A stretch of DNA of 47,124 bases from Acutalibacteraceae bacterium (GTDB lineage Bacteria > Bacillota > Clostridia > Oscillospirales > Acutalibacteraceae). Numbering within the stretch: the stretch's first letter is position 1; the number at the start of each line of letters is the position of its first letter. The position numbers and the translations under genes were made by a program. The notes under the pieces were generated by a model. That model saw nothing but the letters and a program-made list of their open reading frames with translations. It was not told where the DNA came from and did not search any database. The stretch covers positions 1-47,124 of the forward strand of contig JAZPXM010000152.1 in the NCBI GenBank assembly GCA_045543675.1, given 5' to 3'. Of this stretch, positions 1-47,124 are shown in pieces.

Positions 1-47
1 TATTCATTATTCATTCAAAAAATCCGTTCTTTAATGAATAATGAATA
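1..47. repeat. Perfect 15-bp inverted repeat (tattcattattcatt / aatgaataatgaata) around a 17-nt loop, truncated context at window edge
   Basis: Positions 1-15 are the exact reverse complement of 33-47. The loop (aaaaaatccgttct) nearly duplicates one arm of the tRNA-Thr terminator at 77-110. Confidence 0.6.
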
Positions 48-76
48 GTGAAAAATGCATAGTGAATAATACAAAC

Positions 77-110
77 AAAAAATCCGCTCTCTTGCGAGAA
101 CGGATTTTTT
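77..110 (-). terminator. Rho-independent terminator downstream of tRNA-Thr
   Basis: aaaaaatccgctctc / gagaacggatttttt stem with one mismatch and loop ttgc. A U-run follows when read on the minus strand. Confidence 0.75.
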
Positions 111-113
111 GTT

Positions 114-189
114 TGGAGCTACTGATCCGATTCGAACGGACGACCTGCTCATTACGAGTGAGCTGCTCTACCTGCTGAGCCACAGTAGC
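114..189 (-). tRNA. tRNA-Thr (anticodon CGT), CCA encoded
   Basis: The reverse complement reads GCTACTG...CAGTAGC-T-CCA, which gives the acceptor stem. The D arm is GCTC/GAGC, the anticodon stem GCTCA/TGAGC with loop CTCGTAA, and the T loop is TTCGAAT. Length is 76 nt. Confidence 0.9.
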
Positions 190-349
190 ATACATCGAGA
201 TTATAACAGCATCGCCGCCCGCCGTCAAGTGAAAAGCACGTCTTTTTTTGAAAAATATTTAAAAATTCCGCCTTTTCCCGTTGCAAAACGACAAAAATCG
301 TGCTATATTTGTAACAATATGACACATTTTGCAAAAGAAGGTGCCAAGC

Positions 350-760
350 GTGAAAGAAATCGAACAGTCCTTACTCTCTACACGGTTAAAATTACTCCGT
401 CACGCGGGTCGTATGACCCAAAAAGACGTTTCGGATATGTTGGACGTCTCCCGTTCTGCATATACATATTACGAGCGTGATCGCAGTAAACCGGATTTTG
501 ATACGCTGATCACCCTTTCTAAGATATTTGGTGTCAGCATCGACTATCTTGTGGGGTTATCCAACCTGCCCGAACGCCGTCGGGAAGAAGCACAGGCGGC
601 GGATGTCGCCCAAAACGAGATGGTGCGGGAATTCGCTTTGGGGCAGTTGCCTGACCAAGAACGACAGATGCTGTGTCAATTCCGCTTGCTGTCCGACGCT
701 GCGCAGGAAGCCATTGCGGAGAACATACGCCAAACATTGGCGAAAGAAAGAAGCGAATAG
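350..760 (+). CDS. XRE-family helix-turn-helix transcriptional regulator
   Basis: HTH_3-like segment LRHAGRMTQKDVSDMLDVSRSAYTYYERDRSKPDFDTLITLSKIFGVSIDYL. A GTG at 350 sits 6 nt after GAAGGTG, whereas the track start at 329 is a TTG with no RBS. Confidence 0.75.
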   Translation: MKEIEQSLLSTRLKLLRHAGRMTQKDVSDMLDVSRSAYTYYERDRSKPDFDTLITLSKIFGVSIDYLVGLSNLPERRREEAQAADVAQNEMVREFALGQLPDQERQMLCQFRLLSDAAQEAIAENIRQTLAKERSE

Positions 761-798
761 AATGTATCACGCAGACATTAGTTTTTGGGGGTATTCCA

Positions 799-1818
799 AT
801 GGAAAAGAAAAACATCGACTGGAGTAATCTGGGTTTTGCATATATCAAAACCGATTACCGTTACGTCTCCCGTTTTAAGGACGGCAAGTGGGACGACGGC
901 ACCTTGACAGGTGACGAAAAAATCGTTTTAGACGAAAGCGCTTGTGTATTACAGTATGCACAGACCTGCTTTGAGGGTTTAAAAGCGTACACCACCGCAG
1001 ACGGTCACATTGTCTGTTTCCGTCCCGACTTAAATGCAGCGCGTATGGCAGATTCCTGCCGCCGTATGAAAATGCCTGTCTTCCCCGAAGAAAAATTCGT
1101 GGAAGCGGTACGGCAGGTGGTAAAAACCAATGCAGCATTTGTACCGCCGTACGGCAGTGGCGCTTCGTTGTATCTGCGCCCCTTTATGTTTGGTGCGAAC
1201 AACGTTATCGGCGTAAAACCCGCGGACGAATTTGAATTCCGCATTTTCTGCACCCCCGTAGGTCCTTATTTTAAAGGCGGCGTAAAACCCTTGACTTTAC
1301 GTATCTCCGACTTTGACCGTGCGGCTCCCCGCGGCACCGGTCATATCAAAGCCGGCCTTAATTACGCTATGAGTTTATATGCCATTGTAGATGCGCACGA
1401 ACAAGGGTACGACGAGAACGTATATCTCGATTCCGCCACCCGTACCCATATCGAAGAAACGGGCGGTGCCAACATTCTGCTGGTGTCTAAAGACGGCAAG
1501 GTCATCACCCCGAAATCCGATACCATTCTCCCGTCCATTACCCGCCGTTCTCTGCTCACGGTTGCCAAAGACTATCTCGGTTTGGAAGTGGAAGAACGTC
1601 CCGTGGCGGTTTCCGAACTTGCCGATATGGCGGAATGCGGTCTTTGCGGCACGGCGGCTGTCATCTCCCCCGTTGGTAAAATTGTGGACCACGACACCAC
1701 ATATTGCTTCGGCATGGACGAGATGGGGCCTGTCACCAAAAAGCTGTATGAAACCTTACGGGGCATCCAGATGGGCACCATACAAGCGCCTGACGGCTGG
1801 ATCGAGGTTATTGAATAA
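799..1818 (+). CDS. ilvE: Branched-chain amino acid aminotransferase (class IV)
   Basis: MEKKNIDWSNLGFAYIKTDYRY... with typical BCAT blocks (QTCFEGLKAY, LYLRPFMFG, GHIKAGLNYA, EETGGANI). The ATG at 799 was chosen over the long upstream extension that overlaps the XRE gene. Confidence 0.9.
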   Translation: MEKKNIDWSNLGFAYIKTDYRYVSRFKDGKWDDGTLTGDEKIVLDESACVLQYAQTCFEGLKAYTTADGHIVCFRPDLNAARMADSCRRMKMPVFPEEKFVEAVRQVVKTNAAFVPPYGSGASLYLRPFMFGANNVIGVKPADEFEFRIFCTPVGPYFKGGVKPLTLRISDFDRAAPRGTGHIKAGLNYAMSLYAIVDAHEQGYDENVYLDSATRTHIEETGGANILLVSKDGKVITPKSDTILPSITRRSLLTVAKDYLGLEVEERPVAVSELADMAECGLCGTAAVISPVGKIVDHDTTYCFGMDEMGPVTKKLYETLRGIQMGTIQAPDGWIEVIE

Positions 1819-1824
1819 TTTGTT

Positions 1825-1862
1825 AACCCGCGTAATTTTCTATTGCAATTACGCGGGTTTCC
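1825..1862 (+). terminator. Rho-independent terminator after ilvE
   Basis: aacccgcgtaatt / aattacgcgggtt 13-bp stem followed by a T-rich tract. Confidence 0.8.
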
Positions 1863-1912
1863 TTATATAATATACCAATAATTAGTATTTTTGTTGAAAG
1901 GGTAGGTTGCTT

Positions 1913-3652
1913 ATGTGGAAGCGTCTGATACAATGTGTCAGAGAATACAAAAAACCAACCATCCTCACCTTAGTATTCATTGTGGGCGAGGCGATTATTG
2001 AAGTTTTTATTCCGTTTATTACTGCCGATCTGGTAAACCGCATCAAAAACGGTGTAGATATGTCCTATATCGTGAAAGCGGGTATCCTGCTCGCCGTGAT
2101 GGCGGTGTTATCCTTGACCTGCGGCGGTTTGGCGGCATTCACCTGTGCGAAAGCGTCTGCAGGTTTTGCAAAGAACCTGCGCGGTGATTTATACCGCGCG
2201 GTAGGCGGCTTTGCGTTTAAGAATATCGACAAGTTCTCGTCCGCTTCGCTGGTTACCCGTATGACAACCGACGTGGCCAACGTACAGATGGCGTATATGA
2301 TGATCATCCGCTCTGCCGTCCGTTCCCCCTTATTGTTGCTGTTTTCTATCATTATGGCATACATTATGGGTGGCGCGTTGTCCGGCACGTTTGTGGTAGT
2401 TATCCCCGTGCTTGCGTTCGGCCTGATTATGGTCAGCCGCAAAGCGATGCCCGCTTTCCGCCGCGTGTTCAAAAAATACGACCGTCTCAACGAGTCTATT
2501 GAAGAAAACGTACGCGGGATGCGCGTTGTGAAAGGGTTTTCCCGTGAAAACTACGAAAAAGAGAAATTCAACGACGCATCCGCTGACATCTGCAAAGATT
2601 TCACCAAAGCGGAACGCATCGTCGCGCTCAACACGCCCATTATGCAGTTGTGTATGCATTTTAATATGATTTTTATTCTGCTGGTCGGCTCGTATATGTC
2701 CATTACCGGCAAAGGTGCTAACGTAGACGTCGGTCAGATCTCTGCGATGCTCACCTACGGTATGCAGATTTTGATGTCGCTGATGATGCTGTCTATGATC
2801 TACGTCATTCTCACCATTTCCGCGGAATCCATCAAACGTGTATGCGAAGTGCTGGGCGAACAATCTGCTATTACCGACCCCGAAGATCCGGTGCAAACGG
2901 TTGCAGATGGCAGTATTACCTTTGACAACGTCTCTTTCAAATATGCCGAAAACGCCAAGCAGTACGCTTTAGCCGATATCGATCTTACCATTCATTCGGG
3001 TATGACGGTAGGCATTATCGGCGGTACGGGTACGGGTAAATCCACCTTAGTACAACTTATTCCGCGCTTATATGACGTCACGCAAGGCAGCGTAAAGGTC
3101 GGCGGCGTGGACGTGCGGGAATACGCATTGGAAACCTTACGCGGCGCAGTAGCGATGGTGTTGCAGAAAAACGAACTGTTTTCGGGTACTATCAAAGAGA
3201 ATCTGCGTTGGGGCGATGAAAACGCTACGGATGAAGAACTCGTCGAAGCGTGCAAGTTGGCACAGGCGCACGACTTTATCGAAAGTTTCCCCGATAAATA
3301 CGATACCAAGATCGAACAAGGCGGTACTAACGTATCGGGCGGACAAAAACAGCGTCTTTGCATCGCCCGTGCGTTGCTGAAGAAGCCGAAGATCCTGATT
3401 TTGGATGACTCCACCAGCGCGGTGGATACCCGCACCGATGCGTGCATCCGCGCAGGATTTAAAACCTATATCCCCGAAACCACAAAAATCATTATTGCAC
3501 AGCGTATTGCCTCTGTGCAGGATGCCGACCTTATCTTAGTGATGGACGGCGGACGCATTGTGGCGCAAGGCGACCACGACACATTGCTTGCGTCCTGTGA
3601 CATTTACAAAGAGATCTATGTACAGCAGACGAACGGGGGTGATGCGGAATGA
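1913..3652 (+). CDS. ABC exporter, fused permease/ATPase subunit carrying the degenerate-site residues
   Basis: Six-TM type ABC membrane domain followed by an NBD. Walker A is GGTGTGKST, the signature is VSGGQKQR, Walker B is ILILDDSTS (Asp in place of the catalytic Glu), and the H-loop is IAQR (Gln for His). The ATG at 1913 follows GAAAGGGTAGG. Confidence 0.9.
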   Translation: MWKRLIQCVREYKKPTILTLVFIVGEAIIEVFIPFITADLVNRIKNGVDMSYIVKAGILLAVMAVLSLTCGGLAAFTCAKASAGFAKNLRGDLYRAVGGFAFKNIDKFSSASLVTRMTTDVANVQMAYMMIIRSAVRSPLLLLFSIIMAYIMGGALSGTFVVVIPVLAFGLIMVSRKAMPAFRRVFKKYDRLNESIEENVRGMRVVKGFSRENYEKEKFNDASADICKDFTKAERIVALNTPIMQLCMHFNMIFILLVGSYMSITGKGANVDVGQISAMLTYGMQILMSLMMLSMIYVILTISAESIKRVCEVLGEQSAITDPEDPVQTVADGSITFDNVSFKYAENAKQYALADIDLTIHSGMTVGIIGGTGTGKSTLVQLIPRLYDVTQGSVKVGGVDVREYALETLRGAVAMVLQKNELFSGTIKENLRWGDENATDEELVEACKLAQAHDFIESFPDKYDTKIEQGGTNVSGGQKQRLCIARALLKKPKILILDDSTSAVDTRTDACIRAGFKTYIPETTKIIIAQRIASVQDADLILVMDGGRIVAQGDHDTLLASCDIYKEIYVQQTNGGDAE

Positions 3653-5547
3653 ACGGAAAAAGACCAATGCCGAAAAAAGGCACGTTATCCCGTACGTTGA
3701 AACTGTTGTTTTCGTTTTATCCCGTTTTAGCGCCGCTGACCGTCGTGTGTATTCTGTTTGCCGCCGTCGTGTCCGCACTTCCTGCTCTTTTTATACAGGA
3801 AATCATTGCTGCTATCGAATTCTGGCAGCCGTCGGGTGATTTTAACAGCGCTATCAAGGAGATCTTGCCGCAGGTGTTGATGCTGGCAGGGTTGTACGTA
3901 CTGTCTCTGCTTGCCACCACCGCCCAAACACAGTTAATGGCGTATATGACCCAAGGGTTTTTGAGTAAAATGCGGTGTATGATGTTTGACGGTATGCAAA
4001 ATCTGCCTATCCGCTATTTTGACAGCAACCGTCACGGCGATATTATGAGCCATTACACCAACGATATCGACACGTTGCGTGAACTGGTATCCCGCGCTTT
4101 ACCTTCGCTTTTACAAGCATCCGTCGTCGTGCTGACCGTATTCTCGGTAATGCTGTATTTCAGCGTCACTATGACATTGGTGCTGTTGGTAGGTGTCGCC
4201 GCAATGTTGTTTACTTCCCGCAAATTGGCGGGCGGCTCTGCAAAATTCTTTATCCGTCAGCAAAAATCTATGGGTGCTACCGAAGGGTACATCCAGGAAA
4301 TGATGAACGGGCAGAAAGTTGTAAAGGTGTTCTGCCACGAAAAAGCGGGCGAACAGGATTTTGATGCCATCAACAACCAACTGTATGAGGACAGCAAACA
4401 AGCACATGCGTATGCCAATATGCTCGGTCCTATCATTATGAATATCGGTAACATTATCTACGTTGTCATCGCTATGGTAGGCGGTCTGTACCTCTTGTCG
4501 GGTCTGCCCAACATCAGTGTGTCGGGTATGGCGTTTTCCATCAGTATTTTGGTACCGTTTCTCAATATGACCAAGCAATTTACGGGCAACGTTAACCAGG
4601 TTTCCCAACAGATAAACGCGGTGGTGATGGGTATGGCAGGTGCGGACCGTGTGTTCTCCCTAATGGATGAACAACCCGAAGCGGATGACGGCTACGTCAC
4701 GCTGGTAAATGCCAAGATCGCACAAGACGGCACCGTAACCGAAACCGCAGAACACACCGGCGTTTGGGCGTGGAAACATCCGCACAAGGACGGCACGCTC
4801 ACCTACACGGTGTTGCGCGGTGACGTACGGCTTACCGACGTGGATTTCGGGTACGTCCCCGAAAAGCAGGTGTTACACAACATCTCTTTGTATGCCGAAC
4901 CCGGTCAGAAAGTGGCGTTTGTCGGTGCTACGGGTGCAGGCAAAACCACCATCACCAACCTTATCAACCGCTTTTACGATATCGCGGACGGCAAGGTGCG
5001 GTATGACGGTATCAACATCAATAAAATCAAAAAATCCGACCTGCGCCGCTCGTTAGGGCTGGTATTGCAGGAAACCAATCTGTTTACGGGCACGGTTAAG
5101 GACAATATCCGTTACGGCCGCTTAGATGCCCCCGACGAAGAGTGTCGTGCGGCGGCAAAATTGGCGGGTGCGGACAATTTTATCGAACGTCTGCCCAACG
5201 GATACGACACCATGCTGTCCGGTAACGGTGCCAACCTGTCCCAAGGACAGCGGCAGTTGATTGCTATCGCCCGTGCGGCGGTTGCCGACCCGCCCGTGAT
5301 GATCATGGATGAGGCAACGTCGTCCATTGACACCCGCACCGAAGCTATTGTGCAACGCGGTATGGATAAGTTAATGGAAGGACGCACCGTATTCGTCATT
5401 GCGCACCGCTTATCCACCGTGCAAAACTCGGATGTTATTATGGTATTAGACCATGGCAGGATTATTGAACGCGGCTCTCACGACGACCTTATCGCCCAAA
5501 AAGGCACCTATTATCAGTTGTACACCGGTGCGTTTGAATTGGAATGA
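3649..5547 (+). CDS. ABC exporter, fused permease/ATPase subunit with consensus Walker B
   Basis: 4-nt overlap with the upstream subunit. Walker A is GATGAGKTT, Walker B is IMIMDEATS, the H-loop is IAHRLST, and the signature is the non-canonical LSQGQRQ. Confidence 0.9.
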   Translation: MNGKRPMPKKGTLSRTLKLLFSFYPVLAPLTVVCILFAAVVSALPALFIQEIIAAIEFWQPSGDFNSAIKEILPQVLMLAGLYVLSLLATTAQTQLMAYMTQGFLSKMRCMMFDGMQNLPIRYFDSNRHGDIMSHYTNDIDTLRELVSRALPSLLQASVVVLTVFSVMLYFSVTMTLVLLVGVAAMLFTSRKLAGGSAKFFIRQQKSMGATEGYIQEMMNGQKVVKVFCHEKAGEQDFDAINNQLYEDSKQAHAYANMLGPIIMNIGNIIYVVIAMVGGLYLLSGLPNISVSGMAFSISILVPFLNMTKQFTGNVNQVSQQINAVVMGMAGADRVFSLMDEQPEADDGYVTLVNAKIAQDGTVTETAEHTGVWAWKHPHKDGTLTYTVLRGDVRLTDVDFGYVPEKQVLHNISLYAEPGQKVAFVGATGAGKTTITNLINRFYDIADGKVRYDGININKIKKSDLRRSLGLVLQETNLFTGTVKDNIRYGRLDAPDEECRAAAKLAGADNFIERLPNGYDTMLSGNGANLSQGQRQLIAIARAAVADPPVMIMDEATSSIDTRTEAIVQRGMDKLMEGRTVFVIAHRLSTVQNSDVIMVLDHGRIIERGSHDDLIAQKGTYYQLYTGAFELE

Positions 5548-5625
5548 TCTGTAGCGTTTTGTGAACTGTGCTATAGAAAATTTCTGCGCGCGCCTATAGA
5601 CTTTATTTTGAAAGGTGGGGTGCAA

Positions 5626-5970
5626 ATGCGTACCATTGTAACAGTTGTAGGACAGCGGATACGAAATTATCGAAAGAAAAAACAACTAAGTCAGGAAAAA
5701 TTAGCAGAATTATCGGGTTGTCACCCCACCTATATCGGACAGGTAGAACGCGGCGAAAAGAATCCCACGCTTGAAAGCCTTGAAAAGATTTCCACGGCGC
5801 TCGGTATATCGTTATCTACGCTGTTTGAAAATCTGGGTGGCGGCGAAAACCCCGATGAGAATATCCCGCTTGCGTGTTATGATCTGCTTTGTTCAAAAAC
5901 CAAGCAGGAACAAGCCGCTTTATACCGCATCCTATGCGCATTAGACGATTACAAAAAACTCAACAAATAA
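5626..5970 (+). CDS. XRE-family HTH transcriptional regulator
   Basis: QRIRNYRKKKQLSQEKLAELSGCHPTYIGQVERGEKNPTLESLEKISTALGISL. The ATG at 5626 follows GAAAGGTGGGG. Confidence 0.8.
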   Translation: MRTIVTVVGQRIRNYRKKKQLSQEKLAELSGCHPTYIGQVERGEKNPTLESLEKISTALGISLSTLFENLGGGENPDENIPLACYDLLCSKTKQEQAALYRILCALDDYKKLNK

Positions 5971-5998
5971 AAAAGGAGATGTGCACATCTCCTTTTTT
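5971..5998. terminator. Bidirectional terminator between convergent genes
   Basis: aaaaggagatgtgcacatctcctttt palindromic hairpin flanked by an A-run and a T-run. Confidence 0.8.
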
Positions 5999-6983
5999 AT
6001 TTGTCTTTTGTTGTTTTTGGCGGGCGGTATTTCATAATCTGTGACGTTGGGAACGAGAAAGGTTTCAACGCCAGCAAGAACGTCAATACAACCGCTGACA
6101 GCACGTATATACATTTCCCCGTCGTGGTGGCGCACAGCAGGGTAACCCAGCCATAATACCGAATGAAATATAATAGCGGGCGATGCCAGAAATAAATCTG
6201 CAACGTACGGGTGCCCACGGTGGATATCACGGGAATTCTCTTGGTAGGTGCGGCAAGTATGCACGCAAAGCACAGCAATGTGGCTATGCCCATACACAAC
6301 AATCGCCATAAGCAGCCCCACGTTTCAAACGGTGGGTCAAACGGATTTTCTGCCGCAAACAGATTGTTCAGCGGCCACCACGGTTTTCGGAACACAATGC
6401 ACAATACCAACCACGCGACCACCACGCCAAACGCGGCGGCTTTTATAGCGGGTTTCTTTGCCAAGTTCAAAAGCGTATCTTTGTTGGAGAGTACGCCCAT
6501 TACGTAGAACGGATAAAACACGATGATTCTCGAAAGGGAAAACATATAATTGATGTTTTGGTCATATCCCGCAAAGCACGCCACAATCACGCTGATTACC
6601 AATACGTATTTCAGGTTTTGATTGCGTAACAAATAGGTCAACAACACAAACACCGCCATCGCCAACATATACCACGGTGCACCGCTGGCGGCAAAAAGAT
6701 CCAACTGTACCGTCTGTCCAAGCAACAAGCGGGTGATATACACCACCAGCGTATATATCACGTACATCGCCATATAGGACACCACTTTATGTGTGATCTT
6801 TGTGTTTTTATGAAACGCACCGGACACAAAAATAAACAGCGGCATATGAAATGCATAGATGAACAGCCATAGCCCACCAAACATCCAAGACTGCATATAC
6901 TGTGACAGAAAATGTCCTATTACAACCAATGTAATCAAGAAAAATCGTAGGTTATCCCAAAGAAATACACGGTCTTTTTGCAT
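5997..6983 (-). CDS. Acyltransferase family 3 (OafA-like) integral membrane protein
   Basis: The N-terminus FLWDNLRFFLITLVVIGHF is typical of Acyl_transf_3. The protein is polytopic and hydrophobic throughout. Confidence 0.75.
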   Translation of the reverse strand: MQKDRVFLWDNLRFFLITLVVIGHFLSQYMQSWMFGGLWLFIYAFHMPLFIFVSGAFHKNTKITHKVVSYMAMYVIYTLVVYITRLLLGQTVQLDLFAASGAPWYMLAMAVFVLLTYLLRNQNLKYVLVISVIVACFAGYDQNINYMFSLSRIIVFYPFYVMGVLSNKDTLLNLAKKPAIKAAAFGVVVAWLVLCIVFRKPWWPLNNLFAAENPFDPPFETWGCLWRLLCMGIATLLCFACILAAPTKRIPVISTVGTRTLQIYFWHRPLLYFIRYYGWVTLLCATTTGKCIYVLSAVVLTFLLALKPFSFPTSQIMKYRPPKTTKDK

Positions 6984-7105
6984 ATTTGGTCCCCTTTCAT
7001 TTGTTTGCCTTTATCATAGCATACCCCCGTATCTTTCGCAACCACATTTTTACAGCGACAAAAAAGGAACTGCACGGCTTTCGCCGTGCAGTTCCTTTTT
7101 TGATA

Positions 7106-10100
7106 TTATGCATTTTCTTCTTCGCGTTTTTTACGGAAACCGAACAACATACCGCCGCAGCTTACGAACAGCAATGCCGCTAACAGACCGTACTGCATAC
7201 CGTCACCCGTCTGTACCGTGGGAATTTCGGGTTCGGGGGTCGGTTCGGGAGTCGGCACGGGTGGTGCGGTGTAAACGTTCACAAAGGTGACGCCGTTTGC
7301 CGCTGCCTGCCCTTTCAGGTAGGTGTAGGTTACCGCGAACGTACCGTCAAGATTATCGGTGACCGCCGCTTTGACCGTGTAGACGGTCTCATCATAGGTG
7401 ATGGTGGTATCTTCACCTTTTACTTCGCGGACGGTGTAGACATATTCGCCCGCCGTGTCGATCGGGATAGCGGTAAACACAAACTTGCCGTCTGCCGCGT
7501 TTTTCACCGTCTCGATCTCCGCACCACGCGCATCGTACAGTTCAAAGGAGAACTCGTTTGCCGCAAGGTCTCGACCTTCCAGCGTCTTTTTGCCGCTGAT
7601 AACGATTTCGGTCGCCGCGGCTTTATAGACGTTTTCAAAGGTGATGGTATCCGCCAATGCGCCGTTTACCGCTTGACCGTTTACCTTAAGCGCGGCAACG
7701 AGATTGCCCGCGTGGTTATCGGTAACAGTGATCTCCACCTGATACGCCGTCTTATCGGCGGTAACACCCTTGGCATCCGCTTCGTCTTCAACGATAACAT
7801 AGTGATAGGTGCCAACCGCATCAAACGTTTCGGTCGCAAAGGTGATGTCGCCTTTGCCGTCAGCATTCAGTTTCAGTACGACATCGTCCTGCACGGGCGT
7901 CATACCGTCTAAAGCGTAGGTGCTGTCGGTCTTGTACAGATCAAACTTGAATTCGCCGTCCACAAGATCTCTGCCTTGGAGTATCTTGGTCGCGGTAAGG
8001 GTTACGTTCACCGCATCGGCTTTGTAGGTGTTGTTAAACCGGATAACCGCATTCGTACCCGTCAGTTGCGTGTAGGTGGTTACTTCGGTCAACACGCCGC
8101 CCACTTCTTTTTTCTCCACAACGCCTTTGTGCAACTGTTTATCCGCAATTTCCAGAGCGCCTTGAGCATTCTGCACCACTTCTAAACGGATGTGGTAGGA
8201 AGAAGTGTCGTAGGACACGCCTTTCGCGCCACCGATAACTTCGGTGATCTTATAGTGGTGGATACCTGCCGCCGCAATGGTGACAGCAGGGAAGCGGAAG
8301 GTGCCGTCCGCCGCGTTTTTCACGGTTTCACCGATCTGTGTACCGTTGATCGCATTGATAAGCGCGAATTCGAATTCACCGTCAACCAGCAGTCTGCCGT
8401 CCAGTACTTTTTCACCGCCGAAATCGGTGTGGATGTTGTACTGAACGGGGTCAGGCGTAAAGCCGTTCACAAAGACGATCTCGGTTGCAGGCATATCGTT
8501 TTTCACAAGCGCCACCTGCGCAGACAGTTTACCGACCGAGTTATCGGTCACGGTCACCGTCACGGTATACACCGACTTATCATAGTCGTAACGGTCATCG
8601 CCGCCGTCTACTTCTGCGAGGGTATACACATAGGTACCTGCTTTTGCATAGGTAATGGCACCGAAAGCAATGTTACCGTTCGCGTCGTTGGTCGCGGTAG
8701 CGGATGCGGGCATCGGTGCGCCTGCAGTCTGTGCGGTGAGTTTAAATGTAAATTCAGCCGCCTGCATAACCTTACCGGTCAGCATTTTGGTGCCGGTCAA
8801 GGTGACCGTAGCATCGGTTGCATCGTATGCGTTTTCAAACGTGATGTCGGATACATTTGCCGTACCGTTATTGATGACGGTGGAAGCCGTAATGGTCTGA
8901 TCACCGTTGTCGGTCACGGTAACGGTTACCGTATATACCGTTCCGTCATAGGTGAAGCCGCCGATCTTATCGGTATCCACTTCGGTGACGGTGTACTCAT
9001 AGGTGTGGCCCTTGTGTGCATCGCCAAACTCAATAGCGCCGAAGCTAAAAGCGCCGTTGGATGCATTTTTGACCACCGTTTCGGCGGGCATCGGCGCACC
9101 TGCCGTTAACGCTTTGATTTCAAACGCAAATTCATTTGCATTCAGCACACGGTCGCCGTCGATGGTCTTGCGACCCGACAGGGTCACGTAATCGGAAGCA
9201 GAAGGCACGTATGCGTTCTCAAAGGTGGGAACGGGAACGGTAGTGCCTGCAGGCAGGTTGGTAATAACCGTCTGCGCAGACAAGGTGCCGTCCAGATTGT
9301 CGGTCACGGTGACCTTTACTGCATATACCGCATCGTCATAGCGAATGTTGTTGATGAGTTCACCGCGTCCTACCTCTGCCAAATAATAGGTGTAGGTCTT
9401 CCCTGCGTCCGCCGCAGAATAGGTCAGGCGCATGGTGGTGGCACCTACCGCATCAGTCGGGACGGAGGTGAGCAATGCGTTTGCGTTCGCATCGGTCGCA
9501 GGATTGGTATCATACAATGCAAACCGATAGCCGGAAAGCGAATGGTTGCCGTTCATCGTTTTTTGGATATTAACAATAGCGGTCGCGGAACCCGTCGGCG
9601 CGTATACGTTGTTGAAATCAGCGGTGACCAGCCAGTTGCCGCTGACAGCGGTGTTCATTTCGTTGTTGACAGCAACGATTTCCAGATCGCCGTCCATATC
9701 GGCATCTGCAACCTGCACCGAGAATCTGCGTTCTGCAGTGTCATAGGTGATACCGCCCTGCGTGCCGACAAGCTCAGTTAAGCGATAATAGTAGGTGCCT
9801 GCCGTTTCGTACACCTCGTTTGCCAGCGAGAAGAGATGCTCTTTGGCGGTGTCGCCTGCCGCAATGGTTGCAGTGCCGAGCACATCCGCATTGTTGCCTA
9901 AGCGTTCCAGACGGAACGTATAGCTTTCGCCTGCGACCCAATCGGTACGGTTGCCGGTGATGCGTTTTGTCACCTTTACATCCACGCCTGCGCCGTTGGC
10001 ATCGGTGGGAACGTAGGTATTCACAATTAACGCCTGGTCGTTAGCGGATGCATCTACCACGCCGCTGAGAACACTCTTTGCCGCGTCAAGCGAGAATCCG

Positions 10101-13100
10101 TTCGGGATATTGGTTTCCACAACGGTATAACGGGTCTCTTCGGGGATGTTTCTGACAATGAAGGACGCGCCTTCTTTAAGGGTAACGGTAAATTTACCGT
10201 TTGCAGGAACGGTTAACGTACCGTTTGTAGAATCAAACGTGCCGGATACGGGCGCGCCTGCCGCGTTGGTCAGGGTTACCTCTGCGGTAAACGTAACGCT
10301 ATCCGCAATATCTACGGGATTGCCGTTTACATCTTCCACCTGCTTAGTGATAACCAGATGCCCTTCACCGACAACGGTGTTAACAAAATCTACATCGTCA
10401 ATATAGTAGGCGGCAACGGTGTCCGTTGCAACAGTACCTGTGAACTGCCCGTCCACGTGTACCGATTTCACTTTATAATCAGCGTTATCGGATACTTCTT
10501 CAATGGTATAGGTAACACCCGTGGGCAGACCTACCAGCCATAAGGTCTCATCCGCCGCAAGATCAAACACGTGGGTGCCTTGTGCGGAGAAGGTAACCGC
10601 CGTGGGGGTGCCGCTCGGGGTCACGTCCAGCGCCGTCACATAGCTGTCAGCAGAACCCGTATAAGGCGTGCCGTTTGCGTTGCGCACGGTGACGCGGAAC
10701 GCAAAATCGGTGGACGTACCGCTTTCGTAAACGTCAATGGTCTTGGACAGTTTGATGCCCTGCGCAGGGGTAACTGCCAAAAGACCGTTGTTTCCAAGGT
10801 TCATATCCACATAGTGGGTATTATTCTGCTCGGTTAAATAGGGATAGAAGATCATATGTGCAGAGTCGGTCGCATTGACAGCCTTTTCTTCGCTGTACAT
10901 CTGCAGTTCACGTGCAGGCGTTCCCTCCGCAACCACGTACGCACCCGTCTGTCCGTCCAACGTTTTGAAAGTGGCATCCCACACCGCAGCGGAAATAGAA
11001 GCGGCAGACATTTTTTCATAGGTGAAAATAGGGGTAGAAACGCCTTCTTTGAAGGTATAACGGCGGTGATAATATTCGCCGCTCGGGTCAAGTGTTTCGT
11101 TGGCAACCAGTTCATAGGTGTTGCCGACTTTTTTATGCACCGCCGAGTCAAAAGTGTAATAAAACCGCTCGTTTTCCTTATTGGGGGTAAATTCCGCCAT
11201 AGCGGTCTTATGATGCTCGTGGTCAAGAGCGGAAATGTCGAAAGCGTTGTTCCAGAACAAACGCGTGTACCCGTCGTCCGCCACATGCGCTTCGTCACTC
11301 TTAGCGTCTTCTTGCGTTTCTGCAATACGGGTGATGTTAAACGCGTTCAGATCGGACCGCAAGCCCGTTTCATACACAAGGCGAATGGGAGAAACGTTTT
11401 CGTCCGCTAAGGACAACTGTACGTTGGTCGCGGTGTCCACGTTGGTGCCCTGCAAAGACACTTGATAGGTCACCATCGGTACCAAGGATGCAGGGATCTT
11501 CCACAAAACGGTCTGTTTGCCGGTTTCGATGTTGGTACGCACCTGCACCGACATATACATCATATCGCTGTTTTTAATGCTGCCCACCGTTTGGCCGAGG
11601 AAACCATAAGAACGGTTGATATACACCGCATCCGCAGGTTTCGCTTCGGTACCGTCTTCATCATAGAAACCGGCGTAGGTGCCGTCCGCTTTCGCGTACC
11701 ACGCGATATAGTTGGACCAGTTGTTCGCATCGGTATAATACAGTTGTTTATCCGCGTATGCTTTGGCAACCAGTGCCTGCGCATCGGCGGTTTCGGCAAT
11801 ACCCAGGCGGGTTTTCACGGCGCGGATAAATTCATCACCCAGCGCGGTGGGGGCGGCAGGGGTGCCGAGCCCTTCCTCGCTGTTGTCTGCAAGCTTAGAT
11901 GCCATCATATTGCCGTCAAACAAGGTATTGCCGAGCAAAATGCCGTTTACGTGTTTCACTTCCATATATTCGCCGAGCTCGTCGGTGAATTCCACGTAAC
12001 CCGAAAAATCGGGGTTGCCGCCCGCCAAATGGGTGGGATAATAGCGGGATTGCAGAATGATTTCTTCCACAATGGCGTCAAACGCGGAAGAAAGGCCGCT
12101 ATCCGCCGCGGAGAAATATTGATCCACGTAAGATTTGCTTGTCGCATAGGAGTTTTTGGCAATGGAAACGTTAGTATTGTTGCCGTTACGACCTTTGACG
12201 TTTACCGACATACTGCCGCCCGTCAGGCGGTTATAGGTCGCCCACAGCGTATCAGTAGCGGTGGATGCATCGGGGTTCATCACACTCTGCGCAAGGCTGT
12301 TTTCACCGATATTAAAGCCGAGCGTATAGAACAGACCGCGCACGTTAGCGTCCTTCTGCTGGTAGTGCGTTTCAATGCGGTTCATCACATACGAAGCGGT
12401 CAACTGCGTCAAAAATGCATTACCCGCCGTAAGTCCCGACTCATTGCCGTTGCCGACGTTAGACTCATATATGGTGCTGTAGTTGTAGGTATAACGGGAA
12501 TTTTCAACGTCATCATAGTAGGAAGTACCGGTCGAGGGGGCACCGTCGGACATCAACACCAAAATGGGCATACGGTCGTCGCCGGACTGCCAGTTGTTAT
12601 TGCCAATGACGGTATCCATTTCTTCGAACATTTCTTTGGCTTCCCAAAGGCCCGCCTGAATATAGGTGCCGCCGGCGAATTGTTTTGTGCGTCCCAGTTG
12701 GTTCTGGGGCGTATCAGCACCGACCACATCATCATCTACCGACACCGTTCTGCCGTTGAGCGAAAGATAGCGTCCGTCCGCCGCCGTGGTGTAACGGTCG
12801 ATAGGAAGAATACGGGTAACGCTTTCTTCGTAGGTGGAAGTGCCGGTCGTGGTGCTCGCGGAATACAGCACAACACCGACGCGGTTGTTATTATTCTCCG
12901 CGAGCAGTTTGCCGATAGCGTTGTTTGCCGCTGTAATAAGATCACCGTGTGCCCCTGCATTGCTCATAGATGCCGAAAGGTCCAGCACCAGCACCGTATC
13001 GGTCGGAATGCTGGAATAGCCGACGATTTCCTTGTTCGCCGCAATAGCAGAAAGTGCGGTCAGAAAATGGCGGTCTTTATCCTGCATCGTGATGCTGTTC

Positions 13101-13348
13101 GGGAACGCAGATGCATCGGTAAACACCGATTTATCGGTCCACACGCCGCCTGCATTCACGGTATCAAGATTATTTAAATCAAAATATTTTTTCCAGTTAT
13201 CCATCGTGCTTGCATCTGCTTCACGGTGGTAATGGTCGGACGATGCCGCCGCGACCGAAAAGGCGCCAAACGGCACCACGGACAATAAGAGCGCTACCGA
13301 CAGCGCAATGCTCAGTATCCGTCTTTTGAGAGTATTTGTGGTTTTCAT
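7106..13348 (-). CDS. Giant cell-surface adhesin: signal peptide, vWA domain, Cna-B/SpaA-like segments, about seven tandem Spy0128/FctA-type isopeptide domains, TVQTG sorting signal
   Basis: The signal peptide is MKTTNTLKRRILSIALSVALLLSVVPFGAFSVAAA, and the MIDAS motif is VLVLDLSASMS. Repeated units of about 125 aa carry a Lys...Glu...Asn pattern (GRKTI...VTEV...FENAY, with TVTVTDN cores). The C-terminus is PVPTPEPTPEPEIPTVQTGDG, then a hydrophobic helix, then RKKREEENA. Confidence 0.9.
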   Translation of the reverse strand: MKTTNTLKRRILSIALSVALLLSVVPFGAFSVAAASSDHYHREADASTMDNWKKYFDLNNLDTVNAGGVWTDKSVFTDASAFPNSITMQDKDRHFLTALSAIAANKEIVGYSSIPTDTVLVLDLSASMSNAGAHGDLITAANNAIGKLLAENNNNRVGVVLYSASTTTGTSTYEESVTRILPIDRYTTAADGRYLSLNGRTVSVDDDVVGADTPQNQLGRTKQFAGGTYIQAGLWEAKEMFEEMDTVIGNNNWQSGDDRMPILVLMSDGAPSTGTSYYDDVENSRYTYNYSTIYESNVGNGNESGLTAGNAFLTQLTASYVMNRIETHYQQKDANVRGLFYTLGFNIGENSLAQSVMNPDASTATDTLWATYNRLTGGSMSVNVKGRNGNNTNVSIAKNSYATSKSYVDQYFSAADSGLSSAFDAIVEEIILQSRYYPTHLAGGNPDFSGYVEFTDELGEYMEVKHVNGILLGNTLFDGNMMASKLADNSEEGLGTPAAPTALGDEFIRAVKTRLGIAETADAQALVAKAYADKQLYYTDANNWSNYIAWYAKADGTYAGFYDEDGTEAKPADAVYINRSYGFLGQTVGSIKNSDMMYMSVQVRTNIETGKQTVLWKIPASLVPMVTYQVSLQGTNVDTATNVQLSLADENVSPIRLVYETGLRSDLNAFNITRIAETQEDAKSDEAHVADDGYTRLFWNNAFDISALDHEHHKTAMAEFTPNKENERFYYTFDSAVHKKVGNTYELVANETLDPSGEYYHRRYTFKEGVSTPIFTYEKMSAASISAAVWDATFKTLDGQTGAYVVAEGTPARELQMYSEEKAVNATDSAHMIFYPYLTEQNNTHYVDMNLGNNGLLAVTPAQGIKLSKTIDVYESGTSTDFAFRVTVRNANGTPYTGSADSYVTALDVTPSGTPTAVTFSAQGTHVFDLAADETLWLVGLPTGVTYTIEEVSDNADYKVKSVHVDGQFTGTVATDTVAAYYIDDVDFVNTVVGEGHLVITKQVEDVNGNPVDIADSVTFTAEVTLTNAAGAPVSGTFDSTNGTLTVPANGKFTVTLKEGASFIVRNIPEETRYTVVETNIPNGFSLDAAKSVLSGVVDASANDQALIVNTYVPTDANGAGVDVKVTKRITGNRTDWVAGESYTFRLERLGNNADVLGTATIAAGDTAKEHLFSLANEVYETAGTYYYRLTELVGTQGGITYDTAERRFSVQVADADMDGDLEIVAVNNEMNTAVSGNWLVTADFNNVYAPTGSATAIVNIQKTMNGNHSLSGYRFALYDTNPATDANANALLTSVPTDAVGATTMRLTYSAADAGKTYTYYLAEVGRGELINNIRYDDAVYAVKVTVTDNLDGTLSAQTVITNLPAGTTVPVPTFENAYVPSASDYVTLSGRKTIDGDRVLNANEFAFEIKALTAGAPMPAETVVKNASNGAFSFGAIEFGDAHKGHTYEYTVTEVDTDKIGGFTYDGTVYTVTVTVTDNGDQTITASTVINNGTANVSDITFENAYDATDATVTLTGTKMLTGKVMQAAEFTFKLTAQTAGAPMPASATATNDANGNIAFGAITYAKAGTYVYTLAEVDGGDDRYDYDKSVYTVTVTVTDNSVGKLSAQVALVKNDMPATEIVFVNGFTPDPVQYNIHTDFGGEKVLDGRLLVDGEFEFALINAINGTQIGETVKNAADGTFRFPAVTIAAAGIHHYKITEVIGGAKGVSYDTSSYHIRLEVVQNAQGALEIADKQLHKGVVEKKEVGGVLTEVTTYTQLTGTNAVIRFNNTYKADAVNVTLTATKILQGRDLVDGEFKFDLYKTDSTYALDGMTPVQDDVVLKLNADGKGDITFATETFDAVGTYHYVIVEDEADAKGVTADKTAYQVEITVTDNHAGNLVAALKVNGQAVNGALADTITFENVYKAAATEIVISGKKTLEGRDLAANEFSFELYDARGAEIETVKNAADGKFVFTAIPIDTAGEYVYTVREVKGEDTTITYDETVYTVKAAVTDNLDGTFAVTYTYLKGQAAANGVTFVNVYTAPPVPTPEPTPEPEIPTVQTGDGMQYGLLAALLFVSCGGMLFGFRKKREEENA

Positions 13349-13360
13349 GGTATTGCCCCC

Positions 13361-14062
13361 TTAGTTCCTTAACAAGTCCAAAAGTGCTTGCTCGTTTGCT
13401 TCTTCTACATATGTTTTAAATTCTTTCAGCGCTTTGCGCCCGATACTTCGGTAATCCATCGCAAGCAGTTTTTTAATTTTCTTTTGCTTAATGTCTTCCG
13501 GCACGGCAAAAATGCTTAAGATCGTTTCCAGCGCACCGCTGATGCGTATCGCCAGCGGCACATTCTCCCCCGCTGTCATAAAGGTCGCATACTCGACCCC
13601 TGACACCAGCACCTCCGCTTCCACGAAATCTACATCGGTCCAGTCGGGACGGTATATGCCGAACACTTTTTTCGCGCGCTCCGCATCGTTCTTGCGAATA
13701 ACCGCAAGTGCCAACGGCGCGGTATACGCAGAAAGGAAAAAGTCCTTTGCAACAGGGTCTTCTTCACACATCACCGCTAAAGCGGCAAGTTCCAGGCATA
13801 TCGCCATAATGGAACTGTATCCTTCCTGTGCCTCCTCTTCCATCAGTTTCCACTGGAAATCACAAAACAGCTCCACCAACGTGGTCAGCAGATGTTCTTT
13901 CGTCGGAAAATAGAAGGTTAAATTCCCTGTACTCATATCCAAATCGTTACAGATGCTCTTTGCTGAAGTATTGGTATACCCGTTTTCCAAAAAGTGTCGG
14001 CTCGCCGCCTGGATAATTTCAAGTTTTGTCAGTGCGCTCTTATTTATGCGCGCCATAGACAT
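13361..14062 (-). CDS. TetR/AcrR-family transcriptional regulator
   Basis: N-terminal TetR HTH (LEIIQAASRHFLENGYTNTSAKSICNDLDMSTGNLTFYFPTKEHLL). Its stop lies 12 nt upstream of the adhesin start on the same strand. Confidence 0.85.
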   Translation of the reverse strand: MSMARINKSALTKLEIIQAASRHFLENGYTNTSAKSICNDLDMSTGNLTFYFPTKEHLLTTLVELFCDFQWKLMEEEAQEGYSSIMAICLELAALAVMCEEDPVAKDFFLSAYTAPLALAVIRKNDAERAKKVFGIYRPDWTDVDFVEAEVLVSGVEYATFMTAGENVPLAIRISGALETILSIFAVPEDIKQKKIKKLLAMDYRSIGRKALKEFKTYVEEANEQALLDLLRN

Positions 14063-14116
14063 TTCCCCTTTCGTACATTAAAAACATTGCACACATACTA
14101 TCTTTTTGTTACACCC

Positions 14117-14147
14117 AAATTTTAGCACGCGTGCTAAAATTTGTCAA
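14117..14147 (-). promoter_or_regulatory. Sigma-A-type promoter of the tetR-adhesin operon with an embedded 26-bp perfect palindrome (candidate TetR operator)
   Basis: The minus strand reads TTGACA-17 nt-TAAAAT (14147-14142 and 14124-14119). The palindrome aaattttagcacg|cgtgctaaaattt occupies 14117-14142, covering the spacer and the -10 element. Confidence 0.7.
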
Positions 14148-14217
14148 TACCCTAAAATAAAAAATTGAAAATTTTTCTGCGGCGTTTTTCGACACCGTAT
14201 TACCCGCCCGAAAACAC

Positions 14218-14258
14218 GAAACCGTCGGTACAATTCAAAAGTGTACCGACGGTTTTCT
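14218..14258 (-). terminator. Terminator after the znu operon
   Basis: accgtcggtaca / tgtaccgacggt 12-bp stem directly after the znuB stop, with T-rich tracts on both sides. Confidence 0.75.
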
Positions 14259-14259
14259 T

Positions 14260-15087
14260 TTACTTGTGTATTTTACTGATGACCGATGTTACGGCGAACG
14301 CTATCCCGTTTGCCACCACAACGGTAGACCCTGCGGGGAAGTTCAAAAAATGTGCGACGACTGTGCCCAAGCAGAAACAAGCGAGTGAGACAACGGCGGC
14401 GGTTATTACCACGCTTTTGAAACTCTTGCATACCCGCATAGCCGTCAGCGCAGGAAAAATCACCAACGCGGTGATAAGCAACGTACCCATCATCCGCATA
14501 CCCAGCACCACCGTTACCGCGGTGGTAGCGGCAATGACCGTGTTGTACACCGTCACAGGCATACCGCCCGCTTTGGCAAACGTCTCGTCGAAGGTGACCG
14601 CAAACAATTTGTGATAAAACAGTAAAAAGAAGAGCAGCACCGCGATGCAAATTCCTACAGACAACCACGCATCCGTGTCACGAATGGTAAACATATTACC
14701 GAACATATACGCAGAAATATCCACGTTAGTGCCTGCACGGTACAGAAAGATATAGCCGACAGCGAGCGACAACGTGGCGATAACGCCGATAGCGGCGTCT
14801 CCTTTCACCCCTGCGCCCGTACCCAACCGCAACAGCAAAAAAGCGGCAAGCATAACAACGGGAATAGCGATAAATAACTGCAGATCCAATACGTTCAGCG
14901 CCGCGGCAATCGCCATAGCGGCAAAACCGACGTGGGATAACCCGTCACCGATCATCGAATAGCGTTTTAGCACTAAGGTGACACCGAGCAAAGCGGCACA
15001 CAGCGATACCAGACCGCCTACCAGCAACGCCCTGCTCACAAACGGCAACGCGAAAAAGGCGGCAAGTTCCGCAAAAAACATACTCAT
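14260..15087 (-). CDS. znuB: Metal (zinc) ABC transporter permease, ABC-3 family
   Basis: Polytopic ABC-3 type permease, in an operon with an ATPase, a His-rich substrate-binding protein (SBP) and a Fur-family regulator. Confidence 0.8.
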   Translation of the reverse strand: MSMFFAELAAFFALPFVSRALLVGGLVSLCAALLGVTLVLKRYSMIGDGLSHVGFAAMAIAAALNVLDLQLFIAIPVVMLAAFLLLRLGTGAGVKGDAAIGVIATLSLAVGYIFLYRAGTNVDISAYMFGNMFTIRDTDAWLSVGICIAVLLFFLLFYHKLFAVTFDETFAKAGGMPVTVYNTVIAATTAVTVVLGMRMMGTLLITALVIFPALTAMRVCKSFKSVVITAAVVSLACFCLGTVVAHFLNFPAGSTVVVANGIAFAVTSVISKIHK

Positions 15088-15788
15088 TCCGCGTCGCCCC
15101 CTTCCAAAAACCGCCTGCCTTGTTCACTTGCCGCGTAATCGGCGGCGGTGCCGAAAAACAACGGACGGCGGCGCAGATGCAAAATATGGGTTGCGTATTT
15201 GACGGCGGCGGGAATATCGTGAGAGATCATCACAATGGTGACACCGCTTTGATGCAGTTTTTTAATGGTCGCGTATAACGATGCGGTCATTGTCGGGTCA
15301 AGACCTGCCACCGGCTCGTCCAGCAATAACAGTTTGTCGGTAGCGCACATCGCACGGGCGAGCAACACACGCTGTTGCTGGCCGCCGGACAACGATTTAT
15401 ACGCGGCATCTTTAATATCTTCAATTTCCAGTAATTGAAATGCGTGTTCCAACTTTTCTTTTTCCGCACGGGTGTAAAACGGGCGGAAAATACCGCCGCG
15501 CAGCCCCGATTGGACCACTTCTTTCACCGTGGCGGGAAAGTCACTGCCCACCGCTGTTTGTTGCGGCATATAGCCGATCTGACGGCGAGTAAGCCCGTTT
15601 TCAAAGCAGATATGCCCGTCAAGTGGCTTTTTCAGTCCCAAAAGCGCACGCATAAACGTGCTTTTGCCCGACCCGTTTTCGCCGACGATACATACGTAAT
15701 CGCCTGCATGCACTTCCATGCCAAGGTCCTCCACAACCGTTCTGCCCTCGTAACCGAGCGCTACGTCGTGGCACAGTATTAAACGCAT
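15084..15788 (-). CDS. znuC: Metal (zinc) ABC transporter ATP-binding protein
   Basis: Walker A is GENGSGKST, the signature is LSGGQQQR and Walker B is LLLLDEP. There is a 4-nt overlap with the permease gene. Confidence 0.85.
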   Translation of the reverse strand: MRLILCHDVALGYEGRTVVEDLGMEVHAGDYVCIVGENGSGKSTFMRALLGLKKPLDGHICFENGLTRRQIGYMPQQTAVGSDFPATVKEVVQSGLRGGIFRPFYTRAEKEKLEHAFQLLEIEDIKDAAYKSLSGGQQQRVLLARAMCATDKLLLLDEPVAGLDPTMTASLYATIKKLHQSGVTIVMISHDIPAAVKYATHILHLRRRPLFFGTAADYAASEQGRRFLEGGDAE

Positions 15789-16687
15789 TAGTGTAGCGCC
15801 TCCTTTAACGCGGCAAGATTTTTTTGCATCAGCGAGAGATAGGTTTCGCCCGCTTCAAAATCGGTTTTGGACAGATTGTGACAACTGTGAAAAGTGGATA
15901 CCGTTGCACCCGTACTTTCCGCTATGGTGTGCGCAACACCGCCTGCCGACATTTCCATTTTGAAAACGACGGGGATATTTTCCGCTTTTACCGTTGCGAT
16001 CAACGCCGCCACGTCAGCACTGGACGGCTCTGTAGATGCGGCACACCCTGCAAATGCGGCGTGGTACGAAAGACCGTACGCTTCGCAGAAATACAGAAGC
16101 GGGAAACGGTCACCGACCACAATGGTCTTACGGTTGCCGTCCTGTACCGTTTCTCTGAAAGCGGTGTCTAATGCGCGCAATGCATCTGTATACACGGCAA
16201 GATTTTCGCGGTACGTGTCGGCATTTGCCGTATCCAGCGTACATAATTCTTCACATAATGTGGTTGCAATGGCTATCGCATTGACAGGGGACGTCCATAC
16301 GTGTTCGTCATACCCATGGTCGTGTTCTGCGTGTTCCGCGTGGGGCTCTGCCATATCGAGCAATTTTAAAACGGTTTTGTTTTCGGTGTCCACCGTTTCC
16401 AGCGTTTTATCTATCCAACTGTCCGATTCACCGCCGACGTATACAAACATATCCGCCGCGTGGATAGCGGCAATATCCTTAGAAGACGGGTCATAATCGT
16501 GGCTTTCCTGCCCGGGACGCAGTAAGAGCGTGAGCGCAACGTCTGTACCTTTGGTGATCTCTCGCAAAAAATCATACTGCGGGAAAGCGGAACAAACGAT
16601 TTTTACTGCATCGGTATCGGTACTGCCGCATCCGACGAGACCGATACATACGCATACAGCCAAAATAAGGCATACTACTTTTTTCAT
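15788..16687 (-). CDS. znuA: Metal (zinc) ABC transporter substrate-binding lipoprotein
   Basis: The lipobox is LVGCGS, and the fold is ZnuA/TroA-like. The His/acidic-rich loop EPHAEHAEHDHGYDEH is typical of zinc-specific ZnuA proteins. Confidence 0.85.
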   Translation of the reverse strand: MKKVVCLILAVCVCIGLVGCGSTDTDAVKIVCSAFPQYDFLREITKGTDVALTLLLRPGQESHDYDPSSKDIAAIHAADMFVYVGGESDSWIDKTLETVDTENKTVLKLLDMAEPHAEHAEHDHGYDEHVWTSPVNAIAIATTLCEELCTLDTANADTYRENLAVYTDALRALDTAFRETVQDGNRKTIVVGDRFPLLYFCEAYGLSYHAAFAGCAASTEPSSADVAALIATVKAENIPVVFKMEMSAGGVAHTIAESTGATVSTFHSCHNLSKTDFEAGETYLSLMQKNLAALKEALH

Positions 16688-17094
16688 ACGGAATCCTTTC
16701 TGCGGCAGTTTTCACACCTGCCGAATAACACGGTCTGTTTTTCGTCTACTGCAAAATGACTGCCGCGCAATACGTTGCGTAGCACAGCGGCAGATGCATC
16801 GTCGTTTAAATGCAACAATTTACCGCAATCGGTGCATTTTAAGTGCAGATGCTCGTCACAATGACGGCATCCCACCGCCTGATATACAGCCGTGCGGGAC
16901 TTTTCCTTATAAAACCGCTTTACTTCGCCCGATTGCACCAACGCAGGCAACAAACGGTACAGCGTACTTTTCCCCACGCCGTTTTCACCGCCCAATGCCA
17001 CCGCCAACGCATCCACCGTAAACGCGGTTTCGGCATTTTCGCGCAAAAAAGCAATAAGCGTTTGTTTTTGTGCGGTACGGTAGGTCATATCCAT
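16684..17094 (-). CDS. zur: Fur-family repressor, probably Zur
   Basis: Winged-helix N-terminal domain with CxxC...CxxC motifs (CRHCDEH, CTDCG, CENC). The ATG at 17094 (MDMTYRTAQ) follows GGAGG, and the longer track ORF lacks an RBS. Context is the znu operon. Confidence 0.75.
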   Translation of the reverse strand: MDMTYRTAQKQTLIAFLRENAETAFTVDALAVALGGENGVGKSTLYRLLPALVQSGEVKRFYKEKSRTAVYQAVGCRHCDEHLHLKCTDCGKLLHLNDDASAAVLRNVLRGSHFAVDEKQTVLFGRCENCRRKDSV

Positions 17095-17100
17095 TCCTCC

Positions 17101-17155
17101 AAATTGAGAATGAGTCTCAATTTGGGATTGTAACACATTGTCCGCCGTTTTGCAA
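17101..17155 (-). promoter_or_regulatory. zur-znuACB promoter (TTGCAA-17-TACAAT) with a 9-5-9 inverted repeat Zur/Fur-type box
   Basis: AAATTGAGA-atgag-TCTCAATTT at 17101-17123 has perfect arms and lies 3 nt downstream of the -10 (attgta at 17127-17132 on the plus strand). The -35 is at 17150-17155. Confidence 0.7.
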
Positions 17156-17183
17156 CAGCGAAAGACACATTTTGCAAAAAATA

Positions 17184-17211
17184 TTGACAAAGATAATAAA
17201 TATGGTATATT
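17184..17211 (+). promoter_or_regulatory. Promoter for the lysine riboswitch/transporter transcript
   Basis: TTGACA (17184-17189), a 16-nt spacer, then TGgTATATT as an extended -10 (17206-17211). Confidence 0.6.
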
Positions 17212-17222
17212 TAGTACATAAA

Positions 17223-17428
17223 AGATAGAGGTTGCGACGTTTAAGAGTACCGAAAGGGTAAGCGGAAATCGACTTTCGGAAAAGGAAACGCCGCCGAAGT
17301 ATACGTTTGGTTTTCCGACGGACGTATGCTGGGATACGGGAAAATATGCCGTATACTGTCACAGTAGTGGAGCGCTATCGGCAAAAACTTGTTTATGCCG
17401 TAGCATTTTGCTGCGGCCTTTTTCTTTT
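17223..17428 (+). promoter_or_regulatory. Lysine riboswitch (L-box) with terminator-type expression platform
   Basis: L-box hallmarks appear in order: GATAGAGGTTGCGA, AGAGTA, GAAAGGG, GCCGCCGAAG, CTGTCA, GGAGCGCTATC (closing P1). They are followed by the hairpin ccgtagc-atttt-gctgcgg and cctttttctttt. Confidence 0.8.
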
Positions 17429-17456
17429 GAAAAATACATATGGAGGGAAATCCAAG

Positions 17457-19091
17457 ATGAAGCAAAGCAAAAAATGGTTACTTCTCGGTTTTACGGTATT
17501 GCTCTTGGTGGTGTTTACGGTAACCGTATTCGCCGCCACCGAAGGCGCCGCCGCTGAAACCAACCCCTTTATTTCCACCTTCTGGTCTTTGGTACCGCCG
17601 CTGGTCGCTATCGTGCTGGCGCTGATTACCAAAGAGGTGTACAGTTCCCTGTTTGTGGGTATCGTTGTAGGCGCGTTGTTCTACAACAACTTTAACGTGG
17701 TAGGCACTATCGATACGATGACCCAGGCGGGTCTTATCGACGCAGTTGCGGGTACCGCCGGTATCTTCGTGTTCTTAGTGCTGCTCGGCGTTATGGTGGC
17801 ACTTATTAACCGCGCAGGCGGTTCTGCCGCATTCGGCCGTTGGGCACAGACCCATATCAAAAGCCGTGTCGGTGCGATGCTTGCCACCTTTGTACTCGGC
17901 GTGCTGATTTTCATCGACGACTATTTCAACTGCCTGACCGTCGGTGCGGTGATGCGTCCCGTGACCGATGCGCAGAAAATCTCTCGCGCAAAGTTATCCT
18001 ACTTGATCGACGCTACGGCGGCACCGATTTGTATGATCGCTCCCATTTCTTCCTGGGCGGCGGCAGTATCCGAATATACCAAAGGTGTTGTCGGTACAAA
18101 CGGTGAAGAAATTTCTTCGCTCGCGCTGTTCTGCAAAGCCATCCCCTATAACTTCTACTCTTTGCTCACTTTCGTGTTCATTATTGCTATCGCGCTGATG
18201 AAATTCGATTACGGCCCGATGAAAAAGCACGAAAAGAACGCGCTGGAAAACGGTGACCTGTTCACCTTCGGCGGCGCTGTCACCGGTGGCGAAACAGCAG
18301 AAGAAGGTAACTCGAAAGGTAAAGTTATTGACCTTATCCTGCCTATCGTTTTGTTGATCATCGTGTCTGTTCTGGCGCTCATTTACGTCGGCGGCTTCTT
18401 TGGCGGTGACTATAACGGCGACTTTATCGGCTCGTTCGGTAACACCGATGCGACTGTCGGCTTACCGCTCGGCGGCATTTTGGTGTTGGTTATCACCGTT
18501 ATCTACCTGATTGCCCGCCGTCTCGTATCTTTCAAAGATGCTATGGCGTGTGTGCCCAAGGGCTTTATCGCAATGGTACCCGCTATTTTGATTCTCACCA
18601 TGGCGACCGCACTCAAAAATATGACCGGTCTGTTGCAGTCCGACGTATTTGTAAAGAATGCTTTGGCGAATGCAGGTGCGTTGCACAGCTTCCTGCCCGC
18701 TATCATCTTTCTGGTGGCGTGCGGCATCGCGTTTGCCACCGGCACTTCCTGGGGTACCTTTGGCATCCTTATCCCGATCGTGTTGGCGGTATTCCCCGCA
18801 GGCAGCGAACTGATGATCATCGGTATGTCCGCGTGTCTTGCCGGTTCCGTTTGCGGTGACCACTGCTCGCCCATTTCGGATACCACCATTATGTCTTCCG
18901 CAGGTGCACAGTGCGAACACGTCAATCACGTGTCCACCCAGTTGCCGTATGCATTGACCGTAGCATGTATCTCCTTTGTGTGCTACATCGTTGCGGGCTT
19001 CGTGCAGAGCTGGTTTATCGTTCTGCCTATCGGCATTGTGCTGACCTTGGCGACTTTGTTTGTTATCAAAGCCGCGACCAAAGGTAAATAA
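17457..19091 (+). CDS. NhaC-family transporter (LysW-like candidate lysine transporter)
   Basis: Polytopic protein of Na+/H+ antiporter NhaC type. The ATG at 17457 follows GGAGGG, and the gene lies directly behind an L-box. Confidence 0.8.
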   Translation: MKQSKKWLLLGFTVLLLVVFTVTVFAATEGAAAETNPFISTFWSLVPPLVAIVLALITKEVYSSLFVGIVVGALFYNNFNVVGTIDTMTQAGLIDAVAGTAGIFVFLVLLGVMVALINRAGGSAAFGRWAQTHIKSRVGAMLATFVLGVLIFIDDYFNCLTVGAVMRPVTDAQKISRAKLSYLIDATAAPICMIAPISSWAAAVSEYTKGVVGTNGEEISSLALFCKAIPYNFYSLLTFVFIIAIALMKFDYGPMKKHEKNALENGDLFTFGGAVTGGETAEEGNSKGKVIDLILPIVLLIIVSVLALIYVGGFFGGDYNGDFIGSFGNTDATVGLPLGGILVLVITVIYLIARRLVSFKDAMACVPKGFIAMVPAILILTMATALKNMTGLLQSDVFVKNALANAGALHSFLPAIIFLVACGIAFATGTSWGTFGILIPIVLAVFPAGSELMIIGMSACLAGSVCGDHCSPISDTTIMSSAGAQCEHVNHVSTQLPYALTVACISFVCYIVAGFVQSWFIVLPIGIVLTLATLFVIKAATKGK

Positions 19092-19106
19092 TTTTTAAAA
19101 AATACC

Positions 19107-19145
19107 AAAAATTCCCTTTCACGTTAGGTGAAAGGGAATTTTTTT
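19107..19145 (+). terminator. Rho-independent terminator after the NhaC-family gene
   Basis: aaaaattccctttcac / gtgaaagggaattttt stem followed by a T-run. Confidence 0.85.
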
Positions 19146-19173
19146 ATGGATATACTGTGTAGGGGTGATAAAA

Positions 19174-19431
19174 ATGAGAGATAGTGAAAACAAAGCGATC
19201 GAGCAGATGCGCACCACCGAAATGGCATTAGCGGAGATCGCGGGTATGCCGGAAGATGCCTTTGCCATGTTGCATAAATACGGCACCTACAATATCCAAC
19301 CTACCGCTGAATCGGGTAACGAATTTCCGGAAATTGCGCAAGGCATAACATCGCAAAAAACGCATAGAGAGGTCAACCCACATCTTAACGAGCCAATGGG
19401 TTATATGCGCCGCCGCAAAAACAAAAAATAA
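19174..19431 (+). CDS. Hypothetical small protein
   Basis: ORF with the RBS AGGGGTGA 5 nt before the ATG at 19174. No motif was recognised, and the C-terminus is basic (RRRKNKK). Confidence 0.45.
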   Translation: MRDSENKAIEQMRTTEMALAEIAGMPEDAFAMLHKYGTYNIQPTAESGNEFPEIAQGITSQKTHREVNPHLNEPMGYMRRRKNKK

Positions 19432-19477
19432 CCATCGTACGGGCGACCATCGGTCGTCCGAAATAAAAACAACCGAT

Positions 19478-19512
19478 AAAAAAGGAAGGCATTTACACAA
19501 TGCCTTCCTTTA
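19478..19512. terminator. Bidirectional terminator
   Basis: aaggaaggca / tgccttcctt 10-bp stem flanked by an A-run and a T-run, between convergent genes. Confidence 0.75.
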
Positions 19513-19518
19513 CATACA

Positions 19519-21288
19519 TTATTTATAACGGTTTACATACAGCAACGGATTGACGCGTGAGCCGTTACGGATAACTTCGAAATGCAGATGCGGACCACTG
19601 CTGCGTCCCGTCGAGCCAATAAGACCAAGCGTCTGTCCGCGGCTGACCTTCTGACCGGTTACCACATACAGCGTGTGGCAATGCGCATACAGCGTTTGCA
19701 GACCGTTCGCGTGCTGTATTTTTACCATATAACCGTAACCGCCTGCGTTCCAGCCTGCAAACACCACCGTGCCGCCGTCCGCGGCAATAAACGGTTTTCT
19801 GTTTACGGTGACAGGCCCATTACAAATATCCAACGCATAATGACCGTATCCCCAACCGCGGGACATATTGCGGCAAATAGGCACCGGCCACAGCATACTG
19901 CCGGTAGAAACACCGTCACCCACCGTGATATTGCCGCCGCTGGAGTTGACCACCTTTTTCGTGCCTACCACAACCACTTTCGTGACGGGTTGTTTGGTCA
20001 CTTCAATAGACAGAATGGTTTTACTCTGTTGCACACCGTCTACGTAGGTGATTTCGGCGGTCACGTCCTGACTGCCTTCCACACCGCGCACTTTCACCTT
20101 CTCGTACGTCACCAGTTTGGTGTTATCGTACTCTTTCTCGGTGGTGTAGTCGATTTTTTCGGTGTACTGTACGGTGCGCACCACTTTCACGCGCAAGAAC
20201 GGCTGTGGACGCTGTACCATTAACGGTTCCCCGTCATAAATCACGTCGTTTTTCACGTCGGGATTCATCGTGCGCAATTCGTTTATGGTCATATCGTACT
20301 TACGCGCAAGGGAACTTAATGTATCGCCCGGTTGTACGATGTGCTCTTTCTTAACAACCGCTTGCGCTGTAAGTTTTTCTTTCATTTTTTCGGCTGTCAT
20401 CACCGATTCGGTTAGATATAACCCATCGGAAACGGTAACGTCTTGAATAAATTCCGCACGTTCGTTGTCACCGCCGTCGCAGTAGGTCTTCTTAATAGCG
20501 TCTAACACACCGTCAAGTTCTGCACGGGATTTCATAGATCCTACAAACTTGCCGTCTACGTACAGACCGCTCGCTTCGCTGATCGCATCTCCTTTTGTGC
20601 GAAGAATCTCATCGCACAAAGCAGAAGTGTCCATCAACGGTGCCGCGTGCAACAGTTTTACGCGCATAGTCGGCGTATCGCTGATGGTAAATTCACCGTC
20701 TTCGCTATACACGCGTTCGCGGGCAAGGTCAGCCGCCGCCATATACGTACCTTCATCCGCAATATAGCCGACGTCTACGCCTTCGTATTCCACACGGATA
20801 CCGAAATCAGCGGTGGTCCAATACTGTACGGTCATCACCAACACCAAAACCGCCAAAACAGGCGCCACGGCAGATGCCGTCCGCCCTATTACCGCGGGAT
20901 AACGGCGGGCAAAGGTACGTACGCAACCGCAAAAATCGGCAATCGCCTTTGCAGGCTTTTCTTTGAAAGGGGTGCGCGGTGTGGCAAAGGATACCTGTAC
21001 CCCCGTTTTAATGCCGCGCACTTTTTGCCAGAATTCACGCAAACGGTCGGAGAAATTGCGGTGAAACCAACTCAGCAACCAACCACGCATCGGACGGGTC
21101 TCTCTGCGAATATGCCGCCACACACGGCGCAGTTTTGAAACGGTGAAGATGCCCACCGCATAATTCCATTTATACAATTTATTATGCAGACGTAACAGCG
21201 CTTCCCGCACGCGGTTCGTCTTTTGTTTTTTCGGTTTTTTCTCTTTGGTCTTTACCGCCACGGGCGCGCCTCCTTTCATCTCAAACAT
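19519..21288 (-). CDS. Membrane-anchored LysM + M23 family metallopeptidase (cell-wall endopeptidase)
   Basis: The TM segment is VAPVLAVLVLVMTV, and the LysM domain is IVQPGDTLSSLARKYDMTINELRTMNP. The M23 core is GYGHYALDI...HANGLQTLYAHC...GSTGRSSGPHLHFEV. The ATG at 21288 (MFEMKGG) follows AGGTGG. Confidence 0.85.
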   Translation of the reverse strand: MFEMKGGAPVAVKTKEKKPKKQKTNRVREALLRLHNKLYKWNYAVGIFTVSKLRRVWRHIRRETRPMRGWLLSWFHRNFSDRLREFWQKVRGIKTGVQVSFATPRTPFKEKPAKAIADFCGCVRTFARRYPAVIGRTASAVAPVLAVLVLVMTVQYWTTADFGIRVEYEGVDVGYIADEGTYMAAADLARERVYSEDGEFTISDTPTMRVKLLHAAPLMDTSALCDEILRTKGDAISEASGLYVDGKFVGSMKSRAELDGVLDAIKKTYCDGGDNERAEFIQDVTVSDGLYLTESVMTAEKMKEKLTAQAVVKKEHIVQPGDTLSSLARKYDMTINELRTMNPDVKNDVIYDGEPLMVQRPQPFLRVKVVRTVQYTEKIDYTTEKEYDNTKLVTYEKVKVRGVEGSQDVTAEITYVDGVQQSKTILSIEVTKQPVTKVVVVGTKKVVNSSGGNITVGDGVSTGSMLWPVPICRNMSRGWGYGHYALDICNGPVTVNRKPFIAADGGTVVFAGWNAGGYGYMVKIQHANGLQTLYAHCHTLYVVTGQKVSRGQTLGLIGSTGRSSGPHLHFEVIRNGSRVNPLLYVNRYK

Positions 21289-21384
21289 ATACCACCTATG
21301 CATTATACACCCTTTTTGGAAAAAAGGCAATAAAAAGGGGCTATATTTGTAACGATTGCACAAACCGCACCCCTAAATTTTAGC

Positions 21385-21418
21385 AAAAACAACCGCCACC
21401 GTATGTTTTCGGTGGCGG
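21385..21418 (-). terminator. Terminator after the BMP lipoprotein gene
   Basis: ccgccacc / ggtggcgg stem with a U-run when read on the minus strand. Confidence 0.65.
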
Positions 21419-21468
21419 TAATGGCATTTTTTTGTATATTTTTGTACAAACACAAAAAGCGGTATACT

Positions 21469-22620
21469 TTAATTTTCTATCACCGTAACACCCTGCATCC
21501 ACCAATCCATACCGCTTAAGGTTTCGTCAGTGGGGATACCTGCGCCTGCAGGAATACGGATATTTCCTTCCGCGTCTTTGACAGCGGTCGGGGTTTCGGC
21601 GAAAGTCGCTACCGTGCTGTCCCACGCCAGTTTTACGCCTGAGAACACGTCCCATTGCCCTTTCATGAAAAAGGTCTTTGCGGCATCCGGCACGATATAC
21701 CCGTCCGCGCTGTCTTCTTCAAAGCCGTTTTCACCTTGTAAAAACCCGTCGGCATATCCAACACGCATATGATTATAGTACGGTGTCTTTCCGGAAAGCA
21801 CCGCCTGGAACGTATCTACCATTTGACCTTGATGCCGTATCTCTACACGGTATGCAACGTTGTCGGTATTGGGTCGCCCGTACACCGTGTACAGCCGCAT
21901 ATTGCTCTCCTTTGCATAGTCGACGGCTTCTTTGCTGTCCACCGTTATCAGAACACCCTCACATTCTTTGTGGACCAGTTGGGATAACGGCGATGCGTAA
22001 TCTGTTGTCCCCTTTGCTGCGGTCACAAATAAGGTGGCCTGCGGCTTTCTCACCTGCGCACCGAGCAAAAAGGCGTTAGCCATTTGATGCGTTTCGGGCG
22101 TGGTCAGATCTTCTGCCAACATACCGAGTTTGCCTGTTTTGGCAAATCCGCCTGCAACCAAACCGCAAAGGTAGGCGCCCTCATACGTTTTGACGTGATA
22201 CGCGTAATAGTTCGGCAACGACGCGTCCGCGTCCCCTATCTGCACAAAGGTGACCCGCGGATATTTTGCCGCCAGTTTTTTCATCACGGGCGCGTATCCC
22301 GCTTCGGCACCGAAAACAATGCTATACCCGTCTTGGATGTAGGTGACGGCGGCCTTTTCCGTAAAACTGCTGTCGCTTTCGGCAATGCCGTCACATACTT
22401 CATATTGTTCTTCCTGCAACCCCATCATTTGTGCCGCGGTTTGCAACTGGGTCTCGTACGCCGCCGCCTGCGACGTTTCATCTTCTGCGTTTCCGTCGCA
22501 AATGACCACGATTTTCACCGTTTCTTCGTCTATTTTCTGCGGCGTCGGGTCACCGCAAGCGGTCAGAGATATCAAAAAACAGATCGCAAGCAATATACAC
22601 ATATACCGTTTCATACGCAC
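21469..22620 (-). CDS. BMP-family (PnrA/Med-like) ABC substrate-binding lipoprotein
   Basis: The lipobox is LTACGD, and BMP-type blocks are present (DGYSIVFGAEAGYAPVMKKLAAKYPRVTFVQIGD, YEGAYLCGLVAG). Confidence 0.75.
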   Translation of the reverse strand: MRMKRYMCILLAICFLISLTACGDPTPQKIDEETVKIVVICDGNAEDETSQAAAYETQLQTAAQMMGLQEEQYEVCDGIAESDSSFTEKAAVTYIQDGYSIVFGAEAGYAPVMKKLAAKYPRVTFVQIGDADASLPNYYAYHVKTYEGAYLCGLVAGGFAKTGKLGMLAEDLTTPETHQMANAFLLGAQVRKPQATLFVTAAKGTTDYASPLSQLVHKECEGVLITVDSKEAVDYAKESNMRLYTVYGRPNTDNVAYRVEIRHQGQMVDTFQAVLSGKTPYYNHMRVGYADGFLQGENGFEEDSADGYIVPDAAKTFFMKGQWDVFSGVKLAWDSTVATFAETPTAVKDAEGNIRIPAGAGIPTDETLSGMDWWMQGVTVIEN

Positions 22621-22691
22621 ACTCCTTTGACTGCTATTTTACTGTATTTCTGCATATCGCGCAACCTTTTTTTGAAAATATCACTTTTCCG

Positions 22692-22721
22692 TTGCGTTTT
22701 TATATGTAATTATGTTATACT
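22692..22721 (+). promoter_or_regulatory. Possible promoter for the DUF951/prfA transcription unit
   Basis: TTGCGT, an 18-nt spacer, then TGtTATACT as an extended -10. Confidence 0.4.
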
Positions 22722-22753
22722 GATTATATATATGCTTTGAAAGGTGGGAAACT

Positions 22754-22933
22754 ATGGATATTCAGGTCGGCGATACCGTTACCATGAAAAAGCCGCATCC
22801 TTGTGGCAGTAAAGCATTTCACATTCTGCGTGTAGGGATGGATTTCCGCCTGCGTTGTGTCGGTTGCGGACACGAATTCTTAGCGCCCCGTCATAAAATT
22901 GAAAAAAACATCAAAGAGGTCAAACGGTTGTAG
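22754..22933 (+). CDS. DUF951-family small protein (59 aa), absent from the supplied ORF track
   Basis: My own translation is MDIQVGDTVTMKKPHPCGSKAFHILRVGMDFRLRCVGCGHEFLAPRHKIEKNIKEVKRL. It has the KKPHPCG...C..CG pattern typical of DUF951. The RBS is AAGGTGGG. Confidence 0.75.
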   Translation: MDIQVGDTVTMKKPHPCGSKAFHILRVGMDFRLRCVGCGHEFLAPRHKIEKNIKEVKRL

Positions 22934-22974
22934 CGTGGTTTTCTTTTCAAAATTATTTTTAAGGAGAAACCAGT

Positions 22975-24048
22975 ATGGCTGTTGCGAATCTACAAGATAT
23001 TGAAAACCGCTTTGAAGAAATAGAACGGCGGTTATGCGACCCTACCGTTATCGCGGATACCGCACGGTATCAAGCGTTGCTGAAAGAATCGGCTTCTTTG
23101 GCACCCTTGGTCGAAACGGTGCGGGCTTTGAAAGCGGCCGAACAAACGGTGGAAGATGCTACCGCTTTGCTTGCCGAGCCGGATTTAGACAAAGAAATGA
23201 AAGAACTCGCCAAGGAAGAACTGCACACCGCCAAAGAGGACGTCGCGCGGCTACAACAGCAGTTGAAGATCTTATTATTGCCGAAAGACCCTTTAGATGA
23301 CCGCGATATTATTGTGGAGATCCGTGCGGGTGCGGGCGGCGAAGAATCGGCACTGTTTGCCGGATCTTTATACCGTATGTACAGTATGTACGCCGAAAAA
23401 CAAGGTTTTTCCACCGAAGCGGTCAACATCAACGAGACCGCATTAGGCGGGTGTAAAGAAGTGTGTTTTTCGGTCAGCGGTACGGGCGCTTACAGCCGTT
23501 TTAAATTTGAAAGCGGTGTGCACCGCGTACAGCGTGTGCCCGAAACCGAAACGGGCGGCAGAATTCACACATCCACCGTCACGGTGGCGGTATTGCCCGA
23601 AACCGACGAAGTGGAAGTGGAAATTCGGCCTTCGGATTTACAGATCGACACGTTCCGCGCCAGCGGTGCGGGCGGTCAGCACATCAACAAGACCGACTCT
23701 GCTATCCGCATCACCCACCTGCCGACAGGTATGGTGGTAGAATGTCAGGACGAGCGCAGTCAGTTTAAAAACAAAGACAAGGCAATGCGTGTGTTGCGCG
23801 CCCGTCTGTTTGAGCAGGAACAGCAAAAACAGCACGAAGCCACCGCCGCCGACCGCAAAGCGCAGGTTGGTACGGGTGACCGCAGTGAACGCATCCGCAC
23901 CTATAATTTCCCGCAAGGTCGCGTCACCGACCACCGTATCGGGTTGACGTTATACCGTATTGACAGTATTTTGGACGGCGACCTTAATGAAATTATCGAT
24001 GCGCTTATCACAGCGGACCAGACCGCGAAGTTACAGGAGGCGGAATGA
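22975..24048 (+). CDS. prfA: Peptide chain release factor 1
   Basis: GGQ motif ([23 protein letters not shown]) and an RF1-type block ([17 protein letters not shown]). Confidence 0.95.
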
Positions 24049-25067
24049 TGGATACCCGTTTACTCACCGCCGATTGTGACGGCATTAAAACGGCAGGTGC
24101 CTTATTACAAAGCGGCGCACTTGTCGCCATCCCCACCGAAACGGTATACGGTTTAGCCGCAAACGCTATGGACGCTACGGCGGTCTCCCGTATTTTTGAA
24201 GCAAAAGGCAGACCGGGAGACAACCCCCTTATCGTACATATTGCGGACATAGCGGATTGGGAAACACTTGTTACCCATATACCCGAAAAAGCCAAAGCGC
24301 TCGCTGATGCCTTTTGGCCGGGACCGCTTACCGTGATCTTACCCGCCGCACCGTGTATTCCCAAAGAAGTGACCGCCGGGCTTACCACCGTCGCGGTGCG
24401 CTTTCCTGCACATCCCGTGGCAAGGGCAGTTATTACGGCATCGGGTTGTCCGTTAGCGGCGCCGTCCGCCAACCGTTCGGGTTCACCCAGCCCCACCACC
24501 GCCGCACGGGTAATGGAAGATATGGACGGGCGGATTGCCGCTGTGTTGGACGGCGGCGACTGTGACGTTGGGGTGGAATCCACCGTTATCGATATGTCTA
24601 CCGACACACCTCGTTTGTTGCGTCCCGGTGGGGTGACCCCCGACCAGTTGCGCGCGGTGCTCGGCGACCTTGTGATAGACCCTGCGGTAACCGCCGCTTT
24701 GCAAGAAGGTGCAAAAGCCGCATCCCCCGGTATGAAATACAAACATTACGCGCCGAAAACACGGGTGGTGTTAGTGAAAGCCAACGCCGAAAAATTCGCC
24801 GCGTTTGTGAACAGTAAAAAGGACGAGCGTCCGCTGGCATTGACCTTTGACGGAGAAGAGACCGCACTTTGTGTGCCGTTTCTCACCTACGGTGCCAGAA
24901 ACGACCACGCCGCACAGGCAAGGCAGGTGTTTGACGCCTTGCGCCGTGCAGATGATATCGGCGCCACCGTGATGTATGCCGCGTGTCCCACTCCCGACGG
25001 GGTAGGGCTTGCCGTGTACAACCGTTTACTGCGTGCCGCCGCTTTTGAGGTGATTACACTTGATTAA
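24045..25067 (+). CDS. tsaC: L-threonylcarbamoyladenylate synthase (Sua5/YwlC type)
   Basis: YrdC-domain blocks ([39 protein letters not shown]) plus a C-terminal Sua5 domain. There is a 4-nt overlap with prfA. Confidence 0.9.
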
Positions 25068-25662
25068 AATCGGGCTTACGGGGCCTACGGGCGCGGGAAA
25101 ATCCACCGTTGCCGCCTATCTTGCCGCGCACGGTTTTCCCACCGTCAACGCAGATGCCGCCGCACGGGAAGTTACTGCCGTCGGTTCCCCTACCCTCTCC
25201 CTTTTGGCAGATGCTTTCGGGCGGGACATTCTGCTTCCCGACGGGTCGTTAGACCGCAAAGCGCTTGCCGCCCGTGCATTTGCGGATACAGCGGCAACCG
25301 CCCGCTTAAATGCCATTACCCACCCTGCCATTATCGCTGTAATGAGCGAAAAAACCGCCGCGTTACAAGCGGCAGGCACTACGGCGGTTATTATAGATGC
25401 GCCGCTGTTATTTGAAGCGGGTATTGACAAGACCTGTGACCACACGGTAGCGGTAATCGCACCCGACGACCTGCGTTGTCAGCGTATTATGGCGCGTGAC
25501 GGTATCACCGCTGACGCCGCCAAACTGCGTATGCGAGCACAGCCGCCGGTCGCGTTTTACAAAGACCGTGCGGAATGGATAGTGGAAAACAACGGCGACC
25601 ACGCCGCGCTGTTACAGCAGGCGCAAGCGCTGTGTGAACAGATAGGCAGGTGGTGCACATGA
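25060..25662 (+). CDS. coaE: Dephospho-CoA kinase
   Basis: IGLTGPTGAGKST P-loop and a CoaE-like length. The TTG start overlaps the tsaC end. Confidence 0.85.
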   Translation: MIKIGLTGPTGAGKSTVAAYLAAHGFPTVNADAAAREVTAVGSPTLSLLADAFGRDILLPDGSLDRKALAARAFADTAATARLNAITHPAIIAVMSEKTAALQAAGTTAVIIDAPLLFEAGIDKTCDHTVAVIAPDDLRCQRIMARDGITADAAKLRMRAQPPVAFYKDRAEWIVENNGDHAALLQQAQALCEQIGRWCT

Positions 25663-26234
25663 GTCGTGCCCGCCGTGTGTTAGCACTCATTTTACTTGCC
25701 GCAGTTATTTTGGCGGGGTTATGCTCACTGGTGTTTATGGGGTATCGCAAATATCTGTACACCGCGTATCCGCTGGAATATACAGACTATATTTTTGAGA
25801 TAAGTGAAGAATACGACGTGACGCCGTCGTTGATCTGTGCGGTCGTTTGCACCGAAAGTCATTTTATCCCTACCGCAAAATCCCACGCAGGTGCCGTCGG
25901 GTTGATGCAGTTGACCCCCGCCACATTCCGTTGGGCGCAGACACGGGCAGGTGTGAAAAGCCCTTTGCCCGAAACCGCACTCACCGACCCGGAAACAAAC
26001 CTGCGGTACGGCACGTACACGTTAAAACTGCTGCACGAAATGTTTGAAGACCCGATAGCGGCTTTAGCGGCATACAATGCAGGTCAAGGTACCGTCACCA
26101 AATGGTTAAAAGACCCTGCCTATTCTACAGACGGTGTGCACTTGGACACCATTCCGTATAAAGAAACCGCCGATTACGTTAAAAAAGTCAAAAATGCACA
26201 AACTATATATAAAGATCTATATGGCATTCATTGA
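25659..26234 (+). CDS. Membrane-anchored lytic transglycosylase (SLT domain)
   Basis: An N-terminal TM segment and an SLT motif (TESHFIPTAKSHAGAVGLMQL...AYNAG). The ATG at 25659 forms an ATGA overlap with the coaE stop. Confidence 0.85.
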   Translation: MSRARRVLALILLAAVILAGLCSLVFMGYRKYLYTAYPLEYTDYIFEISEEYDVTPSLICAVVCTESHFIPTAKSHAGAVGLMQLTPATFRWAQTRAGVKSPLPETALTDPETNLRYGTYTLKLLHEMFEDPIAALAAYNAGQGTVTKWLKDPAYSTDGVHLDTIPYKETADYVKKVKNAQTIYKDLYGIH

Positions 26235-26248
26235 AAGGAGTGTTTTTT

Positions 26249-27634
26249 ATGACCGACCGGTTAAGAGAAAATCTTTGTTACGAGACCAAACACGCTGTAA
26301 AAGCGTTGGACGCCGCCGAAATACAGGCGGCGCAGATGTACGCTGAGGGGTACAAGCGTTTCCTGAACAACGCGAAAACCGAACGGGAAGCGGTGTCGGT
26401 GGCGGTAGCGCTCGCCGAACAACACGGCTTCCGTCCGTTTGACCCCGCAGACAGTTTTAAAGCGGGTGACAAGGTATATGTCAATAACCGCGGCAAAGCC
26501 CTTATTCTTGCGGTAATCGGTGAAAAACCGCTCGCTGACGGCGTTTCCATTGCCGCCGCGCACATTGATTCTCCCCGTTTGGACTTAAAACCCAATCCGC
26601 TGTACGAAGACAGCGATCTTGCATATTTTGATACCCATTATTACGGCGGTATCAAAAAGTATCAATGGACTGCCATCCCGCTCGCTTTACACGGTATCGT
26701 TATCAAAAAAGACGGTGAAGCGGTCACCGTTTGTATCGGCGAAGCGGCAGACGAGCCCATTTTCTGTGTCACCGACCTGCTTCCCCACTTGGGCAAAGAC
26801 CAGATGAAGCGAGAAGCCGCCGAAGTGGTAAAAGGCGAAGACTTAAACCTGCTTATCGGCTCGTACCCCTTAAAAGACGGCGAAGGTAGTGACCTTGTAA
26901 AACTCAACATCTTAAAAATTCTTAACGAGAAATACGGCATTGTGGAAGCGGATTTTGTTTCCGCAGAATTGGAGATCGTGCCTGCGTTCCCCGCGAAAGA
27001 TTTGGGCCTTGACCGCAGTATGATCGGCGGTTACGGACAGGATGACCGCGTATGCGCATATCCCGCGCTTACCGCGTTGTTAGCCACCGACAAGCCGCAG
27101 TATACCGCCGTGACCATTCTTGCTGACAAAGAAGAGATCGGTTCGGAAGGTAACACTGGATTGCAGTCGGCGTTCCTTACCTATTTCATCGAAGATCTGG
27201 CCGCCGCGTGCGGCACCACCGCCAGAGCGGTATTCTCCAATTCCCTTTGCCTTTCCGCCGACGTGAACGCGGCGTTTGATCCCATCTATCCGGAAGTGAT
27301 GGTGAAATCCAACGCTTGCCAGCTAAACCGCGGCGTTTGCATCACCAAATACACGGGTGCCCGCGGTAAATCCGGCAGTTCGGATGCATCTGCGGAATTT
27401 ATGGGTGTTGTCCGCCGTTTCCTGGATGCGGGAGACGTTTTGTGGCAGACGGGCGAATTGGGCAAAGTGGATGCAGGCGGTGGCGGTACGGTTGCCGCAT
27501 ATATCGCCAATTTAAACGTAGATACCGTTGACTTAGGCGTGCCTGTGCTGTCTATGCACGCACCGTTTGAAGTGGTATCCAAAACCGACGTGTATATGGC
27601 GCACAAAGCATTCTCCGCGCTGTTTGATCGATAA
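26249..27634 (+). CDS. M18-family aminopeptidase
   Basis: AAHIDSPRLDLKPNP, GYGQDDRVC, DKEEIGSEG and SMHAPFE blocks. The ATG at 26249 follows AAAGGAG. Confidence 0.85.
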   Translation: MTDRLRENLCYETKHAVKALDAAEIQAAQMYAEGYKRFLNNAKTEREAVSVAVALAEQHGFRPFDPADSFKAGDKVYVNNRGKALILAVIGEKPLADGVSIAAAHIDSPRLDLKPNPLYEDSDLAYFDTHYYGGIKKYQWTAIPLALHGIVIKKDGEAVTVCIGEAADEPIFCVTDLLPHLGKDQMKREAAEVVKGEDLNLLIGSYPLKDGEGSDLVKLNILKILNEKYGIVEADFVSAELEIVPAFPAKDLGLDRSMIGGYGQDDRVCAYPALTALLATDKPQYTAVTILADKEEIGSEGNTGLQSAFLTYFIEDLAAACGTTARAVFSNSLCLSADVNAAFDPIYPEVMVKSNACQLNRGVCITKYTGARGKSGSSDASAEFMGVVRRFLDAGDVLWQTGELGKVDAGGGGTVAAYIANLNVDTVDLGVPVLSMHAPFEVVSKTDVYMAHKAFSALFDR

Positions 27635-27649
27635 AGCGGGGTTTTCAGT

Positions 27650-28117
27650 ATGCGGATAGGACACGGTTACGACGTACACAAGTTGGTGGAAGACCGCCGT
27701 CTTATACTGGGCGGCGTGGATATTCCGTACGAAAAAGGATTGCTCGGCCATTCGGATGCCGATGTGCTGTTACACGCTGTTGCCGATGCGTTGTTGGGCG
27801 CGGCGGGGTTTGGTGATATCGGCGGTATGTTTCCCGATACCGACCCTGCTTTCAAGGATGCGGACAGCGTTAAATTGTTAGAGCAGGTAGTTGCCCGTTT
27901 GCAAGAAAACGGGTACACGGTGGGCAACATTGATGCCACCGTTTTGACGCAACGCCCGAAGCTTGCCCCCTTTATCCCCTTCATGCGAAAAAACATCGCC
28001 AAAGCGTGCGGTGTGTCGGTAGATGCCGTTAACGTGAAAGCCACCACCGAAGAGGGGCTGGGCTTTACGGGTGCAGGCGCGGGTATTGCCGCGCACGCTG
28101 TGTGTATTATTTTATGA
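27650..28117 (+). CDS. ispF: 2-C-methyl-D-erythritol 2,4-cyclodiphosphate synthase
   Basis: [12 protein letters not shown]...[12 protein letters not shown]...[11 protein letters not shown] motifs. Confidence 0.95.
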
Positions 28118-28149
28118 TCCACCAACAGAATTCACCAAATTTTTCATCG

Positions 28150-28185
28150 AAAAAGCCTTATCGTAATGATAAGGCTTTTTTCTTT
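28150..28185 (+). terminator. Terminator after ispF
   Basis: aaaagccttatc / gataaggctttt stem followed by a T-run. Confidence 0.8.
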
Positions 28186-28213
28186 TGTCAAAACAGTAGA
28201 AAGGATGTTTCAA

Positions 28214-28552
28214 ATGGACGTTAAGTTTGAAAAGCAGGATCGAACGCTCACCGTTTTTCTGCGCGGGGAAATTGATCACCACGCCGCAGGCGGTTTGCGG
28301 GAACAAATAGACGGTGCTGTGGTAAGCGGCGGTATTGTATGCCTTGTTTTGGATTTCAGCGAAGTATCGTTTATGGACAGTTCGGGGGTAGGGTTGATTC
28401 TCGGACGGTATAAACTACTGTGTGCCCGCGGCGGCAAACTCACGGTGCGCGGTATGACAGCGCGGTATCTCGCAATGATGAAAATGGCGGGAATGGAAAA
28501 ATTAGGGATTTTACAAACAGAGGAGAGTGCGACCAATGAAAGCAATCAATGA
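28214..28552 (+). CDS. spoIIAA: Anti-sigma-F factor antagonist
   Basis: STAS domain with the phosphorylatable-Ser motif FMDSSGVG. It is the first gene of a IIAA-IIAB-sigF operon. Confidence 0.9.
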   Translation: MDVKFEKQDRTLTVFLRGEIDHHAAGGLREQIDGAVVSGGIVCLVLDFSEVSFMDSSGVGLILGRYKLLCARGGKLTVRGMTARYLAMMKMAGMEKLGILQTEESATNESNQ

Positions 28553-28982
28553 GACCCGTATCACCTTTTTAAGCCGTTCGGCAAACGAGGGATTTGCGCG
28601 TAGTGCGGTGGCGGCGTTTATCAGTCAGTTAGACCCTGCGGTGGACCAGTTATCCGATATCCGCGTGGCGCTGTCCGAAGCGGTGACCAACTGCATCGTC
28701 CACGCCTATCCTGACAGCATCGGTATGATTACGGTGACCGTACGCTTGTACGAAAACGGCAAGGTAATTATCAAAGTGCGGGACAAGGGACGCGGTATCC
28801 CCGATATTGCGCAAGCCATGGAGCCGATGTACACTACCGGCGGCGAAGACCGTTCGGGATTGGGCTTTTTGGTTATGGAAACCTTTGTGGACAAGTTGCG
28901 GGTGCGGTCTAAGGTGGGAAGCGGCACCACCGTCACCTTGGAAAAGTACATACACCTGCGGCAAGCCGATAAACCCGTATGA
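28536..28982 (+). CDS. spoIIAB: Anti-sigma-F factor (serine kinase)
   Basis: HATPase_c blocks (EAVTNCIVHAY, DKGRGI, GLGF). It overlaps both spoIIAA and sigF. Confidence 0.9.
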   Translation: MKAINETRITFLSRSANEGFARSAVAAFISQLDPAVDQLSDIRVALSEAVTNCIVHAYPDSIGMITVTVRLYENGKVIIKVRDKGRGIPDIAQAMEPMYTTGGEDRSGLGFLVMETFVDKLRVRSKVGSGTTVTLEKYIHLRQADKPV

Positions 28983-29641
28983 CCCGCGACCAACAAATTT
29001 GCGATAATATCGGCCTTGTGCACAGTTGCGCCAGACGATTTCGGGACCGCGGCATAGAATACGACGACTTGTTTCAAGCAGGGTGCGTAGGTCTTGCCAA
29101 AGCGGTGGATGGGTTTGACGCAACCCGCGGATTACAGTTTTCCACCTACGCCGTCCCCGTGATTTTAGGCGAGATCCGCCGTCTGTTCCGTGAAGGCGGA
29201 ACGGTAAAAGTGAGCAGATCGCTGAAAGAGTTATCGCTGAAAGTTAACCGCGAACGCAATAAAATGGTGATAGAGTTGGACCGTGAACCGACGGTCAACG
29301 AGTTAGCAACACGCCTTTGCCATACGCCTGAAGAAATCGCCCAAGCGCTTTTAGCAGGATTGCCGCCCGTGTCGCTCACCGCCGAACGTGATGACGGGGA
29401 AACCGATAGCATTGACCTGCCCGTGCCGCCACCGGAAGAACAGATTACCGATACGCTCGCCCTGCGGCAGGTGTTATCCGAATTAGAGCCGCGGGACAGA
29501 GCACTCATTTCCTTGCGGTATCTGCGGGGCTTGACCCAGCAGGCTACCGCCACGCGATTGGGAATGACCCAGGTGCAAGTTTCACGCAAAGAACGAAAAA
29601 TTTTAGACGTTTTGCGAGAAAAATTGGGTGTTGCGGGATGA
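28979..29641 (+). CDS. sigF: Sporulation sigma factor F
   Basis: Sigma-70 region 2 (DLFQAGCVGLAKAVDGFD...FSTYAVPVILGEIRR) and the region 4 HTH (GLTQQATATRLGMTQVQVSRKERKIL), plus operon context. Confidence 0.9.
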   Translation: MTRDQQICDNIGLVHSCARRFRDRGIEYDDLFQAGCVGLAKAVDGFDATRGLQFSTYAVPVILGEIRRLFREGGTVKVSRSLKELSLKVNRERNKMVIELDREPTVNELATRLCHTPEEIAQALLAGLPPVSLTAERDDGETDSIDLPVPPPEEQITDTLALRQVLSELEPRDRALISLRYLRGLTQQATATRLGMTQVQVSRKERKILDVLREKLGVAG

Positions 29642-29661
29642 GAAAATATCGTCGCCCCCAC

Positions 29662-29689
29662 TTGACAAAACCACCCGCCATTCTATAAT
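29662..29689 (+). promoter_or_regulatory. Consensus sigma-A promoter
   Basis: TTGACA (29662-29667), a 16-nt spacer, then TATAAT (29684-29689), about 25 nt upstream of the next ATG. Confidence 0.65.
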
Positions 29690-29712
29690 AGGAATGGAAA
29701 GGTGGGGCACAT

Positions 29713-30609
29713 ATGGATGCAAAAAATTGGATTTGGGGTATGTCTTCTTGCTGTGTGGGAAGCATTGATAAGGCCGCTTTTGAAGCGTATGCACAAGCGG
29801 GCGTTGGCTGTATGGAAGTGTCCTTAAGTTACGCCGCTTATGCTAATGCCGATTTCAAAGCGGCGGCGACAGCTTCGCGCGAGACGGGGGTGCCGGTGTG
29901 GTCTCTTCACCTGCCGTTTTATCCGTTCCGCTATTTAGACCCCTCCTCGCTTGATAAAGAGGTGCAGGATAATACGCTGGTGGTGCATAAGCACGGCGTA
30001 GACCAAGCCGCATTGCTGGACGCTAAGGTGGTTGTGGTGCATCCAAGCGGCGAACCGAACGCGGATGATACCCGCGCCGCACAGATGCAGTATGCCGCAG
30101 AACATTTGTGTAAACTTGCCGATTACGCGGCACAGTACGGCATCAAAGTGGCGGTAGAAGACCTGCCGCGCACCTGCCTTGGCAACTGTTCAGCGGAGAT
30201 TAAACAGTTGATTGCGGGACACGAAAATTTGGGCGTGTGTTTTGATACCAATCACCTGCTCACCGAGAAAAACAGCGACTTTATCCGCGCTCTCGGGGAT
30301 AAGATCATCACCCTGCACGTGTCTGATTACGATTTTATGAACGAGCGGCATTGGTTGCCATATGAAGGCAAAGTAAACTGGGTGGAACTGGTTACTTTGC
30401 TGGAGCAAGCGGGGTATGCAGGACCGTTTATGTATGAATTGGGATTGCTTACACCCGATTCCATTTTCCGCGACCGCGACTTGACGTTTGCGGATTTCAA
30501 AGCGAACTATCAAGCGTGTGTAAATAAGCAACCATTTGCGCCTGTCGGCACGCCGAATATAGAAGTCTGTAACGCTAATGCGTTTTTAAATCCACCGATT
30601 ATCCAATAA
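29713..30609 (+). CDS. Sugar phosphate isomerase/epimerase (xylose isomerase-like TIM barrel)
   Basis: AP_endonuc_2-type pattern: VVVHPSG, VAVEDLP, VCFDTNH, LHVSDY...HWLPYEG. Confidence 0.75.
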   Translation: MDAKNWIWGMSSCCVGSIDKAAFEAYAQAGVGCMEVSLSYAAYANADFKAAATASRETGVPVWSLHLPFYPFRYLDPSSLDKEVQDNTLVVHKHGVDQAALLDAKVVVVHPSGEPNADDTRAAQMQYAAEHLCKLADYAAQYGIKVAVEDLPRTCLGNCSAEIKQLIAGHENLGVCFDTNHLLTEKNSDFIRALGDKIITLHVSDYDFMNERHWLPYEGKVNWVELVTLLEQAGYAGPFMYELGLLTPDSIFRDRDLTFADFKANYQACVNKQPFAPVGTPNIEVCNANAFLNPPIIQ

Positions 30610-30626
30610 AAAGTTTTGGCAAATGC

Positions 30627-30656
30627 TTGACAAAGTGTAAAATATCGTGTTATAAT
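30627..30656 (+). promoter_or_regulatory. Consensus sigma-A promoter for tRNA-Leu
   Basis: TTGACA (30627-30632), an 18-nt spacer, then TATAAT (30651-30656). Confidence 0.65.
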
Positions 30657-30695
30657 ACCGCTCGTTGAGTGGCGTACCACCGACGAGCAAAATAT

Positions 30696-30782
30696 GCGGG
30701 TATGGCGGAATTGGCAGACGCGTTAGATTCAGGTTCTAATGGTCGCAAGGCTGTGCAGGTTCAAGTCCTGTTACCCGCACCA
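30696..30782 (+). tRNA. tRNA-Leu (anticodon CAG), long variable arm, CCA encoded
   Basis: The acceptor stem is GCGGGTA/TACCCGC, and the anticodon stem is TTAGA/TCTAA with loop TTCAGGT. The variable arm is long, the T loop is TTCAAGT, and the 3' end is ACCA. Length is 87 nt. Confidence 0.9.
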
Positions 30783-30786
30783 ACAA

Positions 30787-30824
30787 AAAACGCACTTTTG
30801 TCTACCGACAAAGGTGCGTTTTTT
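30787..30824 (+). terminator. Rho-independent terminator after tRNA-Leu
   Basis: aaaacgcacttttgtc / gacaaaggtgcgtttt stem followed by a T-run. Confidence 0.85.
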
Positions 30825-30825
30825 G

Positions 30826-30992
30826 AATGATGTTTGCCTTCGGCAAATGATGTCGTTTTACTAATGATGCCGCTGACGCTAATGATGTCGGCTTCGCCTA
30901 ATGTTTTGGGGCAAACATCGCATCATTGCGAGTGAAACGAGCAACATCATTATGCGGAGCATAACATCATATCGCGTCAGCGATATATCATT
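30826..30992. repeat. Array of AATGATG heptamers: five direct copies, then four inverted copies (CATCATT)
   Basis: Direct copies start at 30826, 30846, 30863, 30881 and 30900 (the last degenerate, aatgttt). Inverted copies start at 30921, 30945, 30965 (catcata) and 30986 (tatcatt). Spacing is 17-24 bp. Some spacers also recur in inverted form (gatgtttgcc/ggcaaacatc, cgctgacgc/gcgtcagcg). Confidence 0.8.
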
Positions 30993-31054
30993 GAAAAGCG
31001 CAGCAAAGCGTGATACAATCTGCTCAATAAGTAAGAATTTAGAGGGGTGTTTGT

Positions 31055-31363
31055 ATGTTATTATATTCTATTATTATGTTTTTGGTTGCAGCTCTGTTTA
31101 CGGTACTGGGTATTGCAATTTACAAGGGTAAAACGGATTTAATTCACGATTACCACTAGACAAAAGTCAAAGACAAATCAGCCTACGGAAAAGCCTTTGG
31201 AAAAGCAATGCTTGTTATCGCAACTGCAATGCTACTCAGTGGCATTACAGGACTGTTTGAAAATTTCGGTTTACTCGCCGTTGTTATACTTATCATAGGC
31301 TTGGTGATTGGCTTAGGTTGCATTGTTGCAGTACAAAGAAAGTACAATAACGGAGTATTCTAA
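31055..31363 (+). pseudogene. DUF3784-like small membrane protein gene interrupted by one in-frame TAG
   Basis: AGAGGGGTG RBS plus ATG at 31055. The translation is MLLYSIIMFLVAALFTVLGIAIYKGKTDLIHDYH*TKVKDKSAYGKAFGKAMLVIATAMLLSGITGLFENFGLLAVVILIIGLVIGLGCIVAVQRKYNNGVF, with the TAG at 31157-31159. The frame is otherwise intact across 103 codons. Confidence 0.65.
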
Positions 31364-31532
31364 ACTTGAATTTGTCGAACAGCGCAGCCACACTACTTTT
31401 GGTCGTTTTTGCCCCCACACATACACCTTTTGGTCAGTCTTTCACAACAATATCCGTCCTTGGCACAAATGGGTGATATATCTTCGATATGCTATCTCTC
31501 CTAAAACATATACTATTCTCAATAAATGTAGC

Positions 31533-31568
31533 GTGCTCTCCCCTTTTTCAAGGGGAGAGCACAGTTTT
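31533..31568 (+). terminator. Strong hairpin / probable terminator in non-coding DNA
   Basis: gtgctctcccct / aggggagagcac 12-bp stem with loop ttttca, followed by agtttt. Confidence 0.55.
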
Positions 31569-31984
31569 ATGGCACCGCTTTGCAATAAGCATCCAAAATA
31601 TGCTTATCGGAGAGAGAGGCGCGGTTACCAACCAGTAAAATTACAAAACCCCTGGTCAAACAGGGCTTTGCTGACCACATTTATCGCAATGTAAACGCAT
31701 TTTTGAAAAAACACATTCACCGCTTTTACGGAATACAACCTACTGTTTTGCCGCTGACGGTGAGCATCGTATTTGCTATCGTTGTTATATCGAACAACAT
31801 CTTTGCAGTATTATTTTGTTCCATTATAGCATTATTCTCTGCCGGAGCAACTAAAAAACCTACTGTAATTATATACATATCCTATGAATTAATAATCAAC
31901 CCCTTTGCGCGGGAAGGTGCATCGGTCAAGGGTTTCGTGATATTTTCATTTGAAGAACTTTTTCTTTTTCTGAATCGACTAAGC

Positions 31985-32024
31985 AAAAAGAGAAGATACA
32001 CAAATGTTGTGTATCTTCTCTTTT
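31985..32024 (-). terminator. Terminator of the ten-gene operon (bidirectional hairpin)
   Basis: gagaagatacaca / tgtgtatcttctc 13-bp perfect stem with a 5-nt loop, flanked by an A-run and a T-run. It lies 27 nt beyond the last stop codon at 32051. Confidence 0.85.
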
Positions 32025-32050
32025 CCATTTACCCAAAAGGTGTCTGCGGT

Positions 32051-32332
32051 TTATTTCTTCTCCACCGTATATCCCAGCGCAATGATCAGTTTTATGGTTT
32101 CCAATGCCGTGTTGCGGTCGTACGCTTTTTCGGTTTCGGTTAAATCGGCATACGGCACAAGGCACGGGGTGGTCTTTTTTTCATCATCCCGTTTTTCGCC
32201 GTAGGTCCAACCGTCTGCAATACGCCCCGCCGCCCACACTTCATGGACATTCTCGGCTATTTTTTCGGTAAGTTCTATCAATCCGTCGTCCAACAAAACG
32301 GCAGATGTATCTAAAGGTTTTGGTATATACAT
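32051..32332 (-). CDS. Stand-alone RyR (ryanodine-receptor repeat) domain protein, 93 aa
   Basis: IAENVHEVWAAGRIADGWTYGEKRDDEKKTTPCLVPYADLTETEKAYDRNTALETIK matches the bacterial RyR-domain pattern (H..W....GW.YG...D...K..P.LVPY..L.E.EK..DR). The RBS is AGGAGA. Confidence 0.8.
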   Translation of the reverse strand: MYIPKPLDTSAVLLDDGLIELTEKIAENVHEVWAAGRIADGWTYGEKRDDEKKTTPCLVPYADLTETEKAYDRNTALETIKLIIALGYTVEKK

Positions 32333-32341
32333 CGTATTCTC

Positions 32342-34369
32342 CTAATCTTTTTTCTTCGAAAATTGTGACAAGTCCTGCCACCGCTGCAGGTCAGGATGTA
32401 CAAGCGCACGGTCGGCGCGCCGTTCTCCGTAGCAATACCCGTTCACACGCATATACGCATTCCACCGCATATGCTCGGTCTTTTTACGGCGACACGCTTC
32501 ACAGTAACATATTGTTTTGTCGGTACCGGTACACGGTCCTACCGTGCCAAACGTGCTTTCCAACATCTCTTTATGCACCGCTTTGGCTACCGACGACTGT
32601 CGGTAATACTCGAAGTTCAAGAAAGACGTAATGCCGTTTATCACATTTTGTCTGCCTTCCACACCGTCCGCCTGTATCCAGCGAATGTGGTCGTCAAGCG
32701 CCTGCGCTTCGCGTTTTTGTTCGTTCTCTATCACAGTATACGCAAAATGAGACGATAAATTACCGATAAACTGCACGTGGTACGGTGTACCTTTGTAATT
32801 AACAAGGAACGAATCTTCCTTTTCCCGCGGCTCTACGTTAAGATTTTCCGCCTTTTTATCGTCGTACACCACCGCGTAAATACGGGGTGCATCTGCCGCA
32901 CCTGTTTTCTGCATCACTTCGCAAGCGGCATTATCCACCCCTTGCAAACGGTCAAACAGTTTCCGCAACATAATAGAAACGCGGATATTTTTATCGTCGT
33001 CGCCAAGTGCCACAAACGCCATTGTGGTACGGCGCAGGCGTGCCGCGGATGCGGGATTTTCAAACAAGCGATCAAACGCCGCCGTAAAACAATCCACGTT
33101 CTTATAAAAACGCAGGTCGTAGGTTGCTTCGCCGTCTATGCGGCAAGGATTTTTTGACAGAATTTCGGGACATTCCTGCCGCAATACTTCTTCGATATCC
33201 CGCCGTCCCGTTTTGTCTATGCCGCTGTCCACCACGTTGATTTCCAGCCGATAGCCGTCCATCTGGCAAAACCACAGCGCCGTTTTTAAAATCTGCTTGC
33301 CGTATTCGCCCATACCCACAATGAGCAGTGAAATCACCTTATCATTACACAACTCAAAAACGTGGGATTTACAAAACGTATCCAACACAAGCGAATATAC
33401 GCTGTCCATACGCAAAATGCGGAAACCGCCGTCAAAAGAGAGTCCGCTTGCCTTTGCCCCGTTTTGCAAAAATGCCTGCACATCAAATGCGGGGTCTAAC
33501 AATTTTTCGCGGGTGGCAGGCGGTATCAGCAGGTCGCCTTTTTGTATGGCATCAATAACGTGCGCACCGCCGTCGCTGTTTGCGTATACGTACACGGTGG
33601 TGTTGGCGCGCTTTTTATGCGCGGCGGTCAAGCGAATGGCCTGTTCCAGATTTTCCGACTCATCGTCCCCTATCACAAACAACGCCGCTTTGCGGTTTTT
33701 AGCAAGGCGCAGATGGGTAATATCCTGCTTTAAACAGATACCCCCGACATCGCTTTCCTGTGCTTCACACATTAACGCAAACCCGTCTTCACCGTTTTCC
33801 AAAAACACGTCGGTAAATACGATGGTGGCTTTTTTGCCTTTGGCTTGTCGGATACTGCGTGCTAACGCCACCGACTGCGGATTGAGTTTGGATAACACGT
33901 AAAGCGGCTTTTTGCCGGAAACCGCGTACTGTATACGCGCCGTTACGCTACGGAAAAAAGATAATACGGCAACCGCTGTCAAAACGGGTGCTAACAGCAG
34001 GGTCAGCACCGCCGCGGCGGTATACACCTGCTGTAGCCAATCGGTTGTAACGTTGCTAAGCCCGCTACGTATCATTTCCACGTCGCCGTCCAGCGCAAAC
34101 ACACGCGCCGCTTCCACAAAAGACCAGACAACCGTCGTGAAACGACGGTGGCACAGATTATCTACGTCGTTGACGGTATGTATGATCGGCAGATATTGCA
34201 CCGCAACCGCCACATACGCGCCTGCCGTAAAAACCTGCCACGCGGTAAACAGCCGTTTCGCGCGGGAGACGCGGCGGTGATATACCGCCGCAATCACCAC
34301 CGCTATCGCTATCAACGCCAAAGAAGCCACGCCGAAAACTGCCGCGCGGGCATCTATGGAAGAAAACAT
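32342..34369 (-). CDS. Membrane protein with cytoplasmic Rossmann (TrkA-N/RCK-like) region and C-terminal RyR-like domain, 675 aa
   Basis: N-terminal hydrophobic helices span about aa 9-30, 43-60 and 115-138. A dinucleotide-binding-type loop LLIVGMGEYGKQ is at aa 348-359. The C-terminus EHMRWNAYMRVNGYCYGERRADRALVHPDLQRWQDLSQFSKKKD resembles a RyR domain. No K+ filter (GYG) was seen. Confidence 0.65.
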   Translation of the reverse strand: MFSSIDARAAVFGVASLALIAIAVVIAAVYHRRVSRAKRLFTAWQVFTAGAYVAVAVQYLPIIHTVNDVDNLCHRRFTTVVWSFVEAARVFALDGDVEMIRSGLSNVTTDWLQQVYTAAAVLTLLLAPVLTAVAVLSFFRSVTARIQYAVSGKKPLYVLSKLNPQSVALARSIRQAKGKKATIVFTDVFLENGEDGFALMCEAQESDVGGICLKQDITHLRLAKNRKAALFVIGDDESENLEQAIRLTAAHKKRANTTVYVYANSDGGAHVIDAIQKGDLLIPPATREKLLDPAFDVQAFLQNGAKASGLSFDGGFRILRMDSVYSLVLDTFCKSHVFELCNDKVISLLIVGMGEYGKQILKTALWFCQMDGYRLEINVVDSGIDKTGRRDIEEVLRQECPEILSKNPCRIDGEATYDLRFYKNVDCFTAAFDRLFENPASAARLRRTTMAFVALGDDDKNIRVSIMLRKLFDRLQGVDNAACEVMQKTGAADAPRIYAVVYDDKKAENLNVEPREKEDSFLVNYKGTPYHVQFIGNLSSHFAYTVIENEQKREAQALDDHIRWIQADGVEGRQNVINGITSFLNFEYYRQSSVAKAVHKEMLESTFGTVGPCTGTDKTICYCEACRRKKTEHMRWNAYMRVNGYCYGERRADRALVHPDLQRWQDLSQFSKKKD

Positions 34370-34391
34370 TTTACATCACTGCCTTTTGTGT

Positions 34392-37300
34392 TTAGTCTTT
34401 GAGCACCGCTTCGATTTCGTCGCCCGTCATATGGTTTTTCACCATTAACGTGCCGACAAGCGCATCAATTTTATGCTTATTTTCCGCAATCAGCGCAACC
34501 GCTTTTTGCATCTGCTCTTCTAAGATACGATTCACCGCGGCGTGCACTTGTTCCGCCATACCACCGTTGGGGTCAATCACAGCCAACCCGAAGTCTTTGT
34601 CCATACCGTAACTGCACAAAATCGCCTGCGCCGTACGGGTGGCACTCACAAGGTCGCTCGCAGCGCCCGTGGAAAGCCCGTCTTGTTCCCCGTAATATAC
34701 CAATTCTGCCGCGCGACCGCCCAAAGACGTGCGAATTCTCGCAAGCAGGTCCTCTTTGGAGGATAACGGTTTTTTCTCGGTATCGCCGTGTTGCATATAC
34801 CCACCGTGGTCGCCGCGTGCCACAACGGTGAGATAGGACGGGGTTTCACCGTAGTGCCAATACAGAAAAGCGTGACCCGCCTCATGCCGTGCAACGCGTT
34901 CTAAGGTGGAAATATCCCATTCTTTGCGTTCGCCGCCGTTAAAGGTTTCAAACGCTTCGTCAAAAATCTCGTCGGTAACCTTGCCGTCGCCGTCGCGGAT
35001 CGCCATACGCAAGGACAGTTCCAAAATAGATTCTAACAGTGCCAAACTCATACCCGTAGAACGAATGGCGATGCTGTCGTATTTCGCATCGGTCAATCGG
35101 TATGCAGGGTTGGCCGCCGTACGTTCTTTCAAATACCGCGTGCGTTCGTCGCGGTTGGGCAAATCCACAAAGATACGGCGGTCAAAACGACGCATCAATG
35201 CGGCATCCAAACTCTTTTTGCTGCCCGGTTCCACGTCGAAATTGGTTGCCGCCAACACGAACACGGGTTTGGTCGTATCCTTACGGAAACCGTCCATTTC
35301 GGTAAGCAAGGCGGTCAAGGTCGCTTCTACTTCGCGGGAACCGCCGCTCTCGCCGCCGGTACGTTCCTGCGCGATAGCATCAATTTCGTCGATAAACAGG
35401 ATACTGGGGGCATATTTACGCGCCGTACGGAACAAATCCCGTATCGCGTCGCCGCCCTGTCCGATATACTGTTTGCGGAACTGACTGCCCACCGCAGAGA
35501 TAAAGGTCACGTCCGATTCGCTTGCCATCGCTTTGGCGAGCATAGTTTTACCCGTACCGGGCGGGCCGTACAAAATAACACCTTTCGGGGGTTGTGCACC
35601 CGCAAATTTTTTGGGGTCTTTTAAGTATTTGATGAAATATTGTAATTCTTTTTTTGCGTCTTCAGCGCCTATTACTTCGCTGAACTTCACGTTGGGTTTG
35701 GTGATGTTGCTCAGCACGTTTTTCGCGTCTTCGGCATCCATTGCAACGGTCAAACGGAAGTCAAACAAATGGATACACGCCACGCCTGCCGCCGTGTCTA
35801 CCGTCTGCGACGTGCTAAAGCCCGCCACCTTATTGGCTTTTGCCAATTTGAGCATACTGTTTTGCCGATGGATGCTTTCGCAAATATCCGCAATGCGTGC
35901 AGAGAATGCTTGTGCGCCGTCACAGAAATTCACTTCACCGCGCACGCCCATCCGCGCAAACGAAACTTTTTCTTCCGCCGTATATTCCCTTGCCCCGCGT
36001 GCCATATACACGGGGGTGGTGTTATAGCGGTTATACAGATGTTGTAAAAACGTACGTCCGTCGGATTCTACGTCTTCAATGTTCAGATACCCGTCGGCAT
36101 TTTCTTTTACGCCGCACAGAATATCCACCACCGCAAACGCAATATCCTTTTCACGCAACGCATCGGCGGCTTTAGCCAAATCGTTCGTCACAATAAAATT
36201 GCAGGTATCGTTTTCGGTGCAATACGTCGCGAAAGCATCGTCTGCAAAAATGAGTGCCGTCGGCTTCTCCGCAGGCAGGAACAAATGCCGTACCTGCGCA
36301 TTATCCGCAGGCAATTTCACGCCGATCTTTACGGTTTTCACCGCGCTGACGTTGTCAGCACTCATCAAGCGATACAACTCGTGGATCTCCGCGTTAAAGA
36401 ACGCTTCCGCTCTGCCGCGTACGGTACGTGCATCCGCCGCGCCGCCTTCTGCAAACAGCAACGCCGCGTAAACGGCATCGTCAATGTCAATGGTGATATT
36501 GAATTTCTTTTCAAAGTTATCTGCGTGGCGGCGCATTTCACGCTTGGCAATGCCGACAAGGTTCTGCGCGGTGATGTGGTTAAACATCACCACGTTGCCC
36601 GACGCGAAACGGGAACAGATCGCCGCAGGGAAATACGGCTCGCCGGTTCGCTGGTCAATATCGTTTTGCAACGCACGCAAGATCACCTTTTTGGACAGAC
36701 CCGAAAAATCGGTGATGTCGCTGTCTTCATACAACTGCCGACCTGCGTTGGTGGTGAAGATCAAAATGGCGTCTTTAAAATCAATTTCTTCGTCCGTTTT
36801 GGCATCGCGCAAACGACCGGCATCCAACAACTGCAAAAACAGCGTGATGATGTTATAATGTGCCTTTTCAATTTCGTCAAACAGCAACACACAACGGGGA
36901 TTTTTCTTCACAAAACCCGTGACGTTACCCGCTTTCGCGTTGCGGTATACGTCGTCCGAGCCGACAAATTCCACCGTCGCTTCATGACCCGAATATTCGC
37001 TCATATCAAACCGCTGGAACGGTCTGCCCAGCAGTTGTGCCACCTGCTCCGCCAAAAACGTCTTACCCACGCCGGGAGGGCCTGCGAACAAGAAGGTGGC
37101 AGGACGGGTGCGTTTGTCGTCGGTCATACGCAACATCTCCGACTGGAAAAAGCCGCTGACAAAGGTGCCCACCGCGTTATCCTGACCGAATACCACTTTA
37201 GACAGGCTTGCTTGTATCTCTTTCGCCTGTGCGGTCAACGCCGCAATATCGTCGGCGGTTTCGGTGCTGCCTGCAGACGCCGTCTGTGCGGCAGGTGCCG

Positions 37301-37814
37301 CCGCTTGTGCCGGCTGTGCAGGCGCATTTTGTTGGGTCAGATTGCGGAACGACGCCATAATATCATCAGGAAGCACGCCGCTGTCTGCCAATTTAGTCGT
37401 AACGGGAATGACACCGTCTTTTATGCACACTTTGAGCAACCCGTCCATCACCGCATTCGGGCGGAGAATAATATCTTCCAATACCGCGGCAACGGTCAGT
37501 TCTTTTGCTTGTTTTTCCGCGCGGTCTTTGGCTTCCAGCAGTATTTTCTGCATAAACAAGCCGTCAAAATACGCCGCGGGCGCTGTACTGTTTATGTGGG
37601 ACATCATCACCTTTTTCAGTTTGCCCGTATCCAACTGTGCCATAGCGATAACGGCGGATATTTCCTGCAAATTTGCACCTTCCACCGTATATACGTGGTC
37701 TAAAAGGTCGACCACCGCCACCAAAAAGCGATGCGCCGTTAACGGCTTATTTTCGCCGCCAACGGTTTTGGCATACGCCAAAACCTGCTCTAATATCGTC
37801 TGTTTTGTACTCAT
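34392..37814 (-). CDS. Chimeric soluble AAA+ protease: Clp_N-like N-domain, ClpA/B D2-type AAA+, receiver-like insert, FtsH-type AAA+, M41 zinc peptidase (1140 aa)
   Basis: The Clp D2-type block is VFGQDNAV...FLFAGPPGVGKTFLAE...FDMSEY...LLFDEIEKAH...LLQLLDAGRLRD...ILIFTTNAG. The FtsH-type block is GVILYGPPGTGKTMLAKA...ILFIDEIDAI...ATNFD...LMRRFDRRIFVDLP. The M41 motifs are HEAGHAF (aa 977-983) and GAASDLVSATRTAQ. No TM helix is present. Confidence 0.85.
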   Translation of the reverse strand: MSTKQTILEQVLAYAKTVGGENKPLTAHRFLVAVVDLLDHVYTVEGANLQEISAVIAMAQLDTGKLKKVMMSHINSTAPAAYFDGLFMQKILLEAKDRAEKQAKELTVAAVLEDIILRPNAVMDGLLKVCIKDGVIPVTTKLADSGVLPDDIMASFRNLTQQNAPAQPAQAAAPAAQTASAGSTETADDIAALTAQAKEIQASLSKVVFGQDNAVGTFVSGFFQSEMLRMTDDKRTRPATFLFAGPPGVGKTFLAEQVAQLLGRPFQRFDMSEYSGHEATVEFVGSDDVYRNAKAGNVTGFVKKNPRCVLLFDEIEKAHYNIITLFLQLLDAGRLRDAKTDEEIDFKDAILIFTTNAGRQLYEDSDITDFSGLSKKVILRALQNDIDQRTGEPYFPAAICSRFASGNVVMFNHITAQNLVGIAKREMRRHADNFEKKFNITIDIDDAVYAALLFAEGGAADARTVRGRAEAFFNAEIHELYRLMSADNVSAVKTVKIGVKLPADNAQVRHLFLPAEKPTALIFADDAFATYCTENDTCNFIVTNDLAKAADALREKDIAFAVVDILCGVKENADGYLNIEDVESDGRTFLQHLYNRYNTTPVYMARGAREYTAEEKVSFARMGVRGEVNFCDGAQAFSARIADICESIHRQNSMLKLAKANKVAGFSTSQTVDTAAGVACIHLFDFRLTVAMDAEDAKNVLSNITKPNVKFSEVIGAEDAKKELQYFIKYLKDPKKFAGAQPPKGVILYGPPGTGKTMLAKAMASESDVTFISAVGSQFRKQYIGQGGDAIRDLFRTARKYAPSILFIDEIDAIAQERTGGESGGSREVEATLTALLTEMDGFRKDTTKPVFVLAATNFDVEPGSKKSLDAALMRRFDRRIFVDLPNRDERTRYLKERTAANPAYRLTDAKYDSIAIRSTGMSLALLESILELSLRMAIRDGDGKVTDEIFDEAFETFNGGERKEWDISTLERVARHEAGHAFLYWHYGETPSYLTVVARGDHGGYMQHGDTEKKPLSSKEDLLARIRTSLGGRAAELVYYGEQDGLSTGAASDLVSATRTAQAILCSYGMDKDFGLAVIDPNGGMAEQVHAAVNRILEEQMQKAVALIAENKHKIDALVGTLMVKNHMTGDEIEAVLKD

Positions 37815-37825
37815 TTCCCTATCTC

Positions 37826-38302
37826 CTATCTTTTGCCGATGCTTTCTAAGAAATCATGCAGAGAAAGTGTGCCTTTTGCCAATGCATCCACACGGTCGTT
37901 ATACATATCCACCGCTGTACACGTGTAGGATATCATATACTGCAAAAGTCCGTCCCCGATTGTGCTTTCCACGAAAGATGCCGATTGACGGAACCAGCAA
38001 ATCCCCTCACGGATATCAAAATCAAACGAACCGTCCGCCAGCGGATAGGTCATGGCGCAAGCGGCTATGGCGCCTTCTAATCGTCTGTCTTCGGGGAACA
38101 CGCTGAGCAACGGTGACAACACGCGTACCACCTGCCGCTGTGCGTCCACCACAATGATAAACTTCATCAACAAATCTTCGCCGGTCACGCCGAAATGCAT
38201 GGTCAACTTTTCTTCGTCTTTTTCGTAGTTCCAGTTGCGGGCGTCTATCGCGGCACACAAACCCGCAAACACTTCACGTGCCTTGTTTATGTTTTCACTC
38301 AT
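37826..38302 (-). CDS. YbjN-family (type III secretion chaperone-like fold) protein, paralogue 2
   Basis: About 158 aa and acidic, with the pattern ...NW.YE.DEE...M.FGV.GED..M.F.I.VD..RQ.V...SPL....ED.R... typical of YbjN/DUF2596-like proteins. It is clearly paralogous to the upstream gene. Confidence 0.6.
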   Translation of the reverse strand: MSENINKAREVFAGLCAAIDARNWNYEKDEEKLTMHFGVTGEDLLMKFIIVVDAQRQVVRVLSPLLSVFPEDRRLEGAIAACAMTYPLADGSFDFDIREGICWFRQSASFVESTIGDGLLQYMISYTCTAVDMYNDRVDALAKGTLSLHDFLESIGKR

Positions 38303-38314
38303 TTTGCCGCCCCC

Positions 38315-38797
38315 TTATCGTGCAAACCAATCTTCTACAAAGCGCTGTACATCCAGTTCGCCGGTAGAAATGGCCTTAAATTTATCGTTGAATTTATCGG
38401 TCAACCCGCAAGAAACGGATATCATCGTATCCAACGCGCGTACGCTGATATCGCTTTCCAGATAACTCTGGGTGATGCGAAAGCCCAATGTTCCCGATGC
38501 AATGTCGTAATCGAAATTGCCTTCCGCCAACAAACTGTTGACGGCACAAACGGCGATTGCCAAATCTAACCGTTTATCTTCCGCGACCCGAAAGTTCAGC
38601 GGAGAAATCAGCATCACGATTTTTCGTTCCGCATTTACCGAAATGTGCATCTCCATCGGTATGTCTTCGCCGTTGACACCAAACGTGATATCTAACGACT
38701 CGTCATCCCTTTGATAGTGCCATTGGCGTGCGTCCAACGCACTGCATATTTTTTCGTATATGTTTTTCGCGTTTTGCGCCGTAGTTGCATCAAACAT
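38315..38797 (-). CDS. YbjN-family protein, paralogue 1
   Basis: It aligns along its whole length with the 37826-38302 product (ICSALDARQWHYQRDDESLDITFGVNGEDIPMEMHISVNAERKIVMLISPL versus LCAAIDARNWNYEKDEEKLTMHFGVTGEDLLMKFIIVVDAQRQVVRVLSPL). Confidence 0.6.
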   Translation of the reverse strand: MFDATTAQNAKNIYEKICSALDARQWHYQRDDESLDITFGVNGEDIPMEMHISVNAERKIVMLISPLNFRVAEDKRLDLAIAVCAVNSLLAEGNFDYDIASGTLGFRITQSYLESDISVRALDTMISVSCGLTDKFNDKFKAISTGELDVQRFVEDWFAR

Positions 38798-38800
38798 CGT

Positions 38801-40045
38801 TTATCCCCCTAATTTCCGCAACATTTCCGTGAAGCGTTGCTCACACAGATCGTCGTTCTTTATTTTGATTACCGTAATACCCATTTCGGCGGCGCGATTG
38901 ACAATCGCTTCGCCGCTTTCCCGCATTTCATCCAAGCGGGTGGCAACCAGCACTTTTTTAGCGTACTGTCCGCCAAACCGTTCGGCAACGGTAGACAGTT
39001 TATACAGTTCGTCCGATTTAAAGTTGCGGCCGTTTTTGCAGGAAATGAAAATCGGGGTCAGGTCTTTCATCAACATAACGTCCATTTCATTGTTCACTTC
39101 CTGCTTGTCCGCTTCCAGTTTGCCGTCCCAGTCGATGGTGACCCCCGTCATCACGTCGTCAAACAGCGGCTTGCCGTCTTGGTCGGTAAGGTTTCTCGCC
39201 GTTTGGGTCACAAACAACTCCAGCACCCTGCCCGCATTGGTAAGACACCGCTTTACCTGCTCGTTTTTGTAGGTAAAGGCAATGCCTGCGGTAGAAAAGG
39301 TCAGGTTTTGTATCAAATCATACGTTTCCAGTTCTTTGAAGAAACTGCCCGAGAAAAACGCGGGGTACCCTCTTTGTAACAGTACGTCTTTGACCTGCTC
39401 GGGTTCAATAAACACCGACAATGCTGTTTTATCCTGCACACAGCAGGTGTGAAAGCCGTCTAACGCGTGCACCGCATCGTTCCATTGTGCGTAATTCTTC
39501 TTGCAGATGCGCCACATACGGTCAAGGTCGGCACAAAATGCCTGATTAAAATCCCAACGGTAGGTGGTGTTTTCTTTTTCTGCTTCAAAGATCACCCGTC
39601 CGCCATACGCTTTCACGTTTTCTTCAATGGTCAAAGATGCCTGTTTTACGGCGAGTATCTGCCCGTCCGCATCGCAGTCATATAACCTGCCGTTGCGGAT
39701 ATTAAAGCGATGCAGTTGTACTTTATCACGGTGGGCACAAAACACAGCGCCTACTGCCACCAGATACAAATCTTCGCCACCGGTCAGATCAAATGTACAT
39801 TCACCGTATTTGGCAATGATCGTTTCCAGCTTTTTGATAATATCTTGCAGATCGTTGCGGTTTACCGATTCATACGAAAAGGTCACCTGCAGTTGATGCG
39901 CCGCCGCGATCTCTTCGTACCGTACTTTGGCTTTTGCCATACGTTTGTGGTTATCACCCACCAGCACCACCCGTTCGGGTGCACACAGCAAGGCGCTGAC
40001 GATATTTTCCACCGCATTGGTGTCAAAAAATTCTACAACCGTCAT
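38801..40045 (-). CDS. Card1/Can2-like protein: N-terminal CARF-type Rossmann domain plus C-terminal DUF1887/PD-(D/E)xK nuclease-fold domain
   Basis: The N-terminus ENIVSALLCAPERVVLVG...FDLTGGEDLYLVAVG resembles the CARF core of Card1 (..NITGGTK..). The C-terminus NEMDVMLMKDLTPIFISCKNG...ELYKL resembles the DUF1887 nuclease core. This rests on my recollection of the family pattern, not on a search. Confidence 0.65.
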   Translation of the reverse strand: MTVVEFFDTNAVENIVSALLCAPERVVLVGDNHKRMAKAKVRYEEIAAAHQLQVTFSYESVNRNDLQDIIKKLETIIAKYGECTFDLTGGEDLYLVAVGAVFCAHRDKVQLHRFNIRNGRLYDCDADGQILAVKQASLTIEENVKAYGGRVIFEAEKENTTYRWDFNQAFCADLDRMWRICKKNYAQWNDAVHALDGFHTCCVQDKTALSVFIEPEQVKDVLLQRGYPAFFSGSFFKELETYDLIQNLTFSTAGIAFTYKNEQVKRCLTNAGRVLELFVTQTARNLTDQDGKPLFDDVMTGVTIDWDGKLEADKQEVNNEMDVMLMKDLTPIFISCKNGRNFKSDELYKLSTVAERFGGQYAKKVLVATRLDEMRESGEAIVNRAAEMGITVIKIKNDDLCEQRFTEMLRKLGG

Positions 40046-40056
40046 ATCCGCACCCC

Positions 40057-40338
40057 TTATTGCAGTTTTATAAATGCGTTTAAGTCGTCGGTATAAATTT
40101 CCAAAACCTGTAACAAACGGTCGGTGGCTTCGTTTTTGGTAAACAACAATACAAGCGACAAAAAGGTGTTCCAGGTCATATCCCGTTTGCCGGTTTCAAT
40201 GGCAATCACCGTACCGCGCGACACGCCTATTTTATCTGCCAATTCTTCCTGCGTCAGCCCCAATGCCGTACGCAAGGTCGGCAAATTAGCGGTCATATTG
40301 CGAATCAATTTCGCACGATCCATTTCTTTTTCGGTCAT
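40057..40338 (-). CDS. XRE-family HTH protein inside the operon
   Basis: LRTALGLTQEELADKIGVSRGTVIAIETGKRDMTWNTFLSLV. The ATG at 40338 lies 8 nt after GGAG, and an alternative GTG at 40347 overlaps the clpP stop. Confidence 0.75.
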   Translation of the reverse strand: MTEKEMDRAKLIRNMTANLPTLRTALGLTQEELADKIGVSRGTVIAIETGKRDMTWNTFLSLVLLFTKNEATDRLLQVLEIYTDDLNAFIKLQ

Positions 40339-40343
40339 TGTAC

Positions 40344-40922
40344 TCACTCCGTAATCACATGGTCAATAATGCCGTAGCGCAATGCTTCGTCCGCAAACAT
40401 CCAGTTGTTGCGGTCGGTATCCCGCTCGATTTCTGCGGGAGTATGCCCCGTATTCGCGGCGAGAATGGTATTAAACCGCTCTTTCAGGCGCTGTAAATGG
40501 CGGGATTCCACCACAATATCGGTCGCCTGTCCCGCAGCGGCACTCATCACTTGATGAATCATGATCTGGCTGTTTTCCTGCGCATACCGTTTGCCTTTGG
40601 TGCCTGCCGCCAGCAAAAACGCGCCCATACTCGCCGCCTGTCCCACACAAATGGTGGAAACGTCACATTTGAGTTTTTTGACGGTATCATAAATACCCAA
40701 CCCCGCCGATACACTGCCGCCGGGAGAGTTGATGTACAGCGAAATATCCTTGTGCGGGTCCAACGACTCCAGATACAGCAGTTGTGCAATCACCGAACAC
40801 GCCAAGTCGTCGTTCACTTCGTTAAATAACAGTACGATACGGTCTTTTAACAGACGGGAAAACAGGTCGTACCCATGCTCCACACCGCCGTCTCTTTCGT
40901 AAAAATTCGGATTCAGTATCAT
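40344..40922 (-). CDS. clpP: ATP-dependent Clp protease proteolytic subunit paralogue
   Basis: Full-length ClpP-like sequence: YDLFSRLLKDRIVLL, LYINSPGGSV, VSTICVGQAASMGAFLLAAG (Ser), IMIHQ (His), ERDTDRNNWM (Asp). Confidence 0.9.
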   Translation of the reverse strand: MILNPNFYERDGGVEHGYDLFSRLLKDRIVLLFNEVNDDLACSVIAQLLYLESLDPHKDISLYINSPGGSVSAGLGIYDTVKKLKCDVSTICVGQAASMGAFLLAAGTKGKRYAQENSQIMIHQVMSAAAGQATDIVVESRHLQRLKERFNTILAANTGHTPAEIERDTDRNNWMFADEALRYGIIDHVITE

Positions 40923-42547
40923 TTTTTACCGTCCTTTCTTCCGTACAAATTTTCATACGTCTGCGCCGCTTTTTCCTGCAGTTTGGTGTCTTGCGCTGTT
41001 GTTTTCTTCTTAGGTGCAGACTTCTTTTTCGGTTTTTGGGGTTTTGCTTGCGGTAACGTTATTTCCATTTCGTGCGTTGCCGTAAACGGGAACGGTTTTT
41101 TACCCGCCAAAATGTCGTTTAACAGCGTATCCACCGAGAACTGCGCCACCTGCGGCATACGGAATGCCCTCTGCTTGGGTGCTGTATACCCTTTAAACGC
41201 TTCGTACATATCGATATCCGCCATTTCGGTGATAATGGGATACTGCCGCGCGTGCATGATCAGCGTCTCGCCCTTTTGCTTGTCAAACCGCTGTAATTCC
41301 GACACCGAAATCATCGCCCGACGGCGTCCGTCAGCGGTATATATCTCCCCGCACAAGGCGCTGATCTCCTGCAACAACGACAATTCCTTAGACGTTAAAA
41401 ATACCCAGTTATCGCAGTTACCTTTAATGGTGTCGGCATCTTCGCCGTACTTACCTTTCAGTTGGTGCATACTCTGTGCCACCAGGAAATACCGCATATT
41501 ACGGCTTCTCGCCGCCGAGATCATCGCCGGCATATCCGGCACTTTGGGGATATTACAAAACTCGTCCAACACGAAGTTGACACGCACAGGCAAGCGGAAA
41601 TTCTTTTCTTTTTGCGCTTCGGAGATCAACACTTCATACGCCTGCTTAATAAAGGTGGTAACAAGAAAATGGTAGGTGGTTTTTTCGTCGGGCACAATAA
41701 TGTACACCGCCGTTTTCTCTCTGCCGAACCGCCGCATATCCACTGTGTTACCGCTTAACATTTTGGTAAGATTGGGCTGGGTGTTGAAGATGCGCACCAT
41801 ACCGTACAGCACCGCAAAAATACTGCGGCGGGTATTTTCCGCACCTGCCAACACACCTTTGTAATTCATTCCCGCAATGGTCTCGTCACTCATTCTTTCG
41901 GCAAGTTTTGTGAGCACCTTCTCACTCGCCGTAGAACACAAGCCGGACAGCGAGCCGACGTTCATTTCTTTCGCCGTGCCGCATTCCGCCATCAACAGCA
42001 GATTGGCAAGTGCATACGCGCTTGCCATTTCCGGCCAGAACACGTCTTTGGTGTTCGCCTTTTGCGGTTCGGCGATGGTGTTGACAAAATCGTTGAGCAT
42101 CGAGATACCTTGCTCTTTGTTTTCCGAATGGTACATTTCATACGGCAAAGCAAGCGGATTCCACATATCACCGTGACCGATGTCACGGAAGTTGAGTACG
42201 ACGGTTTTATACCCTTTGGTTTTTACAAAACCCGCGGTTTTTGCGTACAGTTCCCCTTTCGGGTCGGTGACCACAAACGATTCACCCGCACCTGCAAACA
42301 ACCCGATAAACGGCATACAGAACAAACGGGTCTTCTTGGACCCCGTCGCGCCGAAAATCAGCGTGTGGGTATCCGCACCGTCCACGTACGCCTCTTTGCC
42401 GTCGGACAGCAACGGCAAACCTGCCACGGGATAGGTGTCGGCAAAAAGGTCTACGTAGGTGCCCGCCCGTTTCATCTCTTCTACGGTCGACCAACGCGTT
42501 TCTTGGTTGCCGACCATATATCTGTCATATCGATGGGTGCTTCCCAT
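40919..42547 (-). CDS. Soluble VirD4/TraG-like (type IV coupling protein family) P-loop ATPase, no N-terminal TM anchor
   Basis: HTLIFGATGSKKTRLFCMP (Walker A, aa 66-73), FVVTDPKGELY, VNFVLDEFCNIPKVPDMPAMISAARSRNMRYFLVAQSMHQL and NCDNWVFL blocks are typical of T4CP/TraG-D_C. The N-terminus is hydrophilic. Confidence 0.75.
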   Translation of the reverse strand: MGSTHRYDRYMVGNQETRWSTVEEMKRAGTYVDLFADTYPVAGLPLLSDGKEAYVDGADTHTLIFGATGSKKTRLFCMPFIGLFAGAGESFVVTDPKGELYAKTAGFVKTKGYKTVVLNFRDIGHGDMWNPLALPYEMYHSENKEQGISMLNDFVNTIAEPQKANTKDVFWPEMASAYALANLLLMAECGTAKEMNVGSLSGLCSTASEKVLTKLAERMSDETIAGMNYKGVLAGAENTRRSIFAVLYGMVRIFNTQPNLTKMLSGNTVDMRRFGREKTAVYIIVPDEKTTYHFLVTTFIKQAYEVLISEAQKEKNFRLPVRVNFVLDEFCNIPKVPDMPAMISAARSRNMRYFLVAQSMHQLKGKYGEDADTIKGNCDNWVFLTSKELSLLQEISALCGEIYTADGRRRAMISVSELQRFDKQKGETLIMHARQYPIITEMADIDMYEAFKGYTAPKQRAFRMPQVAQFSVDTLLNDILAGKKPFPFTATHEMEITLPQAKPQKPKKKSAPKKKTTAQDTKLQEKAAQTYENLYGRKDGKK

Positions 42548-43416
42548 TACACAGCACCACCTTTCACAAGCCCTATGGTGTTCACTTTTTCCAAATTGGC
42601 AACGGTGCGTTCCACGTACGCGCTGTCGGGTGCAAACGCCGCTAACGTATCTGCGTGTAATTCACGGGTTGCCAACTTGCCGCTCGAAAATACCGTGTAC
42701 GCAATTTCCTGACACAGCAACCCCAGCGATTTATACCCGTCAAAATATTTGTTTTTGCGCATCTTATCCACCGTTTTGCCAAGCAATTCCCGTCCGTCTG
42801 TCGCAAGGGTCAAGCCGTAAGCGGCAAGATTTTTTTCGATATAATCGGTCAGGTCCTGCGTGTTGGGCAGTTTCAGTTCCACCCGCTCTATACGCAAAAA
42901 CATAGACAAAAACGCTTCTAAATTATGTAACTTCTGTTTGTCCGCACAACTGACAGACAGAATAATAAACCACGTATCTTTATGCGCGGCAAGGTATTCC
43001 ATAAAATGCGCGAAATACCGCTCTTCGTAGTGGTCTACCCATTCGTCCACGTCGATACGGATAATCCCTTTAAACTCGCTGCGGAAACCCGCCGCATTTT
43101 TTACCGCTTCCATCAACCGTTGCAATTCGCTGAACGGCGCGGCAGGCGGCGTATACCCCAGCACAAACTCGAAGAATTTCACGTCCCCGTAAAACTCCAT
43201 CAAATTACCCTTAGATTCCAGATATTCCGCAATCAGTTCCAGAAAGAACGTTTTGCCGACACCTGATTTTGCCACCCACAACATATCGGGCAACAAAATG
43301 GGCGCATGCACGGGTTGATCCCGCATATTTTCGGACAGCGTTTCCCATTTTCTGATCAACGGGCGTAACTGTTCCGCTTCTTTTTGTCGCATCACCTTAT
43401 CAAAACACGTTTCCAT
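42547..43416 (-). CDS. P-loop/AAA-like ATPase of unknown function
   Basis: Walker A is WVAKSGVGKTFF, and a possible Walker B is IIRIDVDEW. The ATG at 43416 (METCFDKV) follows AGGGGG. The stop overlaps the VirD4-like start (TAATG). Confidence 0.5.
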   Translation of the reverse strand: METCFDKVMRQKEAEQLRPLIRKWETLSENMRDQPVHAPILLPDMLWVAKSGVGKTFFLELIAEYLESKGNLMEFYGDVKFFEFVLGYTPPAAPFSELQRLMEAVKNAAGFRSEFKGIIRIDVDEWVDHYEERYFAHFMEYLAAHKDTWFIILSVSCADKQKLHNLEAFLSMFLRIERVELKLPNTQDLTDYIEKNLAAYGLTLATDGRELLGKTVDKMRKNKYFDGYKSLGLLCQEIAYTVFSSGKLATRELHADTLAAFAPDSAYVERTVANLEKVNTIGLVKGGAV

Positions 43417-43441
43417 AGCGATACCCCCTATACGTAATTTT

Positions 43442-43470
43442 ATCATAATACAAAAAGTCACAAAATGCAA
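43442..43470 (-). promoter_or_regulatory. Candidate promoter of the ten-gene operon
   Basis: The minus strand reads TTGCAT (43470-43465), a 17-nt spacer, then TATGAT (43447-43442), about 26 nt upstream of the first ATG. Confidence 0.55.
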
Positions 43471-43517
43471 CATTTTATTCTGTTTTGAAAGAAAATGTTC
43501 TTTTTTTATATAAAGTC

Positions 43518-43546
43518 TTTCAAAACCGCCTGCGCTGTGCTATAAT
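43518..43546 (+). promoter_or_regulatory. Candidate divergent promoter (extended -10)
   Basis: TGcTATAAT at 43538-43546 with a weak -35 (tttcaa) 17 nt upstream. Confidence 0.4.
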
Positions 43547-43574
43547 AAAGCGGTATAAAAAGGGGGTAACCGCT

Positions 43575-44819
43575 ATGATAAGCCCGTATATTTTGCGGTA
43601 CGCGACTACCGAAGCTACAGCAGAGCGTATCCGGTATTTTTTAAGAGACTGTTTTCATATTTGTCAGCGCGAACTGCCCGAAGAACAACGCAGTGTGTTA
43701 ATGGCGTGTGACTTGATATGGGATTTTGAAAATAACACGTGTTTCCCGCTGTTTATTCGCCGCGGGTACGGGTTTTGTGACCTTGTCACCGACCCGCTCG
43801 CCCCCGCGCAGAAAAACCTGTTTGAAAACGCAAATTTTCTCACGGATGTGGAAGACCGTCGATATCTTTTGCGGTTAGAGCGGCCCCTCAATCCCCTGAT
43901 GCGTGAAAAAGAAGAAACGCTGAGCAAAAGCGTGTTGCGGTCTTTGCGCGGTTGGTATCAACAGCACGATTTGACGCAAAGCGCCGCCTGTGCGGCAATA
44001 CAAATCGAACAATGCGGCTTTTTCGGGGTTGTCGACCCGCGCGGGAACGTATTGGTCCCGCCGCTGTATAAAAGCATCGTTCCCTTTTCCGTACGGTTGC
44101 AGGAAATTGCTTTGTTTGTGTGTTATCGCGGCGACAAGTTTACCAACACGGTGGACGTATACGATATCAACGGCAACAAGATATACGAAAACATCGGCGG
44201 ATTATATTTACATACCGAAGAAGTAAAATACGCTTTTTCCGGTGAAGACGGCAACGCGCCCGGCGCACGGGTTGCGGAAACATTGCGGGTGGTACAGTAC
44301 ACACAACCGCCGCTTTCAGACAAAGCGCCGCCGTATAAAGAGTATATTCGAAAGGTCAGCAACTTACGCCTTTTGCCCGTTGCAGAGAAGGACGACGGTC
44401 CCCGACGGCTGGCGCGGTTTTCCGACGCTTTGTCGTATGGTCGCAACATCGAAACCATAGATCTGCGGGATATTCACGACGTGTTGTACCCGCTCGCCGA
44501 AAAAATGGGCGCTTACCACGGGGAAACCGCCGCAGAAATTATGCTCAGCATTCCCCATTGGAACTTTTTCCGCAAGGGACATACCCGTATGGACGCGGTC
44601 GTTCCCGACCTGCCGCTTCATTTGTTATTGGATATGCCCGAAAATATACGCACGTTTTTTGAAAATATCGGCTTAAAAACCGTTACTGACGTTGCCAATA
44701 CCGACTTAACAGACTTTTGCAACGGTGACCGATCTTTGGAATTCGCGGTGTTTTTATTTCAGGCGCAGATACAATACACCTTGGCACATCCCGCAGAAGA
44801 TGATGAACAGGAGACATAA
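43575..44819 (+). CDS. Hypothetical protein with WG-repeat-like segments
   Basis: The ATG at 43575 follows AAGGGGG. GFFGVVDPRGNVLVPPLYKSIVPF and VDVYDINGNKIYENI resemble WG/KWG beta-repeats. The C-terminus NIRTFFENIGLKTVTDVANTDLTDF is HhH-like. Confidence 0.4.
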   Translation: MISPYILRYATTEATAERIRYFLRDCFHICQRELPEEQRSVLMACDLIWDFENNTCFPLFIRRGYGFCDLVTDPLAPAQKNLFENANFLTDVEDRRYLLRLERPLNPLMREKEETLSKSVLRSLRGWYQQHDLTQSAACAAIQIEQCGFFGVVDPRGNVLVPPLYKSIVPFSVRLQEIALFVCYRGDKFTNTVDVYDINGNKIYENIGGLYLHTEEVKYAFSGEDGNAPGARVAETLRVVQYTQPPLSDKAPPYKEYIRKVSNLRLLPVAEKDDGPRRLARFSDALSYGRNIETIDLRDIHDVLYPLAEKMGAYHGETAAEIMLSIPHWNFFRKGHTRMDAVVPDLPLHLLLDMPENIRTFFENIGLKTVTDVANTDLTDFCNGDRSLEFAVFLFQAQIQYTLAHPAEDDEQET

Positions 44820-44821
44820 AT

Positions 44822-45712
44822 ATGCAATACATATCCGTGCAAATTTCCTTGGTGGCGTTATTACCCACTCTGCTGTTATGCTGGTACATCTATGAAAAAG
44901 ACCGCGTGGAAAAAGAACCTAAAGGATTACTCTCCTTGCTGTTTTTGGTGGGCGGCATCGGCTTTATCCCCGCGTATTTCGCTGAACGCGGCATAGCAGG
45001 GCTGATAGACGGGTGGTTTGCGTCCCGCCTATCCTTTTCCGCAGAAGGCGCGTTGCTGTTCGATAACGCAGGTGTCGCTTTCGCACACACCGCACTTTTC
45101 GCTTTTTGCGGCGTGGCGCTGGTAGAAAACAGTATAAAGTGGCTTCTTTTGGTACTCATTACCCGTAAAAGTCGCCACTTTAACTGCTTGTTTGACGGGC
45201 TGATCTACGCGTCCTTTGTGTCGCTGGGGTTTGCGGCGTTTGAAAGCGTTGCGTACGCATGGCAAAACGGGTGGGACACTTTATGGTTGCGCCTTGCCAC
45301 CGCCATTCCCTGCCACCTGCTTATTGGCGTGTTGATGGGATACGGTTACACCTTGTGGCACACGTTTGACAGCGCACAAAAAGCCGAACGCCGTCTCGTA
45401 CAGGACGGAACGGTGTCCGCCGCCAACATCCGCGGCGCAGGCGGATTTTTGACCGCCGGTTTTGTCGTGCCGTTGCTTACCCAAGGACTATATGTAACCG
45501 TAGGGTCTTTCTACTCCACCCTTGTCAGTACCCTGTTTTATGTAGCGGTAGGCATCTTGTTTGTATTGTGTTTCGTAGGTATCCATTTGTTGTCGGATAA
45601 GGATAACCCCACCGAGAAAACATCGCTTATCCTGCTTTTGCGCAAGCATCCCGATACGGATATTACCCTGCTCCGTGAAGCGATAAACGCGGAGGTGTCG
45701 TATGGAAAATAA
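44822..45712 (+). CDS. PrsW-family intramembrane protease
   Basis: Polytopic, with YIYEKDRVEKEP, VENSIKW, SLGFAAFES and PCHLLIG motifs characteristic of PrsW. There is a 2-nt gap from the upstream gene. Confidence 0.75.
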   Translation: MQYISVQISLVALLPTLLLCWYIYEKDRVEKEPKGLLSLLFLVGGIGFIPAYFAERGIAGLIDGWFASRLSFSAEGALLFDNAGVAFAHTALFAFCGVALVENSIKWLLLVLITRKSRHFNCLFDGLIYASFVSLGFAAFESVAYAWQNGWDTLWLRLATAIPCHLLIGVLMGYGYTLWHTFDSAQKAERRLVQDGTVSAANIRGAGGFLTAGFVVPLLTQGLYVTVGSFYSTLVSTLFYVAVGILFVLCFVGIHLLSDKDNPTEKTSLILLLRKHPDTDITLLREAINAEVSYGK

Positions 45713-46898
45713 GAAAAAAGGATGCGGCTGTTTTAAATATCTGTTTTTTCTGGTGGTCATCATTTTCGTGGTAACGCAACTGGTCAACAACGGCTTGTTT
45801 GCGTCTAAAACCCCTGCGAGCGAAATAGACGATATTTCCGTGGATGACCGTTTTTACTACGCGCAATTAAATACCACCGAAAAGACCGTGTATCGTGCTT
45901 TATTACAGACCGCACAAAACGGCGACCTTACATGCCGCCTTTCCGAAGTGGATTATGACACGTATGTTGCCGCCACCAACCGTGCGGCAGTCGCCCTTTC
46001 GCTCGATCACCCCGAATTGTTTTGGCTGAACGGCGGCTGGACAGCAAACGGCACCCGCGGTTTTGACAGCAACAGCGACACCATCACCATTCAATTGGGT
46101 GCCTATGCATTCTGGGACTACGTGTCCGCACCGCAAAAATACATCGACATCTTTGAGTCGGCGGTAAATGCGGTGGTAGCGCAAGCCGAGAAATATACCA
46201 ATGTATATGACAGGGTGGAATTTGTGCACGATTACATTGCGCACAACGCCTACTACGACTACGACCGTTTGGAAGAAGCCAAAAAGACTATGCACGTGGC
46301 ATCCAGCGAATATATTTACTCTGCATACAGTTGCCTTGTGCAAAAAGCGACGGTGTGCGCAGGATACGCCAAAGCGTTTCAGGTAATTATGCAACGGCTC
46401 GGCTATAACTGCACCTACGTGCGCGGTGATGCAGGCGGCGCACACGCATGGAACTACATCGAATTGGATGACCAAGGGTATTTTTTGGACGTTACGTGGG
46501 ACGATGCTGATTGGCGTACCGACAGCGGGGCGGTACGCTACCCCAACGACGCGAAATACGACTATTTCTGCATCACCAAACGGGAACTCAACAAAACGCA
46601 TATAGAGGACGAAAGTCTGTTTAATATTCCCGACCCCACCGCCACAAAATACAATTACTACGTCTACAACCATTACCGTGTGCAGACCTACAATTTCGAA
46701 ACGGTCGCCGCCATATTGGACGATCAAAGGGACAAGTCGGTGATATGTGTGCAGTTTACTTCGCTCGAACAAATGAACAAAGCCAAAGCCGATCTGTTTG
46801 ACAAAGGAAAATGGTCAAGGGTCCCGTCTCTCAAAGGCAGAAAGATCTCCTACATCACCGATAAAGACCACCTATCCTTTACCATATTAAAAAAATAA
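45702..46898 (+). CDS. Membrane-anchored transglutaminase-like (papain-fold) protein
   Basis: An N-terminal TM segment with a Cys-His-Asp core: ATVCAGYAKAF, GGAHAWNY, LDVTWDD. It overlaps the prsW-like gene by 11 nt. Confidence 0.75.
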   Translation: MENKKKGCGCFKYLFFLVVIIFVVTQLVNNGLFASKTPASEIDDISVDDRFYYAQLNTTEKTVYRALLQTAQNGDLTCRLSEVDYDTYVAATNRAAVALSLDHPELFWLNGGWTANGTRGFDSNSDTITIQLGAYAFWDYVSAPQKYIDIFESAVNAVVAQAEKYTNVYDRVEFVHDYIAHNAYYDYDRLEEAKKTMHVASSEYIYSAYSCLVQKATVCAGYAKAFQVIMQRLGYNCTYVRGDAGGAHAWNYIELDDQGYFLDVTWDDADWRTDSGAVRYPNDAKYDYFCITKRELNKTHIEDESLFNIPDPTATKYNYYVYNHYRVQTYNFETVAAILDDQRDKSVICVQFTSLEQMNKAKADLFDKGKWSRVPSLKGRKISYITDKDHLSFTILKK

Positions 46899-46952
46899 AG
46901 CGGTATTGCATCAAGGGTGCGGCAACCGCGCAACAGATGCATATATATTTCT

Positions 46953-46985
46953 AAAAAAAAGAGAGAATGTACCGTGACGGTACAT
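46953..46985 (-). terminator. Possible minus-strand terminator
   Basis: atgtaccg-tga-cggtacat 8-bp stem. A U-run follows 6 nt later on the minus strand. Confidence 0.35.
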
Positions 46986-47024
46986 GAAGTAGTCAATAGT
47001 TAGTAGACACAAAAAAGGAAAGAA

Positions 47025-47124
47025 TTAAGTTGCCAGTTCAAGCCTGTATTGGACTGGCGGTTTTCTTTTAAGTTTTCGAACAGGACGTATGTAATTGAAG
47101 TAGTAAACGGTATCAGCAACGGTT
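47025..47124 (-). mobile_element. 3' end of an IS3-family transposase (OrfB/rve C-terminus), truncated by the window edge
   Basis: The minus-strand translation TVADTVYYFNYIRPVRKLKRKPPVQYRLELAT* matches the characteristic IS3/IS150 OrfB tail (Y.YYN..R....L....P..YR). Confidence 0.6.

What the first reader, a model, noticed from the sequence alone, without database searches (positions are those of the whole stretch)
32051..43470. Ten-gene operon combining a CARF/Card1-like nuclease, soluble VirD4-like ATPase, ClpP, a Clp-FtsH chimeric protease, two YbjN proteins and RyR-domain proteins: candidate undescribed conflict/defence system
Seen directly:
- Ten co-directional genes lie between one promoter-like site (TTGCAT-17-TATGAT, 43442-43470) and one 13-bp-stem terminator (31985-32024).
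- Junctions are overlaps of 1, 4 and 4 nt or gaps of only 3-22 nt, and each gene has its own GGAGG-like RBS.
- Gene order is: P-loop/AAA-like ATPase, VirD4/TraG-like ATPase lacking a membrane anchor, ClpP, XRE HTH, Card1/Can2-like CARF + PD-(D/E)xK protein, YbjN x2, a 1140-aa Clp_N/AAA/AAA/M41 protease, a membrane Rossmann+RyR protein and a small RyR protein.
- The cluster sits next to tRNA-Leu behind decayed, repeat-rich DNA.

What is missing is as notable. I found no relaxase, T4SS channel or pilus genes, so it is not an obvious conjugative element. I found no capsid, portal or terminase genes, so the ClpP is not a prohead protease. There are also no cas genes, CRISPR array, Cas10/CD-NTase-type cyclase or integrase.

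A nucleotide-sensor/nuclease with hexameric translocase-type ATPases, two ATP-dependent proteolytic machines and a membrane component is the kind of parts list seen in abortive-infection and immune systems. The FtsK/HerA-superfamily ATPase plus nuclease pairing recalls HerA-nuclease defence complexes. I cannot map the combination onto any named system I know (CBASS, type III CRISPR accessory modules, Thoeris, Lamassu, Gabija, Zorya, Druantia, Septu, Hachiman, Avs, Mokosh and others).
Basis: partly seen in the sequence, partly recalled or inferred. Interest (0 to 1): 0.92.

Follow-up and report, generated by a model that had tools for sequence, protein, structure and literature searches.

The report
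Modular CARF–RyR–protease conflict operon
The ten genes are a real operon joining two gene modules that recur in gut Clostridia: a membrane-less relative of a conjugation ATPase with its own ClpP, and a CRISPR-type signal-activated nuclease with RyR-domain proteins and a giant protease; it is probably an undescribed immune locus, but nothing has been tested experimentally.

Summary
Ten co-directional minus-strand ORFs lie at 32051-43473, with overlaps of 1, 4 and 4 nt and gaps of 3-22 nt, and a strong terminator hairpin follows them. Most domain calls are confirmed. Exceptions: Clp_N in g8 is unconfirmed, g9 has only half a RyR domain, and g1 is an AAA+ fold whose Walker A lysine is often missing.

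It is not one fixed ten-gene system but two recurrent modules.

Module A (g1-g4) is an AAA+-like protein paired with a soluble VirD4-like ATPase, with ClpP and an HTH following in some loci. The pair was invariant in every sampled locus with the upstream region present. It sits on chromosomes, not in T4SS clusters, and has no close relative on plasmids or viral contigs. Downstream cargo is swappable: a Card1 module, or VWA/Tubulin_2 genes beside TIR genes.

Module B (g5-g10) centres on a Can2/Card1-fold CARF nuclease whose family was found in 516 stretches of a species-representative genome set. AAA-AAA-M41 protease, membrane RyR, free RyR and YbjN pairs each accompany it in 13-21 of 80 loci. 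In two loci it ends a type III-B Cmr operon after a CorA-like gene. TIR-TPR genes lie next to it, or between it and the protease gene, in four others.

No named system matched in PADLOC. Best reading: a nucleotide-signal-linked conflict locus, a new variant of CARF-effector immunity. Mechanism is inferred.

The parts
43442..43470 (-). Promoter-like site TTGCAT-17-TATGAT upstream of g1
   Evidence: Read directly in the sequence. It is a weak consensus match that the scan did not list, so its function is inferred.
42547..43416 (-). g1: 289-aa AAA+-fold protein. The Walker A lysine is not conserved across the family, and a C-terminal IG(L/F) tripeptide is nearly invariant. The ORF as listed extends to 43473.
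   Evidence: - AlphaFold2 pLDDT 85.5. Foldseek top hits: CbbX 3syl at E 3e-9, then RuvB and RFC.
- No Pfam or PDB sequence hit.
- IG[LF] near the C-terminus in 117 of 120 close homologues, and [ILVM]G[FLY] in 96 of 107 distant ones.
- A g1-like gene precedes the g2-clade gene wherever the upstream region is present, in all but one locus, L089.
40919..42547 (-). g2: 542-aa soluble VirD4/TraG-like (type IV coupling protein) ATPase without an N-terminal membrane anchor
   Evidence: - Pfam T4SS-DNA_transf 1.7e-40, TraG-D_C and TrwB_AAD_bind; NCBIfam CD1115 family 280 bits against a cut-off of 250.
- The Walker A G..GSKKT and Walker B LDEF residues are invariant or nearly so.
- All 120 listed homologue clusters are 63-99% identical.
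- The clade is separate from the T4SS-embedded homologues.
40344..40922 (-). g3: ClpP paralogue
   Evidence: - CLP_protease 2.7e-72. NCBIfam subfamily PRK00277 scores 269 against a cut-off of 249, but the equivalog TIGR00493 scores 254, below its 309 cut-off.
- The Ser (GQAASMG), His (MIHQ) and Asp motifs are present by inspection.
40057..40347 (-). g4: 96-aa XRE-type HTH protein; its start overlaps the end of clpP by 4 nt
   Evidence: - HTH_3 4.6e-10, with weak hits to control proteins and CapH in PADLOC.
- The ClpP-HTH pair is conserved in L003, L013 and L086. In L004 the HTH ORF follows a clear ClpP tblastn match, although my ORF caller did not call the ClpP ORF there.
38801..40045 (-). g5: Card1/Can2-fold CARF + PD-(D/E)xK-like protein with a variant S-C-K active-site strand
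   Evidence: - PADLOC CARF4-PDDEXK 1.3e-34.
- AlphaFold2 pLDDT 91.9. Foldseek: VC1899 7.6e-22, Can2-cA4 (7bdv) 6.8e-20, then Cdn1 and Card1.
- The CARF motif D-x-x-G-G-(D/E), FDLTGGED in g5, is present in 183 of 202 members.
- S-C-K occurs in 200 of 202 family members and E346 in 193 of 202.
38315..38797 (-). g6: YbjN-like (type III secretion chaperone-like) protein
   Evidence: Pfam YbjN 0.0012 (19.5 bits against a cut-off of 22). At family level, 15 of 22 members hit YbjN, best 6e-9.
37826..38302 (-). g7: paralogue of g6 (YbjN-like)
   Evidence: 41% identical to g6 and falls in the same cluster. The pair is tandem in about 12 related loci.
34392..37814 (-). g8: 1140-aa soluble two-ring AAA+ protease. 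It has a ClpA/B-D2-like AAA_2 module, a variable middle domain, an FtsH-like AAA module and an M41 HEAGH peptidase.
   Evidence: - AAA_2 5.8e-35, AAA 4.7e-51, Peptidase_M41 1.1e-26. The FtsH equivalog scores 347, below its 600 cut-off.
- Both Walker A/B pairs and HEAGH are conserved in 20 homologues. The N-terminal 200 residues and residues 470-690 are poorly conserved. There is no IGF-like tripeptide.
- Clp_N was not detected.
32342..34369 (-). g9: 675-aa membrane protein with Rossmann (TrkA_N-like) regions and a C-terminal half RyR domain
   Evidence: - A Kyte-Doolittle scan gives clear hydrophobic segments at about 4-35 and 112-144, with a further candidate at 43-62 by eye.
- TrkA_N 22.8 bits against a cut-off of 23.8, and RyR 0.013.
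- hhalign against the g10 family: 95.6%, E 1e-8, over residues 627-675.
32051..32332 (-). g10: 93-aa stand-alone RyR (R12) domain protein
   Evidence: Pfam RyR 1.7e-36, covering the full domain. The family conserves H..W and the YDR Asp, but has Thr where RyDEP has its second His (PMC13232231).
31986..32024 (-). Intrinsic-terminator-like hairpin 27 nt after the g10 stop
   Evidence: A perfect 18-nt inverted repeat. It folds at -28.7 kcal/mol, z = -5.95.
43485..46898 (+). Possible associated divergent operon: a 444-aa protein of unknown family, a PrsW-family membrane protease and a transglutaminase-like protein
   Evidence: - PrsW 4.6e-21 and Transglut_core 3.4e-6.
- The arrangement is syntenic in L004. 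PrsW lies within 10 kb of Card1-like genes in L011, L057 and L066. A transglutaminase-like gene lies directly upstream of the Card1-like gene in L020 and L053, and about 2 kb upstream, with two ORFs between, in L079.
- The link is suggestive only.

Best explanation
The locus is a chromosomal conflict (immune-type) operon of Oscillospirales Clostridia, assembled from two modules that each recur on their own.

Module B (g5-g10) is a set of effectors and regulators gated by nucleotide signals.
- The Card1/Can2-like protein senses a cyclic oligoadenylate through its CARF domain and cuts nucleic acid. The signal is made by a Cas10-type cyclase. That cyclase is encoded next to the gene in some relatives and presumably elsewhere in this genome.
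- The free RyR protein and the membrane Rossmann-RyR protein bind an adenine-nucleotide signal, either ADP-ribose-derived or the oligoadenylate itself. They would buffer it or convert it into a membrane effect.
- The paired YbjN chaperone-like proteins and the soluble AAA-AAA-M41 protease hold and remove protein partners, which would arm or reset the response.

Module A (g1-g4) is a domesticated, membrane-less type IV coupling-protein ATPase.
- It works with an AAA+-like adaptor whose C-terminal IGF/IGL tail docks it to ClpP.
- Together they would capture a protein, or a protein bound to DNA, and feed it to the protease.
- The small XRE repressor is a likely regulator or substrate.

Shown here: the folds, the motifs, the operon structure, the co-occurrence patterns and the CRISPR linkage of the g5 family.

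Inferred: the ligands, the ClpP docking, the substrates, how the two modules are coupled, and the immune phenotype.
For: 1. The operon is real.

2. g5 has a full-length Can2/Card1 fold and the CARF signature motif.

3. The same S-C-K family closes type III-B operons in L006 and L039. The gene order is Cas6-Cmr1-Cas10-Cmr3-Cmr4-Cmr5-CorA-like-Card1-like, with one extra ORF before CorA in L039. In L006 the Cas10 carries a GGDD motif and a repeat array lies about 1.3 kb away. In L027 the family sits next to Cas13d and a CorA-like gene.

4. Among 80 species-representative loci, partners lie within 10 kb of the Card1-like gene as follows: AAA-AAA-M41 in 21, membrane RyR in 20, small RyR in 19, YbjN in 13 and VirD4-like in 5. 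They occur in many different orders and subsets. A single-copy gene should fall that close by chance in under about 1% of genomes; this is my estimate for genomes of 2-3 Mb.

5. Other conflict-type neighbours recur:
- TIR_2+TPR proteins sit between Card1 and the protease in L048 and L068, and adjacent in L028 and L031.
- TIR genes lie upstream of g1-g2 in L086.
- A kinase, a UvrD-like helicase and a wHTH-PRTase_assc protein lie beside g1-g2-ClpP-Card1 in L188.

6. The g2 clade (at least 41-44% identity, mostly 490-620 aa, no membrane anchor in g2) is preceded by a g1-like gene wherever the upstream region is present, with one exception (L089). It is not in T4SS arrays. Homologues at 34-41% identity are mostly longer (up to 975 aa), and most of those on long contigs sit beside VirB4- and VirB6-like genes and cell-wall hydrolases.

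7. The pair's downstream cargo varies: a Card1 module (window, L003, L004, L084, L188), VWA/Tubulin_2 genes (L086, L189) or none (L087, L190, L191).

8. Against the closest relative, L004, g1-g4 are 83-91% identical while g5-g8 are 45-63%. The effector half evolves faster.

9. RyR (PF02026) proteins bind or cleave 2'/3'cADPR immune signals (PMC13232231). g10 and g9 keep the H..W ligand motif.

10. The C-terminal [KR]x(I/V/L)G(F/L) motif of g1 is conserved across the family. From my own recollection it resembles the ClpX IGF loop.
Against: - No signal-making enzyme (Cas10, CD-NTase, TIR) is in the window, and I could not inspect the rest of the genome.
- g1-g4 are under strong purifying selection (all 120 listed g2 homologue clusters are 63-99% identical). 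The pair often stands alone among housekeeping genes, which fits a housekeeping role as well as an immune one.
- The Card1-like gene has none of the partners within 10 kb in about half of the loci, and often sits in conserved chromosomal synteny (YfhO/YgjV/GHMP kinase/PHP). This is less patchy than typical defence genes.
- The canonical ExK glutamate of the nuclease is replaced by serine, so nuclease activity is not assured.
- Modules A and B are adjacent in only about 6-8% of Card1-anchored loci.
- No PADLOC model supports a system-level call.
- There is no experimental evidence of any kind.
Confidence: 0.5

Rival explanations
1. All of g5-g10, and perhaps the whole operon, are simply ancillary genes of a type III CRISPR-Cas system encoded elsewhere in the genome. 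On this reading it is an orphan cyclic-oligoadenylate effector cassette, an extension of an already known kind of system and not a separate one.
For: - Members of the g5 family are the terminal genes of Cmr operons, next to CorA-like ancillary genes, in L006 and L039.
- A YbjN-like gene sits just upstream of Cas6 in L006.
- g5's fold matches cA4-bound Can2 and Card1.
Against: - Only 2 of the 80 species-representative loci show cas10 within 10 kb.
- The protease, RyR and VirD4-like partners were not seen inside the Cmr operons sampled.
- TIR-TPR and RyR components point to a second signal chemistry, based on ADP-ribose.
- g1-g2 also pairs with non-CARF cargo.
Confidence: 0.2
2. g1-g4 is a lineage-specific housekeeping machine, and the neighbouring Card1/RyR genes are unrelated passengers. 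The machine would be a ClpP-coupled DNA or protein translocase that removes DNA-bound or stalled proteins, or acts in sporulation or replication restart.
For: - g2 is very highly conserved.
- The pair stands alone next to DnaB_2/IstB-like, EF-G and other core genes.
- The window's flanks are housekeeping genes: the spoIIA operon, ispF, prfA and tsaC.
- The pair is absent from plasmids and viral contigs.
Against: - The same core recurs with TIR, CARF-nuclease, VWA/Tubulin_2 and transglutaminase genes in several gene orders and at low identity. In L047 and L027 the VirD4-like gene is only 27% identical yet is still next to ClpP, and within 5 kb of a Card1-like gene.
- The window genes are translationally coupled into one operon.
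Confidence: 0.18
3. The cluster is the decayed remnant of an integrative conjugative or mobilisable element inserted at tRNA-Leu.
For: - tRNA-Leu lies about 1.3 kb from g10. Between them lie the window's lowest-GC kilobase (38.8%), short repeats and a broken ORF.
- g2 passes the NCBIfam cut-off for a conjugal VirD4-like family.
Against: - No integrase, relaxase, T4SS gene or direct repeat of the tRNA end was found among the ORFs scanned.
- Relatives sit at different, non-tRNA chromosomal sites.
- The g2 clade is distinct from the T4SS-embedded homologues.
- GC content of the operon (48-55%) matches the rest of the window.
Confidence: 0.04
4. The ten genes are a chance juxtaposition of unrelated genes that happen to be co-directional.
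For: The full ten-gene set was found only in this window.
Against: - Overlapping stop and start codons, gaps of 3-22 nt and a single terminator.
- Eight genes occur in the same order in L003, and in L004 and L013 as far as their truncated contigs reach.
- Subsets recur in dozens of species.
Confidence: 0.03

Closest known systems
Can2 / Card1 (and VC1899, Cdn1): CARF + PD-(D/E)xK ancillary nucleases of type III CRISPR-Cas, activated by cA4
   Same: - The whole fold matches (Foldseek E 1e-16 to 1e-22, TM 0.6-0.78).
- PADLOC places it in CARF4-PDDEXK.
- It has the CARF D-x-T-G-G motif.
- Family members lie at the end of Cmr operons beside CorA-like genes.
   Different: - The active-site strand reads S-C-K instead of E-C-K, with a compensating invariant Glu in the next helix. 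VC1899 and Can2 have Thr at that position.
- Most copies are orphans away from cas genes.
- The gene is embedded with ATP-dependent proteases, YbjN proteins and RyR proteins. I found no paper describing that combination.
RyDEP and other phage RyR (R12, PF02026) proteins that cleave or sequester 2'/3'cADPR Thoeris signals (PMC13232231)
   Same: g10 is a full PF02026 domain at 1.7e-36. The H..W and Asp ligand/catalytic positions are conserved.
   Different: - It is encoded by the host, not a phage.
- It is partnered with a CARF nuclease.
- The second ligand histidine is Thr in g10.
- In g9 half a RyR domain is fused to a membrane Rossmann protein.
- Whether it binds cADPR, an oligoadenylate or something else is unknown.
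Type IV coupling proteins (VirD4/TraG/TrwB; NCBIfam CD1115 family)
   Same: The nucleotide-binding and all-alpha domains are present with intact Walker A and B motifs, and the score exceeds the CD1115 cut-off.
   Different: - There is no N-terminal membrane anchor.
- No T4SS or relaxase is nearby.
- It is paired with a g1-like AAA+ gene in the sampled loci.
- It is chromosomal and highly conserved.
- The best plasmid homologue is only 30% identical.
HerA-effector defence complexes (Sir2-HerA, DUF4297-HerA) of the FtsK-HerA superfamily
   Same: A hexameric P-loop translocase-type ATPase is encoded next to a nuclease. In L084 the VirD4-like and Card1-like genes are directly adjacent.
   Different: It belongs to a different clade of the superfamily (VirD4, not HerA). 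An extra AAA+ partner and ClpP are present. The nuclease carries its own CARF sensor. No PADLOC HerA model matched.
CalpL-CalpT-CalpS and CapP-CapH: signal-controlled proteolysis of a transcription regulator in immune systems
   Same: The locus combines a CARF sensor, proteases and a small DNA-binding regulator (g4). Some relatives carry instead a weakly ECF-sigma-like gene plus a small CxxC protein.
   Different: Here the CARF domain is fused to a nuclease, not to the protease. The proteases are ATP-dependent (ClpP, AAA-M41). No cleavage relationship has been shown.
ClpXP/ClpCP and FtsH housekeeping proteases
   Same: g3 is a ClpP with the catalytic triad. g8 has a ClpA/B-type AAA_2 ring, an FtsH-type AAA ring and the M41 HEAGH site. 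The g1 tail resembles the ClpX IGF loop.
   Different: g8 is soluble, has two rings and lacks an IGF-like loop. g3 and g8 both score below their equivalog cut-offs. The docking motif is proposed on a CbbX-like AAA+ protein whose Walker A lysine is lost in about 30% of members.

Membership tests
Card1/Can2 (CARF4-PD-(D/E)xK) CRISPR ancillary nucleases | N-terminal CARF domain and C-terminal restriction-endonuclease-like domain in one chain | tested here: met
   PADLOC CARF4--CARF_PDDEXK at 1.3e-34 over residues 2-410. Foldseek gives full-length matches to 7bdv, 6xl1, 6wxw and 1xmx.
Card1/Can2 (CARF4-PD-(D/E)xK) CRISPR ancillary nucleases | Canonical D...(D/E)xK catalytic motif | tested here: not met
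   The family has D322...S335-C-K337 where VC1899 and Can2 have E-C-K. S occurs in 200 of 202 members, with an invariant E346 nearby. Activity may be kept by residue migration, as I recall for Cfr10I/NgoMIV, but this is untested.
Card1/Can2 (CARF4-PD-(D/E)xK) CRISPR ancillary nucleases | Genomic association with type III CRISPR-Cas | tested here: inconclusive
   Not met in the window. Met for family members in L006 and L039 (Cmr operon with a GGDD Cas10, plus a repeat array in L006). Most sampled loci lack cas genes within 10 kb.
Card1/Can2 (CARF4-PD-(D/E)xK) CRISPR ancillary nucleases | Binding of cA4 and ligand-dependent nuclease activity | not testable with these tools
   Requires biochemistry.
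Type IV coupling protein (VirD4/TraG) | FtsK/HerA-type nucleotide-binding domain with Walker A/B motifs, plus the all-alpha domain | tested here: met
   T4SS-DNA_transf 1.7e-40, TrwB_AAD_bind 4.5e-15 and TraG-D_C 1e-24. The Walker A G66 and K72 and the Walker B D328 are invariant, and E329 is nearly so.
Type IV coupling protein (VirD4/TraG) | N-terminal transmembrane anchor, and location in a T4SS/relaxase gene cluster | tested here: not met
   The match starts at residue 50 of a 542-aa protein with no hydrophobic N-terminus. There are no T4SS genes among the window ORFs scanned or in the sampled g2-clade loci, whereas the 34-41% homologues sit beside VirB4/VirB6-like genes.
ClpP | CLP_protease fold with the Ser-His-Asp triad | tested here: met
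   Pfam 2.7e-72. NCBIfam PRK00277 scores 269 against a cut-off of 249. The equivalog TIGR00493 scores 254, below its 309 cut-off. Triad motifs were read in the sequence.
FtsH | Membrane-anchored single AAA ring plus an M41 HEXXH peptidase | tested here: not met
   AAA, M41 and HEAGH are present, but there is no N-terminal membrane segment and an extra AAA_2 ring is present. The equivalog scores 347, below its 600 cut-off.
RyR / R12 domain (PF02026) | Full domain above the gathering score | tested here: met
   g10 scores 124.8 bits against a cut-off of 27.4. g9 has only a half domain (hhalign E 1e-8; Pfam 16 bits, below the cut-off).
RyR / R12 domain (PF02026) | RyDEP ligand and catalytic residues H75, W78, H100 and D117 | tested here: inconclusive
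   The g10 family conserves H..W and the YDR Asp but has T-P where H-P is expected. The g9 family conserves EHxRW and KxH. I mapped the positions by motif, not by structural alignment.
YbjN (type III secretion chaperone-like) | Pfam PF10722 above the gathering score | tested here: inconclusive
   g6 scores 19.5 bits, below the 22 cut-off, and g7 has no hit. Fifteen of 22 family members match, best 6e-9.
Named anti-phage systems (PADLOC-DB v2.0.0) | Component models of one system matching the operon's genes | tested here: not met
   Only generic or single-domain hits were found: CARF4-PDDEXK, IetA-like AAA, HTH control proteins and weak mad8. DefenseFinder was not available.
Integrative conjugative element / prophage | Integrase, relaxase and T4SS, or capsid, portal and terminase genes | tested here: not met
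   None were found among the window ORFs scanned; six ORFs at 13361-17190 were not scanned. No close relative of g2 or g5 is in IMG/VR. The best PLSDB match to g2 is 30% identical.

The most novel reading that the evidence does not exclude
g1-g2-ClpP would be a new kind of ATP-dependent protease. A domesticated type IV coupling protein supplies substrate capture, for example incoming relaxase-DNA or phage protein-DNA complexes. A CbbX-like AAA+ adaptor docks it to ClpP through an IGF-type tail. This machine would act as the invariant sensor core of a family of immune systems with swappable cargo: a Card1/RyR/FtsH-like module, or a VWA/Tubulin_2/transglutaminase module.

In parallel, host-encoded RyR-domain proteins would act as second-messenger receptors that gate a membrane protein. 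That would make them a bacterial antecedent of ligand control in ryanodine receptors.
Probability: 0.2. Interest if true: 0.9.

Novelty: new variant of a known kind. Interest (0 to 1): 0.72.

Why it matters
If the reading is right, it matters in three ways.

1. It extends CARF-based immune signalling with partners I found no paper describing next to such nucleases. These are a two-ring soluble Clp/FtsH-type protease, T3SS-chaperone-like proteins, and host RyR-domain proteins. RyR domains were shown only in 2026 to bind or cleave cADPR immune signals, and then only on the phage side (PMC13232231).

2. It points to a conserved, chromosomal, membrane-less coupling-protein ATPase that always travels with an AAA+-like protein. 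That protein carries a ClpX-like IGF/IGL tail and often sits beside its own ClpP. This is a directly testable candidate for a new ClpP partner, and for how a piece of conjugation machinery was put to a new use.

3. The family is confined mainly to uncultured gut Oscillospirales, where almost no immune systems have been tested. The 516 matching stretches in a species-representative genome set, with their variable architectures, give a ready comparative data set.

Tried and rejected
Literature:
- Searches for the combination found nothing relevant: CARF/RyR/YbjN, DUF1887/Card1/Can2 with FtsH/ClpP/VirD4, CARF4, YbjN/RyR/VirD4/TIR, and Tubulin_2/vWA/ClpP/TraG.
- The first search was wasted on 'carfilzomib' matches.
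- The two most relevant comparative-genomics papers (Makarova 2020, PMC7498327; Burroughs 2020, PMC7685563) are not held. A prior mention there cannot be excluded.
- The 2025 CRISPR classification and the 2026 domain-centric defence screen mention none of these partners in their main text.

Sequence and profile searches:
- PADLOC gave no system-level hit.
- PDB sequence search gave nothing for g1, and only de novo designed proteins for the YbjN profile.
- Pfam on isolated pieces of g8 and g9 found no Clp_N and no domain for the g8 middle region.
- I looked for an IGF-like ClpP-docking tripeptide in g8 and found none, so I dropped the idea that g8 is the partner of g3.
- Pfam, PADLOC and NCBIfam gave nothing, or only weak hits, for several recurrent neighbours: c40 (about 550 aa with a zinc ribbon), c39, c431, c432, the 444-aa divergent gene, and the 680-958-aa proteins next to Tubulin_2. 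The one exception is c37, one member of which gave a weak ECF-sigma hit.

Mobility:
- I tested the prophage and plasmid idea. No g5-family member is in IMG/VR. The best VirD4 hit there is 40% identical, in the identity range of the T4SS-embedded homologues, and the best plasmid hit is 30%.
- I considered an ICE remnant at tRNA-Leu and rejected it for lack of any mobility gene and because relatives sit at other chromosomal sites.

Full report

From the coordinates, the junctions are overlaps of 1, 4 and 4 nt, followed by gaps of 11, 3, 12, 11, 22 and 9 nt.

The longest g1 ORF starts at 43473. The ATG at 43416 has a GGGGG Shine-Dalgarno sequence 7 nt upstream, and it leaves the proposed promoter (TTGCAT-17-TATGAT, 43442-43470) outside the gene. 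That promoter is only a weak consensus match and was not listed by the scan. Promoter-like sites in the region are not enriched over shuffles.

Eight of the ten genes have a clear purine-rich RBS. The hairpin after g10 is a perfect 18-nt inverted repeat that folds far better than shuffled sequence (z = -5.95).

Every other window ORF I scanned is ordinary chromosome, and I saw no integrase, transposase, relaxase, T4SS, capsid or cas gene among them. Six ORFs of 150-300 aa at 13361-17190 and a few smaller ones were not scanned. What I found:
- tRNA-Leu, an AP-endonuclease-family gene, the spoIIAA/spoIIAB/sigma-F-type operon and ispF.
- An M18 aminopeptidase, prfA, tsaC, ABC transporters and a 2080-aa isopeptide-domain surface protein.
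- A lysine riboswitch.

**2. What the ten proteins are**

- **g2** is a VirD4/TraG-type coupling-protein ATPase (Pfam 1.7e-40). It just passes the NCBIfam CD1115-family cut-off (280 against 250 bits) and lacks an N-terminal membrane anchor.
- **g3** is a ClpP paralogue. It scores above a subfamily cut-off and below the equivalog cut-off, and it has the catalytic motifs.
- **g4** is a 96-aa XRE-type HTH protein.
- **g5** matches PADLOC CARF4-PDDEXK models over its whole length (1.3e-34).
  - Its AlphaFold2 model (pLDDT 91.9) matches VC1899, cA4-bound Can2, Cdn1 and Card1 end to end (E 1e-16 to 1e-22).
- **g6 and g7** are paralogues. At family level they are YbjN-like: 15 of 22 members hit Pfam YbjN. 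This is the type III secretion chaperone-like 'TY-chaperone' superfamily of peptide binders (PMC9503650).
- **g8** (1140 aa) has a ClpA/B-D2-type AAA_2 ring, an FtsH-type AAA ring and an M41 peptidase.
  - All catalytic motifs are conserved in 20 homologues.
  - Its first 200 residues and residues 470-690 are poorly conserved.
  - Pfam did not detect Clp_N.
- **g9** has N-terminal hydrophobic segments, Rossmann (TrkA_N-like) regions just under the Pfam cut-off, and a C-terminal half RyR domain (hhalign 95.6%, E 1e-8).
- **g10** is a complete RyR/R12 domain (1.7e-36).
- **g1** has no Pfam or PDB sequence match. It folds as an AAA+ module (pLDDT 85.5), closest to CbbX, RuvB and RFC.
  - Its Walker A lysine is present in only about 83 of 120 homologues. 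The rest have R, I, V, Q or N.
  - A C-terminal IG(L/F) tripeptide, in a low-confidence and probably flexible tail, is present in 117 of 120 close homologues. A [ILVM]G[FLY] tripeptide is present in 96 of 107 distant full-length homologues.

**3. Comparative genomics anchored on the Card1-like gene**

The family is large. There are 823 clusters in the protein database, and 516 stretches encoding a relative in a genome set with one genome per species. The 80 best-matching loci that were listed are labelled almost entirely as Clostridia: Acutalibacteraceae, Oscillospiraceae, Ruminococcus and relatives.

In the 80 loci retrieved, I counted homologues of the window's genes within 10 kb of the Card1-like gene:

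| Partner | Loci (of 80) |
|---|---|
| AAA-AAA-M41 protease | 21 |
| Membrane RyR protein | 20 |
| Small RyR protein | 19 |
| YbjN | 13 |
| VirD4-like | 5 |
| ClpP | 4 |
| None of the partners | 42 |

The subsets and gene orders differ widely:
- Card1+RyR pairs: L016, L058, L076, L081.
- Card1+membrane-RyR+RyR triads: L011, L071, L078.
- Protease+Card1 pairs: L001, L007, L017.
- YbjN-YbjN-Card1-protease-membrane-RyR-RyR: L083.

The eight-gene array g1-g8 recurs in the same order in L003, where it is flanked by ffh/rpsP/trmD on one side and mraZ/rsmH on the other. It also recurs in L004 and L013 as far as their truncated contigs reach, although the ClpP ORF was not called in L004 and g1 is off the end of the L013 contig. 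All ten genes together were seen only in the window.

In one lineage the Card1-like gene sits in conserved synteny (YfhO/YgjV ... GHMP kinase/PHP), and the protease and membrane-RyR genes are present or absent at that same site. A single-copy gene should lie within 10 kb of another by chance in under about 1% of 2-3 Mb genomes (my estimate). These associations are therefore not chance, although related genomes are not independent samples.

**4. Comparative genomics anchored on the VirD4-like gene**

All 120 listed g2 homologue clusters are 63-99% identical to g2. The listed g5 homologues range from 41% to 99%, with only four above 66%.

In 80 metagenome loci plus seven database look-ups the homologues split cleanly:
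- Homologues at 41-44% identity or more are mostly 490-620 aa. They are preceded by a g1-like gene of about 285-325 aa wherever the upstream region is present, with one exception (L089). They are never in a T4SS array.
- Homologues at 34-41% identity are mostly longer, up to 975 aa. Most of those on long contigs sit in conserved arrays that include a VirB4-like ATPase, a TrbL/VirB6-like protein and an M23/lysozyme cell-wall hydrolase.

No close relative is in IMG/VR; the best hit is 40% identical, in the identity range of the T4SS-embedded homologues. In PLSDB the best hit is 30%. The g1 family is small and coherent, with 722 clusters at 50% identity among 1.84 billion representatives.

Downstream of the invariant g1-g2 pair the content varies:
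- ClpP-HTH-Card1 module: window, L003, L004.
- Card1 directly: L084.
- ClpP-Card1: L188.
- ClpP, with or without HTH, followed by a large protein (VWA in L086) and a 1223-1224-aa Tubulin_2 protein: L086 and L189. L086 also has a giant transglutaminase-domain protein further downstream.
- Nothing recognisable: L087, L190, L191, and metagenome loci L088-L101.

L047 and L027 carry very divergent versions (VirD4-like 27% identical) that are still next to ClpP and within about 5 kb of a Card1-like gene; L047 also has a YbjN pair and both RyR genes. Against the nearest relative, L004, g1-g4 are 83-91% identical, g5-g8 only 45-63%, and the flanking genes 49-73%.

**5. Links to known immunity**

- The gene directly upstream of the Card1-like gene in L006, L027 and L039 is a full-length CorA-like CRISPR ancillary protein (PADLOC 2.6e-68).
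- In L006 and L039 the preceding genes are Cas6, Cmr1, Cas10, Cmr3, Cmr4 and Cmr5.
- The L006 Cas10 keeps the GGDD cyclase motif, and a repeat array lies about 1.3 kb beyond the Card1-like gene.
- A YbjN-like gene lies just upstream of that cas6.
- In L027 the upstream gene is Cas13d.
- TIR_2+TPR proteins lie between Card1 and the protease in L048 and L068, and next to Card1 in L028 and L031.
- Three TIR genes precede g1-g2 in L086.
- A kinase, a UvrD-like helicase and a wHTH-PRTase_assc protein flank L188.
- A 2026 preprint shows that phage RyR/R12 (PF02026) proteins bind or hydrolyse 2'/3'cADPR, the TIR-made Thoeris signals, using H, W, H and D residues (PMC13232231).
  - The g10 family keeps H..W and the Asp but has Thr for the second His.
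  - The g9 family keeps EHxRW and KxH.

**6. The nuclease active site**

VC1899 and Can2 align with E-C-K on the catalytic strand and Thr in the following helix. The g5 family has S-C-K there and an invariant Glu in the following helix (DELYKL). S is present in 200 of 202 members, including the CRISPR-linked ones, and E in 193 of 202.

From my own knowledge, Cfr10I and NgoMIV are active restriction enzymes with an SxK strand and a Glu recruited from a neighbouring helix. The swap may therefore preserve activity. This is inference, and strictly the canonical motif is not met.

**7. How it most likely works**

*Shown:*
- The operon structure.
- The folds and motifs.
- Two recurrent modules.
- The CRISPR linkage of the g5 family.
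- Conflict-type neighbours.
- The separation of the g2 clade from conjugative coupling proteins.

*Inferred:*
- Module B is a signal-gated effector set. A cyclic oligoadenylate from a Cas10 encoded elsewhere activates the Card1-like nuclease.
- The RyR proteins bind an adenine-nucleotide signal, either ADPR-type or the oligoadenylate. They buffer it (g10) or couple it to a membrane effect (g9).
- The fast-evolving YbjN pair, and the variable N-terminal and middle domains of the AAA-AAA-M41 protease, handle specific protein partners that arm or reset the response.
- Module A is a ClpP-coupled capture machine. g2 is the motor and substrate receptor. g1 is an adaptor whose conserved [KR]xIG(F/L) tail resembles, from my recollection, the ClpX 'GIGFG' loop that plugs into ClpP. 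g4 is a repressor that may be a substrate.
- How A talks to B is unknown.

**8. Rivals**

- An orphan type III ancillary cassette, which is largely compatible with the main reading: 0.2.
- A lineage-specific housekeeping protease or translocase with passenger genes: about 0.18. High conservation and stand-alone pairs favour it. Repeated linkage to TIR, CARF and VWA genes in different orders argues against it.
- An ICE remnant at tRNA-Leu: 0.04.
- Chance juxtaposition: 0.03.

**9. Novelty and limits**

g5 is a member of a known fold family with a variant active site, and CARF-effector signalling is a known kind of system. I found no paper or PADLOC model describing these things:
- The partnership with a two-ring Clp/FtsH-type protease, YbjN pairs and host RyR proteins.
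- The g1-g2(-ClpP) core with swappable cargo.

I could not inspect whole genomes for cyclases. All functional statements are predictions.

Noticed in passing
window 17218-17385 (+): A lysine riboswitch (Rfam RF00168, 99.6 bits) lies at the 5' end of a Na_H_antiporter-family ORF whose longest reading (TTG at 17307) overlaps the aptamer, so the true start is probably further downstream (17307-19091).
   Followed up: no
window 7106-13348 (-): A 2080-aa surface protein with seven FctA/Spy0128-like isopeptide domains, plus VWA_2, DUF7601 and SpaA-like parts. It looks like a pilus or adhesin gene. The ORFs next to it at 13361-17190 were not scanned.
   Followed up: no
window 30827-30970 and 31036-31360: Just after tRNA-Leu there are three direct copies, plus inverted copies, of a 12-nt unit of the form CTAATGATGTCG. 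A small membrane-protein ORF there is interrupted by an in-frame stop. The kilobase 31001-32000 has the lowest GC in the window (38.8%).
   Followed up: partly
window 43485-46898 (+); L004, L011, L057, L066, L020, L053, L079: The divergent neighbour operon encodes a 444-aa unknown protein, PrsW and a transglutaminase-like protein, and is syntenic in L004. PrsW or transglutaminase-like genes recur within a few kb of Card1-like genes in other species, so they may belong to the system.
   Followed up: partly
L086 12595-21608; L189 10303-17626: An alternative cargo follows the same g1-g2-ClpP core: a large protein (VWA domain in L086), a 1223-1224-aa Tubulin_2-domain protein and a 660-680-aa unknown; L086 also has a giant transglutaminase-domain protein. 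In L086 three TIR genes and a methyltransferase precede the core.
   Followed up: partly
L047 4658-5765; also L054, L055, L040, L073: A protein of about 285 aa, with a weak ECF-sigma hit (TIGR02937, E 3e-4, below the cut-off), and an 87-94-aa CxxC protein precede YbjN-YbjN-Card1 in L047, L054 and L055. L055 has only the small protein, and L040 only the larger one. In L073 the small protein flanks the YbjN pair at the far side of the cluster. It resembles a sigma/anti-sigma pair.
   Followed up: partly
g2, window 40919-41100 (C-terminal tail); homologues P0121-P0132: After a Lys/Pro-rich low-complexity linker, the C-terminus of the VirD4-like proteins carries a conserved Y..LYG(K/R)K motif. Its function is unknown.
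   Followed up: no
P0241 (identical to g1): NCBI labels one copy of this exact protein as coming from an Elusimicrobiaceae MAG, while every relative is from Clostridia. This is probably a binning error in the public record.
   Followed up: no
L020 2911-7704; L053 3132-7885: Upstream of a transglutaminase-like gene and Card1-like gene lies a conserved trio. It includes a 707-724-aa protein with a weak PP2C-phosphatase hit, and a 516-545-aa kinase-like protein that matches PADLOC PD-T4-6, mad6 and MkoA models. A YbjN-like gene lies further upstream.
   Followed up: partly
L061 and L063: Two contigs of one MAG (RGIG3008) carry the same array: a c40 zinc-ribbon protein, Card1, the AAA-M41 protease and the membrane RyR protein. 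This is either a duplication or an assembly redundancy.
   Followed up: no

Follow-up and report, generated by a model that had tools for sequence, protein, structure and literature searches.

FtsH (MEROPS M41; TIGR01241), to which mitochondrial AFG3L2 and YME1 also belong, is a universal housekeeping protease whose established role is the turnover of membrane proteins. An FtsH-derived machine with additional AAA+ content is found in plastids, where the Ycf2-FtsHi motor forms membrane-embedded, mostly proteolytically inactive hetero-oligomers, and two defence systems, IetAS and Dodola, couple an AAA+ ATPase to proteolysis. FtsH-type ternary conflict systems contain tandem AAA+ modules, the second of them an active FtsH-type module, together with variable effectors, and have a proposed role in conflict (Kaur et al. 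2020, PMC7159879). In these systems, which occur in actinobacteria, deltaproteobacteria and planctomycetes, both modules are FtsH-type and the first is inactive, no M41 peptidase is described, and a MoxR-vWA pair is always present (PMC7159879).

Here we analyse a 47,124-nucleotide stretch of DNA from an Acutalibacteraceae bacterium (contig JAZPXM010000152.1; the window), which holds a real, intact gene that joins two AAA+ modules of different origin and an M41 peptidase in one soluble chain (Table 1). Unlike in the ternary systems, module 1 is Clp-type and, judging from its motifs, apparently active, an M41 peptidase is present, and no MoxR or vWA neighbour of the protease gene was found. The Ycf2-FtsHi motor is among the Foldseek matches, although the protein described here is bacterial, soluble and made of a single chain whose active site is intact.

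Table 1. Features of the protease gene and of the surrounding island (positions in the window; aa numbering of the protease)
Feature	Position	Strand	Evidence
Whole gene: 1140-aa soluble tandem AAA+/M41 metalloprotease	34392..37814	minus	ORF, Pfam and NCBIfam matches, 45-sequence alignment, AF2 model
N-domain, aa 1-134: seven helices, two similar halves, weakly Clp_N-like	37413..37814	minus	AF2 secondary structure and profile searches
Linker, aa 135-186: disordered, Ala/Thr/Pro/Gln-rich	37257..37412	minus	pLDDT <50 for aa 135-185; composition
AAA+ module 1, aa 187-490: Clp/Hsp100 D2 type	36345..37256	minus	AAA_2 5.8e-35; PDB matches; invariant residues
Middle region, aa 491-700: family-specific alpha/beta domain	35715..36344	minus	AF2 secondary structure; invariant columns
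AAA+ module 2, aa 701-962: FtsH/classical clade	34929..35714	minus	AAA 4.7e-51; FtsH_fam 1.7e-103; PDB; Foldseek
M41 zinc peptidase, aa 963-1140: HEAGH 977-981, third ligand D1054	34392..34928	minus	Peptidase_M41 1.1e-26; invariant residues
Stand-alone RyR-domain protein, 93 aa	32051..32332	minus	Pfam RyR 1.7e-36
Partner, 675 aa: N-terminal TM helices, tandem RCK/KTN Rossmann domains, C-terminal RyR-like domain	32342..34369	minus	Adjacency, AF2, Foldseek
YbjN-like (T3SS-chaperone-like) small protein, 158 aa	37826..38302	minus	Own HMM iteration
YbjN-like small protein, 160 aa	38315..38797	minus	Pfam YbjN 0.0012; clustering
CARF + PD-(D/E)xK nuclease (Card1/Can2-like)	38801..40045	minus	Pfam Card1_endonuc 2.6e-10; PADLOC CARF4--CARF_PDDEXK 1.3e-34
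Xre-type HTH protein, 96 aa	40057..40347	minus	HTH_3 4.6e-10
ClpP paralogue, 192 aa	40344..40922	minus	CLP_protease 2.7e-72; triad read from sequence
VirD4-like coupling-protein ATPase (CD1115 family)	40919..42547	minus	T4SS-DNA_transf 1.7e-40; NF045973 3.4e-83
P-loop protein, first gene of minus-strand operon	42547..43473	minus	Motifs AKSGVGKT and RIDVDEW; weak holA match
Divergent three-gene unit of the same island	43485..46898	plus	Pfam; same three genes in L083 and L085

Domain architecture of the protease

The ORF is unbroken and starts with an ATG preceded by GGAGATAGGGAA; its strand, minus, was absent from the earlier sequence-only reading. That reading had proposed a chimera of two AAA+ types and M41 within 1140 aa, which is borne out by Pfam (AAA_2 at aa 239-368, AAA at aa 746-884 and Peptidase_M41 at aa 972-1137) and by NCBIfam (ClpA D2 at aa 194-452, 1.1e-50; FtsH_fam at aa 698-1134). 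The motifs it quoted are all present, in module 1 (GPPGVGKT 245-252, FDMSEY 269-274, LLFDEIE 310-316, LQLLDAGRLRD 327-337 and IFTTNAG 352-358) and in module 2 and M41 (ILFIDEID 805-812, ATNFD 856-860, RRFDRR 875-880, HEAGHAF 977-983 and GAASDL 1050-1055), although the second Walker A sits at 750-757 and not at 749-756.

As a D2-type AAA_2 domain (ClpA profile positions 445-689), module 1 resembles the D2 modules of Clp/Hsp100 proteins (ClpE, ClpC, ClpA and ClpB/Hsp104) in its FDMSEY, LLQ.LD.G.L.D and TTN.G blocks and its pore-loop tyrosine, Y290. ClpE was the best PDB match (1.9e-30), followed by Hsp104, ClpC, ClpA and ClpB D2. Walker A (245-252) and Walker B (D313/E314) are accompanied by a flexible, conserved DFS loop at 364-374. 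Unlike Clp/Hsp100 proteins, however, the protease has no D1 ring, M-domain or conserved ClpP-docking tripeptide, and its own peptidase is fused to it.

The C-terminal 440 aa are 33-38% identical to the cytosolic part of FtsH in an end-to-end alignment. Both have an AAA+ module of the classical kind, a pore loop of the aromatic-hydrophobic-Gly pattern (here YIG, 783-785), the SRH arginines (here 875-879), HEXXH and a third-ligand Asp. Module 2, with its Walker A at 750-757 and Walker B at D809/E810, matches FtsH at 1.8e-75 in the PDB and 7e-28 in Foldseek. The FtsH_fam match is limited to profile positions 148-598, so the TM and periplasmic part is absent, and a 19-residue Kyte-Doolittle scan of the whole chain found no TM-like segment, in agreement with the earlier claim that the FtsH helices are missing. 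The protease also differs from FtsH in its score (347 bits against a 600-bit cut-off) and in the extra Clp-type AAA+ ring, N-domain and 215-aa middle domain that stand in front.

What had been read as a Clp_N-like N-domain resembles Clp_N weakly: the family profile finds ClpA N-domains as top PDB matches (E 0.005) and ClpC and ClpC2 N-domains next (0.13-0.16), and Pfam Clp_N matches 2 of 21 family members (E 0.0075). The Ala/Gln/Pro-rich linker that was reported to follow is indeed there and is disordered. In the AF2 model the middle region (~215 aa) has a flavodoxin/REC-like topology followed by a long helix and a beta-hairpin; its matches to response regulators are weak and non-significant, and its LNxED loop (aa 577-581) is invariant in the alignment.

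Both Walker A motifs, D313/E314 and D809/E810 are invariant in all 45 aligned homologues, as are Y290, G785/G787, R875/R876/R879, H977/E978/H981 and D1054, and from these residues both AAA+ modules appear to be active. The AF2 monomer model has a mean pLDDT of 73.8 and a pTM of 0.44, so the mutual placement of the rings is not predicted. Taken as a whole, the analysis makes it very probable that the protein is an autonomous ATP-dependent two-ring metalloprotease.

A patchily distributed Clostridial family

We collected more than 120 full-length homologues (1122-1250 aa) from NCBI, JGI, ENA and Logan, with members in 35 species-level genomes; every one of the best 120 matches is full-length. 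The sequence-only reading had allowed that two genes might have been fused by an assembly or frameshift error. The chance of this is negligible: it is ruled out by more than 120 full-length proteins, drawn from four independent sources, and by 35 genome assemblies, counterparts 98% and 85% identical exist in other samples, the interdomain linker regions are conserved, invariant middle-domain residues included, and no point in favour of an artefact was found.

The distribution of the family is patchy and Clostridial. The middle domain forms ~130 clusters at 50% identity, mostly from Clostridia and almost all with the tandem Clp-FtsH architecture. In contrast to FtsH, the gene is accessory, and members elsewhere occupy unrelated gene contexts. 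The N-domain is variable: in homologues, kinases or RNase H hybrid-binding domains replace or extend it, and both Cauli_VI and RNase H fusions are seen. The family is an accessory module that moves horizontally, its N-terminus and neighbours swapped between lineages; the swaps include Ser/Thr kinases with WD40, TPR, FHA or TIR domains, RNase H hybrid-binding domains and RyR/RCK membrane proteins.

No curated family for the tandem protease was found, its matches to NCBIfam models all stay below the cut-offs, and a literature search returned no paper describing the family, which databases name only 'AAA family ATPase'; the family is uncharacterised. Searches of phage and plasmid collections did not find the family, a result that is neutral with regard to defence and gives no sign of mobility by those routes.

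The gene island and its RyR-domain proteins

The protease gene belongs to an island of 12-13 genes that is kept as a block in relatives (66-85% identity) with differing flanks, and that adjoins a tRNA-Leu gene, past a drop in G+C. The first gene of the minus-strand operon probably encodes ~289 aa from an internal start, as in the 289-aa gene calls of the close relatives L083 and L085. The divergent unit encodes a protein of ~412-444 aa, a PrsW-family intramembrane protease and a transglutaminase-like protein. A link between the CARF nuclease and the protease is uncertain, the nuclease being conserved beside it only in L083 and L085. Directly upstream of the protease, across an 11-nt gap, lies the 158-aa YbjN-like gene, a paralogue of the 160-aa gene; by our own HMM iteration one to three such genes adjoin the protease in 10 loci, and the homologue in L019, the locus of a 39%-identical family member, matches Pfam YbjN at 2.2e-9. 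The sequence-only reading had overlooked both YbjN-like genes, the downstream TM-RCK-RyR protein, the stand-alone RyR protein and the 215-aa middle domain.

The TM-RCK-RyR partner adjoins protease orthologues in eight loci (L001, L002, L004, L032 and L083-L086), an adjacency observed down to 32% partner identity. Its AF2 model (pLDDT 89) has an RCK-channel-like fold, the body matching the tandem-RCK gating rings of GsuK, Slo1, TrkA and CASTOR in Foldseek, although no K+ selectivity-filter motif is visible, unlike in RCK-gated channels. In L083-L085, too, the partner gene is followed by the 93-aa RyR gene, which is found close by in L001 and L002. PF02026-type domains, as in phage RyDEP and RyR Tad, form the partner C-terminus and the 93-aa protein. 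In the partner the residues H633, W636, H658 and K674-D675 line up as an invariant H-3-W-22-H-17-D pattern, the spacing of the cADPR-binding residues in RyDEP and RyR Tad (PMC13232231; 10.64898/2026.06.04.730250), and ADP-ribose-derived nucleotides are the predicted ligands of both the partner and the 93-aa protein; the latter differs from RyDEP in having a Thr in place of the phosphate-binding His. In contrast to those of the phages, the partner genes belong to cells and encode membrane-anchored products fused to RCK domains. RyDEP, RyR Tad and RCK-gated channels are comparators for the partner genes and not for the protease.

The pairing raises the possibility of a dedicated, non-immune protease, recruited to the membrane by a channel that replaces the missing FtsH TM anchor and is itself matured or turned over for ion or metabolite (NAD/ADPR) homeostasis. 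Tight adjacency across 32-85% identity, the RCK-channel fold, the known part of FtsH in membrane-protein turnover and a CorA-like membrane protein in the same downstream slot in L019 would all fit. We nevertheless find this improbable, since the partner is missing from most protease loci and its short forms also occur without the protease, the partner family comprises just 54 clusters at 90% identity against 120 best protease matches that are all full-length, and the kinase and RNase H fusions are left unexplained.

The RyR proteins might instead mark the island as mobile counter-defence cargo, in which they, like phage RyDEP and RyR Tad, would sponge or cleave host cADPR immune signals while the protease degrades host defence proteins; every RyR-domain protein yet characterised from a prokaryotic virus is an anti-Thoeris factor (PMC13232231; 10.64898/2026.06.04.730250). 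The island does sit beside a tRNA gene, moves as a block and carries a VirD4-like ATPase, but, that ATPase apart, the island as found in the window, L083 and L085 has neither T4SS genes nor an integrase, a relaxase or any phage gene. Many family members have ordinary chromosomal contexts, and the absence from phage and plasmid collections also counts against this reading. The TIR genes beside the pair in L001 (a TIR-kinase and two TIR-STAND genes, with an FHA protein) and beside a short-form partner paralogue in L087 (TIR-LRR, with PrsW) better fit a self-contained signalling system, and we regard counter-defence as quite unlikely. No nucleotide-signal maker (TIR, cyclase or Cas10 gene) was found within the window, which weighs against a signal-controlled conflict or immunity system there.

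Kinases and other conflict-type neighbours

Kinases occur in 12 of 35 protease loci, with three direct fusions, and are concentrated next to the protease, where they account for 8 of the 63 genes that flank it directly (position +/-1), against at most one beyond position 4. They match the PD-T4-6 and mad6 defence kinases (best 1.7e-55). Further conflict-type associations are the TIR-kinase, FHA and two TIR-STAND genes that surround the pair in L001, the Cauli_VI and RNase H fusions, and the CorA-like membrane protein downstream in L019. PADLOC has no model for the tandem protease; module 2 is matched at 2.2e-42 by its models for IetA, an FtsH/Cdc48-like AAA+ protein that is paired with a protease, and module 1 at 7.9e-29 by DolB, which is ClpB-like. 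The concept of an AAA+ ATPase coupled to proteolysis is common to both systems and the protease, but these matches span single AAA+ modules, neither an IetS subtilase nor a DolA partner was found by PADLOC in the neighbourhood, and the protease carries its M41 peptidase in cis; together with those to PD-T4-6, the matches reflect generic AAA+ or kinase homology. The protease has no universal neighbour, and in about one locus out of three no shared partner could be recognised, so it may act alone.

The Clp_N-like N-domain, the closeness of module 1 to the D2 of ClpE, Hsp104, ClpC and ClpB, and weaker NCBIfam matches to the disaggregases ClpG and ClpK are what a general quality-control enzyme might show, and several loci have housekeeping neighbours only. 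Such an enzyme would be the one-polypeptide equivalent of the ClpG/ClpK and FtsH pairs of heat-resistance islands, its disaggregase-like Hsp100 ring and FtsH extracting and degrading aggregated or misfolded cytosolic proteins. This is unlikely, however, given the patchy distribution and swapped N-termini, associations with kinase, RyR, TIR and RNase H that are unexpected for proteostasis genes, and the lack of the D1 ring or M-domain that disaggregases use. No CtsR or CIRCE heat-shock operator was found near the island, which also contains no sHSP, DnaK or other stress genes. The genes around family members point to a role in signalling or immunity and not to housekeeping.

The neighbouring ClpP

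The sequence-only reading placed a dedicated ClpP two genes from the protease and hinted that they work together, while calling ClpP docking uncertain. Four genes in fact intervene (158 aa, 160 aa, CARF nuclease and HTH protein). ClpP docking by the Clp-type ring, so that two peptidases would serve one unfoldase, draws on an active-looking paralogue in the same operon (intact Ser/His/Asp triad; score below the TIGR00493 equivalog cut-off) that recurs, with a VirD4-like gene, beside the L019 protease, and on the flexible loop at the ClpA/C/E docking position, which reads S-G-L in the window protein. The loop is conserved as D-[FLY]-S-x-[VLI]-[ST]-[RK]-K-V, but its first docking position is an invariant Ser and not I/L/V, and its glycine (Gly372) occurs in only 24 of 45 homologues; there is thus no conserved (I/L/V)-G-(F/L). 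Moreover, ClpP adjoins the family in two lineages only, about 33 of 35 loci being without it, and its gene overlaps the VirD4-like gene (by 4 nt) rather than the protease gene. The protease already has its own peptidase, and in a linear D2-FtsH-M41 stack the ClpP-side face of ring 1 would be expected to lie against ring 2. Docking is therefore not supported and seems very unlikely, and the conserved partner genes are more informative about the protease than ClpP is.

Proposed mechanism and role

By analogy with Hsp100 and FtsH hexamers, we infer that six subunits would place a Clp/Hsp100 D2-type ring atop an FtsH ring, itself atop an M41 zinc-peptidase chamber; 'bespoke substrate-processing machine', as the sequence-only reading put it, is fair wording. 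Substrates, which the two upstream YbjN-like chaperone-fold proteins might deliver, would be captured by the helical N-domain, unfolded, drawn through one pore after the other (Y290, then Y783-I-G) and cleaved at HEAGH/D1054, with ClpP not needed for degradation. In the window the partners of the protease would be the channel-like TM-RCK-RyR protein encoded downstream and the small RyR protein, and the protease may either set the level or activation of this membrane effector or destroy presumed invader proteins upon a putative signal.

Because the family is a horizontally moving accessory module with swapped N-termini and neighbours, we tentatively propose that the protease serves as a conflict/immunity module, a role that we hold to be slightly short of an even call. 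For the locus as a whole, the best explanation, with about an even chance of being right, is that this two-tier soluble AAA+ protease may be the proteolytic arm of a signal-controlled conflict/immunity system.

A Clp D2-type ATPase and a complete cytosolic FtsH in one chain

The protease gene is a single unbroken ORF of 1140 codons that starts with ATG; a ribosome-binding stretch, GGAGATAGGGAA, precedes the start codon, and the stop of the upstream gene is 11 nt away. It lies on the minus strand, a correction to the sequence-only reading. That reading had described the product as a chimera of a Clp-type AAA+ module, an FtsH-type AAA+ module and an M41 peptidase, and Pfam and NCBIfam matches confirm all three. 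The motifs that it quoted are likewise all present, with the second Walker A at residues 750-757 rather than 749-756. None of the NCBIfam models attains its own cut-off with this protein, and the FtsH profile scores 347.5 against a cut-off of 600, with its membrane and periplasmic part unmatched. The reported absence of the FtsH transmembrane helices was borne out by a hydropathy scan, which detected no TM-like or hydrophobic segment, and by an FtsH match that begins at profile position 148.

When an AlphaFold2 model built on a 45-sequence alignment (mean pLDDT 73.8; monomer pTM 0.44) was combined with a conservation map, six parts emerged. The two halves of the N-domain each show an 'A..(x)n..LT.E..L' pattern reminiscent of Clp_N repeats. 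Compared with the PDB, a family profile of this domain matched the ClpA N-domain best (E 0.005), followed by ClpC N (0.13), ClpC2 (0.16) and Hsp104 N (0.33), and Pfam Clp_N matches two of 21 family members, the window protein not among them. The two-repeat, Clp_N-like N-domain proposed earlier may therefore be present; the evidence for it is weak, though consistent.

Coordinates of the protease, its parts and the surrounding features (aa, residues of the protease)
Feature	Position	Strand	Description
N-domain	aa 1-134		seven helices, two similar halves (AlphaFold2)
Linker	aa 135-186		disordered, Ala/Thr/Pro/Gln
AAA+ module 1	aa 187-490		Hsp100 D2 type
ClpA D2 half	aa 194-452		profile positions 445-689, NCBIfam 1.1e-50
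AAA_2	aa 239-368		Pfam 5.8e-35
DFS loop	aa 364-377; window ~36684-36725	-	D369, S371, K376 and V377 invariant
Middle region	aa 491-700		no database assignment
FtsH (TIGR01241)	aa 698-1134		profile positions 148-598, NCBIfam 1.7e-103
AAA+ module 2	aa 701-962		FtsH / classical clade
AAA	aa 746-884		Pfam 4.7e-51
M41 peptidase	aa 963-1140		HEAGH and D1054
Peptidase_M41	aa 972-1137		Pfam 1.1e-26
Surface protein	7106-13348	-	2080 aa; N-terminal VWA, seven Spy0128/FctA isopeptide domains, DUF7601, SpaA-like
tRNA-Leu(CAG)	30696-30782		
tRNA and low-G+C stretch	30696-32050		two long perfect hairpins (30784-30825, 31533-31562), two small, unknown ORFs
RyR protein	32051-32332	-	93 aa; PF02026, 1.7e-36
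RCK-RyR partner	32342-34369	-	675 aa
Protease	34392-37814	-	1140 aa
CARF + PD-(D/E)xK nuclease	38801-40045	-	stand-alone, Card1/Can2-like; PADLOC 1.3e-34; Xre HTH gene precedes
ClpP	40344-40922	-	Ser, His and Asp motifs present
VirD4-like (CD1115-family) ATPase + ClpP	40344-42547	-	also L019:393-2261 and L083:5258-7469
Divergent unit	43485-46898	+	unknown 412-444-aa protein, PrsW-family intramembrane protease, transglutaminase-like protein
PrsW gene in L087	L087:10942-13748		unrelated locus without the protease; PrsW adjoins a short-form partner paralogue and a TIR-LRR gene

Both AAA+ modules retain the residues expected of working ATPases. In module 1 the Walker A motif, D313/E314 and pore-loop residue Y290 are invariant across the 45-sequence alignment, and the nearest solved structures are ClpE (1.9e-30), Hsp104, ClpC, ClpA and the D2 ring of ClpB. 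Module 2 has an invariant GPPGTGKT (750-757), D809/E810, YIG pore loop (783-785) and SRH arginines R875/R876/R879, and the M41 residues H977, E978, H981 and D1054 do not vary either. Over 440 residues at its C-terminus the protein aligns with, and superposes on, the entire cytosolic part of FtsH (PDB E 1.8e-75; Foldseek 7e-28), and a Foldseek search with the whole model returned FtsH-type matches only. Given these invariant motifs, and the alignment and superposition with FtsH, both ATPase sites and the zinc site look catalytically competent.

The region between the two ATPases is modeled as an alpha/beta domain with five beta-alpha units followed by a long helix and a beta-hairpin, and contains an invariant LNxED loop (577-581). 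Its topology resembles that of a flavodoxin or a receiver, with non-significant results in profile searches and hhalign. A receiver domain at residues 491-630, suggested by the model topology and by response-regulator matches at E 0.1-1.2, was rejected: hhalign against a real response regulator gave a probability of 0.1, and the acidic pocket is unconserved save for one Asp.

Relation to known AAA+ proteases

The protein shares with FtsH a classical-clade AAA+ domain with Walker A/B motifs, pore loop and SRH arginines, and a C-terminal M41 domain with HEXXH and a downstream Asp ligand. It differs in having neither of the two N-terminal TM helices that flank the periplasmic domain, and in carrying an extra Clp D2-type module where FtsH has a single AAA+ ring per subunit. 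With class I Clp/Hsp100 proteins (ClpA/B/C/E) it shares the D2-type AAA_2 domain but not the D1 that precedes it: every alignment to a Clp profile or PDB entry is confined to D2, and Clp D1 regions give a P-loop match of only ~3 bits. Judged from its sequence, the protease would work like FtsH and like a Clp D2 ring. Lacking the anchor and single-ring build of FtsH, and the D1 and conserved ClpP loop of the Clp proteins, it is a strict member of neither family.

Three other systems were compared. IetA models match module 2 only, and none of nine neighbouring proteins matches IetS/S8. The DolB model of Dodola matches residues 156-356 only, and no neighbour matches DolA. The ternary systems described by Kaur et al. 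2020 combine a tandem FtsH-type AAA+ protein, whose first module is inactive, with a MoxR-vWA pair (PMC7159879), whereas module 1 here is of Clp type with intact Walker A/B motifs; among 120 neighbours of the protease family there is no MoxR or vWA protein. The protease belongs to the AAA+ proteases, yet it is not part of an IetAS, Dodola or MoxR-vWA-FtsH ternary system.

Hsp100 and FtsH enzymes work as hexamers. From this knowledge and the intact motifs in three catalytic centres, the protein is likely to be an autonomous ATP-dependent protease, in whose hexamer the D2-type ring would feed the FtsH ring and then the M41 chamber.

A ClpP-like docking loop and a neighbouring ClpP

The module 1 loop that follows 'TTNAG', flexible in the AlphaFold2 model, aligns with the ClpP-docking loops of ClpC ('FAGFGG') and ClpE ('VGF'), and has the family consensus D-[FLY]-S-x-[VLI]-[ST]-[RK]-K-V. 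Only 24 of the 45 sequences have the Gly of the would-be x-G-Phi, and where a hydrophobic residue should come first there is an invariant Ser, so that the (I/L/V)-G-(F/L) tripeptide that defines docking in the ClpP-dependent unfoldases ClpA, ClpC, ClpE and ClpX is not conserved in this family. The invariant Ser371 might be a phosphorylation site, as the family is often linked or fused to Ser/Thr kinases.

The ClpP of the window looks active from its motifs. Four genes separate it from the protease, rather than its being two genes away as the sequence-only reading had it, and its gene overlaps that of a VirD4-like ATPase by 4 nt. This ClpP and VirD4-like gene adjoin the protease only in close relatives of the window and in one distant Lachnospiraceae locus (L019); ClpP is absent from about 33 of 35 loci. 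That the protease couples to ClpP, or that this ClpP is dedicated to it, is thus argued against both by the unconserved tripeptide and by a ClpP near the protease in only two lineages. The recurrence is worth noting, but it links ClpP no less to the VirD4-like ATPase than to the protease. The two genes of this pair, also present in L083 (a locus with a partner homologue), share 4-17 nt, and no T4SS, relaxase or integrase gene lies close by. They may form an ATPase-peptidase pair that has gone unrecognised, or belong to the protease's system.

Family and distribution

More than 120 full-length homologues (1122-1250 aa, 51-85% identity) turned up in a protein search; they derive from NCBI, JGI, ENA and Logan assemblies, and the sole name given to them is 'AAA family ATPase'. 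In a scan of one genome per species, the full architecture was seen in about 35 loci, the majority from Clostridia (Acutalibacteraceae, Oscillospiraceae, Ruminococcus, Lachnospiraceae, Christensenellaceae, Roseburia and Blautia), with one full-architecture match each in Victivallales and Vulcanimicrobiota. Given so many full-length homologues, the two-ring fusion is ancient and conserved, and a frameshift or assembly fusion, one way in which the earlier claim could have failed, is excluded. The middle region alone, searched against 1.84 billion representatives, gave 130 clusters, almost all of 1100-1250 aa with the domain at a constant position, along with some forms of 1500-2100 aa; tblastn gave no match to it in phage and plasmid collections. 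Full-text literature searches yielded no description of a protein combining AAA_2, AAA and M41. The family is uncharacterised, and its spread through gut and rumen Clostridia is moderate.

Tandem AAA+ forms of 934-963 aa are present in Tannerella MAGs (Bacteroidota; loci L031 and L037). They align only to query residues 185-967, appear to be without most of the M41 domain, and have their own conserved upstream gene pair (~200 and ~225 aa).

The protease gene lies in a transferable island

Most of the window is ordinary chromosome, with genes for RF-1, Sua5, M18 aminopeptidase, a sigma factor and ABC transporters. It also encodes a large surface protein of pilus or adhesin type that is unrelated to the protease. 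A tRNA-Leu gene followed by a 1.3-kb stretch of low G+C (0.43) marks one edge of the island, the far end of which is at or past the window edge; no att-like direct repeat of the tRNA-Leu end was found within the window. On the minus strand the island reads P-loop protein, VirD4-like ATPase, ClpP, Xre HTH, CARF-PD-(D/E)xK nuclease, two paralogous YbjN-like proteins, protease, partner and small RyR protein, and a divergent unit lies on the plus strand.

The exact block is kept in relatives whose proteases are 85% and 66% identical, while the flanking genes differ. With three relatives compared, no integrase, relaxase or T4SS gene occurs in the island, which makes it a transferable island rather than a conjugative element; an integrative conjugative element with the VirD4-like and ClpP genes as cargo was rejected on the same grounds. 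One rival, less likely reading of the protease is that it is counter-defence cargo. Another is general quality control, against which it counts mildly that searches for CtsR boxes and CIRCE found no more than chance would give and nothing close to the island, and that the island has no stress genes. Scans for promoters and terminators did no better than on shuffled sequence and gave no information. The window ORFs that were scanned included no recognisable cas10, CRISPR array or cyclase, no enzyme making a nucleotide signal was seen in the window, and the 444-aa and 308-aa island proteins, considered as candidate signal generators, have no PDB sequence match.

Variable partners around a constant core

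Genes were called in 35 loci and their neighbours compared. No neighbour is universal. Hanks-type Ser/Thr kinases, fused to WD40, TPR, Sel1, FHA or TIR domains, occur in 12 of the 35 loci; they were counted with a dedicated kinase HMM, single-linkage clustering having merged kinases and protease through fusion proteins. They account for 8 of 63 genes at position +/-1 and fall in frequency with distance. No Pfam family is commoner among 120 flanking proteins, and matches of these kinases to the defence kinases PD-T4-6 and mad6 reach 1.7e-55. Three are fused directly to the protease N-terminus (two copies in L024, one in L033). YbjN-like proteins, which have a T3SS-chaperone fold, adjoin the protease in one to three copies in 10 loci, including the two in the window. 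Elsewhere in the family an RNase H1 hybrid-binding domain (Cauli_VI) is attached to one end or the other, or the chain ends in a full RNase H. Natural fusions to Pkinase (some with WD40), Cauli_VI or RNase H are found in L024, L033, L023, L028 and L038, and L024 has two giant protease copies in tandem (2039 and 2264 aa).

Mix-and-match around a constant enzymatic core is typical of conflict systems and unexpected for a proteostasis gene. The neighbours and fusions of this family show this pattern, and they argue further against general quality control.

An RCK-RyR membrane protein is a recurrent partner

Homologues of the 675-aa partner adjoin the protease in L001, L002, L004, L032 and L083-L086, and the pairing persists down to 32% partner and 52% protease identity. 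In L001 the pair is surrounded by a TIR-kinase, an FHA protein and two TIR-STAND NTPases; in L019 a CorA-like membrane protein occupies the position of the partner. That the protease is a dedicated, non-immune protease of this channel-like partner is a further, less likely reading of its role.

The partner family comprises 54 clusters, all annotated 'hypothetical' and all from Clostridia. In its AlphaFold2 model (pLDDT 89, pTM 0.82) an N-terminal TM-helix bundle is followed by two Rossmann (RCK/KTN) domains, whose best structural matches are the channels GsuK, Slo1 and Slo2.2 and the gating rings of TrkA and CASTOR, and by a C-terminal helical domain. In this last domain E632-H633, R635-W636 and H658 are invariant and the terminal D675 nearly so, and the H-3-W-22-H-17-D spacing equals that of RyDEP and RyR Tad. 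RyDEP uses H75/W78/H100/D117 to bind and cleave 2'/3'cADPR (PMC13232231), and RyR Tad, with H129/W132/H154/K170-D171, sequesters 3'cADPR (10.64898/2026.06.04.730250). From the conserved residues and the fold we predict that the partner is a channel-like membrane protein gated by nucleotides, with ligands derived from NAD or ADPR. The separate 93-aa RyR protein is cellular but of a type that in phages was recently shown to bind or cleave cADPR Thoeris signals. It keeps H30, W33 and D72, Thr replaces the phosphate-binding His, and the protein could be a host-side signal off-switch or buffer.

Proposed role and implications

The associations with kinase, TIR, RyR, CARF and RNase H domains provide a context for immunity. 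Resting on this genomic context, a signal-controlled function of the protease in conflict or immunity is a reasonable possibility, if somewhat short of probable. Substrate selection would fall to the N-terminal region, which varies, and to the YbjN-like proteins. Control, or the controlled effector, would be supplied by kinases in other lineages and by the RyR/RCK membrane protein in that of the window, where the protease could hold the channel in check, switch it on or be brought to the membrane by it. A more specific proposal, which we put forward as speculative and rather unlikely, is that the protease serves as executioner, or as regulator, in an unrecognised family of Clostridial immune systems that combine kinase or ADPR-nucleotide sensing, an RCK-RyR channel and two-ring proteolysis. 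In such a system, diversifying Ser/Thr kinases would sense infection in some lineages; in that of the window, the signal would be ADP-ribose-derived nucleotides, detected by a cellular membrane channel with an RyR domain and RCK gating. The two-ring Clp-FtsH machine would convert the signal into targeted unfolding and proteolysis.

To our knowledge, the well-studied bacterial AAA+ proteases are either one- or two-ring unfoldases that dock a separate peptidase or single-ring enzymes with the peptidase in cis. ClpAP, ClpCP, ClpXP and HslUV are of the first kind and Lon and FtsH of the second. A soluble chain with an Hsp100 D2 ring before a complete FtsH would be a third design, and the combination of rings is unprecedented among studied proteases. 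Such an enzyme would be tractable for asking how two unrelated rings coordinate threading, what the FtsH membrane anchor contributes and how a machine of this kind is targeted.

We know of few defence systems from gut and rumen Clostridia that have been tested experimentally. The locus links the protease to eukaryote-like kinases and to the RyR/cADPR biology of phage anti-Thoeris proteins described in 2026, and is an entry point to the question of whether hosts, besides phages, use RyR domains in NAD-derived immune signalling. If the more specific immune proposal is true, the family would represent both a new architectural class of AAA+ protease and the first host-side use of RyR nucleotide binding in bacterial immunity.

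What the first reader, a model, noticed from the sequence alone, without database searches (positions are those of the whole stretch)
38801..40045. Orphan Card1/Can2-like CARF-nuclease with no CRISPR-Cas or cyclase partner, and a Ser at the presumed (D/E)xK acidic position
The N-terminal half has the CARF-like layout of Card1-family proteins: a short strand + ENIVSALL helix, VVLVG, and a FDLTGGEDLYLVAVG loop corresponding to the ligand-loop region. The C-terminal half has the DUF1887-type nuclease core NEMDV...IFISCKNG. Card1/Can2 enzymes are established cA4-activated effectors of type III CRISPR systems. Here I find no cas gene, repeat array, Palm-domain cyclase or CD-NTase anywhere in 47 kb. 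Either the ligand comes from elsewhere in the genome or the domain senses a different nucleotide. In my alignment by eye, the residue expected to be the acidic member of the ExK motif is Ser (I-S-C-K). That could mean a variant active site (Cfr10I-like S-x-K arrangements exist) or a nuclease-dead sensor that regulates the neighbouring proteases and ATPases.
Basis: partly seen in the sequence, partly recalled or inferred. Interest (0 to 1): 0.68.

Follow-up and report, generated by a model that had tools for sequence, protein, structure and literature searches.

The report
Can2-like nuclease with acidic sensor pocket
The gene is a real relative of the CRISPR helper nucleases Can2/Card1. Its "odd" serine is a known variant of that family's active site, but its sensor pocket has turned acidic and cannot plausibly bind the usual signal, and a few close relatives sit in CRISPR loci that use a different signal (SAM-AMP).

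Summary
The 414-aa ORF at 38801-40045(-) is real. By profile (PADLOC CARF4--CARF_PDDEXK, E 1e-34; Pfam PF09002) and by fold (AF2 pLDDT 93; Foldseek VC1899, Can2, Cdn1, Card1) it is a full-length Can2/Card1-type protein.

Ser335 does occupy the Glu position of ExK (SthCan2 E291, Card1 E308). However, the published Can2 motif is already E-ExD-(E/S)CK, and the active TbrCan2 has Ser at that position. E276, E320, D322, K337 and K349 are invariant here, so a dead nuclease is unlikely.

The more telling change is in the CARF domain. The universal NxTGGTK motif is DLTGGED, and the cA4-contacting Ser, Thr and Lys of Can2 are Asp8, Asp31 and Asp92. The pocket is acidic, as in the orphan VC1899, which does not respond to cA4.

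The clade is large: at least 532 species genomes, mostly gut Acutalibacteraceae/Oscillospiraceae, and mostly without cas genes nearby. Recurrent neighbours are a ClpB/FtsH-type fusion protease, an RCK-RyR membrane protein and YbjN pairs. In four type III-B loci the gene directly follows CorA, in the slot normally held by a SAM-AMP-degrading enzyme.

No cas gene, cyclase or CRISPR array lies in the window. I class this as a new variant of a known kind. The ligand and the role remain to be tested.

The parts
38801..40045 (-). Can2/Card1-like protein, 414 aa. Approximate domains: CARF aa 1-150 (nt 39596-40045), helical insertion aa 151-261 (nt 39263-39595), PD-(D/E)xK domain aa 262-414 (nt 38801-39262).
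   Evidence: ORF. Pfam PF09002, 40.4 bits against a cut-off of 26.4. PADLOC CARF4--CARF_PDDEXK full length, E 1.3e-34. AF2 pLDDT 93.2. Foldseek 1xmx E 1e-22, 7bdv, 9u49, 6xl1.
39770..39790 (-). CARF beta4-alpha4 ligand loop, D86-L-T-G-G-E91-D92. It replaces the NxTGGTK motif of Can2.
   Evidence: Aligned to SthCan2 N-V-T-G-G-T-K99. D-x-[TS]-G-G-[DE]-[DE] across the clade. Codon coordinates.
39035..39088 (-). Nuclease core: E320-x-D322 (nt 39080-39088) and S335-C-K337 (nt 39035-39043). E276 (nt 39218-39220) and E346/K349 (nt 38999-39010) lie outside this span.
   Evidence: Invariant in 46, 84 and 263 homologues. Mapped onto SthCan2 E276/D278/E291/K293.
40057..40347 (-). XRE-type HTH protein, 96 aa. 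Its stop is 12 nt upstream of the nuclease gene and it overlaps clpP by 4 nt.
   Evidence: Pfam HTH_3, E 4.6e-10. The same position is kept in L003, L006 and L015.
40344..40922 (-). ClpP-family protease subunit, 192 aa.
   Evidence: Pfam CLP_protease, E 2.7e-72.
40919..42547 (-). VirD4/TraG-type (T4CP-like) P-loop ATPase, 542 aa, with no predicted N-terminal membrane anchor.
   Evidence: Pfam T4SS-DNA_transf E 1.7e-40 and TraG-D_C. Hydropathy scan.
42547..43416 (-). AAA+ ATPase of unknown family. The likely start is M20 of the longest ORF, giving 289 aa.
   Evidence: No Pfam hit. Walker A motif GVGKT is seen in the sequence. Called as 289 aa in a near-identical contig. 63% identical to the first gene of the L170 operon.
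38315..38797 (-). YbjN-like (type III secretion chaperone-like) protein 1, 160 aa.
   Evidence: Pfam YbjN, E 1.2e-3, below the curated cut-off. The L008 homologue scores 2.4e-4. 42% identical to its paralogue.
37826..38302 (-). YbjN-like protein 2, 158 aa.
   Evidence: Paralogue of the gene above. The pair recurs in 15 of 86 loci.
34392..37814 (-). Soluble fusion protease of 1140 aa: a ClpB-D2-like AAA module, an unexplained middle region (about aa 490-700), then an FtsH-type AAA module and an M41 peptidase.
   Evidence: Pfam AAA_2, AAA and Peptidase_M41. Both Walker motif sets and HEAGH are invariant in 17 homologues. Present in 25 of 86 loci, and in 15 of 39 well-flanked loci.
32342..34369 (-). 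Membrane protein of 675 aa: N-terminal helical membrane domain, tandem RCK/TrkA-like domains and a C-terminal RyR domain.
   Evidence: Hydropathy scan. PDB profile hits to RyR domains, 6uhi 2.6e-14 and 4n05 1.2e-6. AF2 pLDDT 89.6. Foldseek hits to the TrkA gating ring and Slo channels, E about 2e-4 with TM only 0.3-0.4. Present in 23 of 86 loci.

Best explanation
Family and catalytic site (shown by sequence and model). The gene encodes a dimer-type Can2/Card1-fold protein from a distinct, large clade of gut Clostridia. Its nuclease site is the Ser form of the published E-ExD-(E/S)CK motif: E276, E320-x-D322, S335-C-K337, plus the helix Lys K349.

Activity (inferred). It is most likely a working metal-dependent nuclease or phosphodiesterase, not a dead sensor.

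CARF pocket. The pocket has lost the cA4 contacts of Can2. S19, T42 and K99 of Can2 correspond to D8, D31 and D92, and NxTGGTK has become DLTGGED. A conserved acidic cluster has appeared: E5, D8, D31, D86, E91, D92 and D123-x-D125-x-D127-G. The substitutions are shown. The inference is that the protein is not a cyclic-oligoadenylate receptor and that its pocket binds something cationic. That could be a positively charged adenosine conjugate such as SAM-AMP, or a divalent metal.

Link to SAM-AMP signalling (by gene position only). The window protein's nearest relatives include members that sit directly after CorA in HD-less type III-B loci of the SAM-AMP type, and no NrN/DEDD/lyase was recognised in those loci. 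This suggests that the clade's ancestral job is to respond to, or to hydrolyse, that kind of signal.

Role in this window (inferred). The gene has no such partner here. It is one gene of a nine-gene, tightly packed operon: AAA+, T4CP-like ATPase, ClpP, XRE, this nuclease, two YbjN-like proteins, a ClpB/FtsH fusion protease and an RCK-RyR membrane protein. Part of this operon recurs, in the same order, in a different chromosomal site in another genome. I read it as the nuclease module of a mobile, probably defensive or stress-response, multi-effector island. The trigger is unknown.
For: Fold and family.

Catalytic mapping and invariance.

Ser form is known and active: PMC10783487 gives the E-ExD-(E/S)CK consensus, equates TbrCan2 Ser356 with Card1 E308, and reports TbrCan2 as active. 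SCK also occurs in DUF1887 proteins that carry N-x-S-G-G-x-K loops.

Pocket: the alignment to SthCan2 is and the contact residues are listed in PMC7969007. In that paper VC1899, which has D9, D34 and R96 at these positions, is orphan and not regulated by cA4.

Type III-B/CorA linkage:
- L008 carries Cas6, Cmr1, Cas10, Cmr3-5 and CorA by Pfam/PADLOC, with an unscanned 339-aa ORF in the Cmr6 position, followed by the family member and then a CRISPR array.
- L041, L166 and L171 have the same gene order.
- The CorA proteins are only 27% identical between L008 and L041, yet the adjacency is kept.
- All four Cas10 proteins keep GGDD and the Asp that aligns with BfrCas10 D70, the residue reported as important for SAM-AMP synthesis.
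- No NrN, DEDD or SAM lyase was found in L008.
- CorA is reported as obligately paired with a SAM-AMP-degrading enzyme (PMC10600005).

Tree: the CorA-linked members are nested among the window protein's nearest relatives.

Operon as a unit: the same order is seen in L003 (46% identity, different flanks), in L006 and, partly, in L170.

Partner frequencies.

Not phage-borne.
Against: - No biochemical data exist for any S-C-K member. The one tested Ser-form enzyme (TbrCan2) places its Lys differently (SxTTS...K).
- Cas10/CorA linkage was seen in only 3 of 86 scanned loci, plus two loci found by targeted look-up. Most members have no signal generator within 10 kb.
- About a third of well-flanked loci (14 of 39) have none of the recurrent partners, so the operon partners are not obligatory.
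- SAM-AMP still carries a phosphate and a carboxylate. CorA's proposed SAM-AMP site uses both Arg and Asp, so a strongly acidic pocket is not an obvious fit.
- The pocket mapping rests on a weak HMM alignment of the CARF domain (domain E about 8) anchored on the TGG loop and on predicted secondary structure. No model coordinates were available.
- The defence role of the operon is inferred only from its composition and mobility. PADLOC recognises no known system in it.
Confidence: 0.55

Rival explanations
1. SAM-AMP off-switch. The protein is a phosphodiesterase that hydrolyses SAM-AMP or a related linear conjugate. It would fill the role of NrN, DEDD or SAM-AMP lyase next to CorA. The window copy would serve a Cas10/CorA system encoded elsewhere in the genome, or would be a relic of one.
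For: The gene occupies the slot directly after CorA in L008, L041, L166 and L171, and no other degrading enzyme was recognised there. The literature reports that CorA needs such an enzyme. The protein has metal-dependent phosphodiesterase chemistry. Its acidic pocket parallels the basic-to-acidic shift described for SAM-binding Cas10.
Against: Most family members have no CorA or Cas10 nearby. Two small unannotated ORFs in L008 cannot be excluded as lyases. A 414-aa two-domain nuclease is an elaborate solution for cutting one bond. Nothing in the window makes SAM-AMP.
Confidence: 0.18
2. Nuclease-dead sensor or adaptor. The Ser substitution kills catalysis, and the protein only senses a ligand and controls the adjacent AAA-M41 protease, ClpP and ATPases.
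For: Ser replaces a metal-binding Glu. The gene recurs next to the AAA-M41 protease.
Against: E276, E320, D322, K337, Y348 and K349 are invariant over more than 260 sequences, which is not expected for a dead site. The Ser form is part of the family consensus and is active in TbrCan2. Many members have no protease nearby.
Confidence: 0.1
3. [quoted passage not shown]
For: Can2 fold. Some relatives lie in type III-B loci.
Against: The NxTGGTK motif, described as conserved in all Can2 clades, is absent, and the cA4-contacting residues are replaced by Asp. The type III-B loci that carry relatives are the CorA type with the D70-like Cas10 signature, not cOA systems. VC1899, which has a similar pocket, does not respond to cA4.
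Confidence: 0.06
4. Metal-sensing nuclease. The acidic CARF cluster and the DxDxDG-like hairpin bind a divalent cation. The nuclease would then be switched on by ion flux through a partner channel: CorA-like, RCK-RyR, or in one case a K+ channel.
For: The acidic cluster is invariant whatever the genomic context. Channel-like membrane proteins recur next to the gene.
Against: The K+ channel adjacency is not conserved even in the sister species. Many members are solo. There is no structural evidence for a metal site. The idea rests on motif resemblance only.
Confidence: 0.07
5. Housekeeping nucleic-acid-processing enzyme unrelated to defence or signalling. The CARF domain would serve only as a dimerisation scaffold.
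For: Within one subclade the gene sits solo at one syntenic site, between a YgjV-like gene and a GHMP-kinase-family gene, across many Acutalibacteraceae. A DUF1887 orphan is near-universal in C. perfringens within a housekeeping context.
Against: A scaffold role does not explain strong conservation of a charged pocket. Neighbourhoods are mosaic, with TIR, RyR, Cas13d, CorA and Cmr genes. The whole operon relocates between chromosomal sites.
Confidence: 0.04

Closest known systems
Can2/Card1 (CARF4 or Crf4 with a PD-(D/E)xK domain; SthCan2 7BDV, TresuCard1 6WXW/6XL1, Cdn1 9U49)
   Same: Same three-part architecture and fold (Foldseek E 1e-16 to 1e-20, TM 0.6-0.78). Same E-ExD-(E/S)CK catalytic motif and helix Lys.
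   Different: The CARF NxTGGTK motif and the cA4 contacts (S19, T42, K99) are replaced by acidic residues. There is no type III locus in the window, and most clade members are not CRISPR-linked.
VC1899 of Vibrio cholerae (PDB 1XMX), the founding orphan DUF1887 protein
   Same: It is the best structural and sequence match. It is orphan, and its pocket has Asp at the same two positions (D9 and D34, against D8 and D31 here). It is not regulated by cA4 (PMC7969007).
   Different: VC1899 keeps E-C-K and an Arg at the Lys99 position. Here those positions are S-C-K and Asp92. The two proteins share about 19% identity and come from different phyla. The neighbourhoods were not compared.
TbrCan2 (clade 1 Can2, type III-D; PDB 8Q3Y-8Q44)
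   Same: It has Ser at the position of Card1 E308, and an ExD pair that carries the metal ligands. It is experimentally active on ssDNA and ssRNA.
   Different: TbrCan2 has SxTTS followed by a displaced Lys369, and it keeps NxTGGTK and cA4 activation. Here the Lys is in the canonical S-x-K position and the CARF motif is lost.
NrN, DEDD and SAM-AMP lyase, the accessory enzymes of CorA-type type III-B systems
   Same: Relatives of the window protein occupy the same gene position, immediately after corA, in loci where none of those enzymes was recognised.
   Different: The fold is unrelated. No activity on SAM-AMP has been shown. The window itself has neither CorA nor Cmr genes.
CalpL-CalpT-CalpS and other type III sensor-plus-protease modules
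   Same: A nucleotide-sensor-fold protein is encoded next to a large ATP-dependent protease. In some loci a possible sigma/anti-sigma-like pair is also present, but those two proteins have no Pfam hit.
   Different: The sensor here is fused to a nuclease, not a protease. The protease is a ClpB/FtsH fusion rather than Lon. No functional link has been shown.

Membership tests
Can2/Card1 cOA-activated CRISPR ancillary nucleases | N-terminal CARF Rossmann fold, insertion domain and C-terminal PD-(D/E)xK domain | tested here: met
   PADLOC CARF4--CARF_PDDEXK matches residues 2-410, E 1.3e-34. AF2 model pLDDT 93. Full-length Foldseek hits to 7bdv, 6xl1 and 9u49.
Can2/Card1 cOA-activated CRISPR ancillary nucleases | Nuclease motif E-ExD-(E/S)CK | tested here: met
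   E276, E320-x-D322 and S335-C-K337 are invariant. They align with SthCan2 E276/D278/E291/K293. The motif is as stated in PMC10783487.
Can2/Card1 cOA-activated CRISPR ancillary nucleases | CARF motif NxTGGTK, said to be conserved in all seven Can2 clades and to mediate cOA binding | tested here: not met
   The loop is D-L-T-G-G-E-D here, and D-x-[TS]-G-G-[DE]-[DE] throughout the clade.
Can2/Card1 cOA-activated CRISPR ancillary nucleases | Encoded in or next to a type III CRISPR-Cas locus | tested here: not met
   No cas gene, cyclase or array lies in the 47-kb window. 3 of 86 related loci are CRISPR-linked. The rest of the genome could not be searched.
Can2/Card1 cOA-activated CRISPR ancillary nucleases | cA4 binding and cA4-dependent nuclease activity | not testable with these tools
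   This needs purified protein.
DUF1887 / Card1_endonuc superfamily (Pfam PF09002) | Score above the Pfam gathering threshold | tested here: met
   40.4 bits against a cut-off of 26.4, covering residues 271-394.
VC1899-like orphan DUF1887 proteins | DUF1887 fold with a non-basic (acidic or hydrophobic) pocket that lacks the Can2 cA4 contacts, and no CRISPR link | tested here: met
   1xmx is the best hit. D8 and D31 correspond to VC1899 D9 and D34. No cas genes in the window. It differs at the Lys99 position (Asp against Arg) and at ExK (Ser against Glu).
SAM-AMP-degrading accessory enzymes of CorA type III-B systems (a functional class) | Gene adjacent to corA in a type III-B locus whose Cas10 has the SAM-AMP synthase signature | tested here: inconclusive
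   Met for relatives L008, L041, L166 and L171. Not met for the window gene itself.
SAM-AMP-degrading accessory enzymes of CorA type III-B systems (a functional class) | Hydrolysis or lysis of SAM-AMP | not testable with these tools
   This needs an HPLC assay as in PMC10600005.

The most novel reading that the evidence does not exclude
This clade would be the first CARF-domain family adapted to a non-cOA, positively charged signal: SAM-AMP or a related conjugate. In CorA type III-B loci it would act as the missing signal-degrading enzyme or as a second effector. Its hundreds of orphan descendants in gut Clostridia would have been re-wired into CRISPR-independent islands, with a ClpB/FtsH fusion protease, RCK-RyR channel-like proteins, and TIR and YbjN proteins. 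Those islands would respond to the same small molecule made by another source, whether host or phage.
Probability: 0.22. Interest if true: 0.85.

Novelty: new variant of a known kind. Interest (0 to 1): 0.55.

Why it matters
SAM-AMP signalling currently has one known receptor (CorA), and it is unexplained why CorA needs a degrading enzyme. The 2025 CRISPR classification states that the SAM-AMP pathway components are poorly characterised and that exceptions are the place to look.

A Can2-fold protein sits in the degrading-enzyme slot, and its cOA-binding lysine is replaced by acidic residues. That makes it a concrete, cheaply testable candidate for a new receptor or off-switch.

Separately, the clade is very common in uncultured gut Acutalibacteraceae/Oscillospiraceae. 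It marks a recurrent, undescribed gene set built around a soluble ClpB/FtsH fusion protease. This could be a new defence or stress module.

If instead the protein proves to be a plain orphan nuclease, the finding is an ordinary divergent DUF1887 gene.

Tried and rejected
- A metagenome scan with the AAA-M41 alignment, meant to measure the reverse association, was swamped by ordinary FtsH because the patterns were generic. Only L086 was a true relative, and it has no CARF gene nearby. I treat this as uninformative.
- The promoter/terminator scan of the operon gave counts no higher than in shuffled sequence.
- I tried to extend the window through exact-protein look-ups. One returned a 6.4-kb contig from a related MAG and the other returned nothing.
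- The Makarova 2020 CARF classification paper is not held, so I could not check whether this clade is listed there.
- The Kaur et al. 2020 FtsH ternary systems are a different system, built on a MoxR-vWA core.
- There are no matches in GenBank phages or IMG/VR viral contigs, and only one distant plasmid hit. A phage-borne anti-CRISPR reading is therefore rejected.
- A pairing of DUF1887 with a K+ channel in Peptoclostridium acidaminophilum looked suggestive. It is absent in P. litorale and in C. perfringens, so I do not count it as a rule.
- E346 might be a Cfr10I-style relocated acidic residue. It is invariant here and is Thr in the ECK enzymes. Without model coordinates this could not be tested, so it stays an idea.
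Full report
**1.
- Coordinates 38801-40045 on the minus strand carry a 414-aa ATG-started ORF.
- Pfam places a Card1_endonuc (DUF1887) domain at residues 271-394, above the curated threshold.
- PADLOC's CARF4--CARF_PDDEXK profiles match end to end, residues 2-410, E 1.3e-34.
- An AlphaFold2 model built on 46 homologues is confident (pLDDT 93.2, pTM 0.90).
- Its best PDB neighbours are all members of this family: VC1899 (E 1e-22, TM 0.70/0.76), SthCan2, Cdn1, Card1, a Dysgonamonadaceae Can2 and TbrCan2. The CARF-only proteins Cam1, Csa3, Csm6 and Crn1 follow.
The N-terminal half is a CARF fold, not a generic Rossmann domain.

**2. The Ser is real but is not the surprise.**
- HMM alignments to VC1899, SthCan2 and 8BAO all align N-E-M-D-V...I-S-C-K with N-E-L-D-V...I-E-C-K.
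- Counting residues in the 7BDV alignment gives E276, D278, E291 and K293, which are the numbers used in the literature. So S335 is the equivalent of SthCan2 E291 and Card1 E308.
- S-C-K-N-G is invariant in 263 of 263 database homologues, down to about 34% identity, and in 84 of 84 genomic homologues.
- The TbrCan2 paper gives the family consensus as E-ExD-(E/S)CK. It shows that Ser356 of TbrCan2, the stated equivalent of Card1 E308, takes part in outer-sphere metal coordination. The ExD pair (E341/D343) binds the two Mn2+ ions, and that enzyme is active on ssDNA and ssRNA (PMC10783487).
- In the window protein E276, E320, D322, K337, Y348 and K349 are all invariant.
- Unrelated clostridial DUF1887 proteins also carry SCK. 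These include ones with an N-x-S-G-G-x-K loop and a near-universal C. perfringens orphan.
- I therefore consider a catalytically competent site the likelier reading. The caveat is that no S-C-K enzyme has itself been assayed.
- E346 is invariant here and is Thr in VC1899 and SthCan2. It may compensate for the lost Glu. I could not test that without model coordinates.

**3. The informative change is in the CARF domain.**
- The same paper states that all seven Can2 clades keep an NxTGGTK motif that mediates cOA binding.
- Here the loop is D86-L-T-G-G-E91-D92, and across the clade it is D-x-[TS]-G-G-[DE]-[DE].
- The Can2 structure paper lists the cA4 contacts shared by Can1 and Can2 as S19, T42, K99 and Y118. 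It notes that the orphan VC1899 has D9, D34, R96 and V115 there, and that cA4 does not regulate it (PMC7969007).
- By the HMM alignment and the predicted beta1-alpha1, beta2-alpha2 and beta4-alpha4 loops, the window protein has D8, D31 and D92 at the first three positions.
- Together with E5, D86, E91 and a hairpin D123-x-D125-x-D127-G, this makes a conserved acidic cluster. H112, R113 and N115 are also conserved.
- The CARF alignment is weak in score and is anchored mainly on the TGG loop. The mapping is therefore an inference, but a consistent one.
- A pocket of this charge is a poor site for a tetra-anionic cA4.

**4. There is no signal generator in the window.**
- Pfam scans of 41 ORFs found housekeeping and sporulation genes: prfA, sua5, coaE, ispF, a spoIIAA/AB/sigF-like operon, ABC transporters and a 2080-aa isopeptide-domain surface protein.
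- They found no cas gene, Palm or mCpol cyclase, CD-NTase or TIR domain. No CRISPR array was found.
- The gene lies in a tightly packed minus-strand run from about 43416 to 32342, in this order:
  - an AAA+ ATPase;
  - a T4CP-like ATPase without a membrane anchor;
  - ClpP;
  - an XRE HTH protein;
  - the nuclease;
  - two YbjN-like proteins;
  - a 1140-aa ClpB-like AAA / FtsH AAA / M41 fusion;
  - a 675-aa membrane protein.
- The membrane protein's family matches RyR domains by profile (6uhi 2.6e-14). Its model resembles TrkA/Slo gating rings, but weakly (E about 2e-4, TM 0.3-0.4).
- RyR domains were recently shown to bind or cleave cADPR-type immune signals (PMC13232231).

**5. The family and its company.**
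- At least 532 GTDB species genomes encode a relative. They are almost all Acutalibacteraceae, Oscillospiraceae or unclassified gut Clostridia MAGs.
- The exhaustive search found 1445 clusters at 50% identity.
- There are no hits in phage or viral-contig collections.
- Counts in 39 loci with at least 6 kb on both sides:

| Neighbour | Loci out of 39 |
|---|---|
| AAA-M41 protease | 15 |
| RCK-RyR membrane protein | 13 |
| stand-alone RyR protein | 9 |
| YbjN pair | 8 |
| TIR-TPR protein | 6 |
| CorA | 2 |
| Cas10 | 1 |
| none of these | 14 |

- The eight-gene core from the AAA+ gene to the AAA-M41 protease recurs in the same order in L003, which is 46% identical and has different chromosomal flanks. 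It recurs again in L006 and partly in L170. So it behaves as a transferable unit.
- The islands are mosaic. A 98%-identical nuclease gene with the same downstream genes follows Cas13d-array-CorA in L029. In L168 it follows AAA-M41 / RCK-RyR / RyR / TIR.

**6. The CRISPR-linked minority.**
- *Locus structure.* A repeat scan found arrays in four of the 85 related loci.
  - In L008, Pfam and PADLOC identify Cas6, Cmr1, a 491-aa HD-less Cas10, Cmr3, Cmr4, Cmr5 and a CorA-like protein (E 6e-77). An unscanned 339-aa ORF sits in the Cmr6 position.
  - The family member follows immediately, then a second Cas6 and the array.
  - L041 and its relative L166, and the more distant L171, have the same order.
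  - The CorA proteins of L008 and L041 share only 27% identity, so the adjacency is conserved across real divergence.
- *Signal type.*
  - All four Cas10 proteins keep GGDD.
  - Their best PDB match is 9lq5_B (E 6e-32, against 1e-10 for other Cmr2 proteins). Its numbering places the GGDD aspartates at 328/329 and an Asp at 70 in G-L-F-P-D-R. These are the positions Chi et al. give for B. fragilis Cas10.
  - In that paper D70 and E151 are the acidic signature of SAM-AMP synthases. That 9lq5_B is the B. fragilis protein is my inference from this numbering.
  - All four Cas10 proteins here have G-L-F-H-D-R.
- *Missing degrading enzyme.*
  - Chi et al. report that CorA is obligately paired with an NrN, DEDD or lyase enzyme that degrades SAM-AMP.
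  - None was found in L008. Two small unannotated ORFs beyond an IS fragment cannot be excluded.
- *Position in the tree.* In a neighbour-joining tree these CorA-linked members are nested among the window protein's closest relatives. Pocket and catalytic residues are the same in every context.

**7. Reading.**
- What is shown:
  - a Can2-fold protein with the Ser form of the family's catalytic motif;
  - a CARF loop that no longer matches the cOA-binding motif;
  - a large, mostly CRISPR-independent clade with recurrent protease and membrane-protein partners;
  - a minority sitting after CorA in SAM-AMP-type loci.
- What is inferred:
  - The nuclease is active.
  - The pocket binds a cationic ligand or a metal rather than cOA.
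  - The CorA-linked members respond to or degrade SAM-AMP.
  - The window operon is a mobile defence or stress module in which this protein is one effector.
- The charge argument mirrors the one Chi et al. made for Cas10. There, the binding site becomes less basic where the methionine moiety of SAM replaces a triphosphate.
- Points against:
  - Most members have no Cas10 nearby.
  - A third have none of the recurrent partners.
  - SAM-AMP is not simply cationic.
- The same pocket in all contexts argues for one common ligand or function, which a CRISPR-specific signal does not easily explain.

**8. Comparison and verdict.**
- Functionally the protein is closest to VC1899, an orphan not regulated by cA4. 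Structurally it belongs with Can2/Card1.
- It passes the Pfam and architecture tests and the nuclease-motif test. It fails the NxTGGTK test and, in this window, the CRISPR-association test.
- I therefore file it in the DUF1887/CARF4 superfamily as a distinct clade, not as a cA4-activated Can2.
The acidic pocket, the CorA-slot relatives and the recurrent protease/channel neighbourhood are the parts that deserve an experiment.

Noticed in passing
window 34392-37814 (-): A soluble 1140-aa fusion of a ClpB-D2-like AAA module and an FtsH-type AAA plus M41 peptidase. Both Walker motif sets and HEAGH are invariant in 17 homologues. An unexplained region of about 200 aa (aa 490-700) separates the two modules. 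This is the commonest neighbour of the nuclease family. A distant homologue (L086) occurs without the nuclease.
   Followed up: partly
window 32342-34369 (-); also 92-96-aa RyR genes in L013, L049, L064, L080, L168: A membrane protein with tandem RCK-like domains and a C-terminal RyR domain. In related loci it is often followed by a stand-alone RyR-domain protein. RyR domains were recently reported to bind or cleave cADPR immune signals.
   Followed up: partly
L029 292-8175 versus L168 1-11233: A 98%-identical nuclease gene with the same downstream genes (210 aa, 296 aa, ClpP-like, T4CP-like, Metallophos) has two alternative upstream modules. One is Cas13d, a CRISPR array and CorA. The other is AAA-M41, RCK-RyR, RyR, TIR and DUF4062. 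This indicates module swapping in a defence island.
   Followed up: partly
L030, L033, L050, L070 (cluster 16) and L168 5096-6187: TIR-domain proteins, some fused to long TPR arrays, lie beside the nuclease gene or between it and the AAA-M41 protease.
   Followed up: no
window 7106-13348 (-): A 2080-aa surface protein with seven FctA/Spy0128 isopeptide domains, a VWA domain and a SpaA domain. It is a pilus- or adhesin-like giant protein.
   Followed up: no
window 43485-46898 (+): A cluster divergent from the operon: a WG-repeat protein, a PrsW intramembrane protease and a transglutaminase-like protein. It is syntenic in L006 and L172. Transglutaminase-like proteins also recur next to family members in L022, L055 and L081.
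   Followed up: no
window 30000-33000: GC content drops to 0.43 over three small ORFs (30901-32143) that have no Pfam match. They lie between an endonuclease-IV-like gene and the end of the operon, and may mark an island boundary.
   Followed up: no
L173 7975-9951 (Peptoclostridium acidaminophilum megaplasmid): A distant orphan DUF1887 protein, also S-C-K and with CARF loop D-L-S-N-G-H-P, lies 40 nt downstream of a voltage-gated-type K+ channel gene. The pairing is not kept in P. litorale.
   Followed up: yes
L174 6001-7140 (Clostridium perfringens chromosome): A 379-aa DUF1887 S-C-K protein with a degenerate CARF loop is present in very many C. perfringens assemblies. It stands alone among housekeeping genes.
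   Followed up: partly
L080 16353-16568: CRISPR-like 30-nt repeats at the contig end, about 5 kb downstream of a family member that is followed by RCK-RyR and RyR genes. No cas genes are in view.
   Followed up: no
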